Notes under the pieces: generated by a model
Databases searched by the model: none
The model's input: the letters and a program-made list of their open reading frames with translations, nothing else
Told to the model about the DNA's origin: nothing
Source: Candidatus Melainabacteria bacterium
GTDB lineage: Bacteria; Cyanobacteriota; Vampirovibrionia; 2-02-FULL-35-15
Direction: 5' to 3'
DNA length: 64,000 nucleotides
NCBI GenBank assembly: GCA_023250205.1
Contig: JAHFBE010000001.1
Coordinates: 66,428-130,427 of the forward strand
In this document: positions 1-64,000 of the stretch, one piece after another
How the letters are laid out: each line of letters starts with the position of its first letter
How positions within the stretch are numbered: the first letter of the stretch is position 1
Position numbers and translations under genes: made by a program

Positions 1-325
1 TAATTATTTTTTGTGCTTCTAAAAGTTCTCTTAATCCAATTTTTGATAACCCCCAGACACTCGGTATAGAAGTACATATGTTTCTTAGTCTTTCTACTGA
101 ACCACCTTCCTGATCAACAGAAATAAATGGCTTTATTGTAAAACATTTATTAATATCAACAATTAGTTTTTTTACTTGTTTTTTATCTTTTATATTACAT
201 TCAAAAAGAATTATTCCGCCAGGTTGGACTGTTTCCAAAAATTGTTTTGTCTTCTTTGTTAAGGTATAGCCCTCAAATCCCACAAAGAATAATTGTCCCA
301 GTTTTGTAGATAAATCTATAGTCAC
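1..325 (-). CDS. Partial (N-terminal part; gene continues beyond window start) glycoside hydrolase family 3 beta-N-acetylhexosaminidase-like protein (NagZ-like).
   Basis: Manual reverse-strand translation of 1..340 gives ...STKLGQLFFVGFEGYTLTKKTKQFLETVQPGGIILFECNIKDKKQV...KPFISVDQEGGSVERLRNI..., which matches the GH3 N-terminal hallmark (KLGQL..G..G, VDQEGG.V.R). No ATG; the likely GTG start is near 325. Not in the ORF track (truncated). Confidence 0.55.
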   Translation of the reverse strand, partial: MTIDLSTKLGQLFFVGFEGYTLTKKTKQFLETVQPGGIILFECNIKDKKQVKKLIVDINKCFTIKPFISVDQEGGSVERLRNICTSIPSVWGLSKIGLRELLEAQKII

Positions 326-360
326 AAAGAAAATGATAGCAAAGTATAAGATTCTATGTT

Positions 361-458
361 ATTGCGAGCCAAACGAAGTGAGGCGTGGCAATCCAAATCG
401 TTTTACACAAGTTAGAACGGGATTGCTTCGTCGCTAATGCTCCTCGCAATGACAAATT
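361..458. repeat. Two adjacent copies (opposite orientation) of the short imperfect palindromic element family (…ATTGCGAGCC…GGCAAT… / GATTGCTTCGTCG…CTCCTCGCAATGACA).
   Basis: Shares the ATTGC…GCAATGACA motif with the elements at 10338, 12062, 32104 and 56432. Intergenic, upstream of pdxJ. Confidence 0.6.
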
Positions 459-578
459 TGCAATAAAAAAAGAACCTTGCGGTTCCTTATATTTCTTCTT
501 TAATTTAACGTGAATATATTATTCCACGCCAGGTGGCCTTTATAACATGGGGTATACCTGAAAAAAATAAAGGATTGT

Positions 579-1325
579 TTAACTTGCCAGCAGTTTCATT
601 TCTCGAACAGCTTCTTTAATACCAACTATTACTGCCCTGCTAATAACAGAATGTCCTATATGAAGTTGTTCTATATCTGGCAGTTTTGCTATTGCTGCTG
701 TATTTTGATAATTCAACCCATGCCCTGCATTTATTTTTAAACCTATGCTTTTCCCAAATTCAATTGCTTCTTTTACTGTACTTAATTCTTTATCATTTGG
801 ATTTTCAGCATATGGTCCTGTATGAACTTCTATAAAATCAGCTCCTATTTCTTTTGCAATTTGTATTTGTTCTTTATCAGCATTTATAAAAATGCTTATT
901 GTTAAATTCTTTTTATGTAATTTTTCTAAGTATTCAGTTAAATATTTTTTTTGACCCGTTACATTTAACCCACCTTCAGTAGTTAATTCTTGTCTCTTTT
1001 CTGGCACAAGCGTAATAAGTCCAGGCTTTATTTTTGATACAATTTCAAGCATTTCATCTGTAGCTGCCATCTCCAAGGTAAAGAGAACAGAGTTACTAAT
1101 GTCATCCTGAGTTTTAGCAAAGGACTCAGAATGACATAGAAGCTGGCTAAGCAAAAGGACATCTCTATCATTTATATGTCTTCTATCTTCGCGCAGATGA
1201 ACAGTTATACCATCAGCTCCACCTTCAATTGCAAGCTTTGCTCCTAATATAGGATCGGGCTCTATAGTTTTTCTGGCTTCCCGTACAGTAGCAATATGAT
1301 CAATATTTATACATAGTTTTGGCAT
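579..1325 (-). CDS. pdxJ: Pyridoxine 5'-phosphate synthase PdxJ. The ORF-track start at 1364 overlaps tyrA; the likely true start is ATG at 1325 (MPKLCINIDH…).
   Basis: Motifs INIDHIATVREAR and GADGITVHLREDRRHINDRDV match the PdxJ signature. Carries a ~15-aa insertion relative to E. coli PdxJ, encoded by a palindromic element. Confidence 0.9.
   Translation of the reverse strand: MPKLCINIDHIATVREARKTIEPDPILGAKLAIEGGADGITVHLREDRRHINDRDVLLLSQLLCHSESFAKTQDDISNSVLFTLEMAATDEMLEIVSKIKPGLITLVPEKRQELTTEGGLNVTGQKKYLTEYLEKLHKKNLTISIFINADKEQIQIAKEIGADFIEVHTGPYAENPNDKELSTVKEAIEFGKSIGLKINAGHGLNYQNTAAIAKLPDIEQLHIGHSVISRAVIVGIKEAVREMKLLAS
1100..1136. repeat. 37-nt imperfect palindrome TGTCATCCTGAGT…ACTCAGAATGACA embedded in-frame in pdxJ. 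It encodes CHSESFAKTQDD on the minus strand.
   Basis: Inverted termini TGTCAT/ATGACA are shared with the intergenic element family. Sits exactly where this PdxJ is ~15 aa longer than E. coli PdxJ (between RDV and LEMA). Confidence 0.6.
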
Positions 1326-1358
1326 ATAGAAATTATAGCGATAATCTCTGTAGAAACA

Positions 1359-2312
1359 TTGCATACAACGTATCTACAGAATATAATGTTTCAGATGACA
1401 TTCAAAAATAATATAAAAAATATAGCAATAATCGGACTTGGTTTAATTGGTGGATCACTTGCAAAAGCTTTAAAAGGAAAAGGCTTCTCAATTACAGGAA
1501 TCACAAAGAGTCCTAAAACAATAAGACTAGCACTTAAAGAAAAAGCTATTTCAAGAGGTTTTACAAAGTTAAGTTCAAAGGCATTAGAAAATATAGATAT
1601 TGTTTTTATTTGTACTCCACTACCTCTGATAAAAGATTATTTAAATAAAATTTCAAAGTTAAATTTAAAAAATAGGATTATTATTACTGATGTTGGAAGT
1701 ACAAAGTCAGAGATTTGCAAATATGCAAAGAAAATTTTCTCCACTCAATACTCCATACCCCATACTCAATACTCATTCATAGGCGGTCATCCAATGGCAG
1801 GTACTGAAAAATCAGGATTCACTGCATCAGAAAAAGATTTATTTAAAAATCGTGCCTGGATACTAACTCCTACAAAAAAAGACAATTCCACCCTTAATAA
1901 ACTCAAAACAATAATTAACAAAGTGGGCGGGATTCCAATAATAACCACACCTGAAGAACATGATCGAGCAGTAGCACTTGTTAGTCACTTACCTCTACTT
2001 GCATCAATAGGACTTTGTCAGATTACAAAAGAATCTAATTTTAATAAATTAGCATCAATAATTGCTTCTAGCGGATTTAGAGATACCACAAGAATTGCTG
2101 GAGGGAATTCAGAAATGAATTCTAATCTTTTACTTTCAAATTCAATTGAGCTACAAAAATTGTTACCCGTATATTTAAAAGGATTAAATAATCTCCTTAA
2201 AATGGCAAAAACAAAATCAACAAATTTGTATAAGAAATTAAATATTGTAAGTGATTGGAGGAACCAGCTTTACAATTCAAGAGGGAAAAACAATCTTTTA
2301 AAAACATGGTAG
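1359..2312 (+). CDS. tyrA: Prephenate/arogenate dehydrogenase (TyrA family). The true start is probably an internal Met (MFQMTFKNN… near 1388).
   Basis: Rossmann motif IAIIGLGLIGGSLA and GGHPMAGTEKSG. The ORF-track start overlaps the divergent pdxJ. Confidence 0.8.
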   Translation: MHTTYLQNIMFQMTFKNNIKNIAIIGLGLIGGSLAKALKGKGFSITGITKSPKTIRLALKEKAISRGFTKLSSKALENIDIVFICTPLPLIKDYLNKISKLNLKNRIIITDVGSTKSEICKYAKKIFSTQYSIPHTQYSFIGGHPMAGTEKSGFTASEKDLFKNRAWILTPTKKDNSTLNKLKTIINKVGGIPIITTPEEHDRAVALVSHLPLLASIGLCQITKESNFNKLASIIASSGFRDTTRIAGGNSEMNSNLLLSNSIELQKLLPVYLKGLNNLLKMAKTKSTNLYKKLNIVSDWRNQLYNSRGKNNLLKTW

Positions 2313-2849
2313 ATCACCTATCCTTCCTTTGCTAGAAACTTCACAACAAGATTCTTGATTAAAGTTTTGTATTATTTCATTTAAACTTTCTAACGAATCA
2401 ACAACTGCTCTGCTTGGAATAACGAGGTTTGGCGGTATAGAAATGTTTTTTATAATCACATTATCTTCAATTAAACAATTTCTTCCAATATTAGAGCCTA
2501 CAATCATTGTTTTATTACCAATAAACGTTTCATCAGAAATCAATGAAGGACCATATATTTCAACATAACTTGATATAAAGACTTTGTTACCTATAAATAT
2601 ATTTTTAGTTCTTCCTGGAGAAGATTCATCTGCAAGTATTAAAATTTTTTCTCTAATGTTAGTATCTTTGCCTATTACGATTATTGAACCACTTTTAGAG
2701 ATGATCATGCTTTTACCTATATTTGTATTTCCTCCAACAAAAATTTCTCCAATAATTTCAGCCTCTGAATTACAATAAACATTTGATGCAAAATGTGGTT
2801 TACCCTTTCTAGGCAAAAAGGTCTTCCTAAGAATCGACCAATGATTCAT
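2298..2849 (-). CDS. Hexapeptide-repeat (left-handed beta-helix) acyl/acetyltransferase.
   Basis: Repeated [LIV]-G-x-x-x-x hexapeptide pattern (IGNKVFI, IGNKTMI, IGRNCLI, VIGKDTNI). Confidence 0.6.
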   Translation of the reverse strand: MNHWSILRKTFLPRKGKPHFASNVYCNSEAEIIGEIFVGGNTNIGKSMIISKSGSIIVIGKDTNIREKILILADESSPGRTKNIFIGNKVFISSYVEIYGPSLISDETFIGNKTMIVGSNIGRNCLIEDNVIIKNISIPPNLVIPSRAVVDSLESLNEIIQNFNQESCCEVSSKGRIGDLPCF

Positions 2850-3050
2850 AATAATGTCCTTTTAAATAATTCTGATAAAGCAAAAGCTAACTAAACTGGG
2901 AGTCTTATTGTCCTGTTCACCTAACTAATCTTTTTCTTATTTAGTACTTTTTATTATTGTAGATTATTTAACCTAATTTGTCTAGATGCATTGTAAAGAT
3001 TTTCCATTAAGTTTTCTTTCATAGACCTTACCTAGTTTAAGAAGAATGGT

Positions 3051-3677
3051 TTATTCACTTACCATTTGGTTAATTCTATGTTTTTTTAATTTGTAAGATA
3101 CCGGATTTGCAATTAAAATTGCACTGCTTTCCATAATAGTTTCAATTGCAATCAAATTGTTAGCTTTTAGAGTTTTTCCGGTAGCAACCAAGTCAATAAT
3201 TGCATCACTTAAACCAAGTATTGGAGCCAATTCTACAGAACCATACAATTTTATTATTTCTGCAGACAATCCCTTCTTATGGATGTAATCATTTGCTAGT
3301 TTTGTAAATTTCGTAGCAATCTTTGCATTTGCAGGAAGAGCCTCGGATTTTTTATACTTTGAATTCTTTTTTACAGCTACAACCAGTTTACATTTACCAA
3401 AATGTAGATCTTTTAATTTTGCCACATCTGGAACCAGTTCTCCTAAAAGATCAGAACCTACAACCCCTATATCAGCACTTCCATGTTCAACGTAAACACT
3501 GACATCAGTAGGTCTCACAAGAATCCCTTTAACATTATTTTTTCTGTCATAAAAAACCAGATCCCTTGAACTCTCAGATTCAAAATTTATTCCTAAAGAA
3601 GATAAATACTTATACGTTCCTTCATGTAAGAAACCTTTTGGAATAGCAATTGTTAATTCTTCCTGATTCTTTTTCAT
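3051..3677 (-). CDS. hisG: ATP phosphoribosyltransferase, short form (HisG_S).
   Basis: 208 aa. Motifs LTIAIPKG, VRPTDVSVYVEHGSADIGVVGSD and LVATGKTLKAN. Translationally coupled to the upstream hisZ. Confidence 0.9.
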   Translation of the reverse strand: MKKNQEELTIAIPKGFLHEGTYKYLSSLGINFESESSRDLVFYDRKNNVKGILVRPTDVSVYVEHGSADIGVVGSDLLGELVPDVAKLKDLHFGKCKLVVAVKKNSKYKKSEALPANAKIATKFTKLANDYIHKKGLSAEIIKLYGSVELAPILGLSDAIIDLVATGKTLKANNLIAIETIMESSAILIANPVSYKLKKHRINQMVSE

Positions 3678-4750
3678 AATTTTAGTGTTGCACTCTTATT
3701 CTTCTTATGAGATGTGCTTATAGCTAAGAACGTTTTCTTTACATCTTTTCCAGGAGAAAAAAGTTCTGGCAATTTACTCTTGTCAAATTTTTTACCTTGT
3801 AATTCAAGTGCTAATAGCAAATCTTCAAGGCAAAGAGAAAATCCGACAGCTGGAACATCCAGACCAAACTTGTTAATCAACTGATCATATCTACCGCCAG
3901 AACCAAGTGCCCTTCCAAGATAGGGAGTAATTGCTTCAAAATAAATTCCAGTATAGTAATCTACATCACTTGTCAAACTCAGATCAATTTGTATACTCTG
4001 ACTAAATAAATTATTTATCTTTTCAAAGAAAGAAATAACTTTACCAAGTCTCTTTTTTAATTTGGGATGCTGTTTTATATGAGCGATGGATTCCTTTGTA
4101 TTATTAGCTTTTATTAATCCATTCCAAAACGCTTTATCAGCCTTTGACAGTTTGGATTTATTTATAATAGACTTGAACAAAATTAAATCTTTCTTTGAAA
4201 GTGCTCTATATAGCTCACTTGCAACAACACCAAAGTATTTAAACAATTCATTCCAGAAACTTGTATGATTAACTGATAAAAGACATTTTTTTAATCCGAG
4301 TTTTTCAAGACTTTCAATTAGAATCTTTAAGCATTCCAGATCTGAAGCCCCCTCTTTCGCTCCAATTAGCTCAATGCCAATCTGATACAGCTCTCTTTCA
4401 TTTGTAGTTTTTCTAGCATGATACCTGAAGACTTTTCCAACATAGTAAAACCGAAAAGGAAGTTTTTCTCCTTTCAATCTTTCTGCAGTAACTCTTGCTA
4501 TCGGTGTAGTTAAATCAGCTCTTAAAGCAAGCAAATCACCATGTTGCCCAATAAGCTTAAAAGCAATGTCAGAAAGCTTTTTACTGCTCTGAGTTAAGGT
4601 ATCCCAGTTTATTAATATTGGAGTCTGAATGGGCTGATAGCCCCATAATTCAAAGACTTTTACAAGAGACTTCCTAACAAATTCCTGCTTTGCAACTTCA
4701 TCTGGCAACCAGTCTCTTGAGCCCTTTGGATTTCTTAGAAACTTTTTCAT
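3674..4750 (-). CDS. hisZ: ATP phosphoribosyltransferase regulatory subunit HisZ (HisRS-like).
   Basis: Class II aaRS-like core (RFYYVGKVFRYH, ELYQIGIELIG, GGRYDQL). Overlaps hisG by 4 nt. Confidence 0.85.
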   Translation of the reverse strand: MKKFLRNPKGSRDWLPDEVAKQEFVRKSLVKVFELWGYQPIQTPILINWDTLTQSSKKLSDIAFKLIGQHGDLLALRADLTTPIARVTAERLKGEKLPFRFYYVGKVFRYHARKTTNERELYQIGIELIGAKEGASDLECLKILIESLEKLGLKKCLLSVNHTSFWNELFKYFGVVASELYRALSKKDLILFKSIINKSKLSKADKAFWNGLIKANNTKESIAHIKQHPKLKKRLGKVISFFEKINNLFSQSIQIDLSLTSDVDYYTGIYFEAITPYLGRALGSGGRYDQLINKFGLDVPAVGFSLCLEDLLLALELQGKKFDKSKLPELFSPGKDVKKTFLAISTSHKKNKSATLKL

Positions 4751-4759
4751 TTATTTTAA

Positions 4760-5641
4760 TTATCTATTTCCGTTTACAGGTATTGGTTTCGGGGATTCTT
4801 TCAGTAAATCTCCGATTGATAATATAGCATTTTTAGCTCCGGTTATCACAGGGATTTCTCCTTCCCTTTGTTCAAGTTGTTCCAGGAATTCAAGCTCAGC
4901 AATTCTAGGATCAGCCTGAATTGCTTGTCCTTTTACAGCAAGAGCTTTTGCATCACCTTCACCTTCTATTATTCTTCTTTCTTTATCTCTCTCTGCTGTT
5001 TTTTTAATCCAGTTTTGTCTTTGAGATTCCTGAAGAGCAATTTGTTTTCTTTCAACTGCTTCCGCAAATCCCTGAGAAAAAACAATTCCTCTTATCAAAA
5101 ATTCATCCAGGACTACACCACTTTTTAAGAACGAACTTCGGAGAGATTTCTGAGCATCCTGCGCAAGCCCCATTCTCCCTGAAGTGTAGACTGTCTCTAT
5201 CGGATATTTTGCAACAATGTTTCTAAGAATGCTTCTTGTCTGTGGAACAATCAACTTATCCACATAATCTTTTCCCAAATCCTGGTGCAACGCCCAACAC
5301 TTTTCCTGATCTAAATGAGCAATAACTGTTGCATCAATATCAATCTGCTGTCCATCATTTGTCTGGCACTTTATGGGAGCTCCAACACCTCCTATTTCAT
5401 ATCCATCAGTAAAACTATAAGGGATTTTTCTTACCTCATAGTTTGTAACTGTTTCAATAACAGGAATTACAATATTGATTCCTTCATTTAAAACTCTTTT
5501 CTCAACACCACCAAACAAATTAAAAACTACTCCAACATGCCCCGCAGGAACAACTTTTATCATTCCTCCACCAAAGACAAGAAGACCAACTATTATTGCG
5601 GTAAGTCCAATTGCTATAGAATTTTCTCTACTTTTATTCAT
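4760..5641 (-). CDS. SPFH/band-7 (prohibitin/HflC-like) membrane protein.
   Basis: N-terminal TM segment then an SPFH domain (VVPAGHVGVVFNLFGGV…). K/E-rich coiled-coil C-terminus. Confidence 0.8.
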   Translation of the reverse strand: MNKSRENSIAIGLTAIIVGLLVFGGGMIKVVPAGHVGVVFNLFGGVEKRVLNEGINIVIPVIETVTNYEVRKIPYSFTDGYEIGGVGAPIKCQTNDGQQIDIDATVIAHLDQEKCWALHQDLGKDYVDKLIVPQTRSILRNIVAKYPIETVYTSGRMGLAQDAQKSLRSSFLKSGVVLDEFLIRGIVFSQGFAEAVERKQIALQESQRQNWIKKTAERDKERRIIEGEGDAKALAVKGQAIQADPRIAELEFLEQLEQREGEIPVITGAKNAILSIGDLLKESPKPIPVNGNR

Positions 5642-6506
5642 TGTTTAAAATTAATTTTGCTCTCTTCCCATATACTTGTGCTCGCCTATATTTTACATAT
5701 TCAGGATTTGCCCTTAATGCATTTACTCTTAAGCCAATTGCTTTTGCCTCTCCTTCTGCCTGTAAAATTTTTGCATCACGTTTTGCCCTTTCACTAGCTA
5801 GAACATATTCCATTTTTAGGTATTCCTGGAGAGCTTGTTGCTTTCTATCAATAGAATCCTGAAACTCTTTAGAAAATCTCACATTTCTAATCAAAACTTC
5901 TTCTACATCTATAAAATATTTTTTTGCAAGATCATTTTGTAGCTCCTGTTGAATTTGATTTTGGATCTCCTGCCTTTTCATGCTATAAACATCTTCAACA
6001 GGATATTCTGCTAGAACTTCTCTTAAAACTGATCTTGATTTTGGGAATAATACTTTATAAGCATAATAAGGCCCGACAAACTTATGAAGCTTCCATATCT
6101 CAAATGGATTTGGTCTTGCTCTCACAGAAAGCTCCACATCAACCCTTTGTCCATCAGAAGTTAGTGAATGAATTTCTGAACCAATAACTTTTCCCTGTTT
6201 GCCTTGTTCAGAAGTAAAGTTATAAGTAGCCTGTTTTATATCATAGATTGTTGCTGACTGAATAAACGGGACAATTATATGGATCCCTTCTCCAAGAATT
6301 CTTTTTTCTACTCCTCCAAATATATTAAAAATAACTGCTCTTTCACCAGCATCTACTCTTACAACTGAACCACTTAAAAACAATAAAATTAAAGCAACAA
6401 AAATGAAGTATCCCCAAAATTGCTTTAACCAAATTAAAAGACTATCCAAGTCCTGTATCCTCTTAGGATTTGGTGAAAAAAAGTCTGGGATTTCAATCTC
6501 AGGCAT
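5634..6506 (-). CDS. SPFH/band-7 (prohibitin/HflK-like) membrane protein, paralog of the adjacent gene.
   Basis: TM segment plus SPFH motif (VRVDAGERAVIFNIFGGV). Overlaps the downstream paralog by 8 nt (operon). Confidence 0.8.
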   Translation of the reverse strand: MPEIEIPDFFSPNPKRIQDLDSLLIWLKQFWGYFIFVALILLFLSGSVVRVDAGERAVIFNIFGGVEKRILGEGIHIIVPFIQSATIYDIKQATYNFTSEQGKQGKVIGSEIHSLTSDGQRVDVELSVRARPNPFEIWKLHKFVGPYYAYKVLFPKSRSVLREVLAEYPVEDVYSMKRQEIQNQIQQELQNDLAKKYFIDVEEVLIRNVRFSKEFQDSIDRKQQALQEYLKMEYVLASERAKRDAKILQAEGEAKAIGLRVNALRANPEYVKYRRAQVYGKRAKLILNNE

Positions 6507-6621
6507 AACTAAGTCCTAAAATAGCATATATGTCCAACTTAAGATAATACCAGACAAAAGAAATGTTTAACATTGGTACTTTTTACCGGGAATTCATCTC
6601 TATCCCGGGAATAATAACGAT

Positions 6622-7827
6622 ATGGCAAGGAATAAAAACAAAGAATTAATTAGACAAATTGGGATTAATCCTGACAAGCCAGATTCCTTTCAATCTTCTA
6701 ATGAACCATTAATGAATAATTTATTTCTTTGGTCTCAGGAAAAAATAGAATTTCAGGATTTAATTCAAAGTTTTTTTGGAGTTAAGGTACGTACTAAACT
6801 TGTTGCTATTTTACTTGATTTAGATGTTAATAACTGGATCGGAATTGGTGCTTCATGGCAACACAACAATCAAAATGGTCAAATCAGAATTGATTCAAAG
6901 CTAACTGAATTCCTTCTAAACAATGCCTTTGGAGAATCAACTACAAACTATCCTTTCAATATAAAAAAGCTTACTCAGCTTGAGTTGAATATTTTACAAA
7001 CATTCTTAGGACAAATCGAAAATAGGATGAAAGAATTTTGGGAAGTAGATGCTAAACATCCACACTTAATGGATCTTATATATCTAGTCTGGCTAGTTGA
7101 GTCAGATGAAGGAGAACTTGGAAGGATTTGTTTTGGAATACCAGCGACTTTTAAACCTAAGAAATCCACAAATAAGGAAAATGTAGATTTTTCTGAACAG
7201 ATCGACCTTAGAAAACTAGCTAATACGGGTATAAAAGTACCGATAGAACTTCAAGTTGGTACTACGAGACTCTCATTTAAAGAAATTAGATCCTTAGAAT
7301 TAGATGATCTAGTTATATTTGAAGATAGTGATATTTCAAGATTTTATTGGCACTTAGGGGAAATAGGCCTCGTCTTACCAGAAGAAGATCACCCGATATT
7401 TTTAAAAGAAGTAAATAATATTGAAGAATTGGCAGATGAAATGATAAAAACAACAAAAAATCACGATGAAGATCCACTATCAAGTTTACCTTTAGAACTT
7501 TCTGCAGAATTTCAGAAAGTTTTCATTCCACTAAAACAAGTTTTAGAACTTAAGTCCGGTGGAGTTCTCCCTCTTGGCTCTGTATTAGATTCAGAACTTA
7601 TTTTAACAGCACAGGGTAAGCCCGTAGCAAAAGGAGAATTGGTAATTGTAGGGAACCAATTTGGCATGAGAATTACTGACCTATTAATTTCCACTAAAAA
7701 ATCTTCTAAGGGTTCAGGAGTTGAGATAGAAGATTTAATAACCGAACCACCAGGCAAGCAAGATAAGCCCAGAGGAGAAAAAGGCGGAAGCTTTGAGGAT
7801 GAATTAAAAGATCTTGAGGAGATGTAA
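6622..7827 (+). CDS. Flagellar motor switch protein, FliM/FliN-like with a C-terminal SpoA domain.
   Basis: The C-terminal ~80 aa (LKSGGVLPLGSVLDSELILTAQGKPVAKGELVIVGNQFGMRITDLL) fit the SpoA/FliN fold. Immediately upstream of fliO/P/Q/R. Confidence 0.5.
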   Translation: MARNKNKELIRQIGINPDKPDSFQSSNEPLMNNLFLWSQEKIEFQDLIQSFFGVKVRTKLVAILLDLDVNNWIGIGASWQHNNQNGQIRIDSKLTEFLLNNAFGESTTNYPFNIKKLTQLELNILQTFLGQIENRMKEFWEVDAKHPHLMDLIYLVWLVESDEGELGRICFGIPATFKPKKSTNKENVDFSEQIDLRKLANTGIKVPIELQVGTTRLSFKEIRSLELDDLVIFEDSDISRFYWHLGEIGLVLPEEDHPIFLKEVNNIEELADEMIKTTKNHDEDPLSSLPLELSAEFQKVFIPLKQVLELKSGGVLPLGSVLDSELILTAQGKPVAKGELVIVGNQFGMRITDLLISTKKSSKGSGVEIEDLITEPPGKQDKPRGEKGGSFEDELKDLEEM

Positions 7828-8108
7828 TGGAAGATCTACTCAATATCCTAATAAAACTTGCTGTGATTTTCACAGGGTGTGGTTTTAGTTCTCTACTCGC
7901 ATATTGGGCTGCACGTGAAGCAAAATCAATTCCTACATTGATTTTAGAATCCGAGCAAAAATTTGACAAAGGAAAGATTTTATTTACTAAGAAAGAAAAA
8001 GTAAGTTCTGAGTCAGGATTTTATGAAATTTTTATTCCTGGGAATAGTAAGAACAGAGGTTTAAGAATATTTTCTTGTCACAGAGGAATGAAGATTCTAA
8101 CTAAATAA
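7827..8108 (+). CDS. FliO-like small single-TM flagellar export protein.
   Basis: 93 aa with one N-terminal TM helix. Sits between the FliN-like gene and fliP, the canonical fliO position. Start overlaps the upstream stop. Confidence 0.45.
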   Translation: MEDLLNILIKLAVIFTGCGFSSLLAYWAAREAKSIPTLILESEQKFDKGKILFTKKEKVSSESGFYEIFIPGNSKNRGLRIFSCHRGMKILTK

Positions 8109-8121
8109 AAGGTTAGTCACA

Positions 8122-8772
8122 ATGAATTGGGAAAATGCACTGCCAGACTTAGAACCATCACTACAAATCGTTGTTTTAATGGTCTTGTTATCAATGCTTC
8201 CACTCATGATAGTAACAATGACTCCGTTTTTAAGAATAAGCATCATTTTGGGATTACTAAGAACTTCATTAGGAACACAGCAAATCCCTCCAAACATGGT
8301 AGTCATTGGAATGGCAATAATCTTAACCAGCTATATTATGGGACCTACTTTAAATGAAATTAATGAAAAAGCTTTAATACCTTTAAGCAATCAGAGAATC
8401 ACTGTCCCACAAGCTGTAGGAGAGGCATACAAACCTCTACGAAGATTCATGCTTAAACAAACTGAGACAAAAGATCTTGCTTTTTTCTATAGATTAAGCA
8501 ATACTCCTAACCCTAAAAGCCCTGATGAAGTCGAGTTTAGACCGCTAATTTCAGCATTTTTATTAAGTGAGCTTAGAACATCATTTCAAATTGGATTTTT
8601 AATATTTATTCCATTTCTTGTAATAGATTTAATCATTGCTAACATTCTTCTTGCACTGGGTATGATAATGCTATCCCCAACAATTGTTTCATTACCATTC
8701 AAGCTATTAATTTTTGTTGCGGTTGATGGTTGGTCACTGATTATAAAAGGATTAGTGCAAAGTTTTAATTAA
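8122..8772 (+). CDS. fliP: Flagellar biosynthesis protein FliP (SctR family).
   Basis: Highly conserved FliP motifs (TMTPFLRISIILGLLR, GTQQIPPNMV, LSPTIVSLPFKLLIFV). Confidence 0.92.
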   Translation: MNWENALPDLEPSLQIVVLMVLLSMLPLMIVTMTPFLRISIILGLLRTSLGTQQIPPNMVVIGMAIILTSYIMGPTLNEINEKALIPLSNQRITVPQAVGEAYKPLRRFMLKQTETKDLAFFYRLSNTPNPKSPDEVEFRPLISAFLLSELRTSFQIGFLIFIPFLVIDLIIANILLALGMIMLSPTIVSLPFKLLIFVAVDGWSLIIKGLVQSFN

Positions 8773-8807
8773 TCCTGTTATAAACTTCAAAAAGGAGAGC
8801 TAGGGAA

Positions 8808-9563
8808 TTGGATTGGATGCCACAAGCAGTAAAAGATGGGATAATTGTGGTTCTAATTATTTCAGGTCCACTTGTAGCAGCAGCAGCATTAATCGGGCTT
8901 GTTGTTGGTATCTTACAGGCAGCCACACAAGTTCAAGAACAAACACTAGGATCTGCATTAAAAATTATTGGAGTATTTGCACTTATTATTATTGGTGGAT
9001 TCTGGATGTTTCAATACTTGAATCAATATACTTCAAGAACTCTTTCCACCGCCTTTACTATTGTTCCTAACCGAACACAAAAAGTAGTTCCTAAGAATTC
9101 TAAGGAAGGTGGGGATTTTGGAAATCAATTTAATAACAATAATTTCAATATTGAACCTCCTGAAAAAATCAAATCCAACCTCCCGGAAGGAGGGAGCATT
9201 CCTTCAAGCATTGAGTATCCAGGCAAACCTTCTACTCCTAAAATACCACCATCTGCAAGTAAGATTCTCCCGCCTTCAACTCCAAATATACCTTCACAAC
9301 CTATAGCAATGCCAAATATTCCTATTTCAGACTTTCAAGAACCTATTTCATTTCCTACAATGGAACAACAGTCTGATGAAAGCAATATTCAAATGCAAAC
9401 AGACGATTTTCCCCCACTGAACCTGGTCCCTGGAGATCCTATAAAAAAACAAATCACCAACCCGGATTTAACACAAAGAGAAGAAATTTTTTCAAATAAC
9501 AATACAAAAGAAAAAGCTATAGATGACACAGGAAACCAAGCCATAGAAAGTTGGCTGGAATAA
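8808..9563 (+). CDS. fliQ: Flagellar biosynthesis protein FliQ (SctS family) fused to a ~165-aa Pro-rich C-terminal extension.
   Basis: The first ~88 aa are canonical FliQ (two TMs, GLVVGILQAATQVQEQTL). The ORF then continues through a low-complexity P/S/N-rich tail. Confidence 0.8.
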   Translation: MDWMPQAVKDGIIVVLIISGPLVAAAALIGLVVGILQAATQVQEQTLGSALKIIGVFALIIIGGFWMFQYLNQYTSRTLSTAFTIVPNRTQKVVPKNSKEGGDFGNQFNNNNFNIEPPEKIKSNLPEGGSIPSSIEYPGKPSTPKIPPSASKILPPSTPNIPSQPIAMPNIPISDFQEPISFPTMEQQSDESNIQMQTDDFPPLNLVPGDPIKKQITNPDLTQREEIFSNNNTKEKAIDDTGNQAIESWLE

Positions 9564-9566
9564 ACC

Positions 9567-10337
9567 ATGTTTGATTTTTTATTAACTCAAACAAAAATCC
9601 TTCAGCAACTTGGTGGATTGTGGATTATGACACTCCTTGTTTTTTCACGAACCATTGCTTTTGCCAGCACCGCACCCTTAATGGGGCACAAGAGCATTCC
9701 TGCAATGATCAGAATTGCATTCTCAATCTCAATGACACTAATCATGCTGCCAAATTTAAATGTGCCTGATGCTCATCCAAAAGATTTTGAGCTCGTTTAT
9801 TTAATTGTTATCAATGTTATGATTGGGCTTTTTATAGGCTGGGTATCACATCTTGTCCTTGAGATTGGCAAAGCAGCAGGAGAAATGGTTGATATGCAAA
9901 TGGGATTAAATGCAGCCACAATATTTGATCCAGGGACACAAACTCAATCAACAATTATAGGAAAATTTTTTGATAGCCTTACATTAGTACTTTTTATCTC
10001 AATTGGCGGAATGGAAAAAGTTATTGAGGGATTATATAGAAGTTATAATGCTTTCCCTTTATTAAGCTATCATCTCAACATCAGCTTTGATAAATTATTA
10101 AAGGCCACTTCTGATGTTATTGCTATAGGATTTTTAATCGTCTCTCCTATAGTAGTTACAATCCTTGCAATTGATTTAATCTTAGGATTGATGTCCAGAG
10201 CCGCTCCGCAAATAAATGCATTTCAAATTAGCTTTTCAATAAAGCCTACTATTGGAGTTGTTCTTTTAGTGCTTCTTCTGCCAGCTCTGTTTCAGGTTTT
10301 AGCCAGTCTGTTCAGTAACCCAAACAGGTTTTTCTAA
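9567..10337 (+). CDS. fliR: Flagellar biosynthesis protein FliR (SctT family).
   Basis: 256 aa polytopic membrane protein with FliR-like motifs (GEMVDMQMGLNAA, RAAPQINAF). Directly follows fliQ. Confidence 0.85.
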   Translation: MFDFLLTQTKILQQLGGLWIMTLLVFSRTIAFASTAPLMGHKSIPAMIRIAFSISMTLIMLPNLNVPDAHPKDFELVYLIVINVMIGLFIGWVSHLVLEIGKAAGEMVDMQMGLNAATIFDPGTQTQSTIIGKFFDSLTLVLFISIGGMEKVIEGLYRSYNAFPLLSYHLNISFDKLLKATSDVIAIGFLIVSPIVVTILAIDLILGLMSRAAPQINAFQISFSIKPTIGVVLLVLLLPALFQVLASLFSNPNRFF

Positions 10338-10377
10338 TGTCATTGCTTCGCCTCACGTTGTTCGGCTCGCAATGACA
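10338..10377. repeat. 40-nt palindromic element TGTCATTGCTTCGCCTCACGTTGTTCGGCTCGCAATGACA.
   Basis: Near-perfect inverted termini TGTCATTGC/GCAATGACA. Begins 1 nt after the fliR stop. Confidence 0.75.
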
Positions 10378-10401
10378 TAAAACCTACGCTATAATCTTCT
10401 T

Positions 10402-10833
10402 ATGAAGCTGACTACTAAAGGACAATATGCTATTCAAGCAATGATTGACATTTCCATTCATTGTGCAAAATCAAAAGATCCTATTTCATTGCGTGAAATA
10501 GCAAATAACCAGAACATTCCTCTTCCATTCCTAGAACAAATTGCAATAAAATTAAGGCGTGCAGGCTTAATAAAAAGTACTAGAGGTCCTTCGGGAGGGT
10601 ACATTTTATCAAGGGACAAAAAACAAATATCTCTTGCCAGTATTATGGAAGCTGTAGAAGGACCAATTAACATTGCTCCAAATACCGGCAAAGATTATGA
10701 TGTAACTGTCCAACTCTGGCAAAAATTAAACAGGAGTATCCTTACTATTTTAAAATCAATAACATTAGAAGACCTATACTACGACTCAATAAGTTTTAAG
10801 GCTTCAAAAGACAACCAGGTTTATGTCCAATAA
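10402..10833 (+). CDS. Rrf2-family transcriptional regulator (IscR-like).
   Basis: The N-terminal wHTH matches Rrf2 (GQYAIQAMIDI…SLREIANNQNIPLPFLEQIAIKLRRAGLIKSTRGPSGGY). Precedes and overlaps the cysteine desulfurase. Confidence 0.85.
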   Translation: MKLTTKGQYAIQAMIDISIHCAKSKDPISLREIANNQNIPLPFLEQIAIKLRRAGLIKSTRGPSGGYILSRDKKQISLASIMEAVEGPINIAPNTGKDYDVTVQLWQKLNRSILTILKSITLEDLYYDSISFKASKDNQVYVQ

Positions 10834-12115
10834 CAAAAAAACAATATACGCAGATAATAGTGCAACCACAAAAGTAAGAGATGAAGTTGCAGAAGTCATG
10901 CTTACAGTTTTAAAAGAAGATTATGGAAATCCATCAAGCATACATCAATATGGGAGAAAGGCTAAATCCTGTTTAGAAGAAGCCCGAAACAACATCTCCT
11001 CATTACTCAACTCAGATGAAAAACAAATACTTTTTACAAGCGGTGGAACAGAGTCAAATAATCTAGTAATTTTTGGCATTTCCAAAATGTGGGAAGAAGG
11101 TGCTTTTAAAGCAAAAGAGAAACATATTATGACCACAAAAACAGAACATCCATCTATTAAAGAACCTCTTGAATATCTTGAAAACAAAGGCTGGAACATT
11201 ACCTGGCTTAATGTTAATAATGAAGGGTTTATTGATCTGGAAGAACTGAAGGCTAAGATCTCTTCAAAAACGTTGCTTGTATCAATAATTCATGCAAACA
11301 ATGAAATTGGGACCATTCAAGATTTAAAAACAATTTCAAAGATATGCAAAGAAAATAATGTTTTTTTTCACACCGATGCAGTTCAATCATTCGGAAAACT
11401 TCCCTTTGATTTAAGTACCTTAAATATTGACTTCATGTCAATATCAGGTCACAAAATTTATGGACCAAAAGGAACAGGCGTTTTATATATAAAATCTATA
11501 AATAATTTACCACCTATTTTTATTGGCGGTGGACAAGAAAGAAACCTCAGATCAGGCACTGAGAATCTGGCTGGCATAGTTGGATTTGGTACAGCTGCAA
11601 AATTACTAAATAAAGAGATTATCCCAAATGCACAAAAGCTACGAAAGCTACAAATTGAATTGATGGAAAAATTTTCTAATCTGAATAATATATTAATTAC
11701 AGGTCCAGGACTTGAGAAAGTAAGACAAAATATTCCTATTGAAACTTTTTCTTTCAGACTTCCTGGACACATTAGCATTTGCTGTAAAGGCATTGAAGGA
11801 GAAAGTCTGGTTTTACAACTAGACTTAAATGGAATTGCTGTAAGCTCTGGCTCTGCATGTTCAAGCAATGATTCTTCTGATAGTAAATCTGTAATAAGAC
11901 CTTCACATGTTTTACAAGCATGTGACATTCCTAAAGACTATATAAAAGGATCGTTGAGAATTACCCTTGGAAAAGACAACTCCAAAGAAGAGATTTTACA
12001 AATATTCGAAACAACTCACAATATTATCGAGAATATAAGAAAGAAGAATGCGAATTCTTTACGTCATTGCGAAGAGACACAAAGTGCCGACGAAGCAATC
12101 TCCGAACGTTTATGA
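10823..12115 (+). CDS. Cysteine desulfurase (NifS/IscS family). The C-terminal ~18 aa and the stop codon are supplied by a palindromic element.
   Basis: PLP motif SISGHKIYGPKGTGVLYI plus class V aminotransferase features. The tail …SLRHCEETQSADEAISERL* is encoded by repeat 12062..12156. Confidence 0.88.
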   Translation: MSNNKKTIYADNSATTKVRDEVAEVMLTVLKEDYGNPSSIHQYGRKAKSCLEEARNNISSLLNSDEKQILFTSGGTESNNLVIFGISKMWEEGAFKAKEKHIMTTKTEHPSIKEPLEYLENKGWNITWLNVNNEGFIDLEELKAKISSKTLLVSIIHANNEIGTIQDLKTISKICKENNVFFHTDAVQSFGKLPFDLSTLNIDFMSISGHKIYGPKGTGVLYIKSINNLPPIFIGGGQERNLRSGTENLAGIVGFGTAAKLLNKEIIPNAQKLRKLQIELMEKFSNLNNILITGPGLEKVRQNIPIETFSFRLPGHISICCKGIEGESLVLQLDLNGIAVSSGSACSSNDSSDSKSVIRPSHVLQACDIPKDYIKGSLRITLGKDNSKEEILQIFETTHNIIENIRKKNANSLRHCEETQSADEAISERL

Positions 12116-12156
12116 GATTGCTTCGTCGGTTCTGAAGAACCTCCTCGCAATGACAT
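12062..12156. repeat. Composite of two palindromic-element copies (GTCATTGCGAAG…CGAAGCAATC + GATTGCTTCGTCG…CTCCTCGCAATGACAT) between convergent genes.
   Basis: Same ATTGC…GCAATGACA family. Overlaps the 3' end of the cysteine desulfurase ORF. Possible bidirectional terminator. Confidence 0.7.
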
Positions 12157-12157
12157 G

Positions 12158-13009
12158 TCAAGAAGAAATCTTCCTCATAATCTCTTCATATTTTTCTCTA
12201 TGACCAGTTTTTATTGAGAGTTCAAGTGCTCCGGTTAAATCTCCCCACTCTAGCAACTTATCAATTTTCTTGACAGCTTCCTCTTCGTGTAAAGATTCCA
12301 TTTCAAGCTTTTCTTTATGTACTCCTTTGCTAATTTTTAAATCTTTATTTAGAGTTAAAGGAATCAGGCTCCCTTCTCCAATAGTTAATTCTGGTTGTTT
12401 ACGAAAAGCTCTTTCTATAAACGAAAGTCCAATCCCATCAAAACCACCCCAAAAAAAATCTTTAATTCCATTTTGATATGCCGACAATAATCCACTTGCA
12501 AGAAATCCAGCCCCATATCCAATTCCTAATGTTAGAGGTCCACTTGCCGTAGTTAAAGCGGTAACAGATCTTACTGTACTAGCCAGATCACTATTCACAT
12601 GAGGAGGGTAAGCAGACTTAAAATTTGGTGAGCTTGCTGATAATGAAATTTCTCGTCCATCATTTAGATAAAGTTTATCAGTTAAGAATTCAAGAGCCCC
12701 TGCTCTAGATGCTCTTCCAGATTCTGATACTTTTGACACAGAACCTGTAATGAGGAGGTTAGGAGTTTCCTTATCAACTACATTGAATAAGACTTTGCTA
12801 CCTTGCTCAGATTCATTTGAAGATACATCGCTTTTTAAAGCGACATTTATAGTTGTCCCTTTTTTAATAACATCATAAGATTCCAACAAATCAGGCTGGA
12901 CTCTGTATACATCTAAATCTGAGATTTCATTTGCACTAACTGAGGCAACATTGGCACAAAAAAACATAATCAACGTTAAACAAACAGTAAATTTAAAAAT
13001 CCTTACCAT
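12158..13009 (-). CDS. Secreted hypothetical protein (signal peptide), co-oriented with the Wza/Wzc-like genes.
   Basis: N-terminal signal peptide (…ANVASVSA). No recognisable motif. Operonic with the polysaccharide export genes upstream. Confidence 0.45.
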   Translation of the reverse strand: MVRIFKFTVCLTLIMFFCANVASVSANEISDLDVYRVQPDLLESYDVIKKGTTINVALKSDVSSNESEQGSKVLFNVVDKETPNLLITGSVSKVSESGRASRAGALEFLTDKLYLNDGREISLSASSPNFKSAYPPHVNSDLASTVRSVTALTTASGPLTLGIGYGAGFLASGLLSAYQNGIKDFFWGGFDGIGLSFIERAFRKQPELTIGEGSLIPLTLNKDLKISKGVHKEKLEMESLHEEEAVKKIDKLLEWGDLTGALELSIKTGHREKYEEIMRKISS

Positions 13010-14272
13010 TTATTCACCATCTGAGGATCGGTTGGCTTGAATAACAGTAACCCCGGAACCTCCGCCACCCAGCAAAGAACTATTAGTACCACTTCTTAAA
13101 CCTTTACTTTGATGACTAATTCTCCTAAACATATGATCTTGAAGAATGAAAGTACCAACATTTTGCCCGACTACATAAACAAGGGAAGAACCTACTGTGT
13201 GCAAGAAATTTCTAACTGCTTTTCCATGTGAAGCTCTTACCTCTATTCTATCGTTAGGTCTTAGAGCAATTTGATCAAGCTTAGTCCCACTTTGAAGCAG
13301 GTTATCAAGATTATATTCTTTCCACCTATAAACTCCTTTATCATCAAATCGTGCAATTCTTACTTTTTTAGTAGTGCCAACTACATCTGTGCCGCCAGCA
13401 CTTCCAATTGCATCAAATATAGTTGCATCATTTGGTAGTGTGAAATTCCCTGACATTACAACATCACCAACTACATTTACAGCAACTTCCTGATAAGCAA
13501 GCCTTCCAAGCAAGACGACATTCCCTTGTGCTTGATCTTCAATTTTGTCAGTTGATAAAACAAAAACCGCATCTCCCGGTTGTAAATTTACATCTTCAAA
13601 AGCTCTATCTCCAGTTACTAGAGCTTTTAAATCTACGATTCTCTTTTCAGAATTACTTCCTCTTGTTACAGTTATTGCTCTTATATCTGCCCTTGGTTTT
13701 AATCCACCTGCAAGCTGAATAACCTGTGTAAGAGAAAGTTCAAAAGTATTTGTTGTCGTAGCACTTGTCTTTCCATCTTCAGCCTGAGTCGTTGATGTTT
13801 CAACTTTGTACACCCCAGGGTTTACAATCTCACCACCTATATAAATGTTTATTGGTCTGTATCTGCTTAACTGTACAAATACAAGTGGGTTTTTTAATGT
13901 TTTTCCAAATAATTCCCTAATTTCATCAGACAACTCATTAACTGTATATCCAGCAGCAAGCAAGCTGTACTGCGTACCATCTGGCAATGGAATAGAAATA
14001 TATCCATCAGAAGAAACAACCAAATCATATCTTTCAACCTGACCAAATAACTCTCTTAGAGTTCGATCAACAATAGATAGTTGATCTCCCGGTCCAACAA
14101 TATATGGTGGAGTTAGTGTAACTTTCATTTTCACTTGCTTCGGCACCACATCAATTAAAGATTCTGATTCCTGAGCAAAGCTTAAATTACAAAGAATATT
14201 TTGAATCAAAAAAGAAACAATAAGAATTATATGAAATACTTTTTTCCAATCTTTGTATTTTTTATTCTTCAT
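13010..14272 (-). CDS. Polysaccharide export protein, Wza/OPX family.
   Basis: Signal peptide. PES motif (PYIVGPGDQLSI) and repeated SLBB-like segments. Confidence 0.75.
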   Translation of the reverse strand: MKNKKYKDWKKVFHIILIVSFLIQNILCNLSFAQESESLIDVVPKQVKMKVTLTPPYIVGPGDQLSIVDRTLRELFGQVERYDLVVSSDGYISIPLPDGTQYSLLAAGYTVNELSDEIRELFGKTLKNPLVFVQLSRYRPINIYIGGEIVNPGVYKVETSTTQAEDGKTSATTTNTFELSLTQVIQLAGGLKPRADIRAITVTRGSNSEKRIVDLKALVTGDRAFEDVNLQPGDAVFVLSTDKIEDQAQGNVVLLGRLAYQEVAVNVVGDVVMSGNFTLPNDATIFDAIGSAGGTDVVGTTKKVRIARFDDKGVYRWKEYNLDNLLQSGTKLDQIALRPNDRIEVRASHGKAVRNFLHTVGSSLVYVVGQNVGTFILQDHMFRRISHQSKGLRSGTNSSLLGGGGSGVTVIQANRSSDGE

Positions 14273-14283
14273 ATGATTCCTTG

Positions 14284-16401
14284 CTATGCTGCAGATTGTG
14301 AGATGTATCTGTCAGGATCACCATAACCGTAATAACCATACCCACTCAATACACTATTTGGAACACCATTTAGTATTACCCCCGTAGCAGTTACATTTGT
14401 TTTCTTTAAAAGATCAATAGATACCAGAAGTTCTTTTCTGGAAGTTTTGTTATATCTTGAAATCAACGCAACAACATCTGCATAACGTGCCAGTAGTAGT
14501 GCATCAGAGAAATAACCTAGTGGCGGAGTATCAATTATAACCAAATCATAAATATGCTGAGATGTTTCAAGTAATTCTCTCATTTTATCTGATTCAAGCA
14601 ATTGAACAGGGTTTGGAGGGATGTCACCACCTGGCAAATAATCAAAACCAATAATTCCTAGTATACTCTTCTGAACAACATCATAAAAATCAATTTCATT
14701 AATTAAAGTGTTACTTATCCCTACCGCATCTTTTGGTCTTGCCAGATACTTATATAATGAAGGATTTCTAATATCAGCATCTATTAATAAAACCCTCTTC
14801 CCACTTTGAGCATAGGTAATTGCAAGATTTACTGATACCGTAGATTTACCTTCTCCTTGAGTTGAACTTGTTACAAGTAACAGTTTTTTATTACCTGTTA
14901 ATGAAAGGAAAGAGAGATTAGTTCGTAACGCATGAATAGCTTCCGTAAAATCAGAACGTGGTTCCTGATAAACTACAGGCAAATCACTTATATATGTACT
15001 TGGGAGCTGTCCTAAGAATGGACAACCAAGATTTTTTGGTAAAGTATCAACACTCTTTATTACATCATCAAAATATTCGACCAAATATATTACAAGAGCA
15101 GCAAGGCATAACCCAATAATAAAACTAGTAAACAGTGTTCTTGAAACATCAGGCCATTTAGGCTTTGTTTCTAACGATGGTGGATCTATGAGTCTAATGT
15201 TTGTAATATGTGAAGCTATTACTCCCTTCATTCTTGATTCAATTAATTTACCTTCAATTTCTTCCAGTCTTTTTTCAGCGACTTCATTTTGTCTTAGTAA
15301 TTGATTATAAATATATTTTTCATTAGGTAATTTATCTAACTTTCTTTGAAGATCATCAATTGCTCCCTGAACAACAATCAATTGTTGTTCAGCAGCAAGC
15401 TCAGCAGTTTTTGTCTGAAGCAAGGTTTTTGTAAGTTCTGCTCTAAATGGATCTGCCGCGAAATTAAAAGTATCAGGGGATACTTCTTTTCCAACTAATT
15501 CATTTAATCTTTCTGCTATTAATTTCTTATCACCTTCAATTTGTTGATTCACTTCTTCCAACTGATAGTGTCCGGGCTTAACTTTTGTTTGTAGTTTGAC
15601 CAACTGTGCTTGTTTTTCATACAAATCTTTTCTTAAAGCTCCAAGAAATGGATCCTGATTAACTGTTGTATCAAGAATAGCTTCATCTAAACCTGACATT
15701 AACTGTTTTGCTGCTTGTTCAGAAGCAGATTTTGCTTTTACATAGTCAGTATCAATTGAAAGTTTAAGACTCTTTAAAGAATAAGCAGTTCTTATTAATT
15801 CATTATTAGATTCAAGTCCAACATTTTTACTTCTCTGTTCAAACTCCCTCAATCGTTTACTTGCATCCAGAGCTTCTCTTTCCGCTCTATTTCTTTCTTT
15901 TTTTAAAAACCTTATGGCACTTGCTGTATCACTTGCTTTTAATTCTATAGTTTTTTCTATGTAACTATCTGTTATTGCTTGTAGGATATCTTTTGCTTTT
16001 TTAGGATCTGGGTCTTGATATCTTAACTCCACAATATCAACGTTTCTATCTGCAGACACTGTAAGATTTCCACTAAGGCTTAAGTAGCTTAAATATTGTC
16101 CTTTTTGCGGTCCTTTCTTATAACGTAAATTAAACCTACGAATAACTTTTTCTAATATTGTTGATGACCTCATAATTTCAATTTGAGTCTGGATCGGATC
16201 ACTCAATCTTGCAATTGATTTAAATGGTTGAATTGAATCACTATTATCAAACCCAAGATCTTTTGCTTCAATAAGTAACCTATCTCTACTTTCATATATT
16301 GGAGTGACCGTAAGAGCATAAATCAAAGCTATAGTTGGTACTAAAAAAATAATTAGCAGGCCCAATCTTAAATGGATTCTAATTGCTTCGTAAAAATTCA
16401 A
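14284..16401 (-). CDS. Polysaccharide co-polymerase / BY-kinase (Wzc-like tyrosine autokinase).
   Basis: N-terminal Wzz-like TM plus periplasmic coiled-coil domain. C-terminal Walker A (GEGKST, LLIDADIRNPS). Terminal Tyr cluster GYGYYGYGDPDRY. Confidence 0.85.
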   Translation of the reverse strand: MNFYEAIRIHLRLGLLIIFLVPTIALIYALTVTPIYESRDRLLIEAKDLGFDNSDSIQPFKSIARLSDPIQTQIEIMRSSTILEKVIRRFNLRYKKGPQKGQYLSYLSLSGNLTVSADRNVDIVELRYQDPDPKKAKDILQAITDSYIEKTIELKASDTASAIRFLKKERNRAEREALDASKRLREFEQRSKNVGLESNNELIRTAYSLKSLKLSIDTDYVKAKSASEQAAKQLMSGLDEAILDTTVNQDPFLGALRKDLYEKQAQLVKLQTKVKPGHYQLEEVNQQIEGDKKLIAERLNELVGKEVSPDTFNFAADPFRAELTKTLLQTKTAELAAEQQLIVVQGAIDDLQRKLDKLPNEKYIYNQLLRQNEVAEKRLEEIEGKLIESRMKGVIASHITNIRLIDPPSLETKPKWPDVSRTLFTSFIIGLCLAALVIYLVEYFDDVIKSVDTLPKNLGCPFLGQLPSTYISDLPVVYQEPRSDFTEAIHALRTNLSFLSLTGNKKLLLVTSSTQGEGKSTVSVNLAITYAQSGKRVLLIDADIRNPSLYKYLARPKDAVGISNTLINEIDFYDVVQKSILGIIGFDYLPGGDIPPNPVQLLESDKMRELLETSQHIYDLVIIDTPPLGYFSDALLLARYADVVALISRYNKTSRKELLVSIDLLKKTNVTATGVILNGVPNSVLSGYGYYGYGDPDRYISQSAA

Positions 16402-16558
16402 ATTTCAACCCCTGTCATCTAAATATTCACAAATAAAAAACTGTTCTAATGTATAGTTACCCCCTGTCCTCTAGGGTTAAACTGTTATAGATTAAACATA
16501 TGAAATAAAATTTACAGTTAATCCGAATCAATTAGCAGGATAGCCCTATTCAAATTAT

Positions 16559-17572
16559 TTACTGAACCAAGCCAAAAGAAGTTGCAAGCAGAGCCTGATC
16601 ATCTAAAACAATATTTCCCGGTCCTGCTCCTACAGTTAAACCACTCCACATATTATCTATATACTTTGGTATAACAGTTGCAGCAATATGGTAATCATTT
16701 CCTATCTTATAAACATCATCAATTGTAATTCCTACAAATCCTTGAACAGTAACATTATTTGTAAACCCTTGATCTAGTGTAATAATTGGAGAAACAAATG
16801 TTTTCCCTTCAAAGTAAGTAGAGTCAAGCTGATTATAAACACTAGTTAAATTACCATTACTAATTTGAAAATGTTCCCCAACCATTAATGCTGGAGGTGA
16901 AACTCCTATAGATTGATTTTGGAAATAATCAATTATTTCTTTAATATCACTTGCATTTGCATTGTCCGAATTAAAAGAAGTAAAGTATGAGTTTGCAATT
17001 CCAGATTGAACTAAGTCAATCATATTATTATTATTATTTGCAATTGAAAGCAAAGAGCTATTCAATGCTAATGGAAACCCTCCTCCAGGAGCCATATTTC
17101 CTGCTATTTGCTTTGCAGCTACTGCACTTTCTGATATCTGGATATTATCAATCATAAAAACAATTGCAAGAAATGGGACTGATTTATAGGAGTAATAAAC
17201 TCTTATTGCATTTGTAGAAGGACTTACTTCATTTTCAACAAAAGTCATTCCATTAAAATCATAGCTACCAACCTGAATAGAAACATCAGGATTATCCAGA
17301 GTCAAAGTACTATATGAAGGTAAAAGCATTGAGAGATTATCATTTAGATATTGAAGTGCTGTATTTTTTGCATTATTAATATCTGTCGAATTACTTAATT
17401 GAGACACTCCTGCAATACTTGCAAAATCAACAGCATTTTTTATTCTTGTTCTCAACGAATAAGATTGACTGACATCAATAACAAGACTTCCCAAACCAAG
17501 TATTGAAGTTAACAAAATAGCAAAAAATGCCACCGCAAGACCTCGTTCATTTCTATTGATAATGTTAAACAT
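16559..17572 (-). CDS. TadG-like putative pilus-assembly/pseudopilin protein (copy 1).
   Basis: N-terminal TM (GLAVAFFAILLTSILG). Pairs with the overlapping TadE-like gene. Paralog of 21082..22068. Confidence 0.65.
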   Translation of the reverse strand: MFNIINRNERGLAVAFFAILLTSILGLGSLVIDVSQSYSLRTRIKNAVDFASIAGVSQLSNSTDINNAKNTALQYLNDNLSMLLPSYSTLTLDNPDVSIQVGSYDFNGMTFVENEVSPSTNAIRVYYSYKSVPFLAIVFMIDNIQISESAVAAKQIAGNMAPGGGFPLALNSSLLSIANNNNNMIDLVQSGIANSYFTSFNSDNANASDIKEIIDYFQNQSIGVSPPALMVGEHFQISNGNLTSVYNQLDSTYFEGKTFVSPIITLDQGFTNNVTVQGFVGITIDDVYKIGNDYHIAATVIPKYIDNMWSGLTVGAGPGNIVLDDQALLATSFGLVQ

Positions 17573-17999
17573 GTGAGACCTCAGATCTTGCTATAGAACT
17601 GCTTCTTACAACTGGACTCCAGGATTGATTTGAATTAAGTAAGCCAAATGGATTGATAATTGGAGTGTAATTATATTGAACCTGTACTGTAATTGTTGAA
17701 CCAACATTCTTCTGCGCTCCGGGAGCAGGTGTAATAATCAAAACAAATTTTGAAACATCAGGCAAGAGCTCACTTGCACCTGATACATCAATTAACTCCT
17801 GCTGAGTATAAACCGATGTTACAGATGCATACCTTGCAGTAGTTCTGGATATTTGATTAAGGGTATTTGTTAAATATAGAACATTTCCAAATTCAACTAT
17901 AAAAAAAGTTACACTAAGAAGTATAGGTATTAAAATAGCAGACTCAACCATTACACTTCCTGTAAAAGATCTATTAAAATAGTTTTTATATATCATCAT
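17565..17999 (-). CDS. TadE-like minor pilin/pseudopilin (copy 1).
   Basis: TadE N-terminal signature (GSVMVESAILIPILLSVTFFIVEFGNVLY). Paralog of 20654..21082. Confidence 0.75.
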   Translation of the reverse strand: MMIYKNYFNRSFTGSVMVESAILIPILLSVTFFIVEFGNVLYLTNTLNQISRTTARYASVTSVYTQQELIDVSGASELLPDVSKFVLIITPAPGAQKNVGSTITVQVQYNYTPIINPFGLLNSNQSWSPVVRSSSIARSEVSHV

Positions 18000-18319
18000 G
18001 ACAATGTTAGAGCTTATACTCCAGCTTTCTATCTAATAAGAATTCTATATAAATTAAGAGCTTTATAGTTTACGATCAGGATTATCTCTAGCCATTTCAG
18101 CGCTATCCCAGACTATGTTCATAAGATCACAAGTTTAAAGAATTATTCTGAGTATATTAATAATGAAAAGTAAAGTAAAACTTTGATAAGAAATAAACTT
18201 TAACTTTTTATTTATGCTGGTTACCCCTGATTATCTAATAACAAGGGTTAACAATAGGTATATTTGCTCTATCAATTGGGTATGTAAAAATCATGTGTTA
18301 ATTATAGGGAGGTAACTAT

Positions 18320-18481
18320 ATGAACAAATTAGTCCAATTTATAAAAGATGAAGAAGGTGCATCAATGGCCGAATACGCTCTTCTTCTGGGATTAATTACA
18401 GTGGCAATTGCTACAGTAATTACTGCATTTGGATCAAAGCTCAGCACCGTTGTTACAAACGCTACCGGCGTTTTAAAATAA
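18320..18481 (+). CDS. flp: Flp/Fap pilin (53 aa), copy 1 of 3.
   Basis: Manual translation: MNKLVQFIKDEEGASMAEYALLLGLITVAIATVITAFGSKLSTVVTNATGVLK, with the Flp motif G/(A/S)-EY processing site. RBS GGGAGG. Below the ORF-track size cutoff. Confidence 0.85.
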   Translation: MNKLVQFIKDEEGASMAEYALLLGLITVAIATVITAFGSKLSTVVTNATGVLK

Positions 18482-18612
18482 TCTTAGTTAGGCACAAGAA
18501 ATTCTTAATTTTGTTCATTTGAACATCTCCAGAATAATTGTGCCTTTTCTATTTAATACTAATATTTAATAGAGATATCTCTATTGCCTTAATACTATTA
18601 AGGTGTGGCATC

Positions 18613-18647
18613 AGCTAAACAAATCATTACTTAAGTATGATTTAGCT
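18613..18647 (+). promoter_or_regulatory. Stable hairpin (AGCTAAACAAATCAT…ATGATTTAGCT) immediately upstream of the flp2 RBS. Two further palindromes lie at 18569..18584 and 18587..18603.
   Basis: Inverted repeats read directly in the flp1-flp2 intergenic region. Possible processing/attenuation structure. Confidence 0.35.
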
Positions 18648-18662
18648 TAGGAGGCTACACTT

Positions 18663-18824
18663 ATGAATATCGTTAAATTGTTGCTCCAGGATGATGAAGG
18701 GGCTTCAATGGCAGAATATGCTCTTCTTCTTGGATTAATTACTGTTGCTATCGCTACAGTAGTTACAGCATTTGGATCTAAACTTGGTACAGTTATTACA
18801 AGCGCTACAAATGTACTTAACTAA
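18663..18824 (+). CDS. flp: Flp pilin (53 aa), copy 2 of 3.
   Basis: MNIVKLLLQDDEGASMAEYALLLGLITVAIATVVTAFGSKLGTVITSATNVLN. RBS TAGGAGG. Confidence 0.85.
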   Translation: MNIVKLLLQDDEGASMAEYALLLGLITVAIATVVTAFGSKLGTVITSATNVLN

Positions 18825-18921
18825 GAACTGTTAAATTAAATAAACATAATAAGCTATTCATGGATTAGTACATTCTTCTACAGGGTAAATAAAATTTATC
18901 TAAAAATTGTAGGAGAATCTT

Positions 18922-19083
18922 ATGAGTAGCTTATTAAATTTTATAAAAGATGAAGAAGGTGCATCAATGGCTGAATACGCTCTTCTTCTGGGAATAGTAA
19001 CTGTAGCAATAGTCACTGTACTAACAGCTTTTGGTTCTAAAGTTAGCACAAGCATTACCAATGCAACAGATGCCATTAAATAA
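18922..19083 (+). CDS. flp: Flp pilin (53 aa), copy 3 of 3.
   Basis: MSSLLNFIKDEEGASMAEYALLLGIVTVAIVTVLTAFGSKVSTSITNATDAIK. RBS AGGAGA. Confidence 0.85.
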   Translation: MSSLLNFIKDEEGASMAEYALLLGIVTVAIVTVLTAFGSKVSTSITNATDAIK

Positions 19084-19122
19084 GCATCTTATTAATTAAA
19101 AAAATGCTAGAGAAATTGCAAA

Positions 19123-19632
19123 ATGATAAACATTGGGGTTGATAATTTATTTCTTTTATTAATAACACTTACAGGTGCAACATATGATTGGAAAGCAAGA
19201 AGAATCCCAAACTGGCTTACATTTGGTGGACTAGCAATAATTCTTTCATTCAATACTTTTCATTTTGGGACTGAAGGCTTTATAAATTCTTTATTAGGTT
19301 TTGTATCTGGCATTGGGCTTTTACTCATCCCATATTTACTTGGTGGAATGGGGGCAGGTGATGTAAAACTTCTTGGAACTGTTGGTGCAATAGCCGGATA
19401 TAAAGGAATTGTTGTTATCTTTTTTTACACTGCAATCAGCGGATTGATTATTGGCATTATTTGGCTAATTTTTACCCCTGATCGTCTTAAATTTCTGATA
19501 ACAACAGGACAAATATTACCAACTGTAGATAAAAAACAAAAAGTCCCCTATGGTATTGCTATCCTAATGGGAACAATTCTATATATAATGTTTGGAGTGA
19601 ATAATATTTTTAACATAATCACATGGCAGTAA
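19123..19632 (+). CDS. cpaA: Prepilin peptidase CpaA/TadV (A24 family).
   Basis: Catalytic Asp motifs in context (TYDWKARRIPN, GGMGAGDVKLL). Polytopic membrane protein. Confidence 0.85.
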   Translation: MINIGVDNLFLLLITLTGATYDWKARRIPNWLTFGGLAIILSFNTFHFGTEGFINSLLGFVSGIGLLLIPYLLGGMGAGDVKLLGTVGAIAGYKGIVVIFFYTAISGLIIGIIWLIFTPDRLKFLITTGQILPTVDKKQKVPYGIAILMGTILYIMFGVNNIFNIITWQ

Positions 19633-20495
19633 ATCCACAATCATTTACCCCAAAAACAAAGAACAAATTAAGTTCTCTAATTGTAATGATTATTATTGCA
19701 ATTTTCTTAGGCTTAATCGCTGCTGTTGGTATTTGGCAATATTTAAATAAAACTCAACAACAGGTAAAAGAGTTTACTGTTACAAGAGCAGTAGTAGTAG
19801 CAAGTAAAGAAATTCCGGCTGGAAAAAGTATTGAGGAAACTGATCTTGCTATAAAACAATTACCCGCTAAAACAATTCCAAAAGACTATCCAAGTTCAAT
19901 TGATTCTATAAAAGGACGACTTGCAAAGCATACAATTGGACCTGAAGAAGTAATCACAGAGAGTAGATTGGTTGGTCAGGGTGCTGCTGGAGGCTTACCA
20001 GTAGTGATTCCTGCTGGTAAAAGAGCAATCACCATACGTGTAAATGAAGTAGTTGGAGTAGGTGGTTTCATTAATCCTGGTGATTTTGTTGATATCCTTG
20101 CAACTTTAAAGAAAAGCGATGAGCTAACCCTCTCAAAAACCATTTTGCAAAATGTTCAGGTTATTGCCGTAGGAGATAAAATATTCGATCCAAGCACTTA
20201 TTCAAATCCTCAGCCTAAAATCGTTTCTCAAGTAACATTTGCTCTATCACCAAAAGACTCTGAGAGACTAGCCCTGGCATCAGAAACCGGTCAGATTCAT
20301 CTGGTTTTAAGACCACACAGCGAAAAAGAATTGACTACTACTACAGGAGCTAACCTGGAAGATATTTATGGCTACATAGCTTCTGGAAATCAAGCCATAA
20401 ATATACCAATAATTCCAACTACAAGTGGTTCAAATATTGATAGGAATTCTATTGAAATTATTTTAGGTGACCAAAAAACTTATTATTATTATTAA
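19623..20495 (+). CDS. cpaB: Flp pilus assembly protein CpaB (SAF domain).
   Basis: N-terminal TM then an SAF/RcpC-like region. Position after cpaA. Confidence 0.75.
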   Translation: MAVNPQSFTPKTKNKLSSLIVMIIIAIFLGLIAAVGIWQYLNKTQQQVKEFTVTRAVVVASKEIPAGKSIEETDLAIKQLPAKTIPKDYPSSIDSIKGRLAKHTIGPEEVITESRLVGQGAAGGLPVVIPAGKRAITIRVNEVVGVGGFINPGDFVDILATLKKSDELTLSKTILQNVQVIAVGDKIFDPSTYSNPQPKIVSQVTFALSPKDSERLALASETGQIHLVLRPHSEKELTTTTGANLEDIYGYIASGNQAINIPIIPTTSGSNIDRNSIEIILGDQKTYYYY

Positions 20496-20653
20496 TTCTT
20501 CTTTTTCTTATAACAATTCATACTAACCTTATATGTATTCTTAATCACTAAATCAACTTATTAATTTAGTTAATATTAGGGTACATTATAAATAATATAG
20601 ATCTTAAAGAAAGTTAGTAAAAAACTGTTTTTTGATCTTAAGAGAGGCACTAT

Positions 20654-21082
20654 ATGTTTTTGCGAATAATTTCTAATCGTTCACATAAAGGAAGTGTAAT
20701 GGCTGAAGCAGCTTTAACTATTCCACTCTTGCTGGGTATTACTTTTATAATTATTGAGTTTGGTAATGTTTTATACTTGACAAACACATTAAATCAAATC
20801 TCAAGATCGGCAGCTAGGTCTGCCTCTGTAACACCCTCCTATACACAACAAGGATTAATTGATGCCTCCAGAGCCTCCGCTCTACTTCCTGACATTTCAA
20901 AATTAACTCTCAATGTAACTCCAGCTCCCGGGGCTGTAAGAAGTATTGGAGCAACCATAACAGTAACAGCACAATATAGTTATATACCTCTTATTAATCC
21001 ATTTGGATTTTTTAATTCAAATCAAACTTGGGCACCTACAATTAGAGGTATTTCTGCTGCCAGATCGGAGGTCTCAAGCTAA
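20654..21082 (+). CDS. TadE-like pseudopilin (copy 2).
   Basis: GSVMAEAALTIPLLLGITFIIIEFGNVLYLTNTLNQISR. ~60% identical to copy 1. Confidence 0.75.
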   Translation: MFLRIISNRSHKGSVMAEAALTIPLLLGITFIIIEFGNVLYLTNTLNQISRSAARSASVTPSYTQQGLIDASRASALLPDISKLTLNVTPAPGAVRSIGATITVTAQYSYIPLINPFGFFNSNQTWAPTIRGISAARSEVSS

Positions 21083-22068
21083 TGATACGAAATAATAAAG
21101 GAGTAGTAGCTGCGTTGCTTGTACTAATGATTCCTGTTGTTCTTGGAATGGGAGGTTATGTAACAGATTTATCGATTCAATATTTAAATAGGACTAGAAT
21201 AGAAAATGCAATTGATTTTTCTGCTCTTGCTGGCATTTCTCAATTAGCAAATCAATCTAATGTAAGCAATGCTAAGCAAGCTGCACTTAACTATTTAAAT
21301 ACTAATTTAACAGCTTCATTGTCATCGTTTGCTTCTTTATCTTTAAACAGTCCAGGACTTTCAATTCAAGCAGGTGTTTACGACTTTATTAATATGTCTT
21401 TTACTTTAGATGAACAAAATCCTAATATAAATGCACTTAAGATTTCTTATACCTATAACTCACCAACATTTCTTTCTCAAATATTTATGATAAATAGTGT
21501 AAATGTAACTGAAAGTGCTACAGCTGCAAAACAGCCTGCTGGCTGTGCTTCACCGGGAACAGGTTTTCCAATTACAATAGATGTCTCTTCTCTAGATACT
21601 GCTGCACAAAATAATAATATGCTTAATCTAAGTATAATGAATCAAAGTTATTGGACTCAATTTACCAATATTAATCCCAGTACTACTGATATTAATAATA
21701 TAATTGATTACTTTCAATCTGGTAATGGGACAAAACCTCCCGGTGTTAGCGTAAACGATAATATTAGAATAAACGATGGAAATATGAATGCTGTATTTAT
21801 GACTCTGGATCCTGCTGTTTTAGTGGGAATGAACTATATATTCTCTGTAGTTACTGTAAATTCGTCTACCGATGCAACTATTAATGCTTTTGTAACAGCA
21901 ACAATTAATAATATTGTTAGCAGCATGGGTCAACAATATGTAACTATAACAATAGTGCCAGGAAACATAGATAATGCCTTTGGTGGGCTGCAAATATGTT
22001 CAGGTCAAGCTAATGTAAGTTCAAGCAATCAGTTTCTATTATCAGATGCCTTTGGAATAGTCCAATAA
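21082..22068 (+). CDS. TadG-like protein (copy 2).
   Basis: N-terminal TM. Collinear similarity to 16559..17572 (…IENAIDFSALAGISQLAN…, C-terminal …SDAFGIVQ). Confidence 0.65.
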   Translation: MIRNNKGVVAALLVLMIPVVLGMGGYVTDLSIQYLNRTRIENAIDFSALAGISQLANQSNVSNAKQAALNYLNTNLTASLSSFASLSLNSPGLSIQAGVYDFINMSFTLDEQNPNINALKISYTYNSPTFLSQIFMINSVNVTESATAAKQPAGCASPGTGFPITIDVSSLDTAAQNNNMLNLSIMNQSYWTQFTNINPSTTDINNIIDYFQSGNGTKPPGVSVNDNIRINDGNMNAVFMTLDPAVLVGMNYIFSVVTVNSSTDATINAFVTATINNIVSSMGQQYVTITIVPGNIDNAFGGLQICSGQANVSSSNQFLLSDAFGIVQ

Positions 22069-22192
22069 ATAAAAATGAGTAGGCTTAGCCCTATTTCTAG
22101 GTCTACAACTTTATAGGGGAAACAATAAAAATTATTTCCTAAGATGAGTATAATTCTTAATAGAACTACCCTAAAGAAGTGGAGAGGAAGAT

Positions 22193-22429
22193 ATGAAAAA
22201 AATCTTTTCTAAAAATTTTCTTATAATTAGCTTAATTTTATCGCTTTTGTCATTTAATAATTTTGCACTTGCTGAGTGCATTACTGTGGGAAAACCAGTT
22301 GGGGCAGAATGTCATTTTGAAGACTGCGAATGTGCAACAGATGTTTGCCTAAATGGATTATGTGTAGAATGTGCAGATGACACTGATTGCCAAGATAGCA
22401 AACAATGTGTTGCTAATAAATGCGAGTAA
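22193..22429 (+). CDS. Small secreted cysteine-rich peptide (signal peptide + 51-aa mature region with 10 Cys).
   Basis: Strong RBS (GGAGAGGAAG). Signal peptide MKKIFSKNFLIISLILSLLSFNNFALA. Mature ECITVGKPVGAECHFEDCECATDVCLNGLCVECADDTDCQDSKQCVANKCE. Confidence 0.55.
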   Translation: MKKIFSKNFLIISLILSLLSFNNFALAECITVGKPVGAECHFEDCECATDVCLNGLCVECADDTDCQDSKQCVANKCE

Positions 22430-22434
22430 GCCTT

Positions 22435-24855
22435 CTAATTTAATTTTTTATTTTCCCTAGTCAATCTCATGGCTTCTTTAGCCTGAGAATATTTTTGCAT
22501 TTCTTTTTGCCAAGTTTGTTTTAGAGATTCCTGATATTGTGACAATTCAATTTGCTTCTTCTTTTCACTTTCTATTTTTCTTGTAAGCTTCTCTTTTTTT
22601 CTTTCTTCTTTTAGCTTTCTTTTTTCTTCATTACTAATTCTAGCTTTGCCTTGCCAGAAGAAATTTTTACTTTGTTTCATTTGATCATTCTTTTTTGAAT
22701 CATCTGAGTTTTCTATACTTTCTTTAAAATCCTTCTCAAGCTTTTTGTCTTCAAATCCATTTTTAGCTCTTTTTTGAAGCTCCAACCACTTAGAATTATC
22801 AGGCTTATTTGATACTTCTGACAATTCTTTTATAGGACTTTCTTTCGGGACTACCTCTTCAATCTGCTTTATTTCTTTTTGCTTCAATTGTTCTGAAAGC
22901 TTATTTAACTTATTTTCATTTAAAGATTTTTTATCACTCTCATCTAACAATGGATTATTATATTTTCCAGCATCAATTGGTTCTTTATTATCAGGACCTT
23001 GCTCATCCATCATATCTATCTGTGGTTTAAGCGGTGGCACTTGATTAAACTCATTATATGGAATCTCTGGATTTTTAAACTGAGCTATTTTATTTGGATC
23101 AGTTGCCCTAACAATCACTGGAGAAACAACTACCAAAAGCTCTGTCTGACCTTTTGTAAAAGACTTACTTCTAAATAATGTCCCTAGAATGGGTGCATCT
23201 CCAATACCAGGGACTTTTCTTAGACTTCTTGTATTATCTTCTCTAAGTAAACCACTAATGGCAAAAGCTTGTCCTGAATAAAGTTCAACCTGAGTTTGTG
23301 TTCTTCTTGTTCTAAATGCAGGTGGTCTTACAGAAGTTGATCCGGGAGGAACGACTAAATTTGAGAGCTCCGTATCTATATCCCTGATTTCAGGAATTAA
23401 TTGTAAAAATATTTTATCGTCACTAGTTAGTGTAGGTAATAACGAAAATTTGATTCCAAAAGGTTCATAAGTTACATCCTGACTTGCACCACCAGCAGTA
23501 AAAACAGATCTTAAAATTGGGACTTCGCCACCTGCTAGAAAAGAAGCTGGCTCTCCATTTGCAATTACAAGATTTGGCTCTGCCAGTGTTTTAATTTCTC
23601 CTCTTTGTTGCAATGCCTGTATAATTGCACCAATACCATTTTTAGGATTAAAAATTACTCCTGTAACTCCCTGACCAATCTCTTGAGAAAGGAATGAACC
23701 ATGACCAGCTCCATTTGCAAAAGAAAATTCAGAGCCTGTCTGTGCGCTTCCCGCCATAAATGACATCAATCCTACAATTGAACCTATACCACCAACAGTT
23801 TGACTTATTCCATTTCCACCAACAAAAGTACCAGCACCAAGAGTATTACCACCAGCAATTGTATTAAAGCCTAGATTTCTTGCAGCAGATCTATTGATTT
23901 CATAGAACCTTATAGCCACAGATATTTGAGCAGGATTGTCAACAGTTAGAAAACTTATAACTGAACCTCTTTGAGTAGTAGCAATTACCCCTCTGCTTAG
24001 ATTTGCATATCTATTAGAAGTAAATCTTAAAGGATCTCGTGCACCAAATGCAGTCGCTGAGCCTTGAGAACTCCCAGACTGAGAGTCTGAATTACTATAA
24101 ATATCATATCTACCGGAAAGTCCATCTACAATTTGACCTCCGGGTTGACTTATAATTTTTATTCCCTGATCACCAACATATGCTCCTGCAACCTGAAGAG
24201 CCCTTGCAATTATTTCTGCATTTGAAACTGCCCCTTTTAAAACAATCTTTCCAGTGGTAGCATTTGAACCTGCGCTTGAAGGACCAGTTGCTGGTTGACC
24301 ACTCGGTGATGGTTGGCTAGCTGCATTTGGATCTGGAGAAGCTGCCCCTCCTTGTGAAGCTGGATTTGAAGCTAAGGTACCACTTGGTGGAATGTATTCA
24401 ACTATAATGTTTTTGTCTAACTCACGCAATTGTTTAGTCAACAACTCAATATCAGGCCATACTGAAACATCAAACCTGCTTGGTTTGTCATTCCCTTTTT
24501 CCCAAATCAATACAGTACTGGTGCCAAGTTGCTTAGCTCTAGAAAATATTTCCTTTTCATTGAGGATCTGGATATCAACAATTGACGGATCACTTACAGC
24601 AACTCTTGAAACAGGCTTATCACTAAAAACAACTTCACCCTTACCTAAAATTATTTTCTTATCCTGTGTTTTATCTTGATAAAAATCAGCTTCTAAAAAA
24701 TAAACTTTGGAATTTGCAGGAAGCAAAAAATTTAAGATCGTTAAAACTACTAAAAGATATGATTTGATTAAAAGTTTTATTGAGGCGGAAGTATTAGTTT
24801 TCATAATCACGATAACGATTAGAGAACCAGCATTTAAAGAATTTGTTCCATACAA
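22435..24855 (-). CDS. cpaC: Tad secretin CpaC/RcpA with a Ser/Pro/Gly-rich linker and a ~230-aa K/E-rich coiled-coil C-terminal extension.
   Basis: Secretin core (GEIKTLAEPNLVIANGEPASFLAGGEVPI, LLVVVSPVIV). Long low-complexity SPSGQPATGPSS region. Charged C-terminal tail. Confidence 0.8.
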   Translation of the reverse strand: MYGTNSLNAGSLIVIVIMKTNTSASIKLLIKSYLLVVLTILNFLLPANSKVYFLEADFYQDKTQDKKIILGKGEVVFSDKPVSRVAVSDPSIVDIQILNEKEIFSRAKQLGTSTVLIWEKGNDKPSRFDVSVWPDIELLTKQLRELDKNIIVEYIPPSGTLASNPASQGGAASPDPNAASQPSPSGQPATGPSSAGSNATTGKIVLKGAVSNAEIIARALQVAGAYVGDQGIKIISQPGGQIVDGLSGRYDIYSNSDSQSGSSQGSATAFGARDPLRFTSNRYANLSRGVIATTQRGSVISFLTVDNPAQISVAIRFYEINRSAARNLGFNTIAGGNTLGAGTFVGGNGISQTVGGIGSIVGLMSFMAGSAQTGSEFSFANGAGHGSFLSQEIGQGVTGVIFNPKNGIGAIIQALQQRGEIKTLAEPNLVIANGEPASFLAGGEVPILRSVFTAGGASQDVTYEPFGIKFSLLPTLTSDDKIFLQLIPEIRDIDTELSNLVVPPGSTSVRPPAFRTRRTQTQVELYSGQAFAISGLLREDNTRSLRKVPGIGDAPILGTLFRSKSFTKGQTELLVVVSPVIVRATDPNKIAQFKNPEIPYNEFNQVPPLKPQIDMMDEQGPDNKEPIDAGKYNNPLLDESDKKSLNENKLNKLSEQLKQKEIKQIEEVVPKESPIKELSEVSNKPDNSKWLELQKRAKNGFEDKKLEKDFKESIENSDDSKKNDQMKQSKNFFWQGKARISNEEKRKLKEERKKEKLTRKIESEKKKQIELSQYQESLKQTWQKEMQKYSQAKEAMRLTRENKKLN

Positions 24856-24913
24856 AAGAATCAGTTATCTTGCTCAAGATAAGACTATTCTTAATCTCTA
24901 ATCGTGATATTCA

Positions 24914-25879
24914 CTATGACATTTTTCCCAGTGTTGAAACTAATTTAACAATTGGTGGACCCATTGTAACGGCCATTATCACGGGAAATATAAAAATTGC
25001 AAGTGGAATCATCATTTTAATAGTCATTTGAGCAGCTTTTTCTTCTGCTTTTTGTTTTCTACGTACTCTTAAAAATTCAGCTTGGTTTCTAAGTACTGTA
25101 CCTACACTTGCCCCAACTTTTTCAGATTGAACAATTACCCTTGCAAGATTTTTTAATTCCTCCGAATTTGCTCTTTCTCCAAAGTTTGCCCAGCATATTG
25201 CTCTTTCTTGTCCCAAGCTTAATTCTCGGTTAGTTAAAATTATTTCTTCAGTAAGTTCTTTACCCTTTGAACCAAGATTTGAAGCTACTCTTAAAAGTGC
25301 TTGATCAATTCCCATACCAGCCTCCGTACATATAACCAGCAAATCAAGTGCATCAGGTAATACTTTATCAATACTCTGCTGTCTCTCACCAGCAATTTTG
25401 TCAACAAACATATTTGTACCTATAAAGCCAATTGCCCCCGTAACAAAAGCAAGTCCAAAAGCAGCCTGTATATCTTTACCAAGAATCGAGCAAGCAAATA
25501 GAACCCCACCAGCAAGTGAAACAGCAACAGCAGACTTTATTGCATAAAAGAACTGTAATGATTTTTTACTCCTAAATCCAGCTCTGATTAATAGTTTTCT
25601 CATCTGAGATTGTTTGTTATATGGAACCTTTTCAGCCATCCAGTTTCCAACCTGTTCTCCCAATGGAAGTAAAACTCTTCTTGCAAATGTTTCATCCTTA
25701 TCTGGACTCTGCTGAGCTCCGTACAAACCAGTACTTCTTTCTGAAAGCCAGAATTTTAATCTTTTATTTATTTCTTTTGACTGCGAAGAAATCTCTTTCA
25801 TTCTATAGGCAATAAGCAAAAGGAGGAAAATCAATCCAAATGTACATAAACTAATTAATATAAATGCAAAGGAACTCAT
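24914..25879 (-). CDS. tadC: TadC (GspF-like inner-membrane platform protein).
   Basis: T2SS-F-like domain, polytopic. Position downstream of tadB. Confidence 0.8.
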   Translation of the reverse strand: MSSFAFILISLCTFGLIFLLLLIAYRMKEISSQSKEINKRLKFWLSERSTGLYGAQQSPDKDETFARRVLLPLGEQVGNWMAEKVPYNKQSQMRKLLIRAGFRSKKSLQFFYAIKSAVAVSLAGGVLFACSILGKDIQAAFGLAFVTGAIGFIGTNMFVDKIAGERQQSIDKVLPDALDLLVICTEAGMGIDQALLRVASNLGSKGKELTEEIILTNRELSLGQERAICWANFGERANSEELKNLARVIVQSEKVGASVGTVLRNQAEFLRVRRKQKAEEKAAQMTIKMMIPLAIFIFPVIMAVTMGPPIVKLVSTLGKMS

Positions 25880-25881
25880 TG

Positions 25882-26877
25882 TTATACCTCAAGTTTTGTA
25901 ATTTTCTGAATGACTAAATAACCAAAAGTCATTGAAATTGCACATCCAATTAAAATAATTTTTCCAATGGGATCAGTAGCAAACGAATTGTATACAGCTG
26001 GAGCCAATAGATTCAATACAATATATAAGCCAATCGGAAGAACTAATAATAAAACTGCAGATGCCTGATTTTCTGCTGTTAAAGCTTTAATCATTCCTTT
26101 TAGTCTGAATCTTTCTCTCACTGTATTTCCTATACTTGAAGTCAGTTCAGCCAGATTTCCACCAAGCTCCCTATTTATAATTATTCCAGTACATAAGATC
26201 TGGACATCCATAGTGTTTACTCTTCTTGAAAGATTGTTTAAAGCTTCACTTATCGGGAGTCCAAGATTAATTTCAATAATAACTTTTCCAAATTCTTCAC
26301 CAATTGGTCCAGGGAATTCTTCGGCTAAATGCTTTAGAGCAGCCTGAACATCCAATCCTGCACGAACATCACTACTAATCAAATCCAGTGCTTGAGGGAG
26401 TTGCTGAACAAATGCAGCTGTCCGCCTTTCTTTTAAGAACGTGAGTAAAATATACGGAACTATAGCTATACCAAATCCCACAAATGGAATATGAAAGAAT
26501 ATATTCACAAGCATAAATCCAGTTAATCCAAGGAATACAGTAAAAAGTAAAAATTCCCCTGCTTTTATTTTTAAGCCGCTTTGTTCTATAAGATTAATCA
26601 ATGACCTTGCGTTTTCTTTCAGGAATTTTAAGAAAATAGTATTTAACCATGGAATAGAGCTTATTCTCAGATCTCTCCTTAAATCAGATTCTTCGCCATC
26701 TTGACTAAGATTAGACTTTTCTTCAGCAAAAAAATGGTCTGTGCTATCAAGCGCTCGTTCCAATCTTTTATTCTGATGTTTTTTTTCTTGAGCATTCTGC
26801 CATATAAAAAAAGCAGACATGCAAAGCAATATTACTGCAATAAAACCAATTACAGAAAAGAACAAAGGTGCAAGCAT
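25882..26877 (-). CDS. tadB: TadB (GspF-like inner-membrane platform protein).
   Basis: T2SS-F-like domain. Follows cpaF. Confidence 0.8.
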   Translation of the reverse strand: MLAPLFFSVIGFIAVILLCMSAFFIWQNAQEKKHQNKRLERALDSTDHFFAEEKSNLSQDGEESDLRRDLRISSIPWLNTIFLKFLKENARSLINLIEQSGLKIKAGEFLLFTVFLGLTGFMLVNIFFHIPFVGFGIAIVPYILLTFLKERRTAAFVQQLPQALDLISSDVRAGLDVQAALKHLAEEFPGPIGEEFGKVIIEINLGLPISEALNNLSRRVNTMDVQILCTGIIINRELGGNLAELTSSIGNTVRERFRLKGMIKALTAENQASAVLLLVLPIGLYIVLNLLAPAVYNSFATDPIGKIILIGCAISMTFGYLVIQKITKLEV

Positions 26878-26880
26878 AAT

Positions 26881-28275
26881 TTATAAGGTCACATTAAACA
26901 TTTCTGCAGGTAATTTATAACCCATCGCTTCTAGCTTCTTTGAAAATAGTGGCCTTACCCCCGATGGTTTAAATATACCCTTTACCTTACCATTTTCGTC
27001 TATCCCTTTTTGTTCAAATACAAACACATCCTGAGTAGTGATAACACCATTTTCCAGCCCTGTTACCTCAGCAATTTGGGTAACCCTTCGTGAACCATCT
27101 GAAGCTCTATTTAACTGACAAATTAAACTTACCGCTGAAGCAATTTGTTCTCTTATAGCTTTTTGCGGAAGTTCAATCCCTGACATAAGACACATTGTTT
27201 CAAGTCTGCTAAAAGCATCTCTTGCAGTATTAGCATGTAATGTCCCCATACTGCCATCATGACCTGTGTTCATTGCTTGTAATAGATCAAGCGCTTCTCC
27301 AGATCTAATTTCTCCAAGAATTATTCTTTCCGGTCTCATACGTAAAGCATTTTTTACAAGATCCCTCTGAGAAATCTCGCCTTTTCCTTCAAGATTAGGT
27401 GGTCTTGTTTCAAGTCTAACGACATGGTCTCTTTGAAGCTGCAATTCAGCTGCATCTTCTATAGTTACAACTCTTTCCTGATCCGGAATATACCTGGAAA
27501 GAGCATTTAAAAAAGTAGTCTTACCAGAACCAGTACCACCAGAAACTATTATATTCATCCTACAAATCACACAGAGCTTCAATATGTCACACATTGCCTG
27601 AGTCATTGCTCCAAATTTAACAAGATCATCAAGGATGAATTTTTTCTCTGAGAATTTTCTTATTGAAAGGGAAGCTCCATCTATAGCAAGAGGTAAAATA
27701 ATTGCATTAACACGTGAACCATCTTTTAATCTTGCATCTACCATAGGAGAAGATTCATCCACTCTTCTACCAACACCGCTTGTAATGCGTGTTATAACTC
27801 TCATCAGATGACTCTCATCATCAAAAATAATATCAGTTTTTTCTAAGACCCCTTTTCTTTCAACATAAACATGATTTGGACCATTTACCAAAATATCATT
27901 AACAGCCGAGTCTCTCAACAAAGGCTCAATTGGACCCAGTCCCAAGATATCATCAATTAGTTCTTCTATTAATTGCTTTCTGTCATTAGTCCCTAGAGGT
28001 ACACCATCTTCTCTAAGGAGTGCTTCAATAAGATTTACAATTTGTTGTTTAGTAGAATCATCATTTATATCTTCACCTAGTTTTCCAGTATCAAGCTCTT
28101 CAAGAAGTTTCGAATGCAATTTTTTCTTTAAATCTTTATACGAGTTATTTGTCTTTGAGCTCGTAGCTGCAGTAGGCTTATGTTGGGCTGTCTTTAATTC
28201 TTCTTGAGAAGCAGATGGTCCGCCATCCTTCTTTGTAAAAAAATTCTTTGTAAAATGTTGATTTGGTTGACTCAT
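26881..28275 (-). CDS. cpaF: CpaF/TadA secretion ATPase.
   Basis: Walker A (IIVSGGTGSGKTT), Walker B/Asp box and His box (GHDGSMGTLHANTARDA). Confidence 0.92.
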   Translation of the reverse strand: MSQPNQHFTKNFFTKKDGGPSASQEELKTAQHKPTAATSSKTNNSYKDLKKKLHSKLLEELDTGKLGEDINDDSTKQQIVNLIEALLREDGVPLGTNDRKQLIEELIDDILGLGPIEPLLRDSAVNDILVNGPNHVYVERKGVLEKTDIIFDDESHLMRVITRITSGVGRRVDESSPMVDARLKDGSRVNAIILPLAIDGASLSIRKFSEKKFILDDLVKFGAMTQAMCDILKLCVICRMNIIVSGGTGSGKTTFLNALSRYIPDQERVVTIEDAAELQLQRDHVVRLETRPPNLEGKGEISQRDLVKNALRMRPERIILGEIRSGEALDLLQAMNTGHDGSMGTLHANTARDAFSRLETMCLMSGIELPQKAIREQIASAVSLICQLNRASDGSRRVTQIAEVTGLENGVITTQDVFVFEQKGIDENGKVKGIFKPSGVRPLFSKKLEAMGYKLPAEMFNVTL

Positions 28276-28292
28276 AGATTTATCTGCTCAAT

Positions 28293-29513
28293 TTAAAACC
28301 AGCTAAGCAATCCTTTTTTCTTCGCTTTAGTATCATCCACAACTAAATTCTTTTCTTTGACACCTTTATCTTCTTGAGCCTGTGGCAAATCTGTCTTTGT
28401 AAACTTGCTTGCAAGAATATTATAAGAAGTAGCTAATGGGGAATTTGGTGAGACTTCTAAAAGTGGTCTTCCATAGTTTGCTGACTCAACACACAATTCC
28501 CAATCGTTTGGAAGAGAATGAAATATCTGATGATTAATCTGTTTTTGAATAAGCTCTGGTTCCAAACTTCCTATATACCAGTCCTGCCTATTGATTATTG
28601 GTTTAATTCTATGTTCTTGCACTCCTACCTCTTTTAAGGTATTTATAAAGAATCTGTTATCTCTAATCGCCAGAAGATCAAAGGTTGTCAACATAAGAAT
28701 ATCTGTTGCTCTTTGAATAAATAACATCGTAGTTTCATCAAGTAAATGTGTTGAAGTATCTATTACGATGTAATCATAAATTTCACTTGCAATATCAATA
28801 ACCTTACCAAGAGTTTCCAGATTTACATCATGTAAATCATTTGTTTTCATTAATCCACCGATTACAGAAAGATTTTTTCCAACCATGCTTACTGCATTAG
28901 TAAGATATTGCTCATCCAAGCTGTGACCCTGCCTGCAAATATCTGCCAGAGTACACTTAGGAATTACATTAAGCAAAACTGTTACATGGTTTGAGAAACC
29001 AGCTCCATCAATAAGCAATGTTTTCTTTCCATATACATTTGCAAGTGAATAACTTAAATTTACTGCAGCGGTACTTACACCTGTACCACCCTTATAACTT
29101 GTAAATGTAATAATTTTTGAAGTTCTTCTATTTATAGCATTTGTGCTAGGAGCAGTGTGCAATCGATCTAAGCTAGAAATTAATTCTGATCTCTTAAATG
29201 GTTTCACAAGAAATCCTATTGCTCCAAGTCTAATTCCTTCAATTGCAAGATCTGCATCTTTTTTATCAGATACTATTAAAAAATGTTTACCAACAAGATT
29301 TGGAGTAACTAAAGCTACTGTTTGAAATGAGTTTTCATGATTACCAGTAAAGTCAAATATAATTAATTCTGCTTCTTTTACTAAAGTCGGATCTTCCGCA
29401 ATTTTTGAATCTGTCGCTAAAGATATTTCTACCGGGCCTTCCCAGACATCAGCAAATGTATCTTTCCAATATTTATCAGAAGTTTCTTGAGTTATTATTG
29501 TAACTTTAAGCAT
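28293..29513 (-). CDS. tadZ: TadZ/CpaE: N-terminal receiver-like domain plus a MinD/ParA-like ATPase.
   Basis: Deviant Walker A in a ParA-like domain (SYKGGTGVSTAAVNLSYSLA). REC-like N-terminal ~120 aa. Adjacent to cpaF. Confidence 0.8.
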   Translation of the reverse strand: MLKVTIITQETSDKYWKDTFADVWEGPVEISLATDSKIAEDPTLVKEAELIIFDFTGNHENSFQTVALVTPNLVGKHFLIVSDKKDADLAIEGIRLGAIGFLVKPFKRSELISSLDRLHTAPSTNAINRRTSKIITFTSYKGGTGVSTAAVNLSYSLANVYGKKTLLIDGAGFSNHVTVLLNVIPKCTLADICRQGHSLDEQYLTNAVSMVGKNLSVIGGLMKTNDLHDVNLETLGKVIDIASEIYDYIVIDTSTHLLDETTMLFIQRATDILMLTTFDLLAIRDNRFFINTLKEVGVQEHRIKPIINRQDWYIGSLEPELIQKQINHQIFHSLPNDWELCVESANYGRPLLEVSPNSPLATSYNILASKFTKTDLPQAQEDKGVKEKNLVVDDTKAKKKGLLSWF

Positions 29514-29704
29514 GTGATATCGGTATAGCGATCCTTTGTTTCCCTAGTGATTATGTGCCCTGATACAATATTCGACAAACTACACTTATCGAGTAGATGT
29601 GATTTAATTCACAGGTATATGTTTAAATTTGAAACAACCATAATAAGAATTGATTTTACTTTTTTAACTTTATCTAGTAATAGCCCCATATATACAGTTT
29701 TTTT

Positions 29705-30829
29705 GTGACACCTAAGGGGAAACCCTACGTCAATGTTTTTATGAAAATTTTACTAACAATATTTTTTTTATTGCTCTGTAACTGTTCAACCTACTCTTTA
29801 GCAAATGAAAAAGAAACTTCTAATTCTGAAAAAGGGCTAATCCATGGATATATTACAAATAAAATATATAAACCAATAAATCTAAAAGTCTTTCAAATTG
29901 ACAAAGATTCAATTTACCAAGCAGAAGAAAATTTAGAAGATAATTCATATATCCCTTTTTTAGATTTAAAGGTTACTACAGAAGTTGATTCAGATTACTC
30001 AATTACAACAGATGAGAACAATATCTTCATTCCCAAAGGAACAAAATTAGCTGGATACATTAGTGAAATTCAATCTCCAAAAACCTTTGACAGAAGCGGC
30101 TATTTTAAAATTGCACTCAATAAAGCAATTTGCCCTGATGGAGAAAATATCTACTTAAAATCCAATCTATCATCCAGATCTGAGACTAAAGTTTATCGCC
30201 CATTAAGACACTTTGGCAAAGCCACCTTAGGTCTAGCTGGTGGAGCACTTGCTGGAACTCTTTTTTCATATCAATTAGGTGGGTTAGGATTAGCGGTTGC
30301 TTCTCATGGATACTCACTTGCTATAGGAGCTGGTGCTGGTGGATTCTTAGGAACCCTTGGTGGTATTGCCGCAAAAGGAAACAATTCTAAGATTGAACCT
30401 GGAAGTAAACTTGTTATTTTGCCTGTTGATGATATTAGTTTAAATGAACTAAGCCAGGTTACATGTAAAAGTGTTGATATATCAAAGAATGAAGAAGAAC
30501 TTTCAGACAACGTTAAACTTGAGATTGTCTCAGTAAAGGAAAAGAAAGACTTGCTTGGCGAATCTATCTTAAAAATAAAAATTAAATTTACGAATAATTC
30601 GAACAAGCCTTACAAGCTAAACAATTTTTTCCTAAAAGATTCTCAAGGGAACGAATACACAACTTCTTTTTCCGATATAAACAGCGATATCTTTTTAAAA
30701 TTTCCATCCAATCAAACAACAGATGCATTAATTGAATTTTTAGTAGATCATCCAAAAGCTAGTCACTGGCTTCTTTTAAAAGATCAAAATTATAATGAAA
30801 TTCTTGGCATGTGGAAGGTGAAAGGTTAA
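29705..30829 (+). CDS. Secreted protein with a central glycine-zipper segment, divergently transcribed from tadZ.
   Basis: Signal peptide. Gly-zipper GLAGGALAGTLFSYQLGGLGLAVASHGYSLAIGAGAGGFLGTLGGIAAKG. Confidence 0.45.
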   Translation: MTPKGKPYVNVFMKILLTIFFLLLCNCSTYSLANEKETSNSEKGLIHGYITNKIYKPINLKVFQIDKDSIYQAEENLEDNSYIPFLDLKVTTEVDSDYSITTDENNIFIPKGTKLAGYISEIQSPKTFDRSGYFKIALNKAICPDGENIYLKSNLSSRSETKVYRPLRHFGKATLGLAGGALAGTLFSYQLGGLGLAVASHGYSLAIGAGAGGFLGTLGGIAAKGNNSKIEPGSKLVILPVDDISLNELSQVTCKSVDISKNEEELSDNVKLEIVSVKEKKDLLGESILKIKIKFTNNSNKPYKLNNFFLKDSQGNEYTTSFSDINSDIFLKFPSNQTTDALIEFLVDHPKASHWLLLKDQNYNEILGMWKVKG

Positions 30830-30836
30830 ATAATAA

Positions 30837-32087
30837 TTAGTTTTTTATAGAAACTTTTTTATCCAGACAGGCTATTCCAGGCAAAGTCTTTCCTTCTATA
30901 AATTCAATAGATGCACCACCACCAGTGCTTACATGAGAGAACATATCAAAAGACAGCTTTAAATCTTCAATAGCAGACACAGAGTCTCCACCACCAACAA
31001 CAGTAGTAGATCTTTTCTTTGTAGCATCTACTAATGCTTCTGCAACAGCTTTTGTCCCACCCATAAATTGATGATCTTCAAACATGCCCATAGGTCCATT
31101 CCAAAATAATGTCTTAGACTGGCTTATCATTTTGACAAATTTTTCACATGTTTTAGGTCCAATATCCAATCCTATATATCCATCTGGTATTTTATCAATT
31201 GGATGAATATACAACTCTTTATTAGCCTTTTTTGCTTCAAAATCTTCTTTTTTTACACACACCATATCTTCAGGCAAAACTACAGCTACTGCATATTCTT
31301 CTTTAAGAGCATCGATTTCTTTAATTATTGGAATAAATTTTTCCTCAAAGAGTGAATCTCCTATTTTTCCACCAGTAGCCTTTACAAAGGTAAAAGCCAT
31401 TGCCCCACCTACTAACAAAGTATCTACTTTAAGAATTAATTGTTTAATAACTTCTATTTTAGAAGAGATTTTGCTCCCGCCAAGAATAGTAGTAAATGGT
31501 CTGACCGGAGTTGTTAAAACTTTAGACAGAGAATCAACTTCTTTTTGTAACAATAATCCTGCGAGACAAGGACTTAAATAAGCACAAACCCCAGCTGTAC
31601 TTGCATGTGCTCTATGGCTTGTACCAAATGCATCATTAACATAAATTTCAAAAGGCTTTGCAAGATTTCTTGCAAAATCAGGATCATTTTTTTCTTCTTC
31701 TTTATAAAATCTTATGTTTTCTAACAAACAAACCTCTCCTGCTTTCAAATTGTTTATTACAGTTTGAATCTCAGGCCCAATTGAATCATTTAACTTAATA
31801 ACTTTTTTACCAAGCAATTGTGATAGTCTCTCAGAAACAGGATCCATCTTTAGATCACTATCAAACCCCTTGGGTCTACCAAGATGAGATACAAGAGTGA
31901 TTTTTGCTTTAGCTGAGATTAAATATTGTATTGTTGGTAATGAGGCTCTTATCCTTAAATCATTTGTGATTATAATCTTATTATCTTTTTTTTCAGTAGG
32001 AACGTTAAAATCAACCCTTACAAGAACCTTCTTATTCTCTAGGTTTAATTGAGGGATATCTTTAATTGTTAGCTGTTCCATAGTCAT
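30837..32087 (-). CDS. pgk: Phosphoglycerate kinase.
   Basis: Motif VLVRVDFNVP… plus full-length PGK architecture (416 aa). Confidence 0.95.
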   Translation of the reverse strand: MTMEQLTIKDIPQLNLENKKVLVRVDFNVPTEKKDNKIIITNDLRIRASLPTIQYLISAKAKITLVSHLGRPKGFDSDLKMDPVSERLSQLLGKKVIKLNDSIGPEIQTVINNLKAGEVCLLENIRFYKEEEKNDPDFARNLAKPFEIYVNDAFGTSHRAHASTAGVCAYLSPCLAGLLLQKEVDSLSKVLTTPVRPFTTILGGSKISSKIEVIKQLILKVDTLLVGGAMAFTFVKATGGKIGDSLFEEKFIPIIKEIDALKEEYAVAVVLPEDMVCVKKEDFEAKKANKELYIHPIDKIPDGYIGLDIGPKTCEKFVKMISQSKTLFWNGPMGMFEDHQFMGGTKAVAEALVDATKKRSTTVVGGGDSVSAIEDLKLSFDMFSHVSTGGGASIEFIEGKTLPGIACLDKKVSIKN

Positions 32088-32103
32088 CTATTTTACCTGA
32101 AAA

Positions 32104-32190
32104 TGTCATTGCAAGGAGCCCATTCGCTTCGTCAGCTTTTTCCACCAAGGGTGGACCCGTCCTTCGGCGGGCAAGCCTCCTCACCATGCA
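32104..32190. repeat. Degenerate copy of the palindromic element (TGTCATTGCAAGGAGCC…) with internal hairpins (CCACCAAGGGTGG).
   Basis: Left terminus matches the family. Right terminus is degenerate. Intergenic between pgk and a hypothetical gene. Confidence 0.5.
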
Positions 32191-32196
32191 GTATAA

Positions 32197-32601
32197 TTGT
32201 ATCTTAGTAATCATATGGAAAACAGTATAAAAGTAGACCTAGAAGGTAACCTATATTTCCAAGAGGAAAAGCTTACACATGACAAAATAATTGAGTTTTT
32301 TAAAAAGCTTGATCTTGAAAAGATAGATGACAAGACATACCAATTAAAATGGCAAAACAATAATCAAACACAAAGAATAAATGTAATTCCCGAAGACACT
32401 ATCTTTGTAATTAAAGATGTTGTTAAAGAAAATAATGAAATCAAATTAGTTATAAATGATGAAACTATGGAAAAATTGGAGACATCAACACTTGATTTTC
32501 AAGGAAACATACCTTATGCAATGGTAAAAAGAGGAAGAATTAAAGCCAGATTCAATAGGCATGCTGCATTTAAACTTGGAGAAGCTATTCTTGGTTCATA
32601 A
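32197..32601 (+). CDS. Hypothetical protein.
   Basis: ORF only. No motif recognised. Confidence 0.35.
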   Translation: MYLSNHMENSIKVDLEGNLYFQEEKLTHDKIIEFFKKLDLEKIDDKTYQLKWQNNNQTQRINVIPEDTIFVIKDVVKENNEIKLVINDETMEKLETSTLDFQGNIPYAMVKRGRIKARFNRHAAFKLGEAILGS

Positions 32602-32602
32602 A

Positions 32603-33451
32603 TTAATTAATCCAGCGAGGATAACTCCCTAACCATCTATAGAAACTAAACTCATGAGCTACTTCACTTAATGCTTTTTTTAAAGAGGCATCTTCTCTAT
32701 GTGCTTCTAAATCTACATAAAAAATATACTCTCCAAGCGCTTTTCTAGATGGACGTGATTCGATTCTAGATAAGTTTACTTTTTCTTTTGAAAAAGAATT
32801 TAAAACCCCAACAAGAGTACCGGGCTTATCATAAGGCACTCCAAACGCAATTGTAGTTTTATCTTTGCCACTTGAAGGTAGTGTTTCAGTTCCAATTACT
32901 ACAAATCTTGTAAAATTTTCTTTTTCATCATTAATTCCCACTTCTATTACAGGAACCTTATATATTTCTGCGGCCATTTTTGGACCTATTGCTGCTAATC
33001 CATTACTTGACTCACTTACCAGTTTTACAGCCAGAGAATTACTTGTAGTAGGTTCAAGAGCTGCATCTGGCAAAAATCTTTTCAAATAACTTTGACACTG
33101 ACTTAAAGCCTGCATATGAGCAATAACCTTTTTAACATCATTTAATTTATTTGTTTTTGAAATAAGGCAATGCTCTATCGGAATAATTACTTCATAATTA
33201 ATAGTAACTTTTTGTGAGACACGAATTAAAGCATCAAGTGTTTCTCCTACTGAACCCTCAATAGAATTTTCAATCGGGACAACACCACTTGAAATTTTTC
33301 CTGTACTTACCGCATCTACAATTTGACTGATTGTCTGAAATGAAGCTATTTCAACAGTATGTTTTTTTATCTTTTCAACAAAAAGATTTAAAGCCTGATG
33401 CGTAAATGAACCTTCAGGTCCAAGATATCCTATTATATTGTTTCCGTTCAC
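32603..33451 (-). CDS. pheA: Prephenate dehydratase (PDT + ACT domain).
   Basis: N-terminal IGYLGPEGSFTHQAL, the TRF motif region (ENFTRFVVIG) and a C-terminal ACT domain. Confidence 0.9.
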   Translation of the reverse strand: MNGNNIIGYLGPEGSFTHQALNLFVEKIKKHTVEIASFQTISQIVDAVSTGKISSGVVPIENSIEGSVGETLDALIRVSQKVTINYEVIIPIEHCLISKTNKLNDVKKVIAHMQALSQCQSYLKRFLPDAALEPTTSNSLAVKLVSESSNGLAAIGPKMAAEIYKVPVIEVGINDEKENFTRFVVIGTETLPSSGKDKTTIAFGVPYDKPGTLVGVLNSFSKEKVNLSRIESRPSRKALGEYIFYVDLEAHREDASLKKALSEVAHEFSFYRWLGSYPRWIN

Positions 33452-33476
33452 AGAAATATTTTATCAATAAAAGATC

Positions 33477-34163
33477 TTAGCCACCCAAACGATATCCAAA
33501 TCCTCTAACCGTTTGTAAAATCTTTGGTCTTGCTGGATCTTCTTCTATTTTTTGACGTAACCAACAAATATGAACATCTACTGTCTTAGTATCTCCGTCA
33601 TAATCTAAACCCCAAACTCTTTCAATAAGATCATCTCTGGAGTAAACTCTTCTTGGATTATTCATAAAGATCTCCAGGAGAGCATATTCTCTTGGAGAAA
33701 GAGAAAGTTCTTTATCTGCAAGCCATACTCTATGAGATGCTGTGTCCATAATAATGTCGCCAAATCTTAATCTCTTTCCAGGAGTTTGCGAAACTTGTTG
33801 AGCACGTCTTAATACTGAACTAATTCTTGCAAGCAACTCTTCCCACGTAAAAGGTTTGGTTACATAATCATCTGCACCTGCTGTAAGTCCTTCAACAATA
33901 TCTTCTTTCGCAGTTCTTCCTGTAAGCATTATGACTGGAGTAAAATCCTGTTCTTCCCGAATTTGTCTTAGTATTTCTACTCCTTGTAAGTCTGGCAATG
34001 TCCAATCTAAAATTACTAAATCTGGCTGTTCTCTTCTAAAAGCTTCAAGCGCTGTTTTTCCATCATATGCTGTTATAGTGTCATATCCTTTTTGCTTTAA
34101 GTTATATGCAACTGGATCGATGAGATTTACTTCATCATCAACTAACAAAATTTTGTTTGGCAT
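33477..34163 (-). CDS. OmpR-family two-component response regulator (RpaB-like).
   Basis: REC domain (LLVDDE…, DLVILDWTLPD) plus a winged-helix output (…VRGFGYRLG). Confidence 0.9.
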   Translation of the reverse strand: MPNKILLVDDEVNLIDPVAYNLKQKGYDTITAYDGKTALEAFRREQPDLVILDWTLPDLQGVEILRQIREEQDFTPVIMLTGRTAKEDIVEGLTAGADDYVTKPFTWEELLARISSVLRRAQQVSQTPGKRLRFGDIIMDTASHRVWLADKELSLSPREYALLEIFMNNPRRVYSRDDLIERVWGLDYDGDTKTVDVHICWLRQKIEEDPARPKILQTVRGFGYRLGG

Positions 34164-34268
34164 TTTTGTCCCCTTTTTAATATGTCATTAAGAAAAGTCA
34201 TTATAAGATTAACTTACCATAATCTAGATTAAGATAAACCTACCTTAATAGTATTTCTTAACTTTAGC

Positions 34269-35282
34269 TTAGTCAATTGGAAGGTGAATAATAAAGCTAG
34301 AGCCTTTTCCAAGCTCAGATTTGACTTCTATCTTTCCACCATGCAAGTCAATAACATTCTTAACAATTGATAGTCCTAACCCCGAGCTCCCTTTTGCCCG
34401 CGTGCGATCAACCCTATAAAACCTCTCAAAAATCTTTGTAATTTCATTTGGGGATATCCCTATCCCCGTATCATCAATTTGAAAACTTCCAGCTTCCGGG
34501 CCGGGCCTAATAAATATACTTGAACCTTCAGGACTGTATTTAATCGCATTTTCAATTAAGTTCTGAATCACATGATCAATTTGCTCTGCATCTGCAAATA
34601 TTTCATAACCATCGGAAAGTTCATTTGTAATTTTTGTTCTGTTTTTATCAGCTATTGGTTGAAGGAGTTTAATCGCATCATCTGCTTTAGATTTTAAATT
34701 TATCTTCTTCTTTGCCTGTGATAGTTTCCCTGACTTAATCTTACTTATATTTAAAAGAGCATTGACAAGCTTGGTTAATCTGTCTACTTCTCCATTTATC
34801 TGTTCCAAGAATTTTTGAGAGATTTCAGGATCGTTCTTTGCCCCAAGCAACAGACTTTCAGTGAGTGTTTTAATATTTGTTATTGGTCTTCTTAATTCAT
34901 GACTCATTTCACCAACTGTTTCCTGAAAAGTTTCAAATGCAAGAAGAAGAATATTTCCATCTGAAGCAATTGTTTTCTTTAATTTAATTGGCTTTGAAAG
35001 TCCCACTAAATCTCTTTCAAGCATATCTCCAACATTTAAAAGCTCATCTATCTGATTTCTAACTGTTGGAATGTTTTCCTTTTTTAAATCTTCATTTGTT
35101 GTTTCTAAGAGATTAAGAACTTGTTGATTCCAGGAAAGCAATTTTTTCTCTGGATTATAAAGTAATAATCCAACCGCAAATTCATCAACGTAATTTTTCA
35201 ACATTTCAAATGTTTCTTGTGTCTCTGGCATTTTTTTATTTTTTATTCTATTGAACAGACGAACTTTATACAAAAAGGTCAT
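34269..35282 (-). CDS. Cytoplasmic sensor histidine kinase (HisKA + HATPase_c).
   Basis: H-box (MSHELRRPITNI), N-box and G-boxes (DTGIGI, GSSGLGLSIV). No TM segments. Confidence 0.85.
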   Translation of the reverse strand: MTFLYKVRLFNRIKNKKMPETQETFEMLKNYVDEFAVGLLLYNPEKKLLSWNQQVLNLLETTNEDLKKENIPTVRNQIDELLNVGDMLERDLVGLSKPIKLKKTIASDGNILLLAFETFQETVGEMSHELRRPITNIKTLTESLLLGAKNDPEISQKFLEQINGEVDRLTKLVNALLNISKIKSGKLSQAKKKINLKSKADDAIKLLQPIADKNRTKITNELSDGYEIFADAEQIDHVIQNLIENAIKYSPEGSSIFIRPGPEAGSFQIDDTGIGISPNEITKIFERFYRVDRTRAKGSSGLGLSIVKNVIDLHGGKIEVKSELGKGSSFIIHLPID

Positions 35283-35355
35283 CGAATATATAAAATTCTT
35301 ATTCCCTATATTTATAAAGATAAAAAATCAATTTTATATATCTTTCTATAAAATT

Positions 35356-37788
35356 TTAACCTGCCGTTACGTATGCCTCTGTTTTTTCGGAAATTAACTG
35401 TTTTAATTCAGGATAACTTTCTAAAGTAGGATCTTCTTTAATAATATAAATTGCTTTTTTTCTCGCTAAATCAAGAATTTCAGCATCAAGTATCAAATCC
35501 ACCAGCTTTAAATCAGGTAAACCGCTTTGTCTTGTCCCCAAGAATTCCCCGGGGCCCCGAATTTTTAAATCTTCTTGAGATATAACAAATCCATCATTTG
35601 TTTTGGTCATTATATTTAATCTCTGCATAGCTTCTTCAGAATAACTCTGAGGGGCTAAAAGACAATAAGCCTGTTCTCCTCCTCTTCCAACTCTTCCTCT
35701 TAACTGGTGCAACTGAGACAATCCAAATCTTTCAGCATTTTCAATCATCATTACAGTAGCATTAGAGACATCAACTCCAACTTCAATAACGGTTGTAGTA
35801 ACAAGAATGTTTATTTGATTAGCTACAAATTCCTTCATAATTTTATCTTTTTCATTTGAAGGCAACTCACCATGCATTAGTCCAAGTTTCAAATCTTTAA
35901 ATACTGCTTTTGATAAATCTTCAAATTCTATAGTTGCTGCTTTAGCAGATAATTTTTCAGATTCATCAATTAGTGGAAAAACAATATATCCCTGCCTTCC
36001 TTTTGCAACTTCGCCACAGATCAAATCAAATGCTTTTTGTCTATGTGAAGGTTGGACTATTGAAGTTTTAATAGGAATACGTCCCTTGGGGAGTTCATCT
36101 ATTTCAGAAAGTTCCAGATCCCCATGAATAGCTAAAGCTAAAGTTCTAGGAATTGGAGTAGCAGTCATAAACAATCTCTCAACATTCTTTCCTTTTTGTA
36201 AGAGTAAATCTCTTTGTTTTACTCCAAACCGATGTTGTTCATCTATAACAACCAATCCCAGATTTGCAAACGAAACATCATCTTGAATTAAAGAATGCGT
36301 TCCTACAACTATTTTAATTTGACCATTTGACAGTCCTTGATATATTTCTTTTTTAGTTTTACTTGGTGTGCTTCCCGTTAACAACGCCACTTCTATTCCT
36401 AACGGATTTAAGTATTCCTGAAATTTTCTAGCATGCTGAGTAACAAGGATTTCGGTTGGAGCCATAAGAGCCGTTTGATAACCATTTTCTACTGCAAATA
36501 ACAAAGCCATCAAAGCAACTATTGTTTTACCACTCCCCACATCACCCTGTAAAAGTCTATGCATTGGTTTTGTGCTCATTAAATCAGACTTAATATCATT
36601 GAATACTCTCTTTTGAGCATCTGTTAATTCAAAAGGCAAAGAGTCAATTAGTTTTTTTAGCAACCCACCTTCTTTTTCTTTTAAACCCAATCCTGTTCTG
36701 TTTCTGTCAACTAATCTTCTTCGAAATGCCAGCTGCAATTGCATTAGAAAGAATTCTTCAAACACTATTCTATTTCTAGCCAAATCATACAACTCCTGAC
36801 TTTCCGGGAAGTGAATTTGAGATAAGCTTGTTTTTAAATCTATTAGTTTTTCCTCTTTTATAATTTTTTTTGGCAAAGACTCCTGTATTAAATTTCCATA
36901 TACCTTCAATGCATTTGATGTTATTTTTCTGACAAATTCCTGAGTAATGCCTTCAGTAAGTGCATACATGGGCACAATACGTGAAGTATTTAAACTGTCC
37001 TTATCTAAATCATCCGTATTTAGGACTTCAATAGTTGCATTGGAAAGAGCAAAAGATCTCGAATATTTATCAAATGAGACTGTACCCGAACAAATAACCG
37101 GTGCACCTATTGGATACTGTTTTTTATACTGACTTTGAATTATTTTCCCCATCCGCCCTGCAATAAACTTTGTAATATTAATTTTTCCTGTTCCATCCTC
37201 AATTGTTATTGTAAAAACAGTTAAATCTTTTCTTTTTGGTGGACTGTAGGTTTTTATTGACTTAATAGTCCCACAAACTGTTACACTATCATCCATCTTT
37301 AAGTCTCTTATGGGGAGCTGTTTCTGGTAATCAATATAGGTTCTAGGATAATACTGGAAGAGATCGCTGACCGAAAAAACACCAAGTCTATTTAAGACCT
37401 GAGACATTTTAGGTCCTACTCCTTTTACATACTTAACATCAATTTTCCTTAGATTCTTTTCAAATGATTTTTTTGGTTCTACAATTTTCTTTTCCATCTC
37501 AAGTATTGATTTTTTACTTTTCTCAGAGATCTCTTTTAAGATTTCCTGGGCTTTATGAATGGTATACATCCTGGAAGTTATATCCTGAACAGGGTAAGCA
37601 TAAAAAAGTCCAATGAGGGATTTAAGCTGTTCCTTATCTCGAACAATTGTTGAAAGTGATTTTGCATTTTGAATTATAAAATTTGAGAATGTGGATTGCT
37701 TGCCTTTCGCATTTATATAATGCTGGTCAATCTCATAGATAATTGCGCTTTGTAAAGTTTTTAATTTTTCCTGAATCTCTGAAATCAT
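35356..37788 (-). CDS. recG: ATP-dependent DNA helicase RecG.
   Basis: Helicase motifs (GDVGSGKT, DEQHRFG, QLRGRVGRG) and a wedge domain. 810 aa. Confidence 0.95.
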   Translation of the reverse strand: MISEIQEKLKTLQSAIIYEIDQHYINAKGKQSTFSNFIIQNAKSLSTIVRDKEQLKSLIGLFYAYPVQDITSRMYTIHKAQEILKEISEKSKKSILEMEKKIVEPKKSFEKNLRKIDVKYVKGVGPKMSQVLNRLGVFSVSDLFQYYPRTYIDYQKQLPIRDLKMDDSVTVCGTIKSIKTYSPPKRKDLTVFTITIEDGTGKINITKFIAGRMGKIIQSQYKKQYPIGAPVICSGTVSFDKYSRSFALSNATIEVLNTDDLDKDSLNTSRIVPMYALTEGITQEFVRKITSNALKVYGNLIQESLPKKIIKEEKLIDLKTSLSQIHFPESQELYDLARNRIVFEEFFLMQLQLAFRRRLVDRNRTGLGLKEKEGGLLKKLIDSLPFELTDAQKRVFNDIKSDLMSTKPMHRLLQGDVGSGKTIVALMALLFAVENGYQTALMAPTEILVTQHARKFQEYLNPLGIEVALLTGSTPSKTKKEIYQGLSNGQIKIVVGTHSLIQDDVSFANLGLVVIDEQHRFGVKQRDLLLQKGKNVERLFMTATPIPRTLALAIHGDLELSEIDELPKGRIPIKTSIVQPSHRQKAFDLICGEVAKGRQGYIVFPLIDESEKLSAKAATIEFEDLSKAVFKDLKLGLMHGELPSNEKDKIMKEFVANQINILVTTTVIEVGVDVSNATVMMIENAERFGLSQLHQLRGRVGRGGEQAYCLLAPQSYSEEAMQRLNIMTKTNDGFVISQEDLKIRGPGEFLGTRQSGLPDLKLVDLILDAEILDLARKKAIYIIKEDPTLESYPELKQLISEKTEAYVTAG

Positions 37789-38132
37789 TTTTTCTCACCG
37801 ACCAAATAAACAACTTCTTCTTTTTCTTTGTTTTTTGATTCGTGAATAGTAAAAGCTGGTAAGTAAAGTTTTTCACCAAATGAAATCGCATATTCATTTT
37901 TATCAACTATAAACGTCATCGTTCCATTAATAATACAAATACATTCATCATAGTCATGGTGATGTGGAGAATAATACGCTCCTGGAGAATCTGTCCATTC
38001 ATATGAGCAATAACCTTCTTCTAAAAGCTCTTTTTCTAATTCCTTTTTTGTCTTTCCTTTAACAGAAGTCACTTTAATTTGTTTACTTATATCCATAATG
38101 TGCAGAATACTTTGATAAGCAAAAACATACAA
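37785..38132 (-). CDS. Small cupin-domain protein.
   Basis: 115 aa with the spaced-His cupin pattern (PHHHDYDE…H). Overlaps the recG start. Confidence 0.5.
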   Translation of the reverse strand: MYVFAYQSILHIMDISKQIKVTSVKGKTKKELEKELLEEGYCSYEWTDSPGAYYSPHHHDYDECICIINGTMTFIVDKNEYAISFGEKLYLPAFTIHESKNKEKEEVVYLVGEKK

Positions 38133-38403
38133 GGAATATTATACTGAGGACTCCACTACCCAAAATACAAGAATTGAAACCTCTACAAAACAACTTGATA
38201 TTATTAATTATTTTTAATATTTCACAACTTATTCTTCTTAACTTAGTCTTATTCAAAGAATATTTTAACTGTGCTTAATATAAAGGGAATAAAAGTATAG
38301 GGTTGGCTTTAAGGGATTAATGATTTATCTCTAATTTATTCTTTTTGGATTATTCTTCCAAAGATTAGAGAAATTCCTAGCTCGGCCCATTACAAATCGC
38401 TAA

Positions 38404-41400
38404 ATGAATAGATTCAACAAAATAAAATTTGTTAAAGTTGTCCTCAGCCTTTTTGCTGTCTTCTTATTTAATTTGCCGACTCTGGCAGCATTCAATGTTA
38501 ATTACAATAATCTCTTCAAATTACCTGGTAATATAATCTCTGATTCACCAAGCATAGAGAATGCTCTCTCTGAATCTACGGATGAATCCCAAACACCTCA
38601 AGAACCTGAAGAATCAACTTCTATCGAAACTCCATCTCTCAGCTTACCTTCTATTCCAACTCAAACAATTAATCATAATCAAAAAATATTAGACTCCTTC
38701 TCCTGTAATCCATCTGATAAACCTAATTCAATCATCAACTTCACCAATAAATCTTTCAACGTTACGAACATAACTCCTTCTGCAATTAACACTGCTGATT
38801 TAAATAATGACAACTTCCTAGATTTAATTATTCTTGATTCTTCAAAAAAATATATTACTGTTGTTCTCGGTACTTCTGATGGAGCTTTTAACAATAATAG
38901 ATCAATAAACACTGATAACTCTCACAACAAGATTTATGTAAAAGATTTAAACAATGATAATTTATTAGATATCATCTTACTCAGTAAAGAAAACGACACT
39001 GTAACCATACTCCTCAATCAAGGTAACAATTCGTTCTCAGATGCGCTTCACTTTAATACTGGAACCAGTCCCACAGCTCTAACTGTTGGTGATTTCAATA
39101 ATAACGGTACTTCTGATATCTTAGTTATTAATAGTGGGGATTCTAAGGCTTCTCTAGTTTTAGATTTAAACAATCCGGTAAAAAGCATTGATTTAGATTC
39201 TGATTCAGCTCCTACCTCTCTCACTTCTCTTGATTTTAATAACGATGGCAATCTTGATCTTGCTGCTACATCAAATAACAACAACGTTACTTTGTTTACT
39301 GGCAATGGGGATGGTTCTTTTGCTAGTAGTAATGTTATTTCCCTTAACTCTAAACCTATTTCTATTTCTACCGCTGATTTAAATAACGATAGTGTCTTAG
39401 ATTTAATAGCTTCTGTTTCAAGTACAGACTCAAATAACATTGCAGTTTCTTTAGGTAAGAGTGATGGGACCTTCGGGAATGTTCACTACTTCCCTGTTGC
39501 TGGATTAGCTACTGATTTTACTTTTGCTAATCTCAACGGTGACTGTAATTTAGATATTATTACTGCTAATAATTCTGACAACTTCTCTATTCTTCGTGGA
39601 AATGGCAATGGTTCTTTTGCTCCTTCTATTGAATTTCCTCTTTCTTCCTCTTCGGTTAATAGGGGAGATCTTAATAAGGATGGATTAGATGATCTCGTTT
39701 TTATTACTTCAGATAGTAAAGTCCAACTATTAATTAATGGTAAATCTGATTCTGATTTAGCTACTTTAGAACCTACTTGTAAAGATGGCGATGCTTATTG
39801 TGGTGATGGTTTTGAACTAAATTGCATTGATAGCACTAATAGTATTGGTTGTGACCCTGACACTGGCAAACCTGGTTGTTATGATCTAAACCTCTCTACC
39901 TTCGATAAAACTCTTATAAATACACCTACTTGTATCCCTAAAGATAAATCTTCTTTCCTCACTCGTACTTTCATGGCTAACAAATCCACAATATCCCAGA
40001 AGTTTTCTTTCTCTGTATCTGATACTAATAGAGCTTATTGCCAGGATGGAATGACTCTTTGTGCTAACACTGCTCTCTCCCCTACATGTGAAGCTGGTGC
40101 TATTAGACTTTGCACTGCTACTAACAATGATTCTGAACCTATTTGTTTAAACTCTTCTAACAGAAGAGTTACTATTGCTCGATGTGGCAGTGTTTCTTCC
40201 TCTTCATTACCTACCTGTGTTGATAGTATGTCCATCTGTAATAATGGTGGTACTTTTAAATGCGATGAAACTTCTGACTTGAAACTCTGCCCTTCTACTA
40301 ATAATGATTCTGAACCTCTTTGTTTAAATTCTGCTCTCCACAGAATTAGAGCAGGACTTTGCTTCCTTCAAGCTTCTTCATCAAGCTCTTCTTCTGGTGG
40401 AAGCTCATCAAGCAGTGGAACACAGTGCACACCAACAATAACAATCAGAGCTGAAACTCTTCCTTCTGCAAGAAGAGGTACTTTAGCTGTCTGGAATCCA
40501 TCTACAAATAAAGCTTATATCTTTGGTGGAGGATATGTTAATAACTGGTTTACTGATATCGTCGAATATGACCCGGCTACTTCTATGGTTACTGTACGCC
40601 CAGAAGTCCTTCCACAAATATTAGCCTCAGGTAACTCAGCTGTCTGGAATCCTGTTACTAATAAAGCTTATATCTTTGGAGCAATTAATAGTGATACTAC
40701 TCTTTGTAGAATTATTGAATATGATCCAGCTACTTCTACCATTTCTTATCGCCCTGAAGCTCTTCCTTTAATATCCTCGACTTCTGCCGTTTGGAACACT
40801 GCTACTAATAAAGCTTATATATTCGGTGGAAATGGCAGCAATATAATCATTGAATATGACCCCGCTACTTCAATGGTTACTACTCGCCCTGAAACTCTTC
40901 CTGATTCAGTATCCTACAGTCAGACCTCTGCTGCCTGGAATCCTATTACTAATAAAGCTTATATCTTTGGCGGAAATGGATCTCCTGGATTTAGTAATAA
41001 AATTATTGAATACGATCCAGCTACTTCTATGGCTATTATAAAATCTGAAACTCTTTTTTCAGCCAGAGGCCTCACTTCTGCTGTTTGGAATTCAAATACA
41101 AATAAAATTTATATTTTTGGCGGAGTTAATAGTAGCACCCAATTAAATGAAATCATTGAATATGACCCAGCTACTTCTATGGTTACAACCAGACCTGAAA
41201 CTTTTCCTACCGGGAGACATTGGACTTCTGCCATTTTGAATCCTACTACTAATAAAGCTTATATCTTTGGGGGCAGCGATAATATGGTTGGCGAGATTAA
41301 TCAAATTGTTGAATATACTGCTTGTGCAGGTTCAACAACTAGCTCTTCAAGCAGCTCTTCATCAAGTTCCTCTTCTGGAAATATTCCTTGCTCAAGCGGA

Positions 41401-44400
41401 GCAAGCTGCTATTTGAATGGTGGCACTGGAACAAGTGGTCAACAGTGTCCATCAGCTAGCTTAGCAGTTTGTTCAGATGGCATGACTCCACAAGCAACAG
41501 GAGCTTCCTGCTATGTAAACGGCTGTATGGGTTCTTGCTATACTCTATGCCCTTCATCAAGCTCTTCTTCAACGACTTCTTCATCTAGCTCATCTTCATC
41601 AAGCTCTTCTTCAGGAGGTTTGCCACCACCACCGCCACAAGCCACAAGCAATGTTTGCATTCCTTCTTTCACAAATACAACCACACCAAATTCTATTGTC
41701 CCAGTCAGTTTCGCAGAATTCACATATAACAACGATTACGATTTAACTGGCGACAGCATTAACGATTTAATTCAGTCACAAAACACCACCAACACTTTTG
41801 GAAGAGTAAGCAACATATCAAAGTTATTTTATAGCTCTGACTACATCTTCTTTACTCCAGGGGATTTTAATAATGATAGTAAAACTGACATTGCTGTAAG
41901 TTATAGCGAAATTAACTTATCTCCTCAAAGCATGCTTTCAACATTCTTAGCTCCTACTTTCAATGAAACTTCAATGATTAATACTGTTGGGACCTTGCAA
42001 CTAACATCAGGAGACTACAACAAAGATGGTTACATAGATATTGCATTGTTAAAATATAATGGTATTTCAATAGTTCCAGGGACAGGAACTGGATTATTAA
42101 CTGGAGCCGAAGTTGCAATTCCTAACACTCCAAACAATGACAACAACTATGCTCCAGTAATCATCACCACAAACTTAAATAGCGACAATAAACCAGATCT
42201 AATTGTATTTTCAGATGGAGTGATTACAAGCTTAATTAACACTGGCAATAATTCTTTTAGCTTTAGCAAAACCCAATTCAATATTAACAATGAAGTTGAT
42301 ATTCCTCCTATAGTTAAAGACTTTAATGGTGACAACATTCCTGATATTGCACTGATATTACAGAGCTCAAGTTTCCAAAAATATCTTTCAATACTTAGAG
42401 GAAATGGCGATGGTACTTTTACTAAAATTATTGATTACTCAGTACTGTATGATCCAGGAGCCGGTGGATTAGGATCAATTACAACAGGTGATTTCAATTC
42501 TGACAATAAAGCAGATCTTTTAATTGCAAGTAAATATGATACTGCTACAGTTCTCACTGGTAACGGAGATTGTACATTTGCAAAAGCATTAGATTTTAAT
42601 ACTGGCGAAGTTAATACAACTATCGTTATTCAATCCACTGATTTCAACAGCGATGGAAAGCTTGACTTTATCATTCAAGATCAATATAAATCTAATTACT
42701 ATAAATTTACAAATAATAGTACCTGCATGACTGGCTCTTCTTCTAGTAGCTCTTCTTCTAGTAGCTCTTCTTCTAGTAGCTCTTCTTCTAGTAGCTCTTC
42801 TTCTAGTAGCTCTTCTTCTAGTAGCTCTTCTTCTAGTAGCTCTTCTTCTAGTAGCTCTTCTTCTAGTGGAAGCTCATCAAGCAGTGGAACACAGTGCACA
42901 TCATCAATATCAGTCAGACCTGAAACATTTCCATCAGGCTTTGGCACTTCTGCTATCTGGAATAGCACTAACAACAAAGCTTATACCTTTGGTGGACACA
43001 ATGGCGCTAACCAACTATCTACAATTATTGAATATGATAATTTTATGATAACTACACCAGCCGTTCTTCCAGTAGTAAGAAGCGATTCCTCAGCTGTCTA
43101 TGTCCCAAGTACAAATAAAGCTTATATCTTTGGTGGTTACAATTCACTAAATGCTACAAACAATCTCCTTAATTCAATTACTGAATATAATTTTGCTACT
43201 TCTGCAGCATCCACAAGACCTGAAGTCCTTCCTTCTGGAAGAAGCGGTACATGTGCTGTTTTAAACCCTACTACAAATAAGATATATATCTTTGGCGGAT
43301 ATATAATAAACAGCTCCAGTAATGTTATTGGGTTAAATCAAATACTTGAATATGATCCTATTACTTCCATGCTAGTTGTAAGACCTGAAACTCTTCCTGC
43401 TGGATTAAACAATGCTTCTGCTGTTTGGAATCCACTCACAAATAAAGCTTATATACTTGGTGGAACTGTATCTGGCGTAGGAGATTCAAATCAAATACTT
43501 GAATATGATCCTGCTATTTCTATGGTTACAGTAAGAACTGAAACTCTCCCTGCTTCAATGAATTATAGTTACACTTCGGCGGTTTGGAACAGTACTGCAA
43601 ACAAAGTTTATCTCTTTGCTGGACAAGGAAATGGATATTCAAACGAAGTCATTGAATACGATCCTGCCACTTCTACAGTCTCTACTAATAATGCAACTTT
43701 TCCTACTTCAAGAAGTTTTACTTCTGCTGTATGGAATCCAATTACAAACAAAGCTTATATCTTTGGTGGAGCAAACTCCATGGTCCTAAATGAAATTGTT
43801 GAGTTTAATCCTTGTAGTGGTTCTGCCTCATCAACTTCCTCAAGCTCATCAAGTAGTTCTTCTTCCTCAAGTGGTTCTGCACCATTACTACCAGTAGTAT
43901 CCAGTCTATCTCCAAACTCTGGCATGGCTGGGAATAGCATTAATATCAACGGAAGCAACTTCACTGGTGCTACTACCGTAAGATTCGGAAGTACAAATGC
44001 AAGCTTCCAGATTTCTTCTTCTCAACTAATTTCTACTACTATTCCTGCCGGCTCTGGAGCCGTAGATGTTTTAGTTACCACTTCTGCCGGCACCTCAGCA
44101 AATACAGCAAATGATAATTTTACTTACTTAACTTCTTCTAGCAGTTCATCATCAGGTGGAACAGTTAGCTGCAACGGTACAAGCATTAATGAGTTTACTA
44201 TTCCTACCGGAAACAGTCTGCCTAGATACATTAAAAAAGGACCAGATGGAAATCTTTGGTTTACTGAAACTATCGGAAATAAAATTGGAAGAATTACTCC
44301 TACTGGCAGCATTACAGAGTTTTCTGTTCCAAGCGGTCCATCTGGAATTACTAACGGACCTGATGGTAATCTTTGGTTTAACACTGCAAGCAGCATTGGA

Positions 44401-47400
44401 AAAATCTCTACTACTGGTACAGTAACTTCATATACCGTTCCTAATTCCAACAATAGTTTATACGACATTACTGATGGACCTGATGGTAATCTTTGGTTTG
44501 CTGAACAATTGGGAAATAAAATTAGGAAAATTACTACTGCTGGAATAATCACTGAATATTCTGTTCCCACTGCTAGCAGTGAACCTTCAGGCATTACTAA
44601 AGGACCTGATGGCAATCTTTGGTTTGTCGAACGCATGGGAAATAAAGTTGGAAAAATTACAACTGCTGGAGTAATCACTGAATATCTAATTCCAACTGCT
44701 ACTAGTAGGCCATTTCTTATTACTAACGGACCTGATGGCAATCTTTGGTTTGCAGAATCAAATGCAAATAAAATAGGAAAAATTACAACTGCTGGAGTAA
44801 TTACTGAATATACAGTTCCTACCTCTAATTGTGCTCCATTTGCTATTACTGCAGGACCGGATGGAAACATCTGGTTTACTGAAGAAACTGGAAATAAAAT
44901 TGGAAAAATTACTCCTTCAGGGATAATTACAGAATATCCAGTTCCTACACCAAGTGCAGATTTATTTGGCATTACCACTGGTCCAGATGGGAATATCTGG
45001 TTTACTGAATCAATTGGAAATAAGATTGGAAAAATCACTTGTTCGTCAAATTCATCAAGTAGCTCATCATCTGGTGGAAGCAGTGGTGGAAACGCTTGCT
45101 GTAGGAGCGGTTGTCAACTACATAACTTTGGTACTGCTGGTACTCAATGCAATGGAACACGAGAGCAAGCAAGTGGATCTTCTTTTAACTGCATTCTACC
45201 ATTATGTCCAGCCCCAGGCTGTGACTATGGATGCTGCTGCCCATCTACTTCTTCAAGCTCTTCTTCAAGTGGTTCAACAGGTATCTGCCAAGCAGGAAGA
45301 TACTCTAATACAGCTTTAAATTGGAATGATGCAAATTCTTTTTGTCAACAAGGTAATGGCAGTCTTCCTACTGCTTATGATTTCCCAATAAATGCTCCAA
45401 CTGGAAGATATTACTGGTCCAGTTCATGTTCTAGTAATTACTGTACTTTTGCATCTCCTGAAGGAAATTACGCTTCCTCAGCTCAAACAACCAGTAACCC
45501 TGGAAATATTTATGCATTTTGTTTATGCAACTCATCGGGCTCATTACCTTCAAGCAGTTCTTCTTCTGGTGGTGGAACACAGTGCACACCAACAGTAACA
45601 GTCAGACCAGAGACATTTCCATCAGGCTTTGCTACTTCTGCTATTTGGAATAGTACTAACAACAAAGCTTATACTTTTGGTGGACATAATGGTAATCAAC
45701 TATCTAGAATTATTGAATATGATAATTTTATGGTAGTAACTTTACCAGCAATCCTCCCTTCAATAAGAAGTGATACTTCAGCTGCCTATGTCCCAAGCAT
45801 AAATAAAGCCTATATCTTCGGTGGTTACAATTCACTAAATGCTACAAACAATCTTCTTAATTCAATTATTGAATATAATTTTGCAACTTCTATAGTAACA
45901 ACAAGATCTGAAGCTCTTCCTTCCGGAAGAAGTGGCACTTGTGCAGTTTTAAATCCTACTACTAATAAGATTTATATCTTTGGTGGATATAATGGAGATA
46001 CTCAGCTATCTCAAATACTTGAATACGATCCTATTACTTCCATGCTCATTGTAAGACCGGAGACTCTTCCTTATGGATTAAATAATGCTTCTGCTGTATG
46101 GAATCCAATTACAAACAAAGCTTATATTTTTGGTGGACTTGCATCTGATATAGGATATTCAAATCGAATACTTGAATACGATCCTGCTACTTCTATGGTA
46201 ACTGTAAGAACTGAAACTCTTCCTAGTGCAATAAGTTATACCTCGGCAGTCTGGAATAGTACTACTAACAAAGTTTATCTCTTTGCTGGACAGGACTCAA
46301 ATGAAATCTTAAATAAAATCATTGAATACGATCCTACGACTTCTATGGTAACTGTAAGAACTGAAACTTTCCCTACTGTAAGAGGTTTTACTTCTGCTAT
46401 TTGGAATCCTATTACAAACAAAGCTTATATTTTTGGTGGAACAAATAATTCCGGTATCTTATATCAAATTGTTGAGTTTAATCCTTGTAGTGGTTCTACC
46501 TCTTCAACTACTTCCAGCAGTTCTTCCTCTAGCAGTTCTTCCTCTAGCAGTTCTTCATCCTCTTCTTCAAGTGGACAACAAGCATGTACACCAGCTCAAT
46601 GGGCATCTAGCGCATCTGCAAATAATTCTTACTCATCCTATCCCGCTTCTAATATAATTGGTGCCCCTCAATGTACTGGTTGCAATATCTGCTCTTCTCC
46701 AGATCCAACTAGCTCTGTCTGGCTAAATGAAATTGCTAATCAGGCAGCTATTGTTGAAGTTACTTTTCCTTCCCCCGCTATTGCTGACTCCATTCTAATC
46801 AGAGAAGCTTATTATCCTGGCTTTGTTAAATCTATTACTCTTAAAGATCAAAATGATAACCAAATTGGAAATATTATAAATGTAAATGATACTTCTTCTT
46901 GCCCCGATAATTATAACCTCATTATTCCTTTTCCCAGAACTTCTGCTCTGGTAGCTAAAGTCCTAATTAATACTCTTCCACAATCTTCTTATTCAGTAAT
47001 TGATGCTGTTCAACTTCGCTGCTCTGGTGTAACTTCTTCCAGTAGCTCTTCTTCTTCAAGTTCATCAAGCAGCTCATCATCAAGCGGAAGTTGTACTGTT
47101 GGAATGATTACTGAATTTACTGTTCCAACTTCTAATAGCTCACCGTGGGATATCACCACTGGTCCAGATGGTAACCTCTGGTTCACAGAACAGCAAAGAA
47201 ATAAGATAGGTAAGATTACAACAAATGGTGCTATTACTGAGTTTGACATACCTGGCTCACCCTCTAATATAACAGCAGGAGCAGATGGCAATCTTTGGTT
47301 TACAGAAGGTTCTAGAAATAAAATTGGAAAAATTTTAATTGATGGTACTGTAACTGAATTTACTATTCCAATTGCCAGTGTTAATCCACATGGAATTACG

Positions 47401-50400
47401 CTGGGACCAGATGGAAATCTCTGGTTTACAGGACCAGGTTATGGAGCCGGAGGTGAAAAAAATATATTAGGAAGCATTACGACCAATGGAAATATTATTT
47501 TATTTACTACCCCTACTCTTAACAGTGGTCCATACAACATTACAAAAGGACCAGATGGAAATCTCTGGTTTACTGAATACTATGCTAACAAAATAGGCAA
47601 GATATCAACCGCTGGCATTATTACTGAATTCTCAATTCCAACACCTAATAGTTATCCACAGAATATTACTACAGGTCCAGACGGTAATTTATGGTTTACA
47701 GAAGTTGGCGGAGATAAAATAGGTAGAATTACCATTGGTGGCTCCATCAGTGAATTCACTATACCTACTGCTAATAGTGATCCAAATGGCATTACCAAAG
47801 GACCTGATGGAAACCTCTGGTTTACAGAACCCACTGCTAACAAAATAGCCTGGATTACAACAAATGGATCTTTTAACGAATTTTCTCTCCCAATATCTAG
47901 CAGTGCTCCATGGAAAATTACCACAGGACCAGATGGCAATCTCTGGTTTACAGAGTGGTATGGAAATAAAATTGGTAGGATTACAAGCTGTTCTTTAACT
48001 ACCACATCATCAAGCAGTTCATCATCAGGTTCAGGATGTAATTTAGCAGGAGCAGGAATAAGCTGCAGTGGGGCTCTAACTGTAGATAGTGCTCCTTCTT
48101 ATTGTAGTTTTATAGGAAATTATTGTAATCACAATTATTGGTGCTGTACCAGTTCTTCAAGCAGTTCTTCATCTGGCAGCACCAATTCTTGTTCTGATTC
48201 TGACGGTGGAAATAACAGAAATATACTTGGTACAGTTACTTACATGTTAAACGGTCAGTCAGGCAGTTCTACAGATTATTGTAATAATGGTACTAATACA
48301 AGCTGTAGTGGAACTAGTTGTACTCAAGTTGAATTCTTCTGCAGTGGGACGACTGTGGCTTCTTCTGTGACGGCATGTTCTAACTGTAATAATGGTATCT
48401 GTGTATCTTCTTCAAGCGGGTCCACACTACCAGCAGTTTCCAGTCTCTCTCCAAACTCTGGCATGTCAGGAAGCACTATTAACATTAATGGAAGTAATTT
48501 TACCGGTGCTACCACTGTAATGTTTGGAAGTACTAACGCAGGCTTTGTGCTCTCTTCTTCACAATTAATTTCTGCAACTGTCCCCGCCGGCTCTGGAACT
48601 GTAGATGTTTTAGTTACCACTTCTGCCGGAACCTCAGCAAATACAGCAAATGATAATTTTACTTACTTAACTTCTTCTAGCAGTTCATCATCTTCTTCTT
48701 CAAGCTCCTCTAGCGGAAGTGCAACTTGCTCTCCAAGCATAACAACTAAATCAGAAGTACTTCCATCTATAAGACGACTTACTTCTGCTGTATGGAATTC
48801 AAGCACTAATAAAGCTTATATTTTTGGTGGAGATAATGGTAGTAGTTCTGCAACCAACCAAATACTTGAATATAATCCAAGCACATCCGCAGTTTCTGCT
48901 AGACCTGAAACTCTTCCTACTGGAAGACAATACACCTCAGCAATATTTAACACCCTAACAAACAAAGCCTATATCTTTGGAGGAGCATCTACGGCGGGTT
49001 ATTTAAATGAAATACTTGAGTACGACTTGAACACCTTTATGATTGTTAATAAAGGAACTCTTCCTGCTGCAAGATTAGGTACCTCAGCAATTTGGAATCC
49101 TAACACTAATAAAGCCTATATCTTTGGTGGATTTGAAGAAACAGGTAGTTCAATAAGCCAAATCGTCGAATATAATTTAAATACCTTTACTACGAGCATA
49201 AGACCTGAAACATTGCCTTCAGCCAGAATGTACACTTCAGCAGTTTTTAACCCAAAAACAAATAAAGCTTATATCTTTGGTGGTTTCAGCAATAGTACAA
49301 GCATTAATGAAATCATTGAGTACGATCTGGCAACTTTTATGATTACTACAAAATCAGAAAGACTTCCACAAACAATTTATGGTTCTTCTGCAGTCTGGAA
49401 TTCCACAACAGATAAAGCTTATGTTGTTGGAGGTTTCAGTCAAACAGCCCCTGTCAATCAAATTTTTGAATATAATCCAACTGCAGGTACTGCTATTGGA
49501 AGGCAAGAGTTACTTCCACCAACACTACATTTTGCATCTGCTGTCTGGAATTCTTCAAACAATAAAGCTTATATTTTTGGAGGACAAAGCAACAATGTTT
49601 CCACAAATCAAATTCTTGAATTTAATCCTTGTATTTCAAGTTCCTCATCAGGACTTACTTGTACCACAAGTGCTAATTGTCCAATTGGTACTTGTACAAA
49701 TGGAATGACTTATCAAAGATATAATTGTACAAATGGACAGTGCATACAAATAAATTATGTAACAGATCCTTGCTCTTCATCAAGCAGTTCATCTTCTTCA
49801 GGAAATATTCTTTGTTCAAGTGGTGGAAGCTGCTATTTAAATGGTGGCACAGGTACAAGTGGACAACAATGTCCATCAGCAAGTTTGGCTTATTGTTCAA
49901 ACGGTACGACCCCTACACCAACAGGAGCTTCCTGCACTATAAGTGGCTGTATGGGTTCCTGTTATACTTCATGCCCTTCTAGCAGTTCATCTTCTTCGGG
50001 AATTAGTACTTGTACCACAAGTACTAATTGTCCACTTGGTACTTGTCCAAATGGAATGACTTATCAAAGATACAGTTGTATAAATGGACAGTGCATACAG
50101 GCAAATTACTTAGTAGATCCATGCTCCTCTTCCGGCTCTTCTGGCAGTAACACTTGCGTCTCTGGAACATTTAGTGATTTCAGTTACTCATCATTAGGAA
50201 ACTGGGATGGTGGTTCATATGACATTGTATATGGACCTGACGGTAATTTTTGGTTTACTGACATCTATAATAATCGAATAGGAAGAATGACACCTGCTGG
50301 AATCGTTGATTTCTTTACTGTTACAACTACTAATAGTCAGCCAAGGTACATAACTAGAGGCTCTGATGGCAATCTCTGGTTTACTGAAACCACTGCAAAC

Positions 50401-53400
50401 AAAATAGGAAGGATTACTCCAGCCGGTGTGATTACTGAATTTGCAGTTCCAACAAGTAACAGTGGGCTACGTGATATTACTGCTGGACCAGACTGTAATT
50501 TATGGTTCACCGAATTTAATACAGATAAAATTGGAAGAATTACACCTTCTGGAGCAATTTCTGAATTTATTATTCCTATAAGTAGAGGTCCATTAGAAAT
50601 TACTGCTGGTTCAGATGGAAATCTTTGGTTTACTGAAAATACCGGAAATAAAATAGGTAGGATTACTACAAATGGCATACTAACTGAATTTAGTACTCCT
50701 GCTGGTGCAACCGCTCCACCACAAGGCATTACCAAAGGACCAGATGGAAATATCTGGTTTACTGAAAATCCAGGATACTTTATAACTGGTCAGGGAAAGA
50801 TAGGAAGAATCACTCCATCTGGATCAATTTCTGAGTTTAATATTCCTCTGGCAAACATTACAGCACGACCACTTGGAATTGCCACAGGCACTGATGGAAA
50901 TTTATGGTTTGGCGAGGACAGCGGCAAGTTTGGAAAAGTTACTACAAACGGTACAGTAACCTTATTTAATGCTCCTGATTATAATGTAGGTATTACTTCT
51001 GATGCACCTAGTAGCATTGCCACCGGACCAAATGGAAATCTCTGGTTTACTATCTATGGGGCAAATAAGATAGGAAGATATAATTTATGTAATTCCCCAT
51101 CTCCTTCTTTAAGTAATGCTTGTACCCCAAGCAGTACTTCCACTAGCTCATCATCAGGTGGTTCTAATAACTGTGAAATTGAATTTGGAGATGAAAATAT
51201 TGTTAAATACAAAGTTCCAAATGGCAATCCTATAAACATTACAAAAGGTCCAGATTCAAATCTTTGGTTTACTGAAAATCCACTTTACTCTGCTACTAAC
51301 ATGACAGGAAAGATCGGTAAAATCAATGTTGTTGGTTCAATAACTGAGTATAGTACTTCAACACAAACCGCCACCTATAACATAAACAACGGACCTAATG
51401 GCTTCCTCTGGTTTCTATCATCTGCACTAAGTAGAGCAACCACAAATGGAAGCATTACTGAATTCACTAACAATAACTTGCAAGTTGCAACAATCACTGA
51501 TGGTCCTGATGGAAATTTATGGGCAATTGGTTATGATATCTCAGGTCAGTCCTCATACAACAAAATATATAAAGTAAGTCCAGCCACTGGAAATATAATA
51601 GCTGGATATGGTGGTACTACTGATTACAACATAAGATCCTACACTTCTATAACTAAAGGTGTTGACAACAATATATGGTTTACTGAGTATCACGAGTCAT
51701 ATAGTGCAGGTTCATATAATCCTGTTAAAAGATCCATAGTAGGAAAAATTACAACTGCTGGTGAAATTACAGAGTATGCAATTCCTACAGCCGACAGAAA
51801 TATAACTGGCATTTATGCAAGATCCGATGGAAGTCTCTGGTATATTCTGCCAGTAGAAAATAAAATTGGAAGATTTGCTACTAATGGTGTTGTAAATGAA
51901 TTTAATCTTCCTTCAGGTATTTATCAACCAAAAAAACTTACAACAGGACCAGATGGAAATATTTGGTACTCACGATATACTACAGTGGGTAAAATTACCC
52001 CCGATGGAATGATAACTGAATTCTCTCTTCCACAGGGGATGTATGCAACTGATCTTATTACTGGCTTTGATGGAAACTTATGGATTGTAGATAGTTCCGG
52101 TTATATTGCTAAAGTCATTTCCTGCTTTGGTAGCTCTATCTGTGTAGAGAGTTTCTCAAACTATTCTTATGGCTCTACAAACTTTGGATGGAGCATAGAT
52201 CCTAGTGTTGCAGGTTATAATCCAAGAGTAGTACAAATTACTAATTATTATGGGAACTCCGGAAATTCTATTGAACTTAGACCATCTACAACATATAATG
52301 ATCCCGCCGTTATAAGAAAAACAATTCCAGCAGTCAGATATGGTTCATTCAAATTTGACGCACTACCAAATCAAACAACTGGAAACCTTTGTTTAGTGCT
52401 TGGTTCTCAACCAGGAAGCGATAGTTCCTCAATTACAACATGCTTTAGAAATAATGGTCGCTTAGAATATTTATCAGGTTCATCATACCTCCCAATTGGT
52501 TCTACATACAGTGGAATCTATTCAAGCAACACCTGGTACAACATAGAAGTAAAATGGTTTAACGGTAATTTTGATTTTTATGTAAACGGTTCAAAACTAA
52601 ACCCTTCACCTCTTCCTTACTCAGGATTCCAGGATTATCCAATCAACAGTGTTGTTTTAAGAGCAGAAAATTCAGGAGCCTTCTATATAGATAATGTTGT
52701 TGATCCTTATTGTTTTGCTACTTCAACAACATCATCTTCCACATCATCAAGTTCGTCTTCAAGCTCATCATCAGGAGGATATTGTCCACAATGCCAATCT
52801 ACCTGCCCTACCAGCTGTCCTTCTGGAACTATAAATTGTAACGGTTCGTTCTTTTCAGATATTTGTGACTATCAGTCACGGTGGTGTGGATGCACACCAA
52901 GCTCTTCTACATCTACTTCAGGTACTCCTGTTCAGGGATTCTGTGATTCTTTAGGACAGCCTTATTGCAATGATAATATGTCAGTCCCTACCTGTCCTTC
53001 AGGACAGCCTTGTATTAGATGTCTTGGTGGTGGTGCTGCTGGATGTTTTGCAAGTATAACTAGTAGTTTTGCTGAAGAAATTATTTGTGCTCCATATGGC
53101 TCTACTGCTCCAATTTGCATGGCGACTTCTACTTCTTCTAGCAGTGGTGGTGGAGCTCAAGGATTTTGTGATGGTAATGGTCAACCATATTGTACTAATG
53201 GACAAGTACCAACGTGTCCTTATAACAAACCTTGTATTAAATGTCTAGCCAACGGTGCTGCTGATTGCTACGGTGATATTAATGATTATAACGGTGTTTC
53301 CATTACCTGTTCACCATCAGGCACTACCGCTCCAATTTGCATGGCGACTTCTACTTCTTCAACATCTTCTACAACAGGTGGTCAAGGTTTCTGTGATGGT

Positions 53401-53787
53401 AATGGTCAACCATATTGTGACAATGGACAAATACCTACTTGCCCTTATGACAAGCCTTGTATTAAATGTCTAGCAAATGGTTCTGCTGATTGTTACAACG
53501 GTCTAAATGATTATAATGGTGTTTCTGTTACTTGTTCTCCATCAGGGAACACCGCACCAGTTTGCACGGCTACTTCTACATCTTCCACTTCTTCAAGTAC
53601 TGGTGGATCAAATCTCCCAACATGCAGTTCTAACTCATGTAATTTTGGAGGCAGTCCAACATGTCAGTCTGGAACCACAAATTGCTCTTTTGGATTAACA
53701 CCTACCTGTGAATATTACTTTGGTGAATGCAGAGCTATTTGCAGAGGAGAAAATGGATATGATCCTGATGGAGCTTATTGTAATTAA
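38404..53787 (+). CDS. Giant secreted multi-propeller surface protein (5127 aa). Contains two FG-GAP-like propellers, four Kelch-like propellers, four Vgb/NHL-like propellers, two IPT/TIG domains and Cys-rich modules.
   Basis: Single uninterrupted ORF with a signal peptide. Repeats DLNNDNxLDLI (FG-GAP), TSAVWNxxTNKAYIFGG (Kelch-like), GPDGNLWFTE…NKIGKIT…ITEY (Vgb lyase-like), LSPNSGMxG…NGSNFTGATTV (IPT/TIG) and poly-Ser linkers. Confidence 0.85.
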   Translation: MNRFNKIKFVKVVLSLFAVFLFNLPTLAAFNVNYNNLFKLPGNIISDSPSIENALSESTDESQTPQEPEESTSIETPSLSLPSIPTQTINHNQKILDSFSCNPSDKPNSIINFTNKSFNVTNITPSAINTADLNNDNFLDLIILDSSKKYITVVLGTSDGAFNNNRSINTDNSHNKIYVKDLNNDNLLDIILLSKENDTVTILLNQGNNSFSDALHFNTGTSPTALTVGDFNNNGTSDILVINSGDSKASLVLDLNNPVKSIDLDSDSAPTSLTSLDFNNDGNLDLAATSNNNNVTLFTGNGDGSFASSNVISLNSKPISISTADLNNDSVLDLIASVSSTDSNNIAVSLGKSDGTFGNVHYFPVAGLATDFTFANLNGDCNLDIITANNSDNFSILRGNGNGSFAPSIEFPLSSSSVNRGDLNKDGLDDLVFITSDSKVQLLINGKSDSDLATLEPTCKDGDAYCGDGFELNCIDSTNSIGCDPDTGKPGCYDLNLSTFDKTLINTPTCIPKDKSSFLTRTFMANKSTISQKFSFSVSDTNRAYCQDGMTLCANTALSPTCEAGAIRLCTATNNDSEPICLNSSNRRVTIARCGSVSSSSLPTCVDSMSICNNGGTFKCDETSDLKLCPSTNNDSEPLCLNSALHRIRAGLCFLQASSSSSSSGGSSSSSGTQCTPTITIRAETLPSARRGTLAVWNPSTNKAYIFGGGYVNNWFTDIVEYDPATSMVTVRPEVLPQILASGNSAVWNPVTNKAYIFGAINSDTTLCRIIEYDPATSTISYRPEALPLISSTSAVWNTATNKAYIFGGNGSNIIIEYDPATSMVTTRPETLPDSVSYSQTSAAWNPITNKAYIFGGNGSPGFSNKIIEYDPATSMAIIKSETLFSARGLTSAVWNSNTNKIYIFGGVNSSTQLNEIIEYDPATSMVTTRPETFPTGRHWTSAILNPTTNKAYIFGGSDNMVGEINQIVEYTACAGSTTSSSSSSSSSSSSGNIPCSSGASCYLNGGTGTSGQQCPSASLAVCSDGMTPQATGASCYVNGCMGSCYTLCPSSSSSSTTSSSSSSSSSSSSGGLPPPPPQATSNVCIPSFTNTTTPNSIVPVSFAEFTYNNDYDLTGDSINDLIQSQNTTNTFGRVSNISKLFYSSDYIFFTPGDFNNDSKTDIAVSYSEINLSPQSMLSTFLAPTFNETSMINTVGTLQLTSGDYNKDGYIDIALLKYNGISIVPGTGTGLLTGAEVAIPNTPNNDNNYAPVIITTNLNSDNKPDLIVFSDGVITSLINTGNNSFSFSKTQFNINNEVDIPPIVKDFNGDNIPDIALILQSSSFQKYLSILRGNGDGTFTKIIDYSVLYDPGAGGLGSITTGDFNSDNKADLLIASKYDTATVLTGNGDCTFAKALDFNTGEVNTTIVIQSTDFNSDGKLDFIIQDQYKSNYYKFTNNSTCMTGSSSSSSSSSSSSSSSSSSSSSSSSSSSSSSSSSSSSSSSSSSSSGSSSSSGTQCTSSISVRPETFPSGFGTSAIWNSTNNKAYTFGGHNGANQLSTIIEYDNFMITTPAVLPVVRSDSSAVYVPSTNKAYIFGGYNSLNATNNLLNSITEYNFATSAASTRPEVLPSGRSGTCAVLNPTTNKIYIFGGYIINSSSNVIGLNQILEYDPITSMLVVRPETLPAGLNNASAVWNPLTNKAYILGGTVSGVGDSNQILEYDPAISMVTVRTETLPASMNYSYTSAVWNSTANKVYLFAGQGNGYSNEVIEYDPATSTVSTNNATFPTSRSFTSAVWNPITNKAYIFGGANSMVLNEIVEFNPCSGSASSTSSSSSSSSSSSSGSAPLLPVVSSLSPNSGMAGNSININGSNFTGATTVRFGSTNASFQISSSQLISTTIPAGSGAVDVLVTTSAGTSANTANDNFTYLTSSSSSSSGGTVSCNGTSINEFTIPTGNSLPRYIKKGPDGNLWFTETIGNKIGRITPTGSITEFSVPSGPSGITNGPDGNLWFNTASSIGKISTTGTVTSYTVPNSNNSLYDITDGPDGNLWFAEQLGNKIRKITTAGIITEYSVPTASSEPSGITKGPDGNLWFVERMGNKVGKITTAGVITEYLIPTATSRPFLITNGPDGNLWFAESNANKIGKITTAGVITEYTVPTSNCAPFAITAGPDGNIWFTEETGNKIGKITPSGIITEYPVPTPSADLFGITTGPDGNIWFTESIGNKIGKITCSSNSSSSSSSGGSSGGNACCRSGCQLHNFGTAGTQCNGTREQASGSSFNCILPLCPAPGCDYGCCCPSTSSSSSSSGSTGICQAGRYSNTALNWNDANSFCQQGNGSLPTAYDFPINAPTGRYYWSSSCSSNYCTFASPEGNYASSAQTTSNPGNIYAFCLCNSSGSLPSSSSSSGGGTQCTPTVTVRPETFPSGFATSAIWNSTNNKAYTFGGHNGNQLSRIIEYDNFMVVTLPAILPSIRSDTSAAYVPSINKAYIFGGYNSLNATNNLLNSIIEYNFATSIVTTRSEALPSGRSGTCAVLNPTTNKIYIFGGYNGDTQLSQILEYDPITSMLIVRPETLPYGLNNASAVWNPITNKAYIFGGLASDIGYSNRILEYDPATSMVTVRTETLPSAISYTSAVWNSTTNKVYLFAGQDSNEILNKIIEYDPTTSMVTVRTETFPTVRGFTSAIWNPITNKAYIFGGTNNSGILYQIVEFNPCSGSTSSTTSSSSSSSSSSSSSSSSSSSSGQQACTPAQWASSASANNSYSSYPASNIIGAPQCTGCNICSSPDPTSSVWLNEIANQAAIVEVTFPSPAIADSILIREAYYPGFVKSITLKDQNDNQIGNIINVNDTSSCPDNYNLIIPFPRTSALVAKVLINTLPQSSYSVIDAVQLRCSGVTSSSSSSSSSSSSSSSSSGSCTVGMITEFTVPTSNSSPWDITTGPDGNLWFTEQQRNKIGKITTNGAITEFDIPGSPSNITAGADGNLWFTEGSRNKIGKILIDGTVTEFTIPIASVNPHGITLGPDGNLWFTGPGYGAGGEKNILGSITTNGNIILFTTPTLNSGPYNITKGPDGNLWFTEYYANKIGKISTAGIITEFSIPTPNSYPQNITTGPDGNLWFTEVGGDKIGRITIGGSISEFTIPTANSDPNGITKGPDGNLWFTEPTANKIAWITTNGSFNEFSLPISSSAPWKITTGPDGNLWFTEWYGNKIGRITSCSLTTTSSSSSSSGSGCNLAGAGISCSGALTVDSAPSYCSFIGNYCNHNYWCCTSSSSSSSSGSTNSCSDSDGGNNRNILGTVTYMLNGQSGSSTDYCNNGTNTSCSGTSCTQVEFFCSGTTVASSVTACSNCNNGICVSSSSGSTLPAVSSLSPNSGMSGSTININGSNFTGATTVMFGSTNAGFVLSSSQLISATVPAGSGTVDVLVTTSAGTSANTANDNFTYLTSSSSSSSSSSSSSSGSATCSPSITTKSEVLPSIRRLTSAVWNSSTNKAYIFGGDNGSSSATNQILEYNPSTSAVSARPETLPTGRQYTSAIFNTLTNKAYIFGGASTAGYLNEILEYDLNTFMIVNKGTLPAARLGTSAIWNPNTNKAYIFGGFEETGSSISQIVEYNLNTFTTSIRPETLPSARMYTSAVFNPKTNKAYIFGGFSNSTSINEIIEYDLATFMITTKSERLPQTIYGSSAVWNSTTDKAYVVGGFSQTAPVNQIFEYNPTAGTAIGRQELLPPTLHFASAVWNSSNNKAYIFGGQSNNVSTNQILEFNPCISSSSSGLTCTTSANCPIGTCTNGMTYQRYNCTNGQCIQINYVTDPCSSSSSSSSSGNILCSSGGSCYLNGGTGTSGQQCPSASLAYCSNGTTPTPTGASCTISGCMGSCYTSCPSSSSSSSGISTCTTSTNCPLGTCPNGMTYQRYSCINGQCIQANYLVDPCSSSGSSGSNTCVSGTFSDFSYSSLGNWDGGSYDIVYGPDGNFWFTDIYNNRIGRMTPAGIVDFFTVTTTNSQPRYITRGSDGNLWFTETTANKIGRITPAGVITEFAVPTSNSGLRDITAGPDCNLWFTEFNTDKIGRITPSGAISEFIIPISRGPLEITAGSDGNLWFTENTGNKIGRITTNGILTEFSTPAGATAPPQGITKGPDGNIWFTENPGYFITGQGKIGRITPSGSISEFNIPLANITARPLGIATGTDGNLWFGEDSGKFGKVTTNGTVTLFNAPDYNVGITSDAPSSIATGPNGNLWFTIYGANKIGRYNLCNSPSPSLSNACTPSSTSTSSSSGGSNNCEIEFGDENIVKYKVPNGNPINITKGPDSNLWFTENPLYSATNMTGKIGKINVVGSITEYSTSTQTATYNINNGPNGFLWFLSSALSRATTNGSITEFTNNNLQVATITDGPDGNLWAIGYDISGQSSYNKIYKVSPATGNIIAGYGGTTDYNIRSYTSITKGVDNNIWFTEYHESYSAGSYNPVKRSIVGKITTAGEITEYAIPTADRNITGIYARSDGSLWYILPVENKIGRFATNGVVNEFNLPSGIYQPKKLTTGPDGNIWYSRYTTVGKITPDGMITEFSLPQGMYATDLITGFDGNLWIVDSSGYIAKVISCFGSSICVESFSNYSYGSTNFGWSIDPSVAGYNPRVVQITNYYGNSGNSIELRPSTTYNDPAVIRKTIPAVRYGSFKFDALPNQTTGNLCLVLGSQPGSDSSSITTCFRNNGRLEYLSGSSYLPIGSTYSGIYSSNTWYNIEVKWFNGNFDFYVNGSKLNPSPLPYSGFQDYPINSVVLRAENSGAFYIDNVVDPYCFATSTTSSSTSSSSSSSSSSGGYCPQCQSTCPTSCPSGTINCNGSFFSDICDYQSRWCGCTPSSSTSTSGTPVQGFCDSLGQPYCNDNMSVPTCPSGQPCIRCLGGGAAGCFASITSSFAEEIICAPYGSTAPICMATSTSSSSGGGAQGFCDGNGQPYCTNGQVPTCPYNKPCIKCLANGAADCYGDINDYNGVSITCSPSGTTAPICMATSTSSTSSTTGGQGFCDGNGQPYCDNGQIPTCPYDKPCIKCLANGSADCYNGLNDYNGVSVTCSPSGNTAPVCTATSTSSTSSSTGGSNLPTCSSNSCNFGGSPTCQSGTTNCSFGLTPTCEYYFGECRAICRGENGYDPDGAYCN
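42736..42867 (+). repeat. 15-bp tandem repeat (TCTTCTTCTAGTAGC) × ~8.8, encoding an in-frame poly-Ser linker inside the giant gene.
   Basis: Perfect tandem copies read directly. Confidence 0.9.
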
Positions 53788-53900
53788 AATACCAGTTTCC
53801 ATATTATTAAAAGCATCATTGTTTATTCTATCTATTCCTATAAAAGAACATTTTACAGTCTATGTCCTTAATAACCCCTTCCTGATAAACTATTACACAA

Positions 53901-54824
53901 ATGGCAATGATAGTTGAAACAAATTTTTTTGGAGATTTTGAACAGGCAGACGACCCCAAAGTTTTAATTATTCCAGCACCTTATGAATACACTACTCCAT
54001 ATATTAAAGGAACAAAAAATGCTCCTCAGGCTATATTAAATGCAAGCAAACATTTAGCTGCCTTTGACGAAGAACTCTGGGTAGATATTGCAAAAATTGG
54101 AATAAATACTTCTAGCTTTACTGCTTGTGAATTTGTCAGCAATAAATCAAAGCAACCATTTTTTGAAATTGAACAGGCTGTAAGAGATGCTGTTATCAAC
54201 GGCTCTATGCCTGTTATTTTAGGTGGAGAGCACTCTATAACCATTGGCTCAATGAAAGCAATTTACGATCTTTTTCCTGATGTATCTATTTTACATTTTG
54301 GCGCAAGGTGTAACCTAAAGCATACTGTAATGGAAAACAGATACAGCGCTGAGTGTACCTTCAGAAGAATAAATGAAACAATGCCTGAAATAAAAATTAC
54401 GCAGGTTGGAATCAGATCACTTTCTGGGGAAGAAGCAGACTGGCTTGAAACAAATAACCCAAATATTGAAATCTACTTTGGAAGGGATAAAAATCGCTGG
54501 AATATTGCTGATATTCTTACAAATCTTTCAAAGAATGTTTATTTGAGTTTTAATTTTAATGCTTTAGATCCATCTGTAATGCCTTCTACATCTATTCCAG
54601 AGCCAGCTGGATTTAACTTTGAACAAGCTTGCGACATAATAAAAAATGTTTGTGCATTTAAAGAAATCGTAGGAATGGATTTTGTAGATCTTGCCCCCAC
54701 ACCAAATTTAAACTCACAGGATTTCACTGCAGCAAAACTAATTTACAAAGCAATTGGCTATTCTTTTGCAAGAGAATTAGGTGCCTTTGAGGAAGAACCA
54801 TCATCTGAGCTAGTTCAATCATAA
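53901..54824 (+). CDS. Arginase/agmatinase (ureohydrolase) family protein with divergent metal-binding motifs.
   Basis: Family-like GGEHS (canonical GGDHS) and an S-x-D-x-D-like SFNFNALDPS. The DAHxD motif is not conserved. Confidence 0.5.
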   Translation: MAMIVETNFFGDFEQADDPKVLIIPAPYEYTTPYIKGTKNAPQAILNASKHLAAFDEELWVDIAKIGINTSSFTACEFVSNKSKQPFFEIEQAVRDAVINGSMPVILGGEHSITIGSMKAIYDLFPDVSILHFGARCNLKHTVMENRYSAECTFRRINETMPEIKITQVGIRSLSGEEADWLETNNPNIEIYFGRDKNRWNIADILTNLSKNVYLSFNFNALDPSVMPSTSIPEPAGFNFEQACDIIKNVCAFKEIVGMDFVDLAPTPNLNSQDFTAAKLIYKAIGYSFARELGAFEEEPSSELVQS

Positions 54825-54833
54825 TAAATACAT

Positions 54834-55124
54834 TTATCTTGGTGGTGGTGATAAAACTTGATTTAAAAGGGTTAAATTTTCTGTAAATTGTCTTATATCT
54901 CCACCTCTATCTATAGCAGTAGGAATATAAATATCCCTTGTTAAGCCTCTTTCCCCTGTAAATTGGGTTATATGATCTGGAGTAAGACCTAGTTTCGGTA
55001 ATCGATTTATTTGTCCTAAAGTATTAGTCCTCTCTACATCATTTGTAGAGTTTATATAGCCAGATACTAATCTTCCTCTTTGGTATTGAACTGCTAATCT
55101 TACCTGCCCTGCTATGTCAACCAT
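54834..55124 (-). CDS. Hypothetical protein (96 aa).
   Basis: ORF only. Confidence 0.25.
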   Translation of the reverse strand: MVDIAGQVRLAVQYQRGRLVSGYINSTNDVERTNTLGQINRLPKLGLTPDHITQFTGERGLTRDIYIPTAIDRGGDIRQFTENLTLLNQVLSPPPR

Positions 55125-55233
55125 AAATTTTAATTTCTCCTTTGCTCTTTTCCAAATAATACAAAGGTTATTCCAAAAGAAATTGACATTAAATCAAAGC
55201 GTTTTCCTCTTTTCTAGGAAAGATTAGATAACT

Positions 55234-56031
55234 TCAAAGACAACCATGTTTTTTTTGTATATATTCTACAGTTTCTGAATATAAGGTTGTAACTAAATCC
55301 TCGTTACCATCTGTAAGAGACTTTACAAGGTCTGCTAAAACCTTATTTCTTTCTACAGCTTTTTGTACATCTTCCTTATATAAAGATTGTGGTTTTACAG
55401 TTCCCTCTAAACGCGTCAAAAATTCACGAATAAAATCAGCTAATTCTTGCTTACTTAATGGATTGGTTCGCATTTGATAATTATCATTATCAGGATCTCC
55501 CATTAAACTTTTAGCAGTTTCAAAAATCGCATAACGATATGTTTCATCAAAAAATTCTTTATCTTTCTTTTTATCCCCTGTTCTATATAGAGCCAATCTT
55601 TCATCCTTATAAACAATTTCTGCAATAATTGCAGGACTCTTTAAAGCCATTGGATCCCATTCGTTATCCAGAATTGCCTTATATAAGGACTGTGCCTCTA
55701 CAGAAAAAATCTCATCTGCTCCAGCCTCTTGCAGATTTGTTGACTGTTTTATACCAAGAACGGCTCTGTATAAATTTTCTGCTAATCCCCTATCTCCATG
55801 TGTAATTCCAGCTGTAGTAGCCTGTAATTCTCTAGTACTACTAACTAATTCAGCAATTTCTTTAGGAGTACTGATCGGATGTCCGGTTTCTTTAGCAACT
55901 ATCTGTAATTCATTTCTAAAATAATCAACTGCACTTAAGCTAATATTTGATGGAACAGTTTTTATCACCACCATAGTAAACAATCCTTTCCTAAAATCTA
56001 TTGAAGCTATACTCACAAATATATGCCTCAA
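55234..56031 (-). CDS. Hypothetical protein (265 aa).
   Basis: ORF only. No recognisable motif. Confidence 0.4.
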   Translation of the reverse strand: MRHIFVSIASIDFRKGLFTMVVIKTVPSNISLSAVDYFRNELQIVAKETGHPISTPKEIAELVSSTRELQATTAGITHGDRGLAENLYRAVLGIKQSTNLQEAGADEIFSVEAQSLYKAILDNEWDPMALKSPAIIAEIVYKDERLALYRTGDKKKDKEFFDETYRYAIFETAKSLMGDPDNDNYQMRTNPLSKQELADFIREFLTRLEGTVKPQSLYKEDVQKAVERNKVLADLVKSLTDGNEDLVTTLYSETVEYIQKKHGCL

Positions 56032-56061
56032 AGTTATCTTTTATATAAATTAGGATTTATA

Positions 56062-56835
56062 CTAACACACGTATTTCAAGGTTGCAAATTTTTCAGCCAA
56101 TGAATTTAGTGACTCAAAACTCAGTTTCTTAACCAAAGGTATTTTCATAAGGCATTTAACCTTTGTAAGTTTAGAAATTACATCTGGAGCAGTTTTTATA
56201 ACTGGATCATTAAGGGTTTCATCATAAGCAGAAACTATAAACCCTAAAATATTTAAGTCCTTTTGCTTTGCAAATTCAATGGTTAAGACCGAATGGTTAA
56301 TCGTTCCCAGTGACGAACGCGAAACAATAATCACAGGATAGTTTAGATCTTTAATCAGATCAGCTACCAAATAGGTGTCATTGTGAGGAGATGCACTAGC
56401 ACCGATGCGACAATCTCTTAACGTTTTTGAGATTGCTTCGTCGTCCGCCATAAGCGGACTCCTCGCAATGACGTGATCAGTAATCGGTACTGCCACTCCA
56501 CCAATTCCTTCCACAATTACACAATCAAATTCTTTTTCTAAGTTTCTAATATCTAAAATAATTTTTTCTAAATCAATCTTTTTATTTTCATGTTCAGCTG
56601 AAATTATCGGTGCCGCAGGGAGAGAAAAACTATATGTATTAAAAATAGGAATTTTATTTCCTGTTAACTCTTTCAAAAAATCTGTATCTTTCGGAAAACC
56701 TGTCTGAATCGGCTTTGAAATACAAACTTTTTTACCTTCATTATGAAGTGAAATAGCAAGCAATGCACTAAAAATACTTTTACCAACACCAGTATCAGTA
56801 CCCGTTATAAAAATGTTTTTTAAACTGCTTATCAC
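56062..56835 (-). CDS. bioD: Dethiobiotin synthetase BioD. Likely starts at GTG 56835. Contains an in-frame palindromic-element insertion.
   Basis: P-loop (I)FITGTDTGVGKS and downstream BioD motifs (PVIIVSRSSLGTINHSVLT). The ORF-track start at 56889 runs through the ftsZ terminator hairpin. The GTG at 56835 with RBS AGGAGAG gives a canonical N-terminus. Confidence 0.85.
   Translation of the reverse strand: MISSLKNIFITGTDTGVGKSIFSALLAISLHNEGKKVCISKPIQTGFPKDTDFLKELTGNKIPIFNTYSFSLPAAPIISAEHENKKIDLEKIILDIRNLEKEFDCVIVEGIGGVAVPITDHVIARSPLMADDEAISKTLRDCRIGASASPHNDTYLVADLIKDLNYPVIIVSRSSLGTINHSVLTIEFAKQKDLNILGFIVSAYDETLNDPVIKTAPDVISKLTKVKCLMKIPLVKKLSFESLNSLAEKFATLKYVC
56432..56474. repeat. Palindromic element copy (GATTGCTTCGTCGTCCGCCATAAGCGGACTCCTCGCAATGACG) inside the bioD coding sequence, translated in-frame.
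   Basis: Same family as 421..458 and 12116..12156. Coincides with the extra residues …SPLMADDEAISKTLRDC… relative to typical BioD. Confidence 0.65.
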
Positions 56836-56842
56836 TTCTCTC

Positions 56843-56875
56843 CTAAAAATAAGGGCGAGGATAAACCTCGCCCTT
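56843..56875 (-). terminator. Rho-independent terminator downstream of ftsZ (10-bp perfect stem AAGGGCGAGG/CCTCGCCCTT followed by a T-run on the minus strand).
   Basis: Hairpin and T-tract read directly. Confidence 0.65.
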
Positions 56876-56898
56876 AAATTCCCTGTCAACCTAAAAGG

Positions 56899-58056
56899 TT
56901 ACTTCCTGCTTCTTAAAAACTCAGGAATATCAAGAATATCTGAAGCCATTCTTTTTACTTTGTCATCAACAATTGTTTTTGACTTAGTTTCAGTTTTTTC
57001 TTCTTTTTTGTCAGCTACTGCAACAGAACCAAAATATTCTTTAGTGAATTCTTTTGATTGTACTGACTGTTTCTCAGATGCTTGTGGCACCATTGCAAAG
57101 CCTGTAGCAATAACTGTTATTTGAACTTCACTTTGGAATTTTGGATCAATTACTGCACCAATAATAATATTGGCATCATCCTGAGCTAATTCATATACAA
57201 GTCCTGCTGACTCATGTACTTCATGAAGCGTTAGATCTGGACCACCAGTTACATTAAATATAATTCCGGAAGCACCATTAATAGTAGTCTTGAGCAATGG
57301 ACTTTCAATTGCTTTTCTTGCAGCTTCTATAGCTCTTCCTTCTCCAGTTGCTCTACCAATTCCCATAAGAGCTGAACCTGCTGAACTCATAATGTTTTTA
57401 ACATCCGCAAAGTCAACATTTATTAGTCCAGGAATAGTGATGATATCTGAGATTCCTTGAACTCCTTGGAGCAATACATCATCTGCTTGTTTAAATGCAT
57501 CATGAACTGTAGTTCTTCTTTCAATTACTTGAAGAAGTTTGTCGTTAGGAATAGTAATTAATGCATCTACTTTTTGTTTGAGAGCTTCAATACCTTGCTC
57601 TGCTTGATTAATTCTTCTTCTTCCTTCAAAAGTAAATGGTTCAGTACAAACTCCAACTGTTAAAGCACCTAAATCTTTTGCTACTTCAGCAATAATTGAT
57701 GCTGCGCCAGTTCCAGTTCCTCCACCCATTCCGCAGGTAATAAAAACCATGTCAGAATTTTCAATTGCAACAGCAATTTCATCACGACTTTCTTCTGCAG
57801 CCTTTAGTCCTATTGTAGGATTGCCACCAGCTCCAAGTCCTTTTGTTAACTTGGTTCCAATTTGAATTTTATTTGGTGCTTGGCATAATTGTAATGCTTG
57901 AGCATCTGTGTTTACTGCCCAAAACTCTACATTAGTTAAGGATGCTTCAATCATCCTATTTACTGCGTTACAACCTGCACCTCCAACACCAAATACTTTT
58001 ATTTTTGCTAGTGAAATATCTAAATTTGAATTTGAATCAAAAGTTTGTTCTTTCAT
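56899..58056 (-). CDS. ftsZ: Cell division protein FtsZ.
   Basis: Tubulin signature [11 protein letters not shown]-terminal [15 protein letters not shown] and a C-terminal conserved peptide DIPEFLR. Confidence 0.97.
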
Positions 58057-58368
58057 TTTCTTTATCTTTCCTTTTTTTACAATTCCTACCTATGCTAGAC
58101 CTATCTTAGATATGCTATGACCCCCATAAAGAAAATGCAAGTATCTCTTTGGCATATGTTTTCAGATAAATGATCTTTGATTTGATTTTAAAAAATGAAT
58201 TTGGCCTTTAAACTCATATTTATCGCCCCTTTCCAGTCATTTAAAATAAATTTGTCAGACTAAAAAATGTTCCCACAAACTTTACGTTTAGTTATTATTT
58301 CTTTAAACGGTTGATGTAATTACACACCTTGACAACTTGAACAATAATAGTACTTAAAATATGTTTAA

Positions 58369-59400
58369 TTAGTATTCTTCTTCTTCATCTTGAATCTTTA
58401 ATAAGTCCTGCTTTTCTCTTTTTCTTGATTTAGCTCTTTTTTCTTGCTCAATTTTCGGAATATTTATTCCCTTTAAACTTCCTTTTCCACCAACTGATTT
58501 AGCCTTTGATTCCTGCTTTGTTCCATATATTATTTCCCCTTCTGCTTCTGAAAGGATTTTAATATAGCTGTCATATCTTAGTTCTGAGACTTCTCCAATT
58601 TTAATCATTTCTTCCATAGAACATCCATCTTCTCCTCTATGAAGACAATCTGAATAGTTACATTTTAAATTTGAAAACTCTTTAAAAGTGCTTTCAATCT
58701 TACTTAAATCCAGCCCACCAAAACTAAATTGTGCAAATCCGGGAGTATCAGCTAAAAATCCTTCTTTTTTATCTAATCCAATTAATTGAACATTTCGAGT
58801 AATATGTTTCCCTTGTTTTATTGAACTTAGATCTCCAATTAAAACAGCTGCATCAGGAATAACTGCTTTTATTAGACTTGATTTTCCTACCCCCGAAGGT
58901 CCTGTAAAAACCGAGGTTTTATTTCTCAGATTCTCTACAAACTTATCCAGTCCTTCCTTTGTAAGAGCAGAAACATATAAGACTTCAAATTCTGATTTTT
59001 TATAAACATCATCTAAATTAATCCTTCCTAAGTCAATTTTATTTATACAAATCAAACATTTTTCTCTTGGCATTTCATAGCTTATAAATGACAAATAACG
59101 ATCCAGATTATACTGATCAAAATCTGGTTCAATACTGGAAAAGACAATAACTACCTGATCAATGTTTGCAACTGGAGGCTTATTGATTTTGTTTTTTCTC
59201 TCTTTTATATTTACAATAACTCCTTGAGCAGGTCCTGTAGTTTCAATTTCAACATTATCCCCCGCAAAAAGATACTTTCCTTCTTTAAGCAAACGACCTC
59301 GCGCAAAGCACTCCCAGATTTTATTTTCATTATCCACCACATAGTAAAAGTTGGCTAATATTTTCGTGATTTTACCTTCTATATTCATTATTTTCGCCAT
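58369..59400 (-). CDS. rsgA: Ribosome small-subunit-dependent GTPase RsgA/YjeQ, with a K/E-rich C-terminal tail.
   Basis: Circularly permuted GTPase (NKIDL… then GPSGVGKSSL) and a Zn-finger (C-x-C-x-H-x5-C: CNYSDCLHRGEDGC). Confidence 0.88.
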   Translation of the reverse strand: MAKIMNIEGKITKILANFYYVVDNENKIWECFARGRLLKEGKYLFAGDNVEIETTGPAQGVIVNIKERKNKINKPPVANIDQVVIVFSSIEPDFDQYNLDRYLSFISYEMPREKCLICINKIDLGRINLDDVYKKSEFEVLYVSALTKEGLDKFVENLRNKTSVFTGPSGVGKSSLIKAVIPDAAVLIGDLSSIKQGKHITRNVQLIGLDKKEGFLADTPGFAQFSFGGLDLSKIESTFKEFSNLKCNYSDCLHRGEDGCSMEEMIKIGEVSELRYDSYIKILSEAEGEIIYGTKQESKAKSVGGKGSLKGINIPKIEQEKRAKSRKREKQDLLKIQDEEEEY

Positions 59401-60080
59401 CTGGTACTTGATTTACCTTGTGCCTGTTCACTATCAATAACTTGAGCAAGTTCCGGTTTTTCCTGAATAAAAACTTCCGTAAGAAAAAAAGAGAAAAATG
59501 GTAAAACAGGAACTAACAATAATGCAAACAATAAATCATAGCCAATCATGCTGAAAGACAAATACCAGCTTATATCTAACAGATTGATTTTAAAAATTAA
59601 AAGATAAAGAATTCCAAAAAGATGTGTTGCAATTATTGGTATAAAAGCCGCAAGAAGCTTTTTATCCATTTGAAAAAACCACCCACTTAAAAAAGCATTC
59701 AAAGGTAAGGAAATCAAATAGCCAAAAGTTGGTTCTTTATAATAATCAATACCACCGCCACCAGCAAAAGCAGGAAAACCTAAAAACCCAATTAAAAGAT
59801 ATGCCGCTAAAGTTAAGGCTCCTACCCTTGGTCCAAGTAAAACACCACACGACCAAGCAATAATCACTTGCAAATTATATGTTTGCATTTCAAAACCAAA
59901 ACGTGGGCAAAAACTAAGTAAAAAATCAACCAAACTATGCTCCAGGTCTTTTTTAGGGAAATTTATACTAATGAAAGGGATTTGTATAAGTATAAAATTG
60001 CTTAAATATATTAAGAAAATAAAGGCAATAATCACTAGCCAACGATATTGATATACAACCTTATATCTCATATTTTTCAA
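59388..60080 (-). CDS. bioY: Biotin transporter BioY (ECF S component).
   Basis: BioY-like motifs (LLGPRVGALTLAAYLLIGFLGFPAFAGGGG, PTFGYLISLPLNAFLSGW). Polytopic. Confidence 0.75.
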   Translation of the reverse strand: MKNMRYKVVYQYRWLVIIAFIFLIYLSNFILIQIPFISINFPKKDLEHSLVDFLLSFCPRFGFEMQTYNLQVIIAWSCGVLLGPRVGALTLAAYLLIGFLGFPAFAGGGGIDYYKEPTFGYLISLPLNAFLSGWFFQMDKKLLAAFIPIIATHLFGILYLLIFKINLLDISWYLSFSMIGYDLLFALLLVPVLPFFSFFLTEVFIQEKPELAQVIDSEQAQGKSSTRWRK

Positions 60081-60178
60081 TTATCACATAACTTAGCCCT
60101 AAGCTATAAGCCGTAAGTTTTAAGCTTTAAGCCTAAAAACAGAAAATTCCTTAAAATGCTTATAACTTATAGCTTATA

Positions 60179-60196
60179 ACTGTTCCATGGAACTAT
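60179..60196. promoter_or_regulatory. Palindrome ACTGTTCCATGGAACTAT (perfect 12-bp core GTTCCATGGAAC) in the divergent bioY promoter region, next to clustered ATAAGC/GCTTAT repeats (60097..60180).
   Basis: Read directly. Candidate operator. Location suggests biotin (BirA-type) or other repressor control. Confidence 0.3.
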
Positions 60197-60241
60197 CTTT
60201 ACAAACTTTAAATCTGATAACATAAAGCAAAGAATAAAACC

Positions 60242-61024
60242 ATGGATGATGTTATAAGTTCACCTCTAACTAAAGCTGAAATAAAACCTGCGGTCAGAAA
60301 AAATGTTATTCCAATAACATCAATCTCTGATCTTGGTAGCATCGTCGCAGAAATTCAAAATCAACTTGGTGCATTAATTACAAAGCTTGATAATGATGTA
60401 AGTCCTGAGTTTAAAGCTTTAATGGAAGGATATGTTAATAAAGCAAATGAAACAGAAGGGCTCAAAGTTAATTTAGAAAACACTTCTACAAAATATGAAG
60501 AGTTAAAAGCAGAAATAAACAAACTTAGAGAAACTAACAGAAACCTAATCCATGAACTACAAAACACAAGAGAGTCACTAAGAAATCTTGAATCTGATTT
60601 AAATAATTTTCAGGATATTTCAAAGAGAAATGAAGATGGCTACAAAGATAAAATCAAGAATCTTACAAAACAAAATCAGGAATATGAAAGTAAAGTAAAA
60701 GCTTTAGAGTCAAAAATTACTGAATTAAAAGAAAACCAGGAAAATGTTAAGAGTGAATACGCTGATCAAAATTTCAAATACAGGCAGAATGAACAAGAAC
60801 TTGTTATTGAAAGAGAAAAATTTAAGAAACAATTAGAAGAATATGAGATTTTACTAGATGAGCAAAAGGAACAAATTGAGTTTAAGACCAAAGAGGCTGA
60901 GTACAAAGATGCTCTTCTAAATCAGTTAATTAAGAAAACTACTACTGACCGAATAGTAAATCAAGAAATTGAAGATAACAAAGAAAAGCAAAAAGCCAAG
61001 AGAAAAATTTGGTTTTTTAAGTAA
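60242..61024 (+). CDS. Coiled-coil protein (K/E-rich, 260 aa).
   Basis: Heptad-like charged composition throughout. No enzymatic motif. Confidence 0.5.
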   Translation: MDDVISSPLTKAEIKPAVRKNVIPITSISDLGSIVAEIQNQLGALITKLDNDVSPEFKALMEGYVNKANETEGLKVNLENTSTKYEELKAEINKLRETNRNLIHELQNTRESLRNLESDLNNFQDISKRNEDGYKDKIKNLTKQNQEYESKVKALESKITELKENQENVKSEYADQNFKYRQNEQELVIEREKFKKQLEEYEILLDEQKEQIEFKTKEAEYKDALLNQLIKKTTTDRIVNQEIEDNKEKQKAKRKIWFFK

Positions 61025-61244
61025 AAAACTTGCCTTTTTATAAAAGAACCTTAATTTATCTTTAACAATAGAAGAAATATCTGGTATTGCTATCAAATTT
61101 TTCTCCTTAACCTCTTTTTATATATCAGACAGACTTACAAACTGTGCATAGGCAGTTTTTAAGAATGTTTTCTAACCCAGCAAAACTGGTCTTAGAAATA
61201 GTGTGTGAACAAAAGATTTTGAATATAAAAAACGGAGATATTAG

Positions 61245-62189
61245 ATGAAAACTTTAAATAAAACTGTTAATAATGAAATTCTAGAAGTAGATAAACTAAC
61301 TGATGAAGAGGGATCCTTTGAAGAAGAAAAAGCACTTGATAAAAGCTATGCAGAATCTCCAGTCACAGATGATCTCGTAAAAATTTATCTTAAAGAAATT
61401 GGAAAGATGTCTGTTTTAGCTCCTCACAAAGAGCTTGACTTAGCAAGAAGAAGTCAACGTGGTGAGTTAAAAGCTAAACAAGAATTAGTCAGGCATAACT
61501 TGAGATTAGTGGTTTCTATTGCAAAGAAATACTTAAACAGAGGAATGTCTTTTCTTGACCTTATTCAGGAAGGAAATATGGGATTAATGAAAGCTGTAGA
61601 TAAATTTGATCCTGAACGAGGATTTAAGTTCTCCACTTATGCCACCTGGTGGGTAAGACAAGGAATAACAAGATCTCTATCAGATAAATCCAGAACAATT
61701 AGAATACCTGTTCACATGGTTGAATTAATTAGCAAGTTTAAAAAAGCAAAGAAAAAGCTCAGTGAAAAGACAAACTACACACCAACTGATGAAGAGCTTG
61801 CAAATGAGCTAAATCTCGATGTAAGTAGAATCAAAGAAATTGCTCAAATTATGGAATTACCAATTTCCCTGCACTCCCCTGTAAATTCAGAGGAAGAAGG
61901 AGATCTTGAAGATTTCATAACAGATGAAGACTCCTCTCCGGAATTTGCCACCAATGGCATTTTGCTTGGAATTAATATCAATAAGGCTCTTGGCTGTTTA
62001 ACATTGAAAGAAGCGGCTGTAATAAGGTTTAGATTTGGTCTGGATTGTGGTCAGGAAAGGACCCTTGAAGAGGTTGGGAAAATCCTGGGCGTAACCAGAG
62101 AAAGAGTCAGGCAACTTGAAAGTCGAGCATTGAAAAAGCTCCGCCAGCCCGGTGCATGCGAAGTTCTTAGAGATTATTTCGCTGCTTAA
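61245..62189 (+). CDS. RNA polymerase sigma-70 family factor (group 1/2-like, lacking region 1.1).
   Basis: Region 2 ([37 protein letters not shown]), region 3 and region 4 ([28 protein letters not shown]). Confidence 0.93.
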
Positions 62190-62209
62190 CTGAATCTTAA
62201 TTTATCCTG

Positions 62210-62246
62210 CAGGGGCATGCTAAAGCATGCCCCTGTTTGTTTGTTT
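62210..62246 (+). terminator. Rho-independent terminator after the sigma factor gene (CAGGGGCATGC-TAAA-GCATGCCCCTG + TTTGTTTGTTT).
   Basis: 11-bp perfect stem plus a T-rich tail read directly. Confidence 0.75.
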
Positions 62247-62380
62247 GACCTACACCATTCGAATTATCTATTGCCTAAAAAGCGCTTTCCCTAAGGGTTT
62301 TACAGGGGTTTATTAACAGAATCTAATATACCCCTAGGGTTAACTATTAGATGAATCCCGCTTAATTTCACAAGTAATAC

Positions 62381-63418
62381 GTGGAAGCTCTAATCCCAGC
62401 AAGTGCAAAATTCATTTCAATCCACTGCTTACAAAAAGTGAAATTAAACATAATGATTCATCGATTCTTTATTCAATTTATAGATGTTTGCTCATTACTT
62501 TGCCAATTCATTAGGCATAATAATATTTGCTATGTAAAATCATCCGTTAGAAATCATACAAACCATTCAAAAAAAATAATTTATATAATTGCCATCTTAT
62601 CTCTTTGCATCAGCTTAAAAGCATATGCACAAGAACCATCTCTCAACAATACATCTGTAACAGTAACCGATGATAACAATGGTAAAGAAGAAACTATTCA
62701 AGTAACCGGTCAGCAACAAGAACAAGTTGACAAAGGAACATTCCAACAAGCAGCAAAAGTTAAACACAGTCTAGCTTTTGATGTTCTGGGAAGAGAGCTT
62801 ACAAAAAGAGAGAAAGAAGCTTATGGGGACAATCTATCCAAACATGATTTAAAAAATATCCTTGCTGGAGAACAAAGATTAGCAATTGTAAGAGCTCTTA
62901 TAACTGTAGGCGAGGAAAGCTCAACAAAACAAGTATTAAACATTTATATTGTTTCAGAATTAAAAACCTACAGTGAACTTGTTGAATTCTTTACAGGACT
63001 TAAAGAAAAATATGGTTCAGTAAAAGTAGGCATAGAATCCGAGTATGTGTACAATATTACAGATAACGATCAAGCCTTCAAGAAAGCAGCTTCAAGAGCG
63101 TATGAAACAGTATTTGGCATACCTGAAGATAAACAAGAAAACAAAGAACAAATCGCTACTTTCTTAACACAAAGCAAAGCTACAACATATTCAAGAATGG
63201 TTCAAGCATTGTTGCAAACACTTACTCCAGATTTAAAGAAACAATTACTCTTTAACGCACTGGATCAAATTGGCAGACCTGACTTAAAAACAAATGATAA
63301 CTTTGTTAATAAATTGATGGAACAGGAATTTACCTATGAGCATTTAATGGAATTATTTAAAGAGCTTCAGGGTAGCGCTCCTGCTCAAGCAGTAAAAGAA
63401 AAAGCTTCTAAGAATTAA
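62381..63418 (+). CDS. Hypothetical secreted protein. The true start is probably downstream of the ORF-track start (internal signal-peptide-like segment KKIIYIIAILSLCISLKAYAQ).
   Basis: ORF with a hydrophobic h-region followed by AYA-Q. No recognisable domains. Confidence 0.45.
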   Translation: MEALIPASAKFISIHCLQKVKLNIMIHRFFIQFIDVCSLLCQFIRHNNICYVKSSVRNHTNHSKKIIYIIAILSLCISLKAYAQEPSLNNTSVTVTDDNNGKEETIQVTGQQQEQVDKGTFQQAAKVKHSLAFDVLGRELTKREKEAYGDNLSKHDLKNILAGEQRLAIVRALITVGEESSTKQVLNIYIVSELKTYSELVEFFTGLKEKYGSVKVGIESEYVYNITDNDQAFKKAASRAYETVFGIPEDKQENKEQIATFLTQSKATTYSRMVQALLQTLTPDLKKQLLFNALDQIGRPDLKTNDNFVNKLMEQEFTYEHLMELFKELQGSAPAQAVKEKASKN

Positions 63419-63547
63419 ATAGTGCCAACCCTTAGCAGAAACTCTACTATAATTTAATTACAAATAAAATTAACAAGGGTATAAACATTACCTTCTTTTA
63501 ATGTTTTTCCTGTATTCTAGTATCATTCACAAGTTACCTAGCCCAAA

Positions 63548-63575
63548 CCCCGCCGCCCAGCGGGGTTTTTATTTT
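63548..63575 (+). terminator. Rho-independent terminator (CCCCGC-CGCCCA-GCGGGG + TTTTTATTTT).
   Basis: GC stem and T-run read directly. Lies ~130 nt after the stop of 62381..63418. Confidence 0.6.
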
Positions 63576-64000
63576 CTAAACGCCTCGTAACTTCTACGAA
63601 GATTCCTCGGCTATTAGATATCTCGTTTCATGCGCTCGGATTTTTACATTAGAAAATCCTCGCTTAAAAATTCTGCTATAACATTATCCTTGGATAAAAG
63701 ACAAGCTTGTGGCTTCCGTCGATCAATTTTTCTCGTTTTACCGGATTTACCTGCCTCAGGCAGGATAAATCCTTTAACTGCAATTACGATAGCATTAATT
63801 CCCAATGAAAACACCCTGCATCCTGCAGGGTGTTTCTGGCTTTAAGGTAAACAGGAGGGTAGGGTAACTTATTCCTTAAAACCCTAATTGCATTTTGCCA
63901 TAAGCATTTGCCTGGATATAATACACCATGAATAAGCCTCCAGCAGTGAACTATGTCACAAGCTAATTCTTGATTATTTGCTTTGCAGCTTCATATCCTT

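What the first reader, a model, noticed from the sequence alone, without database searches (positions are those of the whole stretch)
361..56474. Family of short palindromic elements (termini TGTCAT…ATGACA) inserted in-frame in housekeeping genes, resembling Rickettsia palindromic elements
At least seven copies of a 37-95 nt imperfect palindrome with conserved termini lie in this window. Coordinates: 361..458 (two copies), 1100..1136, 10338..10377, 12062..12156 (two copies), 32104..32190 and 56432..56474.

Three copies sit inside reading frames without disrupting them. (a) 1100..1136 lies within pdxJ and encodes CHSESFAKTQDD, exactly where this PdxJ is ~15 aa longer than E. coli PdxJ between the RDV and LEMA motifs. 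(b) 56432..56474 lies within bioD and adds …SPLMADDEAISKTLRDC…. (c) 12062..12120 forms the last ~18 codons and the stop codon of the cysteine desulfurase (…SLRHCEETQSADEAISERL*).

In-frame proliferation of selfish palindromic elements within protein-coding genes is classically described for Rickettsia RPEs. Finding a similar phenomenon in an unrelated AT-rich lineage would be notable. The elements also sit at gene boundaries (fliR stop, the convergent iscS/secreted-gene pair) where they may act as terminators.
Basis: partly seen in the sequence, partly recalled or inferred. Interest (0 to 1): 0.8.

Follow-up and report, generated by a model that had tools for sequence, protein, structure and literature searches.

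The report
In-frame hairpin repeats, GIY-YIG-linked family
This Melainabacteria genome carries short hairpin-forming DNA repeats, relatives of the Rickettsia and Neisseria repeats cut by small GIY-YIG nucleases, and three copies sit in-frame inside vitamin B6, biotin and iron-sulfur genes; this is a new member of a known kind.

Summary
The window holds seven units (~35-45 nt) of one repeat, (C/T)GTC-ATTGC-GAGGA-[variable hairpin]-GACGAA-GCAAT-C. They form three inverted doublets (357-455, 12062-12155, 56376-56472) and one single unit (10338-10377). There is also a decayed remnant (32104-~32190) and a collapsed doublet of a sister family in pdxJ (1100-1136).

PdxJ and BioD carry the inserts in-frame, and the doublet supplies the IscS tail. 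For PdxJ and BioD, close relatives have empty sites and the inserts model as disordered loops; for IscS, one relative's product is 28 residues shorter.

The elements are not lineage-specific. The exact motif occurs in at least 120 GTDB genome loci across many phyla and in at least 120 IMG/VR contigs. Their architecture matches the CGTC-tagged REP superfamily (Di Nocera 2013), which includes Rickettsia RPE-4/RPE-6 and Neisseria dRS3, and the Ssn-related motifs of Chenal 2025.

New here:
- This ATTGC family escapes the published SRM pattern.
- In 80 metagenome loci, a highly conserved 95-aa GIY-YIG gene sits between two inverted units of this family.
- In bioD of related Melainabacteria the same codon is filled, empty, or filled by an NTS-type doublet.

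A terminator role is not supported. Verdict: new member of a known kind, moderate interest.

The parts
357..394 (+). Unit (variant head TGTTATTGC; centre GCC-AAACGAAGTGA-GGC), left half of an intergenic inverted doublet
   Evidence: nhmmer E=8.5e-6; sequence. An orthologous doublet lies downstream of pdxJ in relative L205 at 10828-10925.
419..455 (-). Unit TGTCATTGCGAGGAGCATTAGCGACGAAGCAATCCC, right half of doublet 357-455, lying just beyond pdxJ's own terminator
   Evidence: nhmmer E=2.1e-9. Terminator-like hairpin plus T-run at 469-488(-).
1100..1136 (-). Collapsed doublet of the sister family (GTCATTCTGAG...CTCAGGATGAC), in-frame in pdxJ. Part of an 18-codon loop LLCHSESFAKTQDDISNS, where the relative L205 has 4 codons
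   Evidence: Empty site in L205. Relatives at 79-85% identity lack it. Sister family seen 36 times in fetched loci against ~4 expected. DNA hairpin z=-5.4. AF2 pLDDT <50 at residues 68-77, between helix 53-64 and strand 81-86.
579..1325 (-). pdxJ (pyridoxine 5'-phosphate synthase), host gene of the 1100-1136 insert
   Evidence: E=1.2e-70 to E. coli PdxJ 1m5w; P0001 is 100% identical.
10338..10377 (-). Single unit with GTC on both sides (TGTCATTGC-TTCGCC..GGCTC-GCAATGACA), starting directly after the fliR stop codon. Most simply explained as a doublet collapsed by deletion between the two ATTGC repeats
   Evidence: E=6e-7. DNA hairpin -9.9 kcal/mol, z=-4.1. FliR identity from PF01311 on the L205 ortholog. 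Only a degenerate head remains at the same place in L205.
12062..12102 (+). Unit CGTCATTGCGAAGAGACACAAAGTGCCGACGAAGCAATCTC. Encodes IscS residues 414-427 (RHCEETQSADEAIS)
   Evidence: E=7e-8. IscS homology to solved structures ends near residue 407. The relative's IscS is 402 aa.
12103..12113 (+). Doublet spacer (CGAACGTTTAT; the conserved TGA junction and the right-hand unit follow from 12113-12114). Supplies IscS codons ERL, and the stop codon TGA (12113-12115) directly abuts the right unit
   Evidence: The TGA|GATTGC junction is the common stop-codon/right-unit junction of the GIY-YIG genes. The link between the two is an inference.
12114..12155 (-). Unit TGTCATTGCGAGGAGGTTCTTCAGAACCGACGAAGCAATCTC. 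Ends 2-3 nt before the stop of the convergent ORF 12158-13009
   Evidence: E=4.8e-9. The whole doublet folds at -30 kcal/mol, z=-6.7.
32104..32190 (+). Decayed doublet remnant between divergent pgk (30837-32087, -) and ORF 32197-32601 (+). Only the head TGTCATTGCAAGGAG is still recognisable
   Evidence: E=1.5, head only; fold z=-1.9.
56376..56417 (+). Unit with a compensated outer stem (ATTGT/ACAAT). It is the half of the bioD doublet that lies downstream in the sense of bioD transcription
   Evidence: E=7.8e-4.
56429..56472 (-). Unit CGTCATTGCGAGGAGTCCGCTTATGGCGGACGACGAAGCAATCTC. With the spacer and the 56376-56417 unit it forms a 99-nt (33-codon) in-frame insert in bioD (HVIARSPLMADDEAISKTLRDCRIGASASPHND)
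   Evidence: AF2 pLDDT about 45-56 across residues ~121-154 while the core is >90. The doublet folds with z=-5.2.
56062..56826 (-). bioD (dethiobiotin synthetase), host gene of the doublet
   Evidence: P0121 100% identical; PF13500/PF01656.
10823..12115 (+). iscS/nifS-type cysteine desulfurase whose C-terminal 17 codons and stop codon come from the doublet

Best explanation
The elements are single-strand-DNA hairpin repeats of the CGTC-tagged REP / Ssn-related-motif kind.

Each unit is oriented: a (C/T)GTC tag, a 5-bp outer stem ATTGC/GCAAT, a purine-rich internal loop (GAGGA / GACGAA), a free-sequence inner hairpin, and a C after the palindrome. Units mostly occur as head-outward inverted doublets with a short spacer.

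In the autonomous form of this family the spacer holds a 95-aa single-domain GIY-YIG nuclease gene. By analogy with SsnA of Neisseria and Wolbachia, the nuclease is inferred to bind the hairpin as ssDNA and cut next to the GTC tag. The gene-less doublets in this window are the non-autonomous derivatives.

They landed in, or were retained only at, places where they do no harm: just past stop codons, between convergent genes, and in-frame in disordered surface loops of PdxJ and BioD. In IscS the doublet replaced the native C-terminal tail and supplies the stop codon.

Copies decay by internal deletion (collapsed doublets in pdxJ and after fliR) and by whole-element loss.

Shown: repeat family, hairpin covariation, in-frame positions, empty sites, GIY-YIG association, cross-phylum spread.
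Inferred: that the GIY-YIG enzyme recognises or cleaves this variant, that it mobilises the repeats, and that the source genome encodes it.
For: Repeat reality.

Hairpin structure. On 73 units from many phyla the proposed structure has 82% of cells paired against 69% in shuffles. 11 of 13 pairs show changes on both sides, 0 of 500 shuffles reach the observed values, and slid registers give 20-52%. Compensated outer stems exist: ATCGC/GCGAT x11, ACTGC/GCAGT x4, and ATTGT/ACAAT in the window itself.

Recognition determinants. GTC before and C after the palindrome are near-invariant. Chenal 2025 found these positions critical for SsnA cleavage and binding.

GIY-YIG link.
- L064 has unit - 95-aa PF01541 ORF (E=2.7e-15) - inverted unit.
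- In 80 metagenome loci encoding this GIY-YIG clade, an oriented unit tail lies within 90 nt upstream in 56/77 and an inverted unit downstream in 44/76. Control windows give 5/112 and 3/112.
- A looser test gives 64/78, 65/78 and both sides in 53/76.
- Over-long annotated homologs begin with element-encoded peptides.

Spread. The exact motif occurs in at least 120 GTDB loci from Alphaproteobacteria, Bacteroidota, Chloroflexota, Patescibacteria, Zixibacteria, Ignavibacteriota, Rickettsiales and others. The GIY-YIG clade is 70-80% identical across phyla.

In-frame tolerance. Empty sites are seen. The inserts are the only low-confidence parts of otherwise confident AF2 models.

Turnover. Outside the insert, bioD is 86% identical between the window (filled) and L121 (empty), and 91% between L327 (filled) and L328 (empty, same metagenome). 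Filled-filled pairs are only 78-80% identical. L206 carries an NTS-type doublet at the same codon.

Literature frame: PMC3733652 and PMC11893778.
Against: - No GIY-YIG gene was found in the window or in about 55 kb of related Melainabacteria loci. It is therefore unknown whether this genome has the partner enzyme.
- The published SRM search pattern matches none of the 73 units. Nobody has shown an Ssn enzyme cutting an ATTGC-type hairpin.
- I could not test whether this GIY-YIG clade belongs to cd10448. Its only solved relatives are UPF0213 proteins at E=8e-5.
- Transposition by Ssn enzymes has never been demonstrated, even for NTS. Chenal 2025 show a role in limiting transformation instead.
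- No target-site duplication or clear target motif could be defined.
- Units within the window differ in their centres, so there is no sign of a very recent burst.
Confidence: 0.72

Rival explanations
1. They are REP/REPIN elements of the classical kind, mobilised by a RAYT (an IS200/IS605-type Y1 transposase).
For: Inverted doublets with a short spacer that fold into one long hairpin are exactly the REPIN architecture. Hairpins recognised as ssDNA are the substrate of Y1 transposases.
Against: The tag is CGTC/TGTC, not GTAG. Di Nocera 2013 found no RAYT flanked by CGTC repeats. The gene found between inverted units here is a GIY-YIG nuclease in 53/76 loci, not a Y1 transposase. No recurrent transposase-like neighbour appeared in 120 loci.
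Confidence: 0.04
2. They are ordinary MITEs: deletion derivatives of a DDE-type insertion sequence with terminal inverted repeats TGTCAT...ATGACA, moved in trans by its transposase.
For: Inverted termini, small size, many copies, and insertion polymorphism between relatives.
Against: Single oriented units occur on their own. No target-site duplication is visible at filled or empty sites. The conserved parts include sub-terminal and internal positions with base-pair covariation. The same 24 specified bases are conserved from 33% to about 65% GC genomes in many phyla, unlike lineage-bound IS termini. The only gene found inside is a 95-aa GIY-YIG.
Confidence: 0.04
3. Their main role is at the RNA level for the host: terminators, mRNA 3'-end stabilisers or regulatory hairpins at gene ends. 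The intragenic copies are accidents.
For: Four of six loci are at gene boundaries, two of them directly after stop codons. The E1 doublet is conserved at the orthologous place in a relative with 80% identical PdxJ. REPs in E. coli can stabilise upstream mRNA (established knowledge).
Against: No element is followed by a T-run or scored as terminator-like, and pdxJ has a separate canonical terminator. SsnA does not bind RNA (Chenal 2025). One remnant lies in a divergent promoter region. The closest BioD relative (L121) has no unit in 15.5 kb of syntenic DNA. This reading can coexist with the main explanation as a secondary effect.
Confidence: 0.12
4. The extra residues in PdxJ and BioD are native variable loops, and the palindromic look is coincidental.
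For: Both sites are variable in length among relatives.
Against: The bioD insert matches the cross-phylum unit profile at E=3e-8 and 7.8e-4. It is the same sequence as the intergenic copies. Relatives at 85-91% identity have clean empty sites. A different known repeat (NTS-type) fills the same site in L206.
Confidence: 0.01

Closest known systems
CGTC-tagged REPs (CGTC-1 to CGTC-4; Di Nocera, De Gregorio & Rocco 2013, PMC3733652), which include Rickettsia conorii RPE-6 (CGTC-1), RPE-4 (CGTC-4) and Neisseria dRS3
   Same: A CGTC/TGTC tag at one end. A stem beginning with AT. A short tail after the palindrome (CCA in Alphaproteobacteria, CTC/CCC here). Mostly head-to-head dimers with 20-100 nt spacers. 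Placement next to 3' ends and between convergent genes. Intragenic in-frame singles and dimers encoding 8-30 residues. No transposase gene associated.
   Different: The stem is not a perfect 8-9 bp helix with a 4-5 nt loop. It is a 5-bp outer stem, a purine-rich internal loop and a variable inner hairpin. The encoded peptides (VIARS..ATKQS, SLRG..RRSNL, HCEE..DEAIS / DCFV..LLAMT, LLRR..APRND) are absent from the paper's list of intragenic REP peptides. Melainabacteria were not among the hosts listed. I could not see the paper's Figure 2, so I cannot exclude that a Bradyrhizobium 'CGTC-1 with different loops' variant corresponds to this family.
NTS / Ssn-related motifs with the GIY-YIG ssDNA nuclease SsnA (Chenal et al. 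2025, PMC11893778)
   Same: An oriented hairpin with GTC upstream and C downstream of the palindrome. Hundreds of copies per genome in many phyla. A small single-domain GIY-YIG gene flanked on both sides by inverted repeats (42% both sides in the paper; 53/76 here).
   Different: The published SRM pattern HGTCWYN(0-2)YYVSBRHN(0-5)WNVSBRGN(0-2)RNCYNB matches 0 of 73 units. Cleavage of this variant is untested. Only 2% of NTS copies are inside genes in N. meningitidis, whereas 3 of 6 loci here touch coding sequence.
Rickettsia palindromic elements RPE-1 (Ogata et al. 2000; from my own knowledge and as cited in PMC3733652)
   Same: Palindromic repeats inserted in-frame in housekeeping genes at positions compatible with the fold.
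   Different: RPE-1 is about 100-150 bp, Rickettsia-specific and unrelated in sequence. The elements here are shorter, modular (unit or doublet) and cross-phylum.
REPIN-RAYT systems (Bertels & Rainey 2011; Nunvar 2010)
   Same: The doublet is the probable replicating unit. A single-copy enzyme gene is flanked by the repeats. Singlets look like decay products.
   Different: REPIN-RAYT systems have a GTAG tag and a Y1 HUH transposase, and are mostly vertically inherited and lineage-specific. Here the partner is a GIY-YIG nuclease, and both the repeat and the enzyme are nearly identical across phyla.

Membership tests
CGTC-tagged REP superfamily (Di Nocera 2013) | Unpaired CGTC (or TGTC/CCTC) tetranucleotide at one end of the stem-loop | tested here: met
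   All 7 window units start CGTC or TGTC, except one TGTT. G2 and T3 are invariant and C4 is at least 90% conserved in 73 units.
CGTC-tagged REP superfamily (Di Nocera 2013) | Stem of 8-9 bp beginning with complementary A-T pairs, and a loop of 4-5 nt | tested here: inconclusive
   The stem does begin AT(T)...(A)AT. However, it is 5 bp, then an internal loop, then a variable inner helix. The short variant ATTGC-GA-GCGAAGC-GAA-GCAAT comes closest.
CGTC-tagged REP superfamily (Di Nocera 2013) | Short unpaired tail (consensus CCA) and predominance of head-to-head dimers | tested here: met
   Tails are CCA, CCC or CTC. Three of four intact loci in the window, and most of 137 matches in GTDB loci, are inverted doublets.
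Ssn-related motifs (Chenal 2025) | Match to the degenerate SRM search sequence | tested here: not met
   0 of 73 units and none of the window elements match. The pattern does hit the NTS-type unit in L206.
Ssn-related motifs (Chenal 2025) | Repeats flank a single-domain GIY-YIG (ssn) gene on one or both sides | tested here: met
   Upstream 56/77 and downstream 44/76, against 5/112 and 3/112 in control windows. Both sides in 53/76. L064 example. Shown for the family, not for the source genome.
Ssn-related motifs (Chenal 2025) | The GIY-YIG partner belongs to CDD family cd10448 / is homologous to N. meningitidis SsnA | not testable with these tools
   Neither CDD nor an SsnA sequence was available. 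Pfam gives only PF01541. The best PDB relative is the UPF0213 protein 1zg2 at E=7.9e-5.
Ssn-related motifs (Chenal 2025) | The hairpin is bound and cleaved as ssDNA by the cognate nuclease | not testable with these tools
   Needs biochemistry.
Rickettsia palindromic elements (RPE families) | Sequence membership in a named RPE family | tested here: inconclusive
   The element peptides hit no NCBIfam or Pfam model. Bona fide RPE-4 and RPE-6 peptides used as positive controls also hit nothing, so this test has no power. The peptides differ from the RPE-4/RPE-6 peptides listed in PMC3733652.
Rickettsia palindromic elements (RPE families) | In-frame insertion in conserved genes, with orthologs lacking the insert | tested here: met
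   PdxJ; BioD; IscS tail.
REPIN/RAYT | GTAG tag and a flanked Y1 (RAYT) transposase gene | tested here: not met
   The tag is CGTC/TGTC and the flanked gene is a GIY-YIG.
MITE | Terminal inverted repeats with target-site duplication; a parent IS with a transposase | tested here: not met
   No duplication is visible at filled versus empty junctions. No IS-type transposase recurs next to the elements.
Rfam RNA families | Match at gathering score | tested here: not met
   No match in the window. In 10 element-bearing loci the only hit was a tRNA.

The most novel reading that the evidence does not exclude
Unit-GIY-YIG-unit modules may be a cross-phylum class of single-strand DNA transposons whose 'transposase' is a 95-aa GIY-YIG nuclease, with the gene-less doublets as their non-autonomous copies. 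On this reading they insert and excise precisely. That would explain why one codon of bioD in Melainabacteria 87-91% identical to each other is found empty, filled with an ATTGC-type doublet, or filled with an NTS-type doublet. It would also answer the long-open question of what spreads CGTC-type REPs and Rickettsia RPE-4/6.
Probability: 0.3. Interest if true: 0.8.

Novelty: new member of a known kind. Interest (0 to 1): 0.5.

Why it matters
In-frame palindromic repeats are known from Rickettsia and from the 2013 REP survey. The hairpin-nuclease pairing is known from the 2025 Ssn paper. The finding is therefore not a new kind of thing.

It adds three useful points:
1. A very widespread repeat family, found in many phyla and in viral contigs, is invisible to the published SRM search pattern. 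Yet it has the clearest IS-like arrangement with a highly conserved GIY-YIG gene.
2. Such repeats are translated parts of core enzymes in Melainabacteria, the non-photosynthetic sister group of Cyanobacteria.
3. The bioD site shows three states among near relatives, two of them in one metagenome. This gives concrete material for asking whether these elements insert and excise, and with what junctions. That question has been open since CGTC REPs were found to lack a transposase.

Tried and rejected
- Rfam at gathering threshold, on the window and on 10 element-bearing loci: nothing relevant.
- Pfam and NCBIfam scans of element-encoded peptides: no hits. The positive controls also failed, so the result is uninformative.
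- Full-text search for the DNA strings: only unrelated primers.
- Clustering of ORFs next to the motif in 120 GTDB loci: no recurrent neighbour. The partner gene is rare relative to the repeats and was found only by a GIY-YIG motif scan.
- A family-agnostic hairpin detector (GTC + 5-mer ... reverse complement) was no better than shuffled sequence in this AT-rich DNA and was dropped.
- Look-ups of the window's own PdxJ to identify the assembly and extend the contig failed. The source MAG is therefore known only as Melainabacteria, by homology.
- A search for target-site duplications at bioD and pdxJ junctions gave nothing unambiguous.
- The terminator hypothesis was tested and not supported.
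- A second GIY-YIG type flanked by NTS units, which would have linked the clade to bona fide Ssn, was not present in the fetched loci.
- A 2026 preprint mentioning SsnA and hairpin repeats could not be opened.
I could not search Melainabacteria genomes for the GIY-YIG gene.

Full report
**What is in the sequence**

Reading the stated coordinates shows one recurring oriented unit of about 35-45 nt. Written on its purine-rich strand it is (C/T)GTC-ATTGC-GAGGA-[variable centre]-GACGAA-GCAAT-C.

The motif CTCGCAATGAC with at most 1 mismatch occurs 8 times in 64 kb against 0.38 expected; 0 of 100 shuffles reach that. ATTGCTTCGTCG with at most 2 mismatches occurs 8 times against 2.15 expected.

A profile built from 73 units finds seven units at E <= 8e-4. 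Of the 73, 66 come from other genomes and 7 from this window, so the window units match partly by construction. The seven are 357-394(+), 419-454(-), 10342-10377(-), 12062-12102(+), 12114-12155(-), 56376-56417(+) and 56429-56472(-). A head fragment lies at 32104-32120.

The units form:
- three inverted, head-outward doublets (357-455, 12062-12155, 56376-56472);
- one single unit (10338-10377);
- one decayed remnant (32104-~32190).

The pdxJ element (1100-1136) has a different core, GTCATTCTGAG...CTCAGGATGAC. It belongs to a sister family, GTCAT(T/C)CTGAG..GAAG(A/G)ATC, with the same layout and a compensated outer stem. That family gives 36 hits in the fetched loci against about 4 expected.

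The window is about 33% G+C, whereas the conserved blocks of the units are G+C-rich by eye (not computed).

**Host and genes**

PdxJ, BioD and the IscS/NifS-type desulfurase are confirmed against solved structures. The closest database proteins are from Candidatus Melainabacteria MAGs. The syntenic loci L121, L123 and L205 show the same gene order.

**In-frame insertions**

PdxJ. The window protein has 15 residues more than E. coli PdxJ, between RDV...L and LEMA. Relatives at 79-85% identity have a short loop there, and some carry other, unrelated inserts. At DNA level L205 reads ...AGT CAA | AGT ATA AAA AAT GTT..., while the window has 18 codons that include the palindrome.

BioD. A 99-nt, 33-codon insert (HVIARSPLMADDEAISKTLRDCRIGASASPHND) lies between VPITD and (T)YLV. 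The nearest relative, P0127/L121, has the empty site ACTGAT|AACTAT.

IscS. Homology to solved desulfurases ends near residue 407. Residues 414-427 are encoded by the left unit, and residues 428-430 plus the TGA stop by the spacer. The ortholog in L205 is annotated at 402 aa against 430 aa here. I could not fetch its 3' end.

AlphaFold2 models are confident for both enzymes: BioD pLDDT 86.9 and PdxJ 89.7. The exception is the insert in each. BioD residues ~121-154 have pLDDT about 45-56. PdxJ residues 68-77 are below 50 (as, separately, are residues 112-115).

The PdxJ insert lies in a helix-to-strand loop (H53-64 to E81-86). In TIM barrels this is the face opposite the catalytic strand-to-helix loops; that follows from established knowledge of the fold and was not measured here.

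**Hairpin structure**

An alignment of 73 units from many phyla fits a structure with three parts: a 5-bp outer stem, an internal loop, and an inner helix of free sequence.
- 82% of cells are paired against 69% in shuffles.
- 11 of 13 pairs show changes on both sides.
- 0 of 500 shuffles reach the observed values.
- Slid registers give 20-52%.

The outer stem was used to select the units, so only the inner-helix result is unbiased. All eight inner pairs co-vary.

Compensated outer stems also occur: ATCGC/GCGAT x11, ACTGC/GCAGT x4, and ATTGT/ACAAT in the window's own 56376 unit. Doublets fold into long DNA hairpins with z = -5.2 and -6.7.

**Not a lineage-specific family**

The hosts include:
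- Bradyrhizobium and many other Alphaproteobacteria;
- Pedobacter, Chryseobacterium and Mucilaginibacter;
- Anaerolineae, Patescibacteria, Zixibacteria, Ignavibacteriota, Omnitrophica, Desulfobacterales and Verrucomicrobia;
- Rickettsiales, including Tisiphia and a Rickettsia endosymbiont.

Most of these copies are inverted doublets with 15-25 nt spacers. The pattern also hit the 120-locus limit in IMG/VR.

**What is known**

Di Nocera et al. 2013 (PMC3733652) defined CGTC-tagged REPs. Their features are a CGTC/TGTC tag, a stem beginning with AT, a CCA tail and mostly head-to-head dimers. They were found in five phyla.

The paper equates R. conorii RPE-6 and RPE-4 with CGTC-1 and CGTC-4, and Neisseria dRS3 with CGTC-1. 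It lists many intragenic in-frame copies and found no dedicated transposase.

Chenal et al. 2025 (PMC11893778) studied the Neisseria NTS (CGTCATTCCCGCGMAVGCGGGAATCYRG) and related 'SRM' hairpins. They reported the following:
- These hairpins are bound and cut, as ssDNA only, by small GIY-YIG nucleases (the Ssn family).
- The ssn genes are typically flanked by the repeats.
- The three bases before the palindrome govern cleavage.
- The C after the palindrome governs binding.

The ATTGC family keeps the GTC and the C almost invariantly. It nevertheless fails the published SRM pattern: 0 of 73 units match, although the pattern does hit the NTS-type unit in L206. Its encoded peptides are not among those listed in 2013.

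**The partner gene**

A GIY-YIG motif scan of all fetched loci found one ORF, in L064. It is 95 aa, PF01541 at E=2.7e-15, and lies exactly between two inverted ATTGC units.

Its homologs are 70-80% identical across Firmicutes, Dehalococcoidia, Nostocales and other Cyanobacteria, Desulfobacteraceae, WOR-3 and KSB1. Over-long gene calls begin with element-encoded peptides such as VSLRG..RRSNL..EIAS..ARND.

In 80 metagenome loci with this gene:
- a correctly oriented unit lies within 90 nt upstream in 56/77;
- an inverted unit lies within 90 nt downstream in 44/76;
- control windows 510-600 nt away give 5/112 and 3/112;
- a looser test gives both sides in 53/76.

The right unit often begins straight after the stop codon (TGA|GATTGC). 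The same junction closes the IscS reading frame in the window. It is tempting, but only an inference, that the doublet spacers are what remains after loss of the nuclease gene.

I did not find the gene in the window or in the related Melainabacteria loci. I had no scans left to search their genomes.

**Turnover at bioD**

Outside the insert, bioD DNA identities are as follows.

| Pair | States | Identity |
|---|---|---|
| window vs L121 | filled vs empty | 86% |
| L327 vs L328 (same metagenome, ERZ27280021) | filled vs empty | 91% |
| L206 vs L327 and L328 | NTS-type doublet vs filled / empty | 87% |
| window, L123, L327 among themselves | filled vs filled | 78-80% |

L206 carries a textbook NTS-type doublet at the same codon: TGTCATTCCCATGAACATGGGAATCCAG ... 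CTGGATTCCCGCTTTTGCGGGAATGACA.

The three ATTGC-type inserts share three features: the spacer (CTC(A/C)AAAACGTTA), the centre of the right unit (GGTGCTA..GCA), and the flanks (GAT CAY ... ). Unit centres are otherwise free. I therefore favour one old insertion followed by repeated clean, in-frame losses, plus a separate NTS-type insertion at the same site.

Short derivatives in other relatives fit loss by internal deletion: YVIVRNEVTNND in P0148 and SVSPCND in P0150. So do the collapsed doublets in pdxJ and after fliR.

Repeated site-specific gain, or transfer of the insert by recombination between lineages, cannot be excluded. No target-site duplication is evident.

**Function at gene ends**

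No element is scored terminator-like. pdxJ has its own hairpin plus T-run at 469-488, between its stop codon and the doublet.

The placement, tight against stop codons and between convergent genes, matches what was described for CGTC REPs. It may simply reflect where insertions are harmless.

The doublet downstream of pdxJ is conserved at the orthologous place in L205. This is compatible either with slow decay or with some local use.

**Verdict**

The elements belong, by architecture and by their GIY-YIG partner, to the known CGTC-REP / Ssn-motif kind. They form a family that current search patterns miss, in a phylum where this had not been reported in the literature I could search.

Mobilisation by the nuclease, and its presence in this genome, remain inferences.

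Noticed in passing
window 38404-53787 (+): A single 5127-codon ORF built from many diverged copies of ~150-nt and ~126-nt repeats (peptide motifs like NKAYIFGG and GPDGNLWFTE, resembling Kelch-like and NHL/beta-propeller-like blades). The blocks are separated by Ser-rich linkers, including a perfect 15-nt tandem array at 42734-42868. Orthologous giant genes follow the arginase gene in L121 and L123.
   Followed up: no
L064 252-621 (Bacillota MAG JAMDEM010000089.1) and L125-L204: An IS-like module: ATTGC unit, 95-aa GIY-YIG gene, inverted ATTGC unit. The nuclease clade is 70-80% identical across very distant phyla, which suggests frequent horizontal transfer.
   Followed up: partly
L207-L286 and further loci up to about L326 (IMG/VR contigs): The exact unit pattern occurs in at least 120 viral or proviral contigs, some with 3-4 copies. 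I did not check whether these are true phage genomes or host flanks.
   Followed up: no
PdxJ relatives P0009, P0012, P0014, P0055, P0058, P0090 (alignment A1, columns 85-125): The same PdxJ loop carries other, unrelated inserts in relatives (YQGRINPAP-type, and a 43-residue insert in P0058). These look like translations of other repeat families, so this loop may be a recurrent landing or tolerance site.
   Followed up: no
window 35528-35559 (+), inside ORF 35356-37788: The only hit of the published SRM pattern in the window, TGTCTTGTCCCCAAGAATTCCCCGGGGCCCCG. It is a G+C-rich 32-mer in a 33% G+C genome, with no obvious hairpin, and is probably a chance match.
   Followed up: no
window 469-488 (-): A canonical intrinsic terminator (AAGGAACCGCAAGGTTCTTT + TTTTATT) directly downstream of pdxJ and upstream of the repeat doublet.
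   Followed up: yes
window 18319-19083: Three direct copies of a ~163-nt segment (73-74% identity, spacing 343 and 259 nt), reported by the repeat finder and not examined.
   Followed up: no
L327 and L328 (both from ENA assembly ERZ27280021): Filled and empty bioD alleles, 91% identical outside the insert, coexist in one metagenome.
   Followed up: partly

What the first reader, a model, noticed from the sequence alone, without database searches (positions are those of the whole stretch)
12158..29513. Atypically organised Tad/Flp pilus locus with duplicated TadE/TadG pairs, triple flp, embedded Cys-rich peptide and adjacent Wza/Wzc export genes
All core tad functions are present: flp×3, cpaA, cpaB, cpaC, cpaF, tadB, tadC, tadZ, tadE and tadG. 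The layout is unusual.

Two TadG-TadE pairs flank the pilin genes in opposite orientation (16559..17999 on minus, 20654..22068 on plus). The paralogs are only ~60% identical, suggesting functional divergence rather than recent duplication. The machinery genes form a separate minus-strand block, cpaC-tadC-tadB-cpaF-tadZ, converging on the plus block. A 78-aa secreted 10-Cys peptide gene sits at the convergence point. No TPR pilotin (TadD/RcpB-type) is present in the window. A Wza/Wzc exopolysaccharide export pair lies immediately upstream.

This may be a lineage-specific adhesion, biofilm or predation-related Tad system variant.
Basis: partly seen in the sequence, partly recalled or inferred. 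Interest (0 to 1): 0.7.

Follow-up and report, generated by a model that had tools for sequence, protein, structure and literature searches.

The report
Melainabacterial Tad pilus locus, swapped tip cassette
This is a complete, ordinary-working Tad (Flp) adhesion-pilus gene cluster from a non-photosynthetic relative of cyanobacteria; its "odd" layout is the normal one for that group, and the only real peculiarity is a swapped cassette of pilus-tip genes that carries a small cysteine-rich secreted peptide.

Summary
One figure needs correcting: the TadE paralogs are 67% identical and the TadG-like paralogs 39%, not about 60%.

The window comes from a Melainabacteria genome. The split layout recurs in at least 8 related lineages, so it is typical of the clade rather than atypical. 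That layout is tadE-tadG-wzc-wza-p283 diverging from flp(n)-cpaA-cpaB-minor pilins, which converge on tadZ-cpaF-tadB-tadC-cpaC.

The two TadG-like genes are old paralogs; the G1 clade has 100% bootstrap support. What is specific to this lineage is the slot after cpaB. The nearest relatives carry TadE-TadE-vWA-TadG there. The window carries TadE2-TadG2 plus a 10-Cys peptide instead. Against one closer relative, that cassette shows dS of about 0.25, while neighbouring machinery genes show 1.3-1.6, which suggests recent exchange.

wzc-wza-p283 has its own conserved upstream motif and also occurs without tad genes, so it is probably a separate unit. p283 folds like a VirB10 C-terminal domain.

The closest precedent is the interchangeable Tad "Tip" complexes of Myxococcus. 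Verdict: a new variant of a known kind, of moderate to low interest.

The parts
12158..13009 (-). p283: a secreted VirB10/TrbI-like beta-barrel protein with a conserved Gly-rich hydrophobic helical hairpin and a short TPR-like C-terminus. It is the last gene of wzc-wza-p283.
13010..14272 (-). Wza-type outer-membrane polysaccharide export (OPX) protein; not a lipoprotein.
   Evidence: Poly_export, SLBB_2 and SLBB above cutoffs; sequence.
14284..16401 (-). Wzc-type polysaccharide co-polymerase / BY-tyrosine kinase.
   Evidence: Wzz + AAA_31. TIGR01007 170.9 bits against a cutoff of 108. Walker A GEGKST and a C-terminal YGYYGY cluster. 73-82% identical across the lineages that carry it.
16446..16496 (-). 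Conserved non-coding motif upstream of wzc; a candidate promoter or operator (-35 TTTAAC, 16 nt, extended -10 TGGTAACTA).
   Evidence: Conserved in 9 lineages, including L020, which has no tad genes at that site. Unique in the window. No Rfam match. Function is inferred.
16559..17572 (-). TadG1: a short (337 aa) TadG-like large minor pilin with no vWA domain.
   Evidence: PF13400 at residues 14-57. Orthologs are 71-76% identical in L014 and L016 at the same position. The G1 clade has 100% bootstrap support.
17565..17999 (-). TadE1 pseudopilin (G|SVMVE prepilin motif); overlaps tadG1 by 8 nt.
   Evidence: PF07811 E 4e-11; sequence.
18320..19083 (+). Three tandem flp pilin genes (18320-18481, 18663-18824, 18922-19083), each with a ribosome-binding site and the G|ASMAEY motif.
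   Evidence: PF04964 above cutoff for all three. 60-74% pairwise identity. Sequence. Relatives carry 2-4 copies.
19123..19632 (+). CpaA/TadV prepilin peptidase (no methylase domain).
   Evidence: Peptidase_A24 E 6e-19, 169 aa.
19623..20495 (+). CpaB/RcpC periplasmic alignment protein.
   Evidence: SAF + RcpC, E 4e-31.
20654..21082 (+). TadE2 pseudopilin; first gene of the swapped tip cassette.
   Evidence: PF07811 E 2e-11. 67% identical to TadE1. dN/dS 0.19 against L008.
21082..22068 (+). TadG2: a short (328 aa) TadG-like large minor pilin.
22193..22429 (+). Cys78: a secreted, acidic peptide with 10 Cys; last gene of the cassette.
   Evidence: No Pfam, NCBIfam or PADLOC family. Three homologs at 68-72% identity keep all 10 Cys. 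Same position in L008. dN/dS 0.44.
22435..24855 (-). CpaC/RcpA secretin with a roughly 225-aa charged C-terminal tail that ends in a conserved W..E..KYS.AKEAM.LAREN motif. The likely start is 24804.
   Evidence: Pfam. RcpA 8odn E 2e-36. Tail comparison across 5 lineages.
24914..26877 (-). TadC (24914-25879) and TadB (25882-26877) platform proteins.
   Evidence: T2SSF E 8e-20 and 3e-17.
26881..28275 (-). CpaF/TadA ATPase.
   Evidence: T2SSE E 7e-63.
28293..29513 (-). TadZ/CpaE: an N-terminal region with a weak, sub-threshold receiver-domain match plus a ParA/MinD-type ATPase (KGGTGVST).
   Evidence: AAA_31 E 3e-12, above cutoff; Response_reg E 1e-4, 22.6 bits against a cutoff of 30.2. Sequence.

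Best explanation
This is a chromosomal, complete Tad (type IVc, Flp) pilus system of a Melainabacteria (Vampirovibriophyceae) bacterium, and it works as canonical Tad systems do.

Proposed mechanism:
- CpaA cleaves the three Flp prepilins and the two TadE pseudopilins at G|xxxxE.
- CpaF, with the TadB/TadC platform and positioned by TadZ, polymerises Flp.
- The fibre leaves through CpaB(RcpC) and the CpaC secretin. No TadD-type TPR pilotin is encoded in the window.

Layout: the three-transcription-unit arrangement is the standard one for this clade, not an anomaly.

Minor pilins: the two TadE/TadG-like pairs are old paralogous modules. Most likely they form two alternative priming or 'tip' complexes, each presenting a different TadG C-terminal module at the pilus end.

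The swap: in this lineage the slot downstream of cpaB holds tadE2-tadG2-cys78. The nearest relatives have a classical TadE-TadE-vWA-TadG set there. The window's cassette appears to have been exchanged recently between lineages.

Neighbours: wzc-wza-p283 is a neighbouring polysaccharide-export unit with its own control region. It has been kept beside tad by long-standing synteny.

Shown here: gene identities, synteny, paralog history, purifying selection, and the dS discontinuity.
Inferred: the tip role, alternative use of the two pairs, and any role for the peptide.
For: - Domain calls.
- Prepilin motifs can be read directly from the sequences.
- Taxonomy: the TadG-like and p283 relatives that carry names are all Melainabacteria or Caenarcanales. 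The flanking genes are housekeeping genes and GC content is even.
- Clade-wide layout.
- Long-range collinearity with L014-L016.
- TadG1 clade at 100% bootstrap with both paralog types present in L007 and L011.
- The slot after cpaB holds TadE(178)-TadE(169)-vWA-TadG(551) in L009, L014 and L016, but TadE2-TadG2-Cys78 in the window and L008.
- Window against L008: cassette dS 0.24-0.28 and DNA identity 87-95% over about 20755-22392. For tadC and cpaC, dS is 1.3-1.6 and DNA identity mostly 65-89% (53-56% in the secretin tail). Cassette dN/dS is 0.19-0.44.
- The TadG2 model is pilin-like with an extra C-terminal module. The C-terminal module is the less conserved part between G1 and G2 (35% against 43-47%).
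- Precedent: interchangeable TadE/F/G-type Tip complexes on a Tad pilus (PMC12075869).
Against: - There is no direct evidence that the two pairs are used alternatively rather than together.
- The dS contrast rests on a single 5.6-kb MAG contig (L008), which could be a chimeric assembly.
- A vWA-type TadG or a TadD pilotin could be encoded outside the 64-kb window.
- TadG-like proteins lack the E+5 of processed pilins, so their incorporation into the fibre is assumed by analogy.
- The organism is uncultured, so piliation itself is unproven.
Confidence: 0.65

Rival explanations
1. The two TadE/TadG-like pairs are not alternative tips. Together they form one composite four-subunit initiation complex, analogous to GspH-I-J-K or FimU-PilVWX, and both pairs are needed for every pilus.
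For: - Both paralog types coexist in one operon in L007 and L011 (G1-E-G2) with only a single TadE, which fits co-assembly.
- Both window pairs are under purifying selection or conserved.
- Canonical Tad systems use three minor pilins together (PMC12075869).
Against: - Copy number varies freely between lineages, from 1 to 3 TadG-like and 1 to 2 TadE.
- Several relatives have only one TadG-like gene (L006, L018), or one TadG-like gene plus a vWA-type TadG set (L009, L014, L016).
- So neither paralog is universally required.
Confidence: 0.3
2. The Tad genes and wzc-wza-p283 form one functional adhesion module. Pilus activity and secretion of a polysaccharide adhesin would be mechanistically coupled, as with pilus-triggered holdfast export in Caulobacter. 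The VirB10-like p283 would supply or gate an outer-membrane passage.
For: - tad minor-pilin or flp genes lie directly beside wzc in 8 lineages spanning 44-65% p283 identity: window, L006, L007, L009, L011, L014/15, L016 and L018/19.
- In 7 of them the minor pilins are co-directional with wzc.
- In the window there are no glycosyltransferase, Wzx or Wzy genes beside wzc-wza.
- p283 has a VirB10-like barrel with a conserved hydrophobic hairpin where VirB10 has its membrane-spanning antenna.
Against: - L020/L021 keep wzc-wza-p283 at the same chromosomal site with no tad genes.
- L001 and L012 have tad loci with no wzc nearby.
- wzc has its own conserved upstream motif in all 9 lineages.
- In L018 the trio heads an ordinary EPS biosynthesis cluster.
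- Adjacency could simply be inherited synteny.
Confidence: 0.22
3. The system is a Kil-like predatory or contact-killing Tad apparatus, given that Vampirovibrio is a predator. Cys78 would be a toxin or effector delivered with, or displayed on, the pilus.
For: - Multiple tip modules are characteristic of the Myxococcus Kil pilus (PMC12075869).
- Small secreted Cys-rich ORFs recur only beside minor-pilin genes: 5 of 5 such ORFs found in 254 kb.
- Some Melainabacteria are predatory (PMC4451040).
Against: - No Kil-specific partner (needleless T3SS*, FHA proteins) is present in the window. The T3SS-type genes at 6622-10337 are flagellar export genes.
- Herrou et al. report that the Kil Tip families are confined to Myxococcota.
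- Cys78 is strongly acidic and has no toxin or antimicrobial family match.
- The relatives come from groundwater and sediment MAGs of unknown lifestyle.
- The V. chlorellavorus genome paper does not mention Tad or Flp genes in its main text.
Confidence: 0.07
4. One TadE/TadG pair is a decaying leftover of a duplication and has no function.
For: Relatives manage with a single TadG-like gene.
Against: - All ORFs are intact, with prepilin motifs and overlapping or abutting starts.
- Pair 2 has dN/dS 0.19-0.29.
- Pair 1 has 71-76% identical orthologs in the same position.
- Both paralog clades persist across lineages.
Confidence: 0.03

Closest known systems
Canonical Tad/Flp (type IVc) pilus loci: Aggregatibacter actinomycetemcomitans flp-tadV-rcpCAB-tadZABCDEFG, Caulobacter crescentus pilA-cpaA-F/tadBC, Pseudomonas aeruginosa flp-rcp-tad
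   Same: The core parts are the same: Flp pilins, TadV/CpaA, RcpC/CpaB, the RcpA/CpaC secretin, TadZ, TadA/CpaF, TadB, TadC and TadE-type pseudopilins, plus the N-terminal TadG domain.
   Different: - The genes form three transcription units rather than one co-directional operon, and the secretin gene sits at the end of the machinery operon after tadC.
- No TadD, RcpB or CpaD-type pilotin is present in the window.
- The secretin carries a 148-410-aa charged tail with a conserved terminal motif.
- The TadG-like proteins are short (about 330 aa) and lack the vWA domain found in the 551-aa TadG of close relatives.
Myxococcus xanthus Kil Tad pilus with four interchangeable KilL/M/N (TadE/F/G-like) 'Tip' complexes (Herrou et al. 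2025, PMC12075869)
   Same: Several paralogous minor-pilin sets serve one Tad machine. The large TadG/KilN-type pilin has a pilin base and a variable distal module with no PDB homolog.
   Different: - Here there are two-gene sets (TadE + TadG-like), not trimers.
- One set is accompanied by a non-pilin Cys-rich secreted peptide.
- No T3SS* partner is present.
- Sequence families are unrelated beyond the Tad/TadE N-termini.
- A predatory role is unknown.
Short 'TadG-related' proteins (about 320-360 aa) of other phyla, for example one annotated 'pilus assembly protein TadG-related protein', Desulfobaccales
   Same: Similar length. The Melainabacterial profile aligns over nearly the whole protein: 172 representatives at E<=1e-10 and 5,438 at E<=1e-3.
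   Different: The tight family that contains TadG1 and TadG2 is small: 21-22 representatives at E<=1e-30. The only organisms named for its loci are Melainabacteria.
Wza/Wzc (OPX/PCP-2a) polysaccharide export, including composite OPX translocons (PMC9603273, PMC9601211, PMC12819527)
   Same: Wzc with a BY-kinase domain and a Tyr cluster; Wza with Poly_export + SLBB domains.
   Different: - The conserved third gene is a VirB10-like barrel-plus-hairpin protein (p283), not a beta-barrel porin.
- No Wzb, Wzx, Wzy or glycosyltransferases lie nearby in the window.
- Wza is not a lipoprotein.
VirB10/TrbI C-terminal domain of type IV secretion systems (TraF pKM101 3jqo, CagY 6odi, ComB10 2bhv)
   Different: - No VirB10 N-terminal TM or Pro-rich region; p283 has a signal peptide instead.
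- No other T4SS genes are nearby.
- Pfam TrbI score is below the gathering cutoff (24.8 against 35).
- There is an extra TPR-like C-terminal helix bundle.

Membership tests
Tad/Flp (type IVc) pilus system | Flp-family pilin with the G|xxxxEY processing motif | tested here: met
   Three ORFs match PF04964 above cutoff. The motif EEG|ASMAEY is visible in all three.
Tad/Flp (type IVc) pilus system | Dedicated TadV/CpaA prepilin peptidase without a methyltransferase domain | tested here: met
   169 aa, Peptidase_A24 only, E 6e-19.
Tad/Flp (type IVc) pilus system | TadA/CpaF ATPase, two platform proteins TadB and TadC, and a TadZ/CpaE ParA-like ATPase | tested here: met
   T2SSE E 7e-63; T2SSF x2; AAA_31 above cutoff, a sub-threshold receiver-domain match, and a KGGTGVST motif.
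Tad/Flp (type IVc) pilus system | RcpA/CpaC secretin with RcpC/CpaB | tested here: met
   Secretin + pil_N domains; best PDB match RcpA 8odn, E 2e-36; SAF + RcpC E 4e-31.
Tad/Flp (type IVc) pilus system | TadE/TadF pseudopilins | tested here: met
   Two PF07811 proteins with the G|SVM(V/A)E motif.
Tad/Flp (type IVc) pilus system | TadG with an N-terminal Tad domain and a C-terminal vWA-type domain | tested here: inconclusive
   [not shown]
Tad/Flp (type IVc) pilus system | TadD/RcpB/CpaD-type pilotin or TPR lipoprotein | tested here: not met
   No TPR family hit in any window ORF scanned. None lies between tadC and the secretin in L008, L009 or L011. This is an accessory component, not universal in Tad systems, and it could be encoded elsewhere.
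Kil-type predatory Tad apparatus (Myxococcota) | KilL/M/N Tip families and functional association with a needleless T3SS* | not tested
   No Kil HMMs were available. Herrou et al. report these families as confined to Myxococcota. The only T3SS-type genes in the window are flagellar fliN/P/Q/R.
Wzx/Wzy-dependent Wza-Wzc export | PCP-2a with a BY-kinase domain and a C-terminal Tyr cluster, plus an OPX protein | tested here: met
   TIGR01007 170.9 bits against a cutoff of 108; YGYYGY tail; Poly_export + SLBB.
Wzx/Wzy-dependent Wza-Wzc export | Linked Wzb phosphatase, Wzx flippase, Wzy polymerase and glycosyltransferases | tested here: not met
   None among the window ORFs scanned. Glycosyltransferases and a sulfotransferase do follow the trio in L018.
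VirB10/TrbI (type IV secretion) | TrbI-family sequence match above the curated threshold | tested here: not met
   p283 scores 24.8 bits against a cutoff of 35.
VirB10/TrbI (type IV secretion) | C-terminal beta-barrel with a helical antenna | tested here: met
   [not shown]
VirB10/TrbI (type IV secretion) | Genomic association with VirB7/VirB9/VirB4 and the rest of a T4SS | tested here: not met
   There are no T4SS genes in the window or beside the p283 homologs; the neighbour is always wza.

The most novel reading that the evidence does not exclude
tadE2-tadG2-cys78 is a horizontally exchangeable 'tip cassette' of Tad pili, and the small disulfide-rich secreted peptide is a new, non-pilin accessory or cargo of the Tad pilus tip. 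Such peptides recur beside TadG-like or TadE genes in five lineages and nowhere else in 254 kb. Separately, the VirB10-like p283 may be a new kind of alpha-helical outer-membrane partner of a Wza-type exporter.
Probability: 0.15. Interest if true: 0.6.

Novelty: new variant of a known kind. Interest (0 to 1): 0.35.

Why it matters
Tad pili have not, as far as I could find, been described for Melainabacteria. That group is the non-photosynthetic sister lineage of cyanobacteria and includes gut commensals and the algal predator Vampirovibrio.

The locus shows that the 'interchangeable tip' idea recently established for Myxococcus may apply in a distant phylum. The evidence is a swapped minor-pilin cassette inside an otherwise collinear locus, which gives a concrete case for testing how Tad pili acquire new binding specificities.

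Two by-products could be followed up cheaply by multimer modelling:
- a recurrent Cys-rich secreted peptide beside minor-pilin genes;
- a VirB10-fold protein always encoded after wza.

None of this changes how Tad pili are thought to work, so the value is incremental.

Tried and rejected
- Exact look-ups of window proteins to name the source genome failed or returned no accession. Taxonomy therefore rests on named relatives.
The narrower alignment found only 2 genomes, and the metagenome scan only one 1.3-kb contig.
- The promoter/terminator scan of 16300-22500 gave no more hits than shuffled sequence, so operon boundaries are not established that way.
- Rfam found nothing, at gathering thresholds over the whole window or at a permissive E-value over 16350-22500. 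There are no tRNAs.
- Cys78 and the three other Cys-rich peptides have no Pfam match even at E<=10, apart from noise-level hits. They have no NCBIfam or PADLOC match either. An LDL-A-like calcium-cage resemblance that I noticed by eye is unsupported.
- The afdb50 fold library was unavailable.
- p374 (29705-30829) against the p283 family: hhalign probability is only 38% and BLASTP is not significant. A shared fold is suggested by weak TrbI hits and Gly-rich segments but is not shown.
- I considered and rejected the idea that wzc-wza is co-transcribed with tadE1-tadG1 as a single obligatory operon, because the conserved motif upstream of wzc is also present where tad is absent.

Full report
**Observation**

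They match the expected Pfam families above the curated cut-offs:

- Flp_Fap x3, Peptidase_A24 (169 aa), SAF + RcpC;
- TadE x2, and the N-terminal 'Tad' domain x2;
- Secretin + T2SS-T3SS_pil_N, T2SSF x2, T2SSE;
- AAA_31 for TadZ (its N-terminal receiver-domain match is weak and below the cutoff);
- Poly_export + SLBB, and Wzz + ParA-type ATPase.

NCBIfam adds a tyrosine-autokinase domain above its cutoff for Wzc. The Wzc sequence shows the Walker A motif and a C-terminal YGYYGY cluster. The best solved relative of the secretin is the Pseudomonas Tad secretin RcpA (8odn, E 2e-36).

The Flp proteins carry EEG|ASMAEY and the TadE proteins carry G|SVM(V/A)E. Each flp gene has its own ribosome-binding site.

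The 78-aa ORF has a signal peptide, an AxA site and 10 Cys in the mature part.

No TPR protein was found among the window ORFs scanned.

- The TadE paralogs are 67% identical and the TadG-like paralogs 39%, not about 60%.
- The secretin probably starts at 24804. It has a charged C-terminal tail of about 225 aa.
- The first gene in the stated range (12158-13009) is a separate protein, not part of Wza or Wzc.

**Source organism**

GC content is about 33% and even across the window. The flanks are housekeeping genes: PGK, RecG, FtsZ, a primary-type sigma-70 family factor, hisG/hisZ and flagellar fliN/P/Q/R. This is chromosome, not an island.

The TadG-like family is small. The word-indexed search found 21 proteins in a 5.8e9-sequence database. 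A full HMM scan of 1.84e9 representatives found 22 at E<=1e-30.

The only genome records that carry organism names are 'Candidatus Caenarcanales' and 'Candidatus Melainabacteria' MAGs. The p283 family has 29 clusters, and the two that carry a name are Melainabacteria. The NCBI lineage is Melainabacteria, class Vampirovibriophyceae.

Weaker full-length matches to the TadG-like profile are numerous: 172 at 1e-10 and 5,438 at 1e-3. One of them is annotated as a 'TadG-related protein' of Desulfobaccales. The short TadG architecture is therefore not unique to this phylum; only this subfamily is.

**Is the layout atypical?**

No. I mapped the window proteins onto 13 non-redundant related loci.

The same three-block plan recurs. 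The flp(2-4)-cpaA-cpaB-minor pilin block converges on the secretin in L001, L008, L009, L011 and L014/15. Of these, only L011, and partly L001, extend into the rest of the tadZ-cpaF-tadB-tadC machinery operon. Diverging from flp, minor-pilin genes lead into wzc-wza(-p283) in L006, L007, L009, L011, L014/15 and L016. In L018/19 the flp block itself diverges from wzc.

In L014/15 (GCA_001784585.1) and L016 (GCA_947085685.1) the collinearity extends through cysteine desulfurase, Rrf2, fliR/Q/P/N, two Band_7 genes, hisZ and hisG. That is exactly window 3051-24855 in mirror image.

Tandem flp copies (2-4) are also the rule in these relatives.

I found no paper describing Tad pili in Melainabacteria. 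The V. chlorellavorus genome paper mentions only generic type IV pili. So the arrangement is common in the clade but undescribed.

**History of the two pairs**

A neighbour-joining tree of 18 TadG-like proteins gives a G1 clade with 100% bootstrap support. It contains window TadG1, L014, L016 and the first TadG of L007 and L011. The remaining sequences form a looser G2-type grade that contains window TadG2.

L007 and L011 carry both types in one operon (G1-TadE-G2, then wzc). The paralogy is therefore old.

TadE1-TadG1 are positional orthologs of the L014 and L016 genes (73-76% and 71-76% identity).

The difference lies in the slot after cpaB. L009, L014 and L016 have TadE(about 178)-TadE(about 169)-vWA-TadG(551) there. 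The window and its closer relative L008 (GCA_964489505.1) have TadE2-TadG2-Cys78.

Comparing the window with L008:

- The cassette has dS 0.24-0.28 and 87-95% DNA identity from about 20755 to 22392.
- tadC and cpaC have dS 1.6 and 1.3, and mostly 65-89% DNA identity (53-56% in the secretin tail).
- Identity drops on both sides of the cassette.
- Cassette dN/dS is 0.19-0.44.

Minor pilins normally evolve faster than the machinery, so the reverse pattern points to recent exchange of the cassette. The caveat is that this rests on one short MAG contig, which could be chimeric.

**TadG-like structure**

The TadG2 model (pLDDT 80, pTM 0.67) has a 50-residue N-terminal helix, a second helix, a pilin-type sheet and an additional alpha/beta module.

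G1 and G2 are 43-47% identical in the pilin part and 35% in the C-terminal module.

This matches the description of KilN/TadG in the Myxococcus Kil system. There, four paralogous TadE/F/G-type sets form interchangeable 'Tips' with variable distal domains, and the authors propose similar tip complexes for Tad pili generally (PMC12075869). That paper is the closest precedent, and it is the basis for my preferred mechanism of two alternative tip or priming complexes. The rival, a single composite complex, is not excluded.

**The Cys-rich peptide**

Cys78 has three homologs at 68-72% identity, and all 10 Cys are retained. It occupies the same position in L008.

I screened all ORFs of 35-130 aa, in six frames, over 254 kb (the window plus 12 loci). 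Exactly five combine a signal-peptide-like N-terminus with at least 4 Cys. All five lie directly beside minor-pilin genes:

- window and L008, after TadG2;
- L011, after the G2-type TadG, on the opposite strand; this one has weak similarity to Cys78;
- L009, between cpaB and TadE;
- L003, after an orphan TadG-like gene.

All are acidic and have SPase I rather than lipoprotein cleavage sites. None matches any family. The association is real, but the function is unknown. My guess is a tip-associated accessory subunit, and that is inference only.

**wzc-wza-p283**

Wzc is the most conserved protein of the region (73-82% identity). The trio is adjacent to tad genes in eight lineages.

Three observations argue for an independent unit held beside tad by synteny:

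- L020/L021 keep the trio at the same chromosomal site without tad genes.
- L001 and L012 have tad loci without it.
- A motif of about 50 nt upstream of wzc (window 16446-16496, minus strand) is conserved in all nine lineages aligned, including L020. It reads as a -35 / extended -10 promoter.

In L018 the trio heads a glycosyltransferase/sulfotransferase cluster.

p283 fails the Pfam TrbI threshold. It lacks the VirB10 N-terminus and has no T4SS neighbours, so it is not a T4SS component. Given current work on composite OPX translocons, an outer-membrane partner role for Wza is worth testing, but it is speculative.

**Other clade features**

- The secretin tail varies from 148 to 410 aa. It keeps a conserved proximal segment and a terminal W..E..KYS.AKEAM.LAREN motif.
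- There is no pilotin gene between tadC and the secretin in any relative.

**Verdict**

- The interpretation 'atypically organised' is not supported. The layout is the clade norm, and the parts are canonical Tad parts.
- What is new is modest: a clade-specific short TadG subfamily in two old paralog types, an apparently exchanged tip cassette with a Cys-rich peptide, and a VirB10-fold protein tied to wza.
- This is a new variant of a known kind, with interest about 0.35.

Noticed in passing
[not shown]
   Followed up: partly
window 16446-16496 (-): A non-coding motif of about 50 nt upstream of wzc (TTTAATCTA..GTTTAACCCTA..GGTAAC..TAG) is conserved in nine lineages, including one without adjacent tad genes. 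It looks like a -35 / extended -10 promoter or an operator. There is no Rfam match.
   Followed up: partly
window 22435-23109 (-), the C-terminal ~225 aa of the secretin: The secretin has a K/E-rich tail of variable length (148-410 aa in relatives). It ends in a conserved W..E..KYS.AKEAM.LAREN motif. This could be a tethered partner-binding segment in a system that has no pilotin gene.
   Followed up: partly
window 29705-30829 (+): A 374-aa secreted protein is encoded divergently from tadZ. It has weak TrbI and DUF4352 hits and a long Gly-rich hydrophobic segment, superficially like p283 at the other end of the locus. hhalign probability is only 38%, and no homolog was found in the fetched loci.
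   Followed up: partly
window 38404-53787 (+): A giant 5127-aa ORF is made of repeated beta-propeller modules (FG-GAP, Kelch and Vgb_lyase-like) with TIG domains. It is probably a surface or adhesion protein.
   Followed up: no
window 6622-10337 (+): Flagellar export genes (fliN/Y-like, a 93-aa ORF, fliP, fliQ-like, fliR) followed by Rrf2 and a cysteine desulfurase. The block is collinear with the Melainabacteria MAGs L014-L016 and L020.
   Followed up: partly
L003 10001-11382; L009 5333-5539 (-); L011 11023-11256 (-): Unrelated small secreted acidic peptides with 6 Cys sit next to TadG-like or TadE genes in other lineages. One of them is beside an orphan TadG-like gene far from any tad locus.
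   Followed up: partly
L001 17484-20443: In one relative, two unannotated genes of about 480 aa each are inserted on the opposite strand between tadB and cpaF, interrupting the machinery operon.
   Followed up: no
window 60242-61024 (+): A 260-aa ORF has a weak intermediate-filament (coiled-coil) Pfam hit. It lies near ftsZ and is possibly a bacterial cytoskeletal coiled-coil protein.
   Followed up: no

Follow-up and report, generated by a model that had tools for sequence, protein, structure and literature searches.

A predicted Sec-exported, cysteine-rich mini-protein encoded beside minor pilin genes in a Melainabacteria Tad locus

The stretch of DNA analyzed here, a 64-kb window (64,000 nucleotides) from a Candidatus Melainabacteria genome, carries a Tad pilus locus with two TadE/TadG pairs, at 16559-17999 and 20654-22068. 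A short open reading frame (ORF) follows the second pair and, as a first-pass annotation of the window had placed it, lies between the TadG-like gene and the Tad secretin gene. The features at and around this ORF are as follows, with synonymous divergence (dS) given against L001, a related locus on a metagenome-assembled genome (MAG) contig.

20654-21082, plus strand: TadE2, a TadE-like minor pilin, first of the pair beside the peptide gene (PF07811, E 1.7e-11; 90% identical to L001, dS 0.26)
21082-22068, plus strand: TadG2, a TadG-like large minor pilin, directly upstream of the peptide gene (PF13400, E 2.8e-6; dS 0.24)
22112-22127, plus strand: TATAGGGGAAACAATA, degenerate here, at the position that matches in alignment the CRP-like box (TGTGA-N6-TCACA) of relatives
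22145-22154, plus strand: TGAGTATAAT, a -10-like promoter element (TGRGTATAMT in the family consensus), with the peptide ATG about 40 nt downstream
22181-22189, plus strand: Shine-Dalgarno sequence GGAGAGGAA, 3-8 nt before the peptide ATG
22193-22429, plus strand: cysteine-rich mini-protein gene, an ATG-to-TAA ORF of 78 codons (78-aa precursor; stop codon included in the coordinates), with homologues and a dN/dS of 0.27-0.44
22193-22273, plus strand: putative Sec (signal peptidase I) signal peptide, residues 1-27, ending in ALA, called from its n-, h-, and c-regions and an A-x-A site
22274-22366, plus strand: N-terminal six-Cys core that defines the family (residues 28-58; C29, C40, C45, C47, C52, C57), recognized by its conserved Cys
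22367-22426, plus strand: optional C-terminal four-Cys module (residues 59-78; C60, C66, C72, C77), resembling a DPY module and found in long forms only
22435-24855, minus strand: Tad secretin (CpaC/RcpA type; PF00263 and PF13629), convergent with the peptide gene, 5 nt between the stop codons (dS 1.29)
29598-29613, no strand assigned: TGTGATTTAATTCACA, a perfect palindrome of the CRP type, which precedes the tadZ-tadA-tadB-tadC-secretin operon by about 92 nt

The ORF at 22193-22429 is confirmed as a real gene, and a protein identical to its product is recorded in NCBI, ENA, and Logan assemblies. Cysteine density alone is not unique in this AT-rich window, where the stop-to-stop frames also include an off-frame segment with 8 Cys in 64 residues; we take the ORF as more than a chance occurrence because it is conserved, both in the Cys of its homologues and in its dN/dS. 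The strong ribosome-binding site described in the first-pass annotation is present and conserved, the AAGTGGAG core of the Shine-Dalgarno sequence being unchanged in the three closest relatives and GTGGAG or AAGGAG occupying the same place in all relatives aligned. No second copy of the gene occurs in the window, including at 16401-16559, the site of a short form in L045-type loci, nor do any Rfam families or tRNAs. The intergenic RNA upstream of the gene folds no better than shuffled sequences (z = -0.62), and a terminator scan found none between the peptide and secretin genes.

The clean Sec signal peptide proposed earlier is borne out by the order of its parts: MKKIFSK with three Lys, the hydrophobic run NFLIISLILSLLSF, and NNFALA immediately before EC. 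Cleavage by signal peptidase I after Ala27 is predicted from the A-x-A rule, the A-x-A site is kept across the family, and a helix at residues 7-21 in the AF2 model supports the call. Omega is almost neutral in the signal peptide (0.83) and 0.29 in the mature part. The latter has the 51 residues and 10 Cys originally reported, but three of the spacings given at that time were off by one (x11, x5, and x5 for x10, x4, and x4), the pattern being C29-x10-C40-x4-C45-x1-C47-x4-C52-x4-C57-x2-C60-x5-C66-x5-C72-x4-C77. It is also rich in Asp and Glu, as stated (12 Asp+Glu versus 3 Lys). The calculated net charge of mature peptides in the family ranges from -4 to -9, and is about -8, with a pI of about 4.1, in the nearest homologue (P0004), cut at the same A-x-A site.

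We agree that the peptide resembles no known Tad component. The lipobox [LVI][ASTVI][GAS]C is absent because Glu, not Gly, Ala, or Ser, precedes the Cys (F-A-L-A-E-C), and relatives read AFAEC, AFADC, ALAQNVC, or AFAQEEC at the cleavage site. The prepilin motif is absent too: the sole hydrophobic segment is the signal peptide, removed after A-x-A, and the mature peptide would start at E28, hydrophilic and with no retained alpha1N helix. The Flp genes of the window carry the expected G/ASMAEYALLLG motif and the peptide does not, and neither it nor its 18 relatives match the TadE-like (PF07811), Tad (PF13400), or Flp (PF04964) families at E up to 10.

Exhaustive searches returned about 19 clusters of small homologues, 64-82 aa long, whose only sources are Melainabacteria-like MAGs or metagenomes, so that the peptide appears to be a member of an unannotated, narrowly distributed family found only in Melainabacteria. 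All 19 sequences keep five of the Cys without exception (C40, C45, C47, C52, and C57), and C29 is aligned in 16 of them, the remaining three having a Cys a few columns off. The other four Cys, those of the C-terminal module, are kept in every long form; short-form members stop just after C57 and lack the module. Non-Cys positions evolve fast, with omega reaching 0.8 between L051 and L004. The locus search was built on an 8-sequence alignment whose patterns miss short forms, so the spread of the short forms is underestimated. Most loci from the genome and metagenome scans were rejected as orthologues, being Cys-rich repeats that belong to large proteins of Myxococcota, Bdellovibrionota, or archaea. 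Another locus, L005, was set aside as a functional homologue and is likely a pseudogene, because the signal peptide is missing and ATG AAG TGA precedes it. Among 1.84 billion representatives, the six-Cys core was never found fused to a pilin or other Tad protein.

The peptide matches no family in Pfam, NCBIfam (E up to 1), PHROG, or PADLOC, and the curated NCBIfam Cys-rich families, including the Myxococcus cysteine-rich repeat TIGR02232, likewise gave no match at E up to 1. When all 19 members were compared with the libraries, only sub-threshold matches to DPY, DUF7107, EB, Dickkopf, and LEAP-2 appeared. By sequence, the best PDB matches had an E of 0.15 (single sequence) and 0.25 (profile), leaving no relative of solved structure. 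Matches to Sm D3, fibrillin, and evasin are compositional and were discarded.

Fold prediction, suggested earlier as a check for a disulfide-knotted peptide, gave two AF2 models (pLDDT 62, then 71). The mature part reaches a pLDDT of 78-88 and is predicted to adopt a compact disulfide-rich fold, but Foldseek searches of the PDB with both models found nothing with E < 1. The weak neighbors, all with E > 1, are squash trypsin inhibitors, the Ascaris carboxypeptidase inhibitor, and the DPY module; in the comparison with knottins, squash inhibitors and conotoxins match with an E of at least 1.6. The C-terminal 20 residues have the C-x5-C-x5/6-C-x4-C pattern (residues 60-77) of the DPY module of Drosophila Dumpy (PF21164, PDB 1oig), with short AF2 strands at about residues 72-73 and 76-77, and 1oig ranks top both by profile search (E 0.25) and by Foldseek (E 1.5, rmsd 1.0 over 20 residues). 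PF21164 is matched by 5/19 members with a best E of 3e-4, below the gathering cut-off (27 bits), and the window peptide itself does not match it. DPY modules, however, lie between EGF modules of giant eukaryotic matrix proteins and have no counterpart of the six-Cys core.

The LDL-receptor class A module (PF00057) was considered and rejected, there being no Pfam match and no family conservation of the acidic calcium-cage positions (VSNTDCSDS in P0004); the sole link is a phmmer match to 1cr8 (E 0.15) over CADDTDCQDS. Proteins of Myxococcota, Bdellovibrionota, and archaea with weak DUF7107 (PF23416) matches carry "CxxCxxDxDC" units as tandem repeats or as a domain within a large secreted protein, and single units of P0016, P0019, and P0020 align to peptide residues 33-78. 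The Cys-rich N-terminal regions of some 210-220-aa Myxococcota proteins (L007, L009, and L030) also align to the peptide. E-values against these repeat proteins are only 1e-4 to 1e-6, and the peptide differs from the repeats in being a free-standing secreted protein made of one unit, in which C29 and C45 are additional Cys.

The search for homologues in other tad loci that the first-pass annotation recommended succeeded for nine sequence clusters. In these the gene is part of a Tad locus and most often adjoins a TadG2-type gene at its 3' end, but four related clusters lie elsewhere. The Tad-linked cases show three arrangements, extending the association beyond the window genome. In arrangement A (window, L001, and L051), TadG2 and the peptide gene are followed by the convergent secretin gene; in B (L004), the secretin and peptide genes are followed by a convergent CpaB gene; and in C (L045/L046, L050, L053, and the P0017 contig), the peptide gene stands between a Wzz-like kinase gene and a TadG2-like gene, both on the opposite strand. 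The peptide gene thereby abuts the TadG2-type gene in A and C and the secretin 3' end in A and B. In C, seven genes and about 4.6 kb separate it from the secretin gene, and in L004 no TadE or TadG gene adjoins it. Orientation and neighbors vary while the gene is kept in the Tad locus. The Tad link is not valid for the whole family because of the four clusters outside, three of which (P0012, P0022, and P0024) lie beside a nitroreductase gene and one (P0021) beside a nucleoside transporter gene, with no Tad genes within the flanks examined. Shared ancestry explains part of the linkage, because all Tad-linked cases belong to one fairly narrow clade. No immunity, dedicated export, or ABC-transporter gene stands beside the peptide gene.

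Between the window and L001, the dS of the peptide gene is 0.28, alongside the TadE2 and TadG2 values listed above, versus 1.29 for the secretin and 1.63 for TadC, and nucleotide identity drops from 85-95% to 53-83% across a step at 22420-22570. TadE2, TadG2, and the peptide gene form one block of low synonymous divergence, an observation based on a single 5.6-kb MAG contig (L001) that is possibly an assembly chimera. The secretin has a history different from that of the block, because its dS against L001 is 1.29. Against L004, dS is 0.68 for the peptide gene, 0.92 for CpaA, and 1.4-1.8 for most flanking Tad genes; we do not rely on the lower peptide value because it comes from only about 50 synonymous sites, with many two-fold degenerate codons.

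The -10-like element is unchanged as TG.GTATA.T in 10/10 aligned loci, both Tad and non-Tad, and in L052 and L053, bringing the count to 12 loci, and the TGRGTATAMT pattern has a single match in the 64-kb window. Judged from this conservation, the peptide gene appears to be a self-contained transcription unit with its own promoter-like element. Co-transcription with tadE2/tadG2, which the first-pass annotation proposed to check, is not required, and with tadG2 it is not conserved, because the gene has its own promoter-like element and is convergent to tadG2 in relatives with arrangement C. CRP/FNR class II activated promoters have a TGTGA-N6-TCACA palindrome centered near -41.5 from the transcription start. 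In relatives, CRP-like boxes with 1-3 mismatches lie 20-21 nt upstream of the -10-like hexamer (AGTGAGAAATGTCACA in L006/L029, CGTGAGATTTATCACA in L047, TGTGAGGAAACTAACA in L048, TGTGAGGAAAACAACA in L051, and TGTGACAGAAAAAACA in L004); of these, L006, L029, and L047 come from Caenarcaniphilales-type genomes. Perfect CRP-type sites are expected at 0.08 per window, and besides the one upstream of the tadZ operon here, another perfect site, TGTGATCTGCCTCACA, occupies the corresponding position in L004, where it precedes TadZ by about 97 nt. We infer from these sites that CRP may control the peptide gene and the Tad operon, with co-regulation of the two as a possibility.

In the window lineage, this context points to the peptide gene as an accessory of the Tad pilus locus, carried in the TadE2-TadG2 minor-pilin cassette. 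We tentatively propose, with somewhat less than even confidence, that its product is a Sec-exported mini-protein working with the TadE2/TadG2 tip module of the Tad pilus. The Sec pathway would export the precursor and signal peptidase I would cut it after Ala27, after which the acidic 51-residue mature part would fold in the periplasm of the diderm Melainabacterium into a compact form, probably with five disulfides. Once folded, the mini-protein may bind the TadG2-type minor pilin at its variable C-terminal domain and, together with the pilus tip, pass out of the periplasm via the secretin. At the tip it would be a non-pilin partner, acting as a ligand or adhesin or as a factor released in a pilus-dependent manner, and the tip, adhesin, or cargo role suggested in the first-pass annotation could be realized in this way.

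Tad tips are formed by interchangeable, disulfide-rich TadE/TadG-like minor pilins with variable exposed domains (PMC12075869). The TadE2 and TadG2 of the window are of the same kind as the subunits of the Kil tips (KilL/M/N, which are TadE-, TadF-, and TadG-like), and its two pairs resemble multiple interchangeable tips (PMC12075869). Predicted disulfides are abundant in Kil tips, and no small non-pilin partner is described there (PMC12075869). In contrast to Kil tip subunits, the peptide is not a pilin, having no prepilin-peptidase site, alpha1N helix, or TadE or Tad domain. A literature search found no Cys-rich Tad component and no work on Flp pili of Melainabacteria. TcpF with TcpB in Vibrio cholerae, and CofJ with CofB in enterotoxigenic Escherichia coli, are Sec-exported non-pilins encoded in a pilus operon that dock on the tip minor pilin and exit the cell in a pilus-dependent manner; they are about 35 kDa, not cystine-dense, and belong to type IVb pili, not Tad (type IVc) pili. 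Such docking and pilus-dependent exit is the mechanism that we propose, by comparison, for the peptide with TadG2, and we know of no Tad pilus with a soluble cargo like TcpF or CofJ. A more specific version, in which a Tad (type IVc) pilus carries the mini-protein, docked on the TadG2 variable domain, as a non-pilin subunit or as cargo, and an exchangeable TadE2-TadG2-peptide cassette sets binding or delivery, is speculative and in our estimation unlikely.

The main alternative is that the product is a stand-alone secreted or periplasmic mini-protein unrelated to the pilus. It could inhibit a protease or carboxypeptidase, bind calcium, form part of a matrix, or act as some other extracellular ligand, its Tad placement being limited to one clade and due to history and small local rearrangements. 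The autonomy of the gene, which has the same promoter-like element in Tad and non-Tad contexts, is in keeping with this explanation, as are the four clusters found away from Tad loci, of which three share a separate conserved synteny, and the C-terminal module, a generic repeat of large secreted proteins of Myxococcota, Bdellovibrionota, and archaea. The weak structural neighbors are cystine-dense inhibitors and toxins, but a specific inhibitor function is not supported because every structural match has E > 1. A pilus-unrelated product also fits poorly with a gene that persists in the Tad locus through three rearrangements, abuts the TadG2-type gene in two of the arrangements, and shares a low-dS block with TadE2/TadG2, and we consider it somewhat unlikely. 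Some Melainabacteria (Vampirovibrio) are predatory. For a Melainabacterium with a predatory or epibiotic habit, the product could make sense as an effector, toxin, or antimicrobial peptide that is delivered to other cells and regulated jointly with the pilus. Myxococcus uses Tad-like pili for contact-dependent killing (PMC8460266; PMC12075869), and the fast evolution of non-Cys positions, with the omega noted above between L051 and L004, is expected of molecules that face other organisms. The mature peptides are nevertheless strongly acidic, which membrane-active antimicrobial peptides are not, the gene has neither an immunity gene nor a dedicated export gene beside it, and there is no PADLOC or PHROG match or similarity to a toxin family, making an effector quite improbable. 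As for the bacteriocin-like molecule raised in the first-pass annotation, the strong acidity of every member and the use of a Sec signal make a classical cationic bacteriocin unlikely; an adjacent immunity or ABC-transporter gene is also lacking.

Two further explanations keep the peptide at the pilus in another capacity. Bd0108, from the hit locus of Bdellovibrio bacteriovorus, is a small lineage-specific periplasmic or secreted protein of a type IVb pilus cluster that binds its neighbor Bd0109, which has a pilin-like N-terminus, and alters piliation (PMC3818213). It offers a precedent for a small partner protein in the proposed TadE2/TadG2 role too; alternatively, by analogy with it, the peptide might be a periplasmic regulator of pilus extension that binds TadG2 and tunes piliation, neither displayed nor exported. 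It is likewise small, lineage-restricted, Sec-exported, and encoded in a type IVb (Tad/Flp-like) cluster beside a larger pilin-like, here TadG-like, protein; the likeness is one of genomic logic, with no sequence relationship expected. Bd0108 is reported to be intrinsically disordered (PMC4267844) and is not cysteine-rich, whereas the peptide is predicted to be compact over the mature part, and the pilus that Bd0108 affects in Bdellovibrio is type IVa. The non-Tad copies further oppose a role tied strictly to the pilus, and we regard such a regulator as improbable. Pilotins are lipoproteins, and the peptide has no lipobox, which speaks against a pilotin- or RcpB-like factor aiding insertion or gating of the Tad secretin. 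Contact with the secretin 3' end in arrangements A and B would favor such a factor, but the distance in arrangement C and a peptide dS that fits the TadE2/TadG2 block and not the secretin leave it very improbable.

Tad pili are widespread adhesion and colonization devices, and killing devices in predators, and recent work shows that exchangeable minor-pilin tips determine what they do. The Melainabacteria are poorly studied and their surface biology is almost blank, and the present peptide family has no Pfam, NCBIfam, or PDB relative. If the peptide is a stand-alone product, it would join the orphan secreted mini-proteins of narrow distribution, and its interest would be limited. If it is instead a conserved secreted partner of the tip cassette, disulfide-rich but not a pilin, it would be a new type of component for the Tad system, and its 51-residue mature part, which could be synthesized or expressed, would be a small and tractable target for testing how tips gain specificity. 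If the more specific subunit-or-cargo version holds, display or secretion of a soluble Sec-dependent protein would be shown for a Tad pilus for the first time, and there would be a first functional handle on the surface appendages of these non-photosynthetic relatives of Cyanobacteria.

The peptide gene sits within a complete Tad/Flp locus, next to which lies a polysaccharide export module (12158-16401, minus strand).

Genes of the Tad locus and the adjoining export module (window positions, strand, product)
12158-13009, minus, weakly TrbI-like gene
13010-14272, minus, Poly_export/SLBB gene
14284-16401, minus, Wzz/tyrosine-kinase-like gene
16559-17572, minus, TadG1
17565-17999, minus, TadE1
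18320-18481, plus, Flp pilin 1
18663-18824, plus, Flp pilin 2
18922-19083, plus, Flp pilin 3
19123-19632, plus, prepilin peptidase
19623-20495, plus, CpaB
20654-21082, plus, TadE2
21082-22068, plus, TadG2
22193-22429, plus, peptide gene
22435-24855, minus, secretin
24914-25879, minus, TadC
25882-26877, minus, TadB
26881-28275, minus, TadA
28293-29513, minus, TadZ/CpaE

Secretin, TadC, TadB, TadA and TadZ/CpaE form one convergent operon, and the three Flp pilin genes stand in tandem (18320-19083). The gene list thus contains two TadE/TadG minor-pilin pairs (16559-17999, minus; 20654-22068, plus), whose TadG proteins share only ~41% identity (tblastn of TadG1 against the TadG2 orthologue of the related locus L001). 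In L045, another locus with a relative of the peptide, the minor-pilin genes are arranged otherwise, with TadG2-like, TadE and TadG1-like all on the same strand; this layout and the two pairs of the window are reminiscent of multiple interchangeable Tad tips. Elsewhere in the window, flagellar export genes (FliP, FliQ-like, FliR), with genes for an Rrf2 regulator and a class-V aminotransferase downstream of them (8122-10337, plus), fit a flagellated Melainabacterium. A giant ORF of 5127 aa (38404-53787, plus) with FG-GAP, Kelch-type and Vgb-lyase-like beta-propeller repeats and TIG domains presumably encodes a surface protein. Window G+C is ~34%, and the named close relatives of its phosphoglycerate kinase (30837-32087; 73-79% identity) are all 'Candidatus Melainabacteria', with identities of <=55% beyond them. 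The closest named Tad locus, L004, likewise comes from a Melainabacteria MAG. The source of the window is accordingly a Melainabacterium of class Vampirovibrionia.

The secreted ten-cysteine ORF reported in the first-pass annotation stands, with three of its cysteine spacings corrected downward by one residue each: the pattern is C-x10-C-x4-C-x1-C-x4-C-x4-C-x2-C-x5-C-x5-C-x4-C. The ORF comprises 78 codons from ATG to TAA (22193-22429, plus strand) and has GGAGAGGAA on its 5' side (22181-22189). Its product begins MKKIFSK, continues with a 14-residue hydrophobic run and ends its leader in NNFALA/EC, the cleavage site being assigned by the A-x-A rule; this site and the layout of n-, h- and c-regions are features of signal peptidase I substrates, and the leader is of the Sec type. 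A lipobox is ruled out because Glu precedes the Cys, and the N-terminus does not show a prepilin motif. The mature peptide has 51 residues, 10 of them Cys, with 12 Asp and Glu versus 3 Lys; for its nearest homologue (P0004, same cut site) the calculated net charge is ~ -8 and the pI ~4.1.

Pfam, NCBIfam, PHROGs and PADLOC returned no matches for the peptide. A word-indexed search recovered an identical protein and three homologues (68-72% identity), an exhaustive HMMER search of 1.84 billion representatives only 11 proteins, and a profile search of a 5.8-billion set 19. The family is unannotated, narrowly distributed and without a solved or curated relative. True relatives are 64-82 aa long, share the style of signal peptide and are all acidic in the mature part (net charge -4 to -9); given that acidity and the Sec-type leader, the bacteriocin-like role proposed earlier is unlikely. 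Five cysteines (C40, C45, C47, C52 and C57) are invariant in 19/19 members, and C29 is aligned in 16, the other three having a Cys a few columns off. Every long form carries C60, C66, C72 and C77, while the short forms (P0014, P0015, P0017 and P0025-27) end just past C57 in an acidic tail. From these short forms and the Cys conservation, the peptide divides into two modules: a core with six Cys that defines the family (residues 28-58) and a tail with four Cys that is optional (59-78). Among four orthologues dN/dS is 0.27-0.44, except for the L051-L004 pair (0.81), and by region it is 0.29 for the mature part versus 0.83 for the signal peptide. This is a real and constrained gene; a spurious ORF is excluded for practical purposes.

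In the short-form P0014 gene (L053, 801-1010), the very codon of the conserved signal-peptide Trp is an in-frame TGA, which the gene caller read as W; a nonsense mutation, a sequencing error or a code-4 gene-calling model could each account for it. The window is unaffected, its long ORFs being intact under table 11. The homologue at L005 (9970-10165) lacks a signal peptide, has ATG AAG TGA just 5' and is likely a pseudogene or remnant; its MAG is labelled Gammaproteobacteria, which may be a binning error.

The four-Cys tail resembles the DPY module of Drosophila Dumpy (PF21164), whose structure 1oig ranks first both in a profile-to-PDB search (E 0.25) and in Foldseek (E 1.5, rmsd 1.0 over 20 residues); PF21164 also matches 5 of the 19 members below threshold. 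The AF2 model from 19 sequences reaches pLDDT 78-88 across the mature peptide, with no significant structural neighbour found by Foldseek in the PDB. Single units of the tandem Cys-rich repeats in the large proteins P0016, P0019 and P0020, and in many Myxococcota proteins, resemble residues 33-78. Compared with these eight-Cys units, C29 and C45 are the extra cysteines of the peptide; their spacing covaries, with an insertion after C45 in P0003, P0013 and P0014, and we infer that the two are paired. At L007, L009 and L030, Myxococcota proteins of 210-220 aa have a lipoprotein-like signal (…LTAC), then a Cys-rich stretch with the CxxCxxDxDC motif seen in the tail of the peptide, and ends that look OmpA/Pal-like by eye.

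Gene order around the peptide gene and its relatives (arrowheads give orientation)
A: TadE2> TadG2> peptide> <secretin (window, L001, L051)
B: secretin> peptide> <CpaB (L004)
C: <Wzz-like tyrosine kinase, peptide>, <TadG2-like, <TadE, <TadG1-like, then Flp (L045/L046, L050, L053, P0017 contig; kinase side only in L048)
D: nitroreductase / peptide / RRM protein (L006, L029, L047, Caenarcaniphilales-type); peptide convergent to a nucleoside transporter (L052)

The peptide gene adjoins the 3' end of a TadG2-type gene in A and C, in opposite orientations, and in L045-type loci it is divergent from the kinase gene. The proposed Tad link is real in the clade of the window, where the gene is tied to Tad loci and the TadG2 cassette, but it is not family-wide: nine of the 90%-identity clusters are Tad-linked and four are not, the contigs of the other six being too short to tell. 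In the non-Tad loci L006 and L029, only a few genes separate the peptide gene from ORFs of 2100-2200 aa.

The window and L001, the single 5.6-kb MAG contig on which this comparison rests and which could itself be chimeric, differ at dS 0.26 in TadE2, 0.24 in TadG2 and 0.28 in the peptide gene versus 1.29 in the secretin and 1.63 in TadC, a roughly five-fold rise across the convergent junction (20654-22429 versus 22435-25879). From TadE2 through the peptide gene the two sequences are 85-95% identical in nucleotides, past it only 53-83%, with the step at 22420-22570. Either recombination of a minor-pilin cassette or a chimeric contig would produce it; in the simplest reading, TadE2-TadG2-peptide would have been exchanged between lineages as one cassette after the assembly genes diverged, which agrees with the view that Tad tips are interchangeable (PMC12075869).

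The 124-nt spacer between TadG2 and the peptide gene is 84% conserved among the three closest loci. Across all contexts, including unrelated neighbours and loci with protein identity of only 36-47%, one upstream element is invariant, TG.GTATA.T, present in 10/10 aligned loci plus L052 and L053; the window copy (TGAGTATAAT, 22145-22154, ~40 nt 5' of the ATG) is its only match in the window. The peptide gene has its own promoter-like element, and with the opposite orientation in arrangement C, the co-transcription with tadE2/tadG2 envisaged earlier is not required. A short inverted repeat immediately 3' of this -10-like element in most loci (CTCTTATTAAGAG in L045; TTCTTAATAGAA in the window, 22155-22175) may serve as an operator or form a hairpin in the 5' UTR. 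In relatives a CRP-like box lies 20-21 nt upstream of the element (AGTGAGAAATGTCACA in L006/L029, CGTGAGATTTATCACA in L047, weaker in L048, L051, L004, L045 and L053), a spacing that would match class II activated promoters; the window's own box (22112-22127) is degenerate. The tadZ-tadA-tadB-tadC-secretin operon is preceded, at a distance of ~92 nt, by a perfect TGTGA-N6-TCACA palindrome (TGTGATTTAATTCACA, 29598-29613; 0.08 such sites expected per window). A perfect site that differs in its spacer stands at the corresponding position of L004 (2609-2624), which suggests control of the Tad assembly operon by a CRP-family regulator in these Melainabacteria. With the precedent of Synechocystis minor-pilin operons under CRP-family regulators (PMC7690835), these sites make common CRP control of pilus and peptide a lead, not a result.

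The function of the peptide may be read in several ways. Within the flanks covered, no Tad genes surround it in arrangement D (L006, L029, L047 and L052). That it is an independent secreted mini-protein is the main rival to the favored reading, and somewhat doubtful. It touches the secretin gene in arrangements A and B. A role as a secretin factor is very improbable; an exported effector is scarcely more probable. Small secreted accessory proteins in type IV pilus loci already have precedents. For the mechanism outlined below, TcpF/TcpB and CofJ/CofB are precedents from type IVb pili. Another is Bd0108/Bd0109 in Bdellovibrio (PMC3818213); a periplasmic regulator like Bd0108 is an unlikely reading here. 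We found no precedent in the literature for a cystine-dense protein attached to a Tad minor-pilin cassette. As a partner of the Tad pilus, the reading we tentatively favor, the peptide would fold oxidatively in the periplasm, bind the variable domain of TadG2 and leave with the pilus through the secretin, either as a tip partner or as a pilus-dependent secreted factor.
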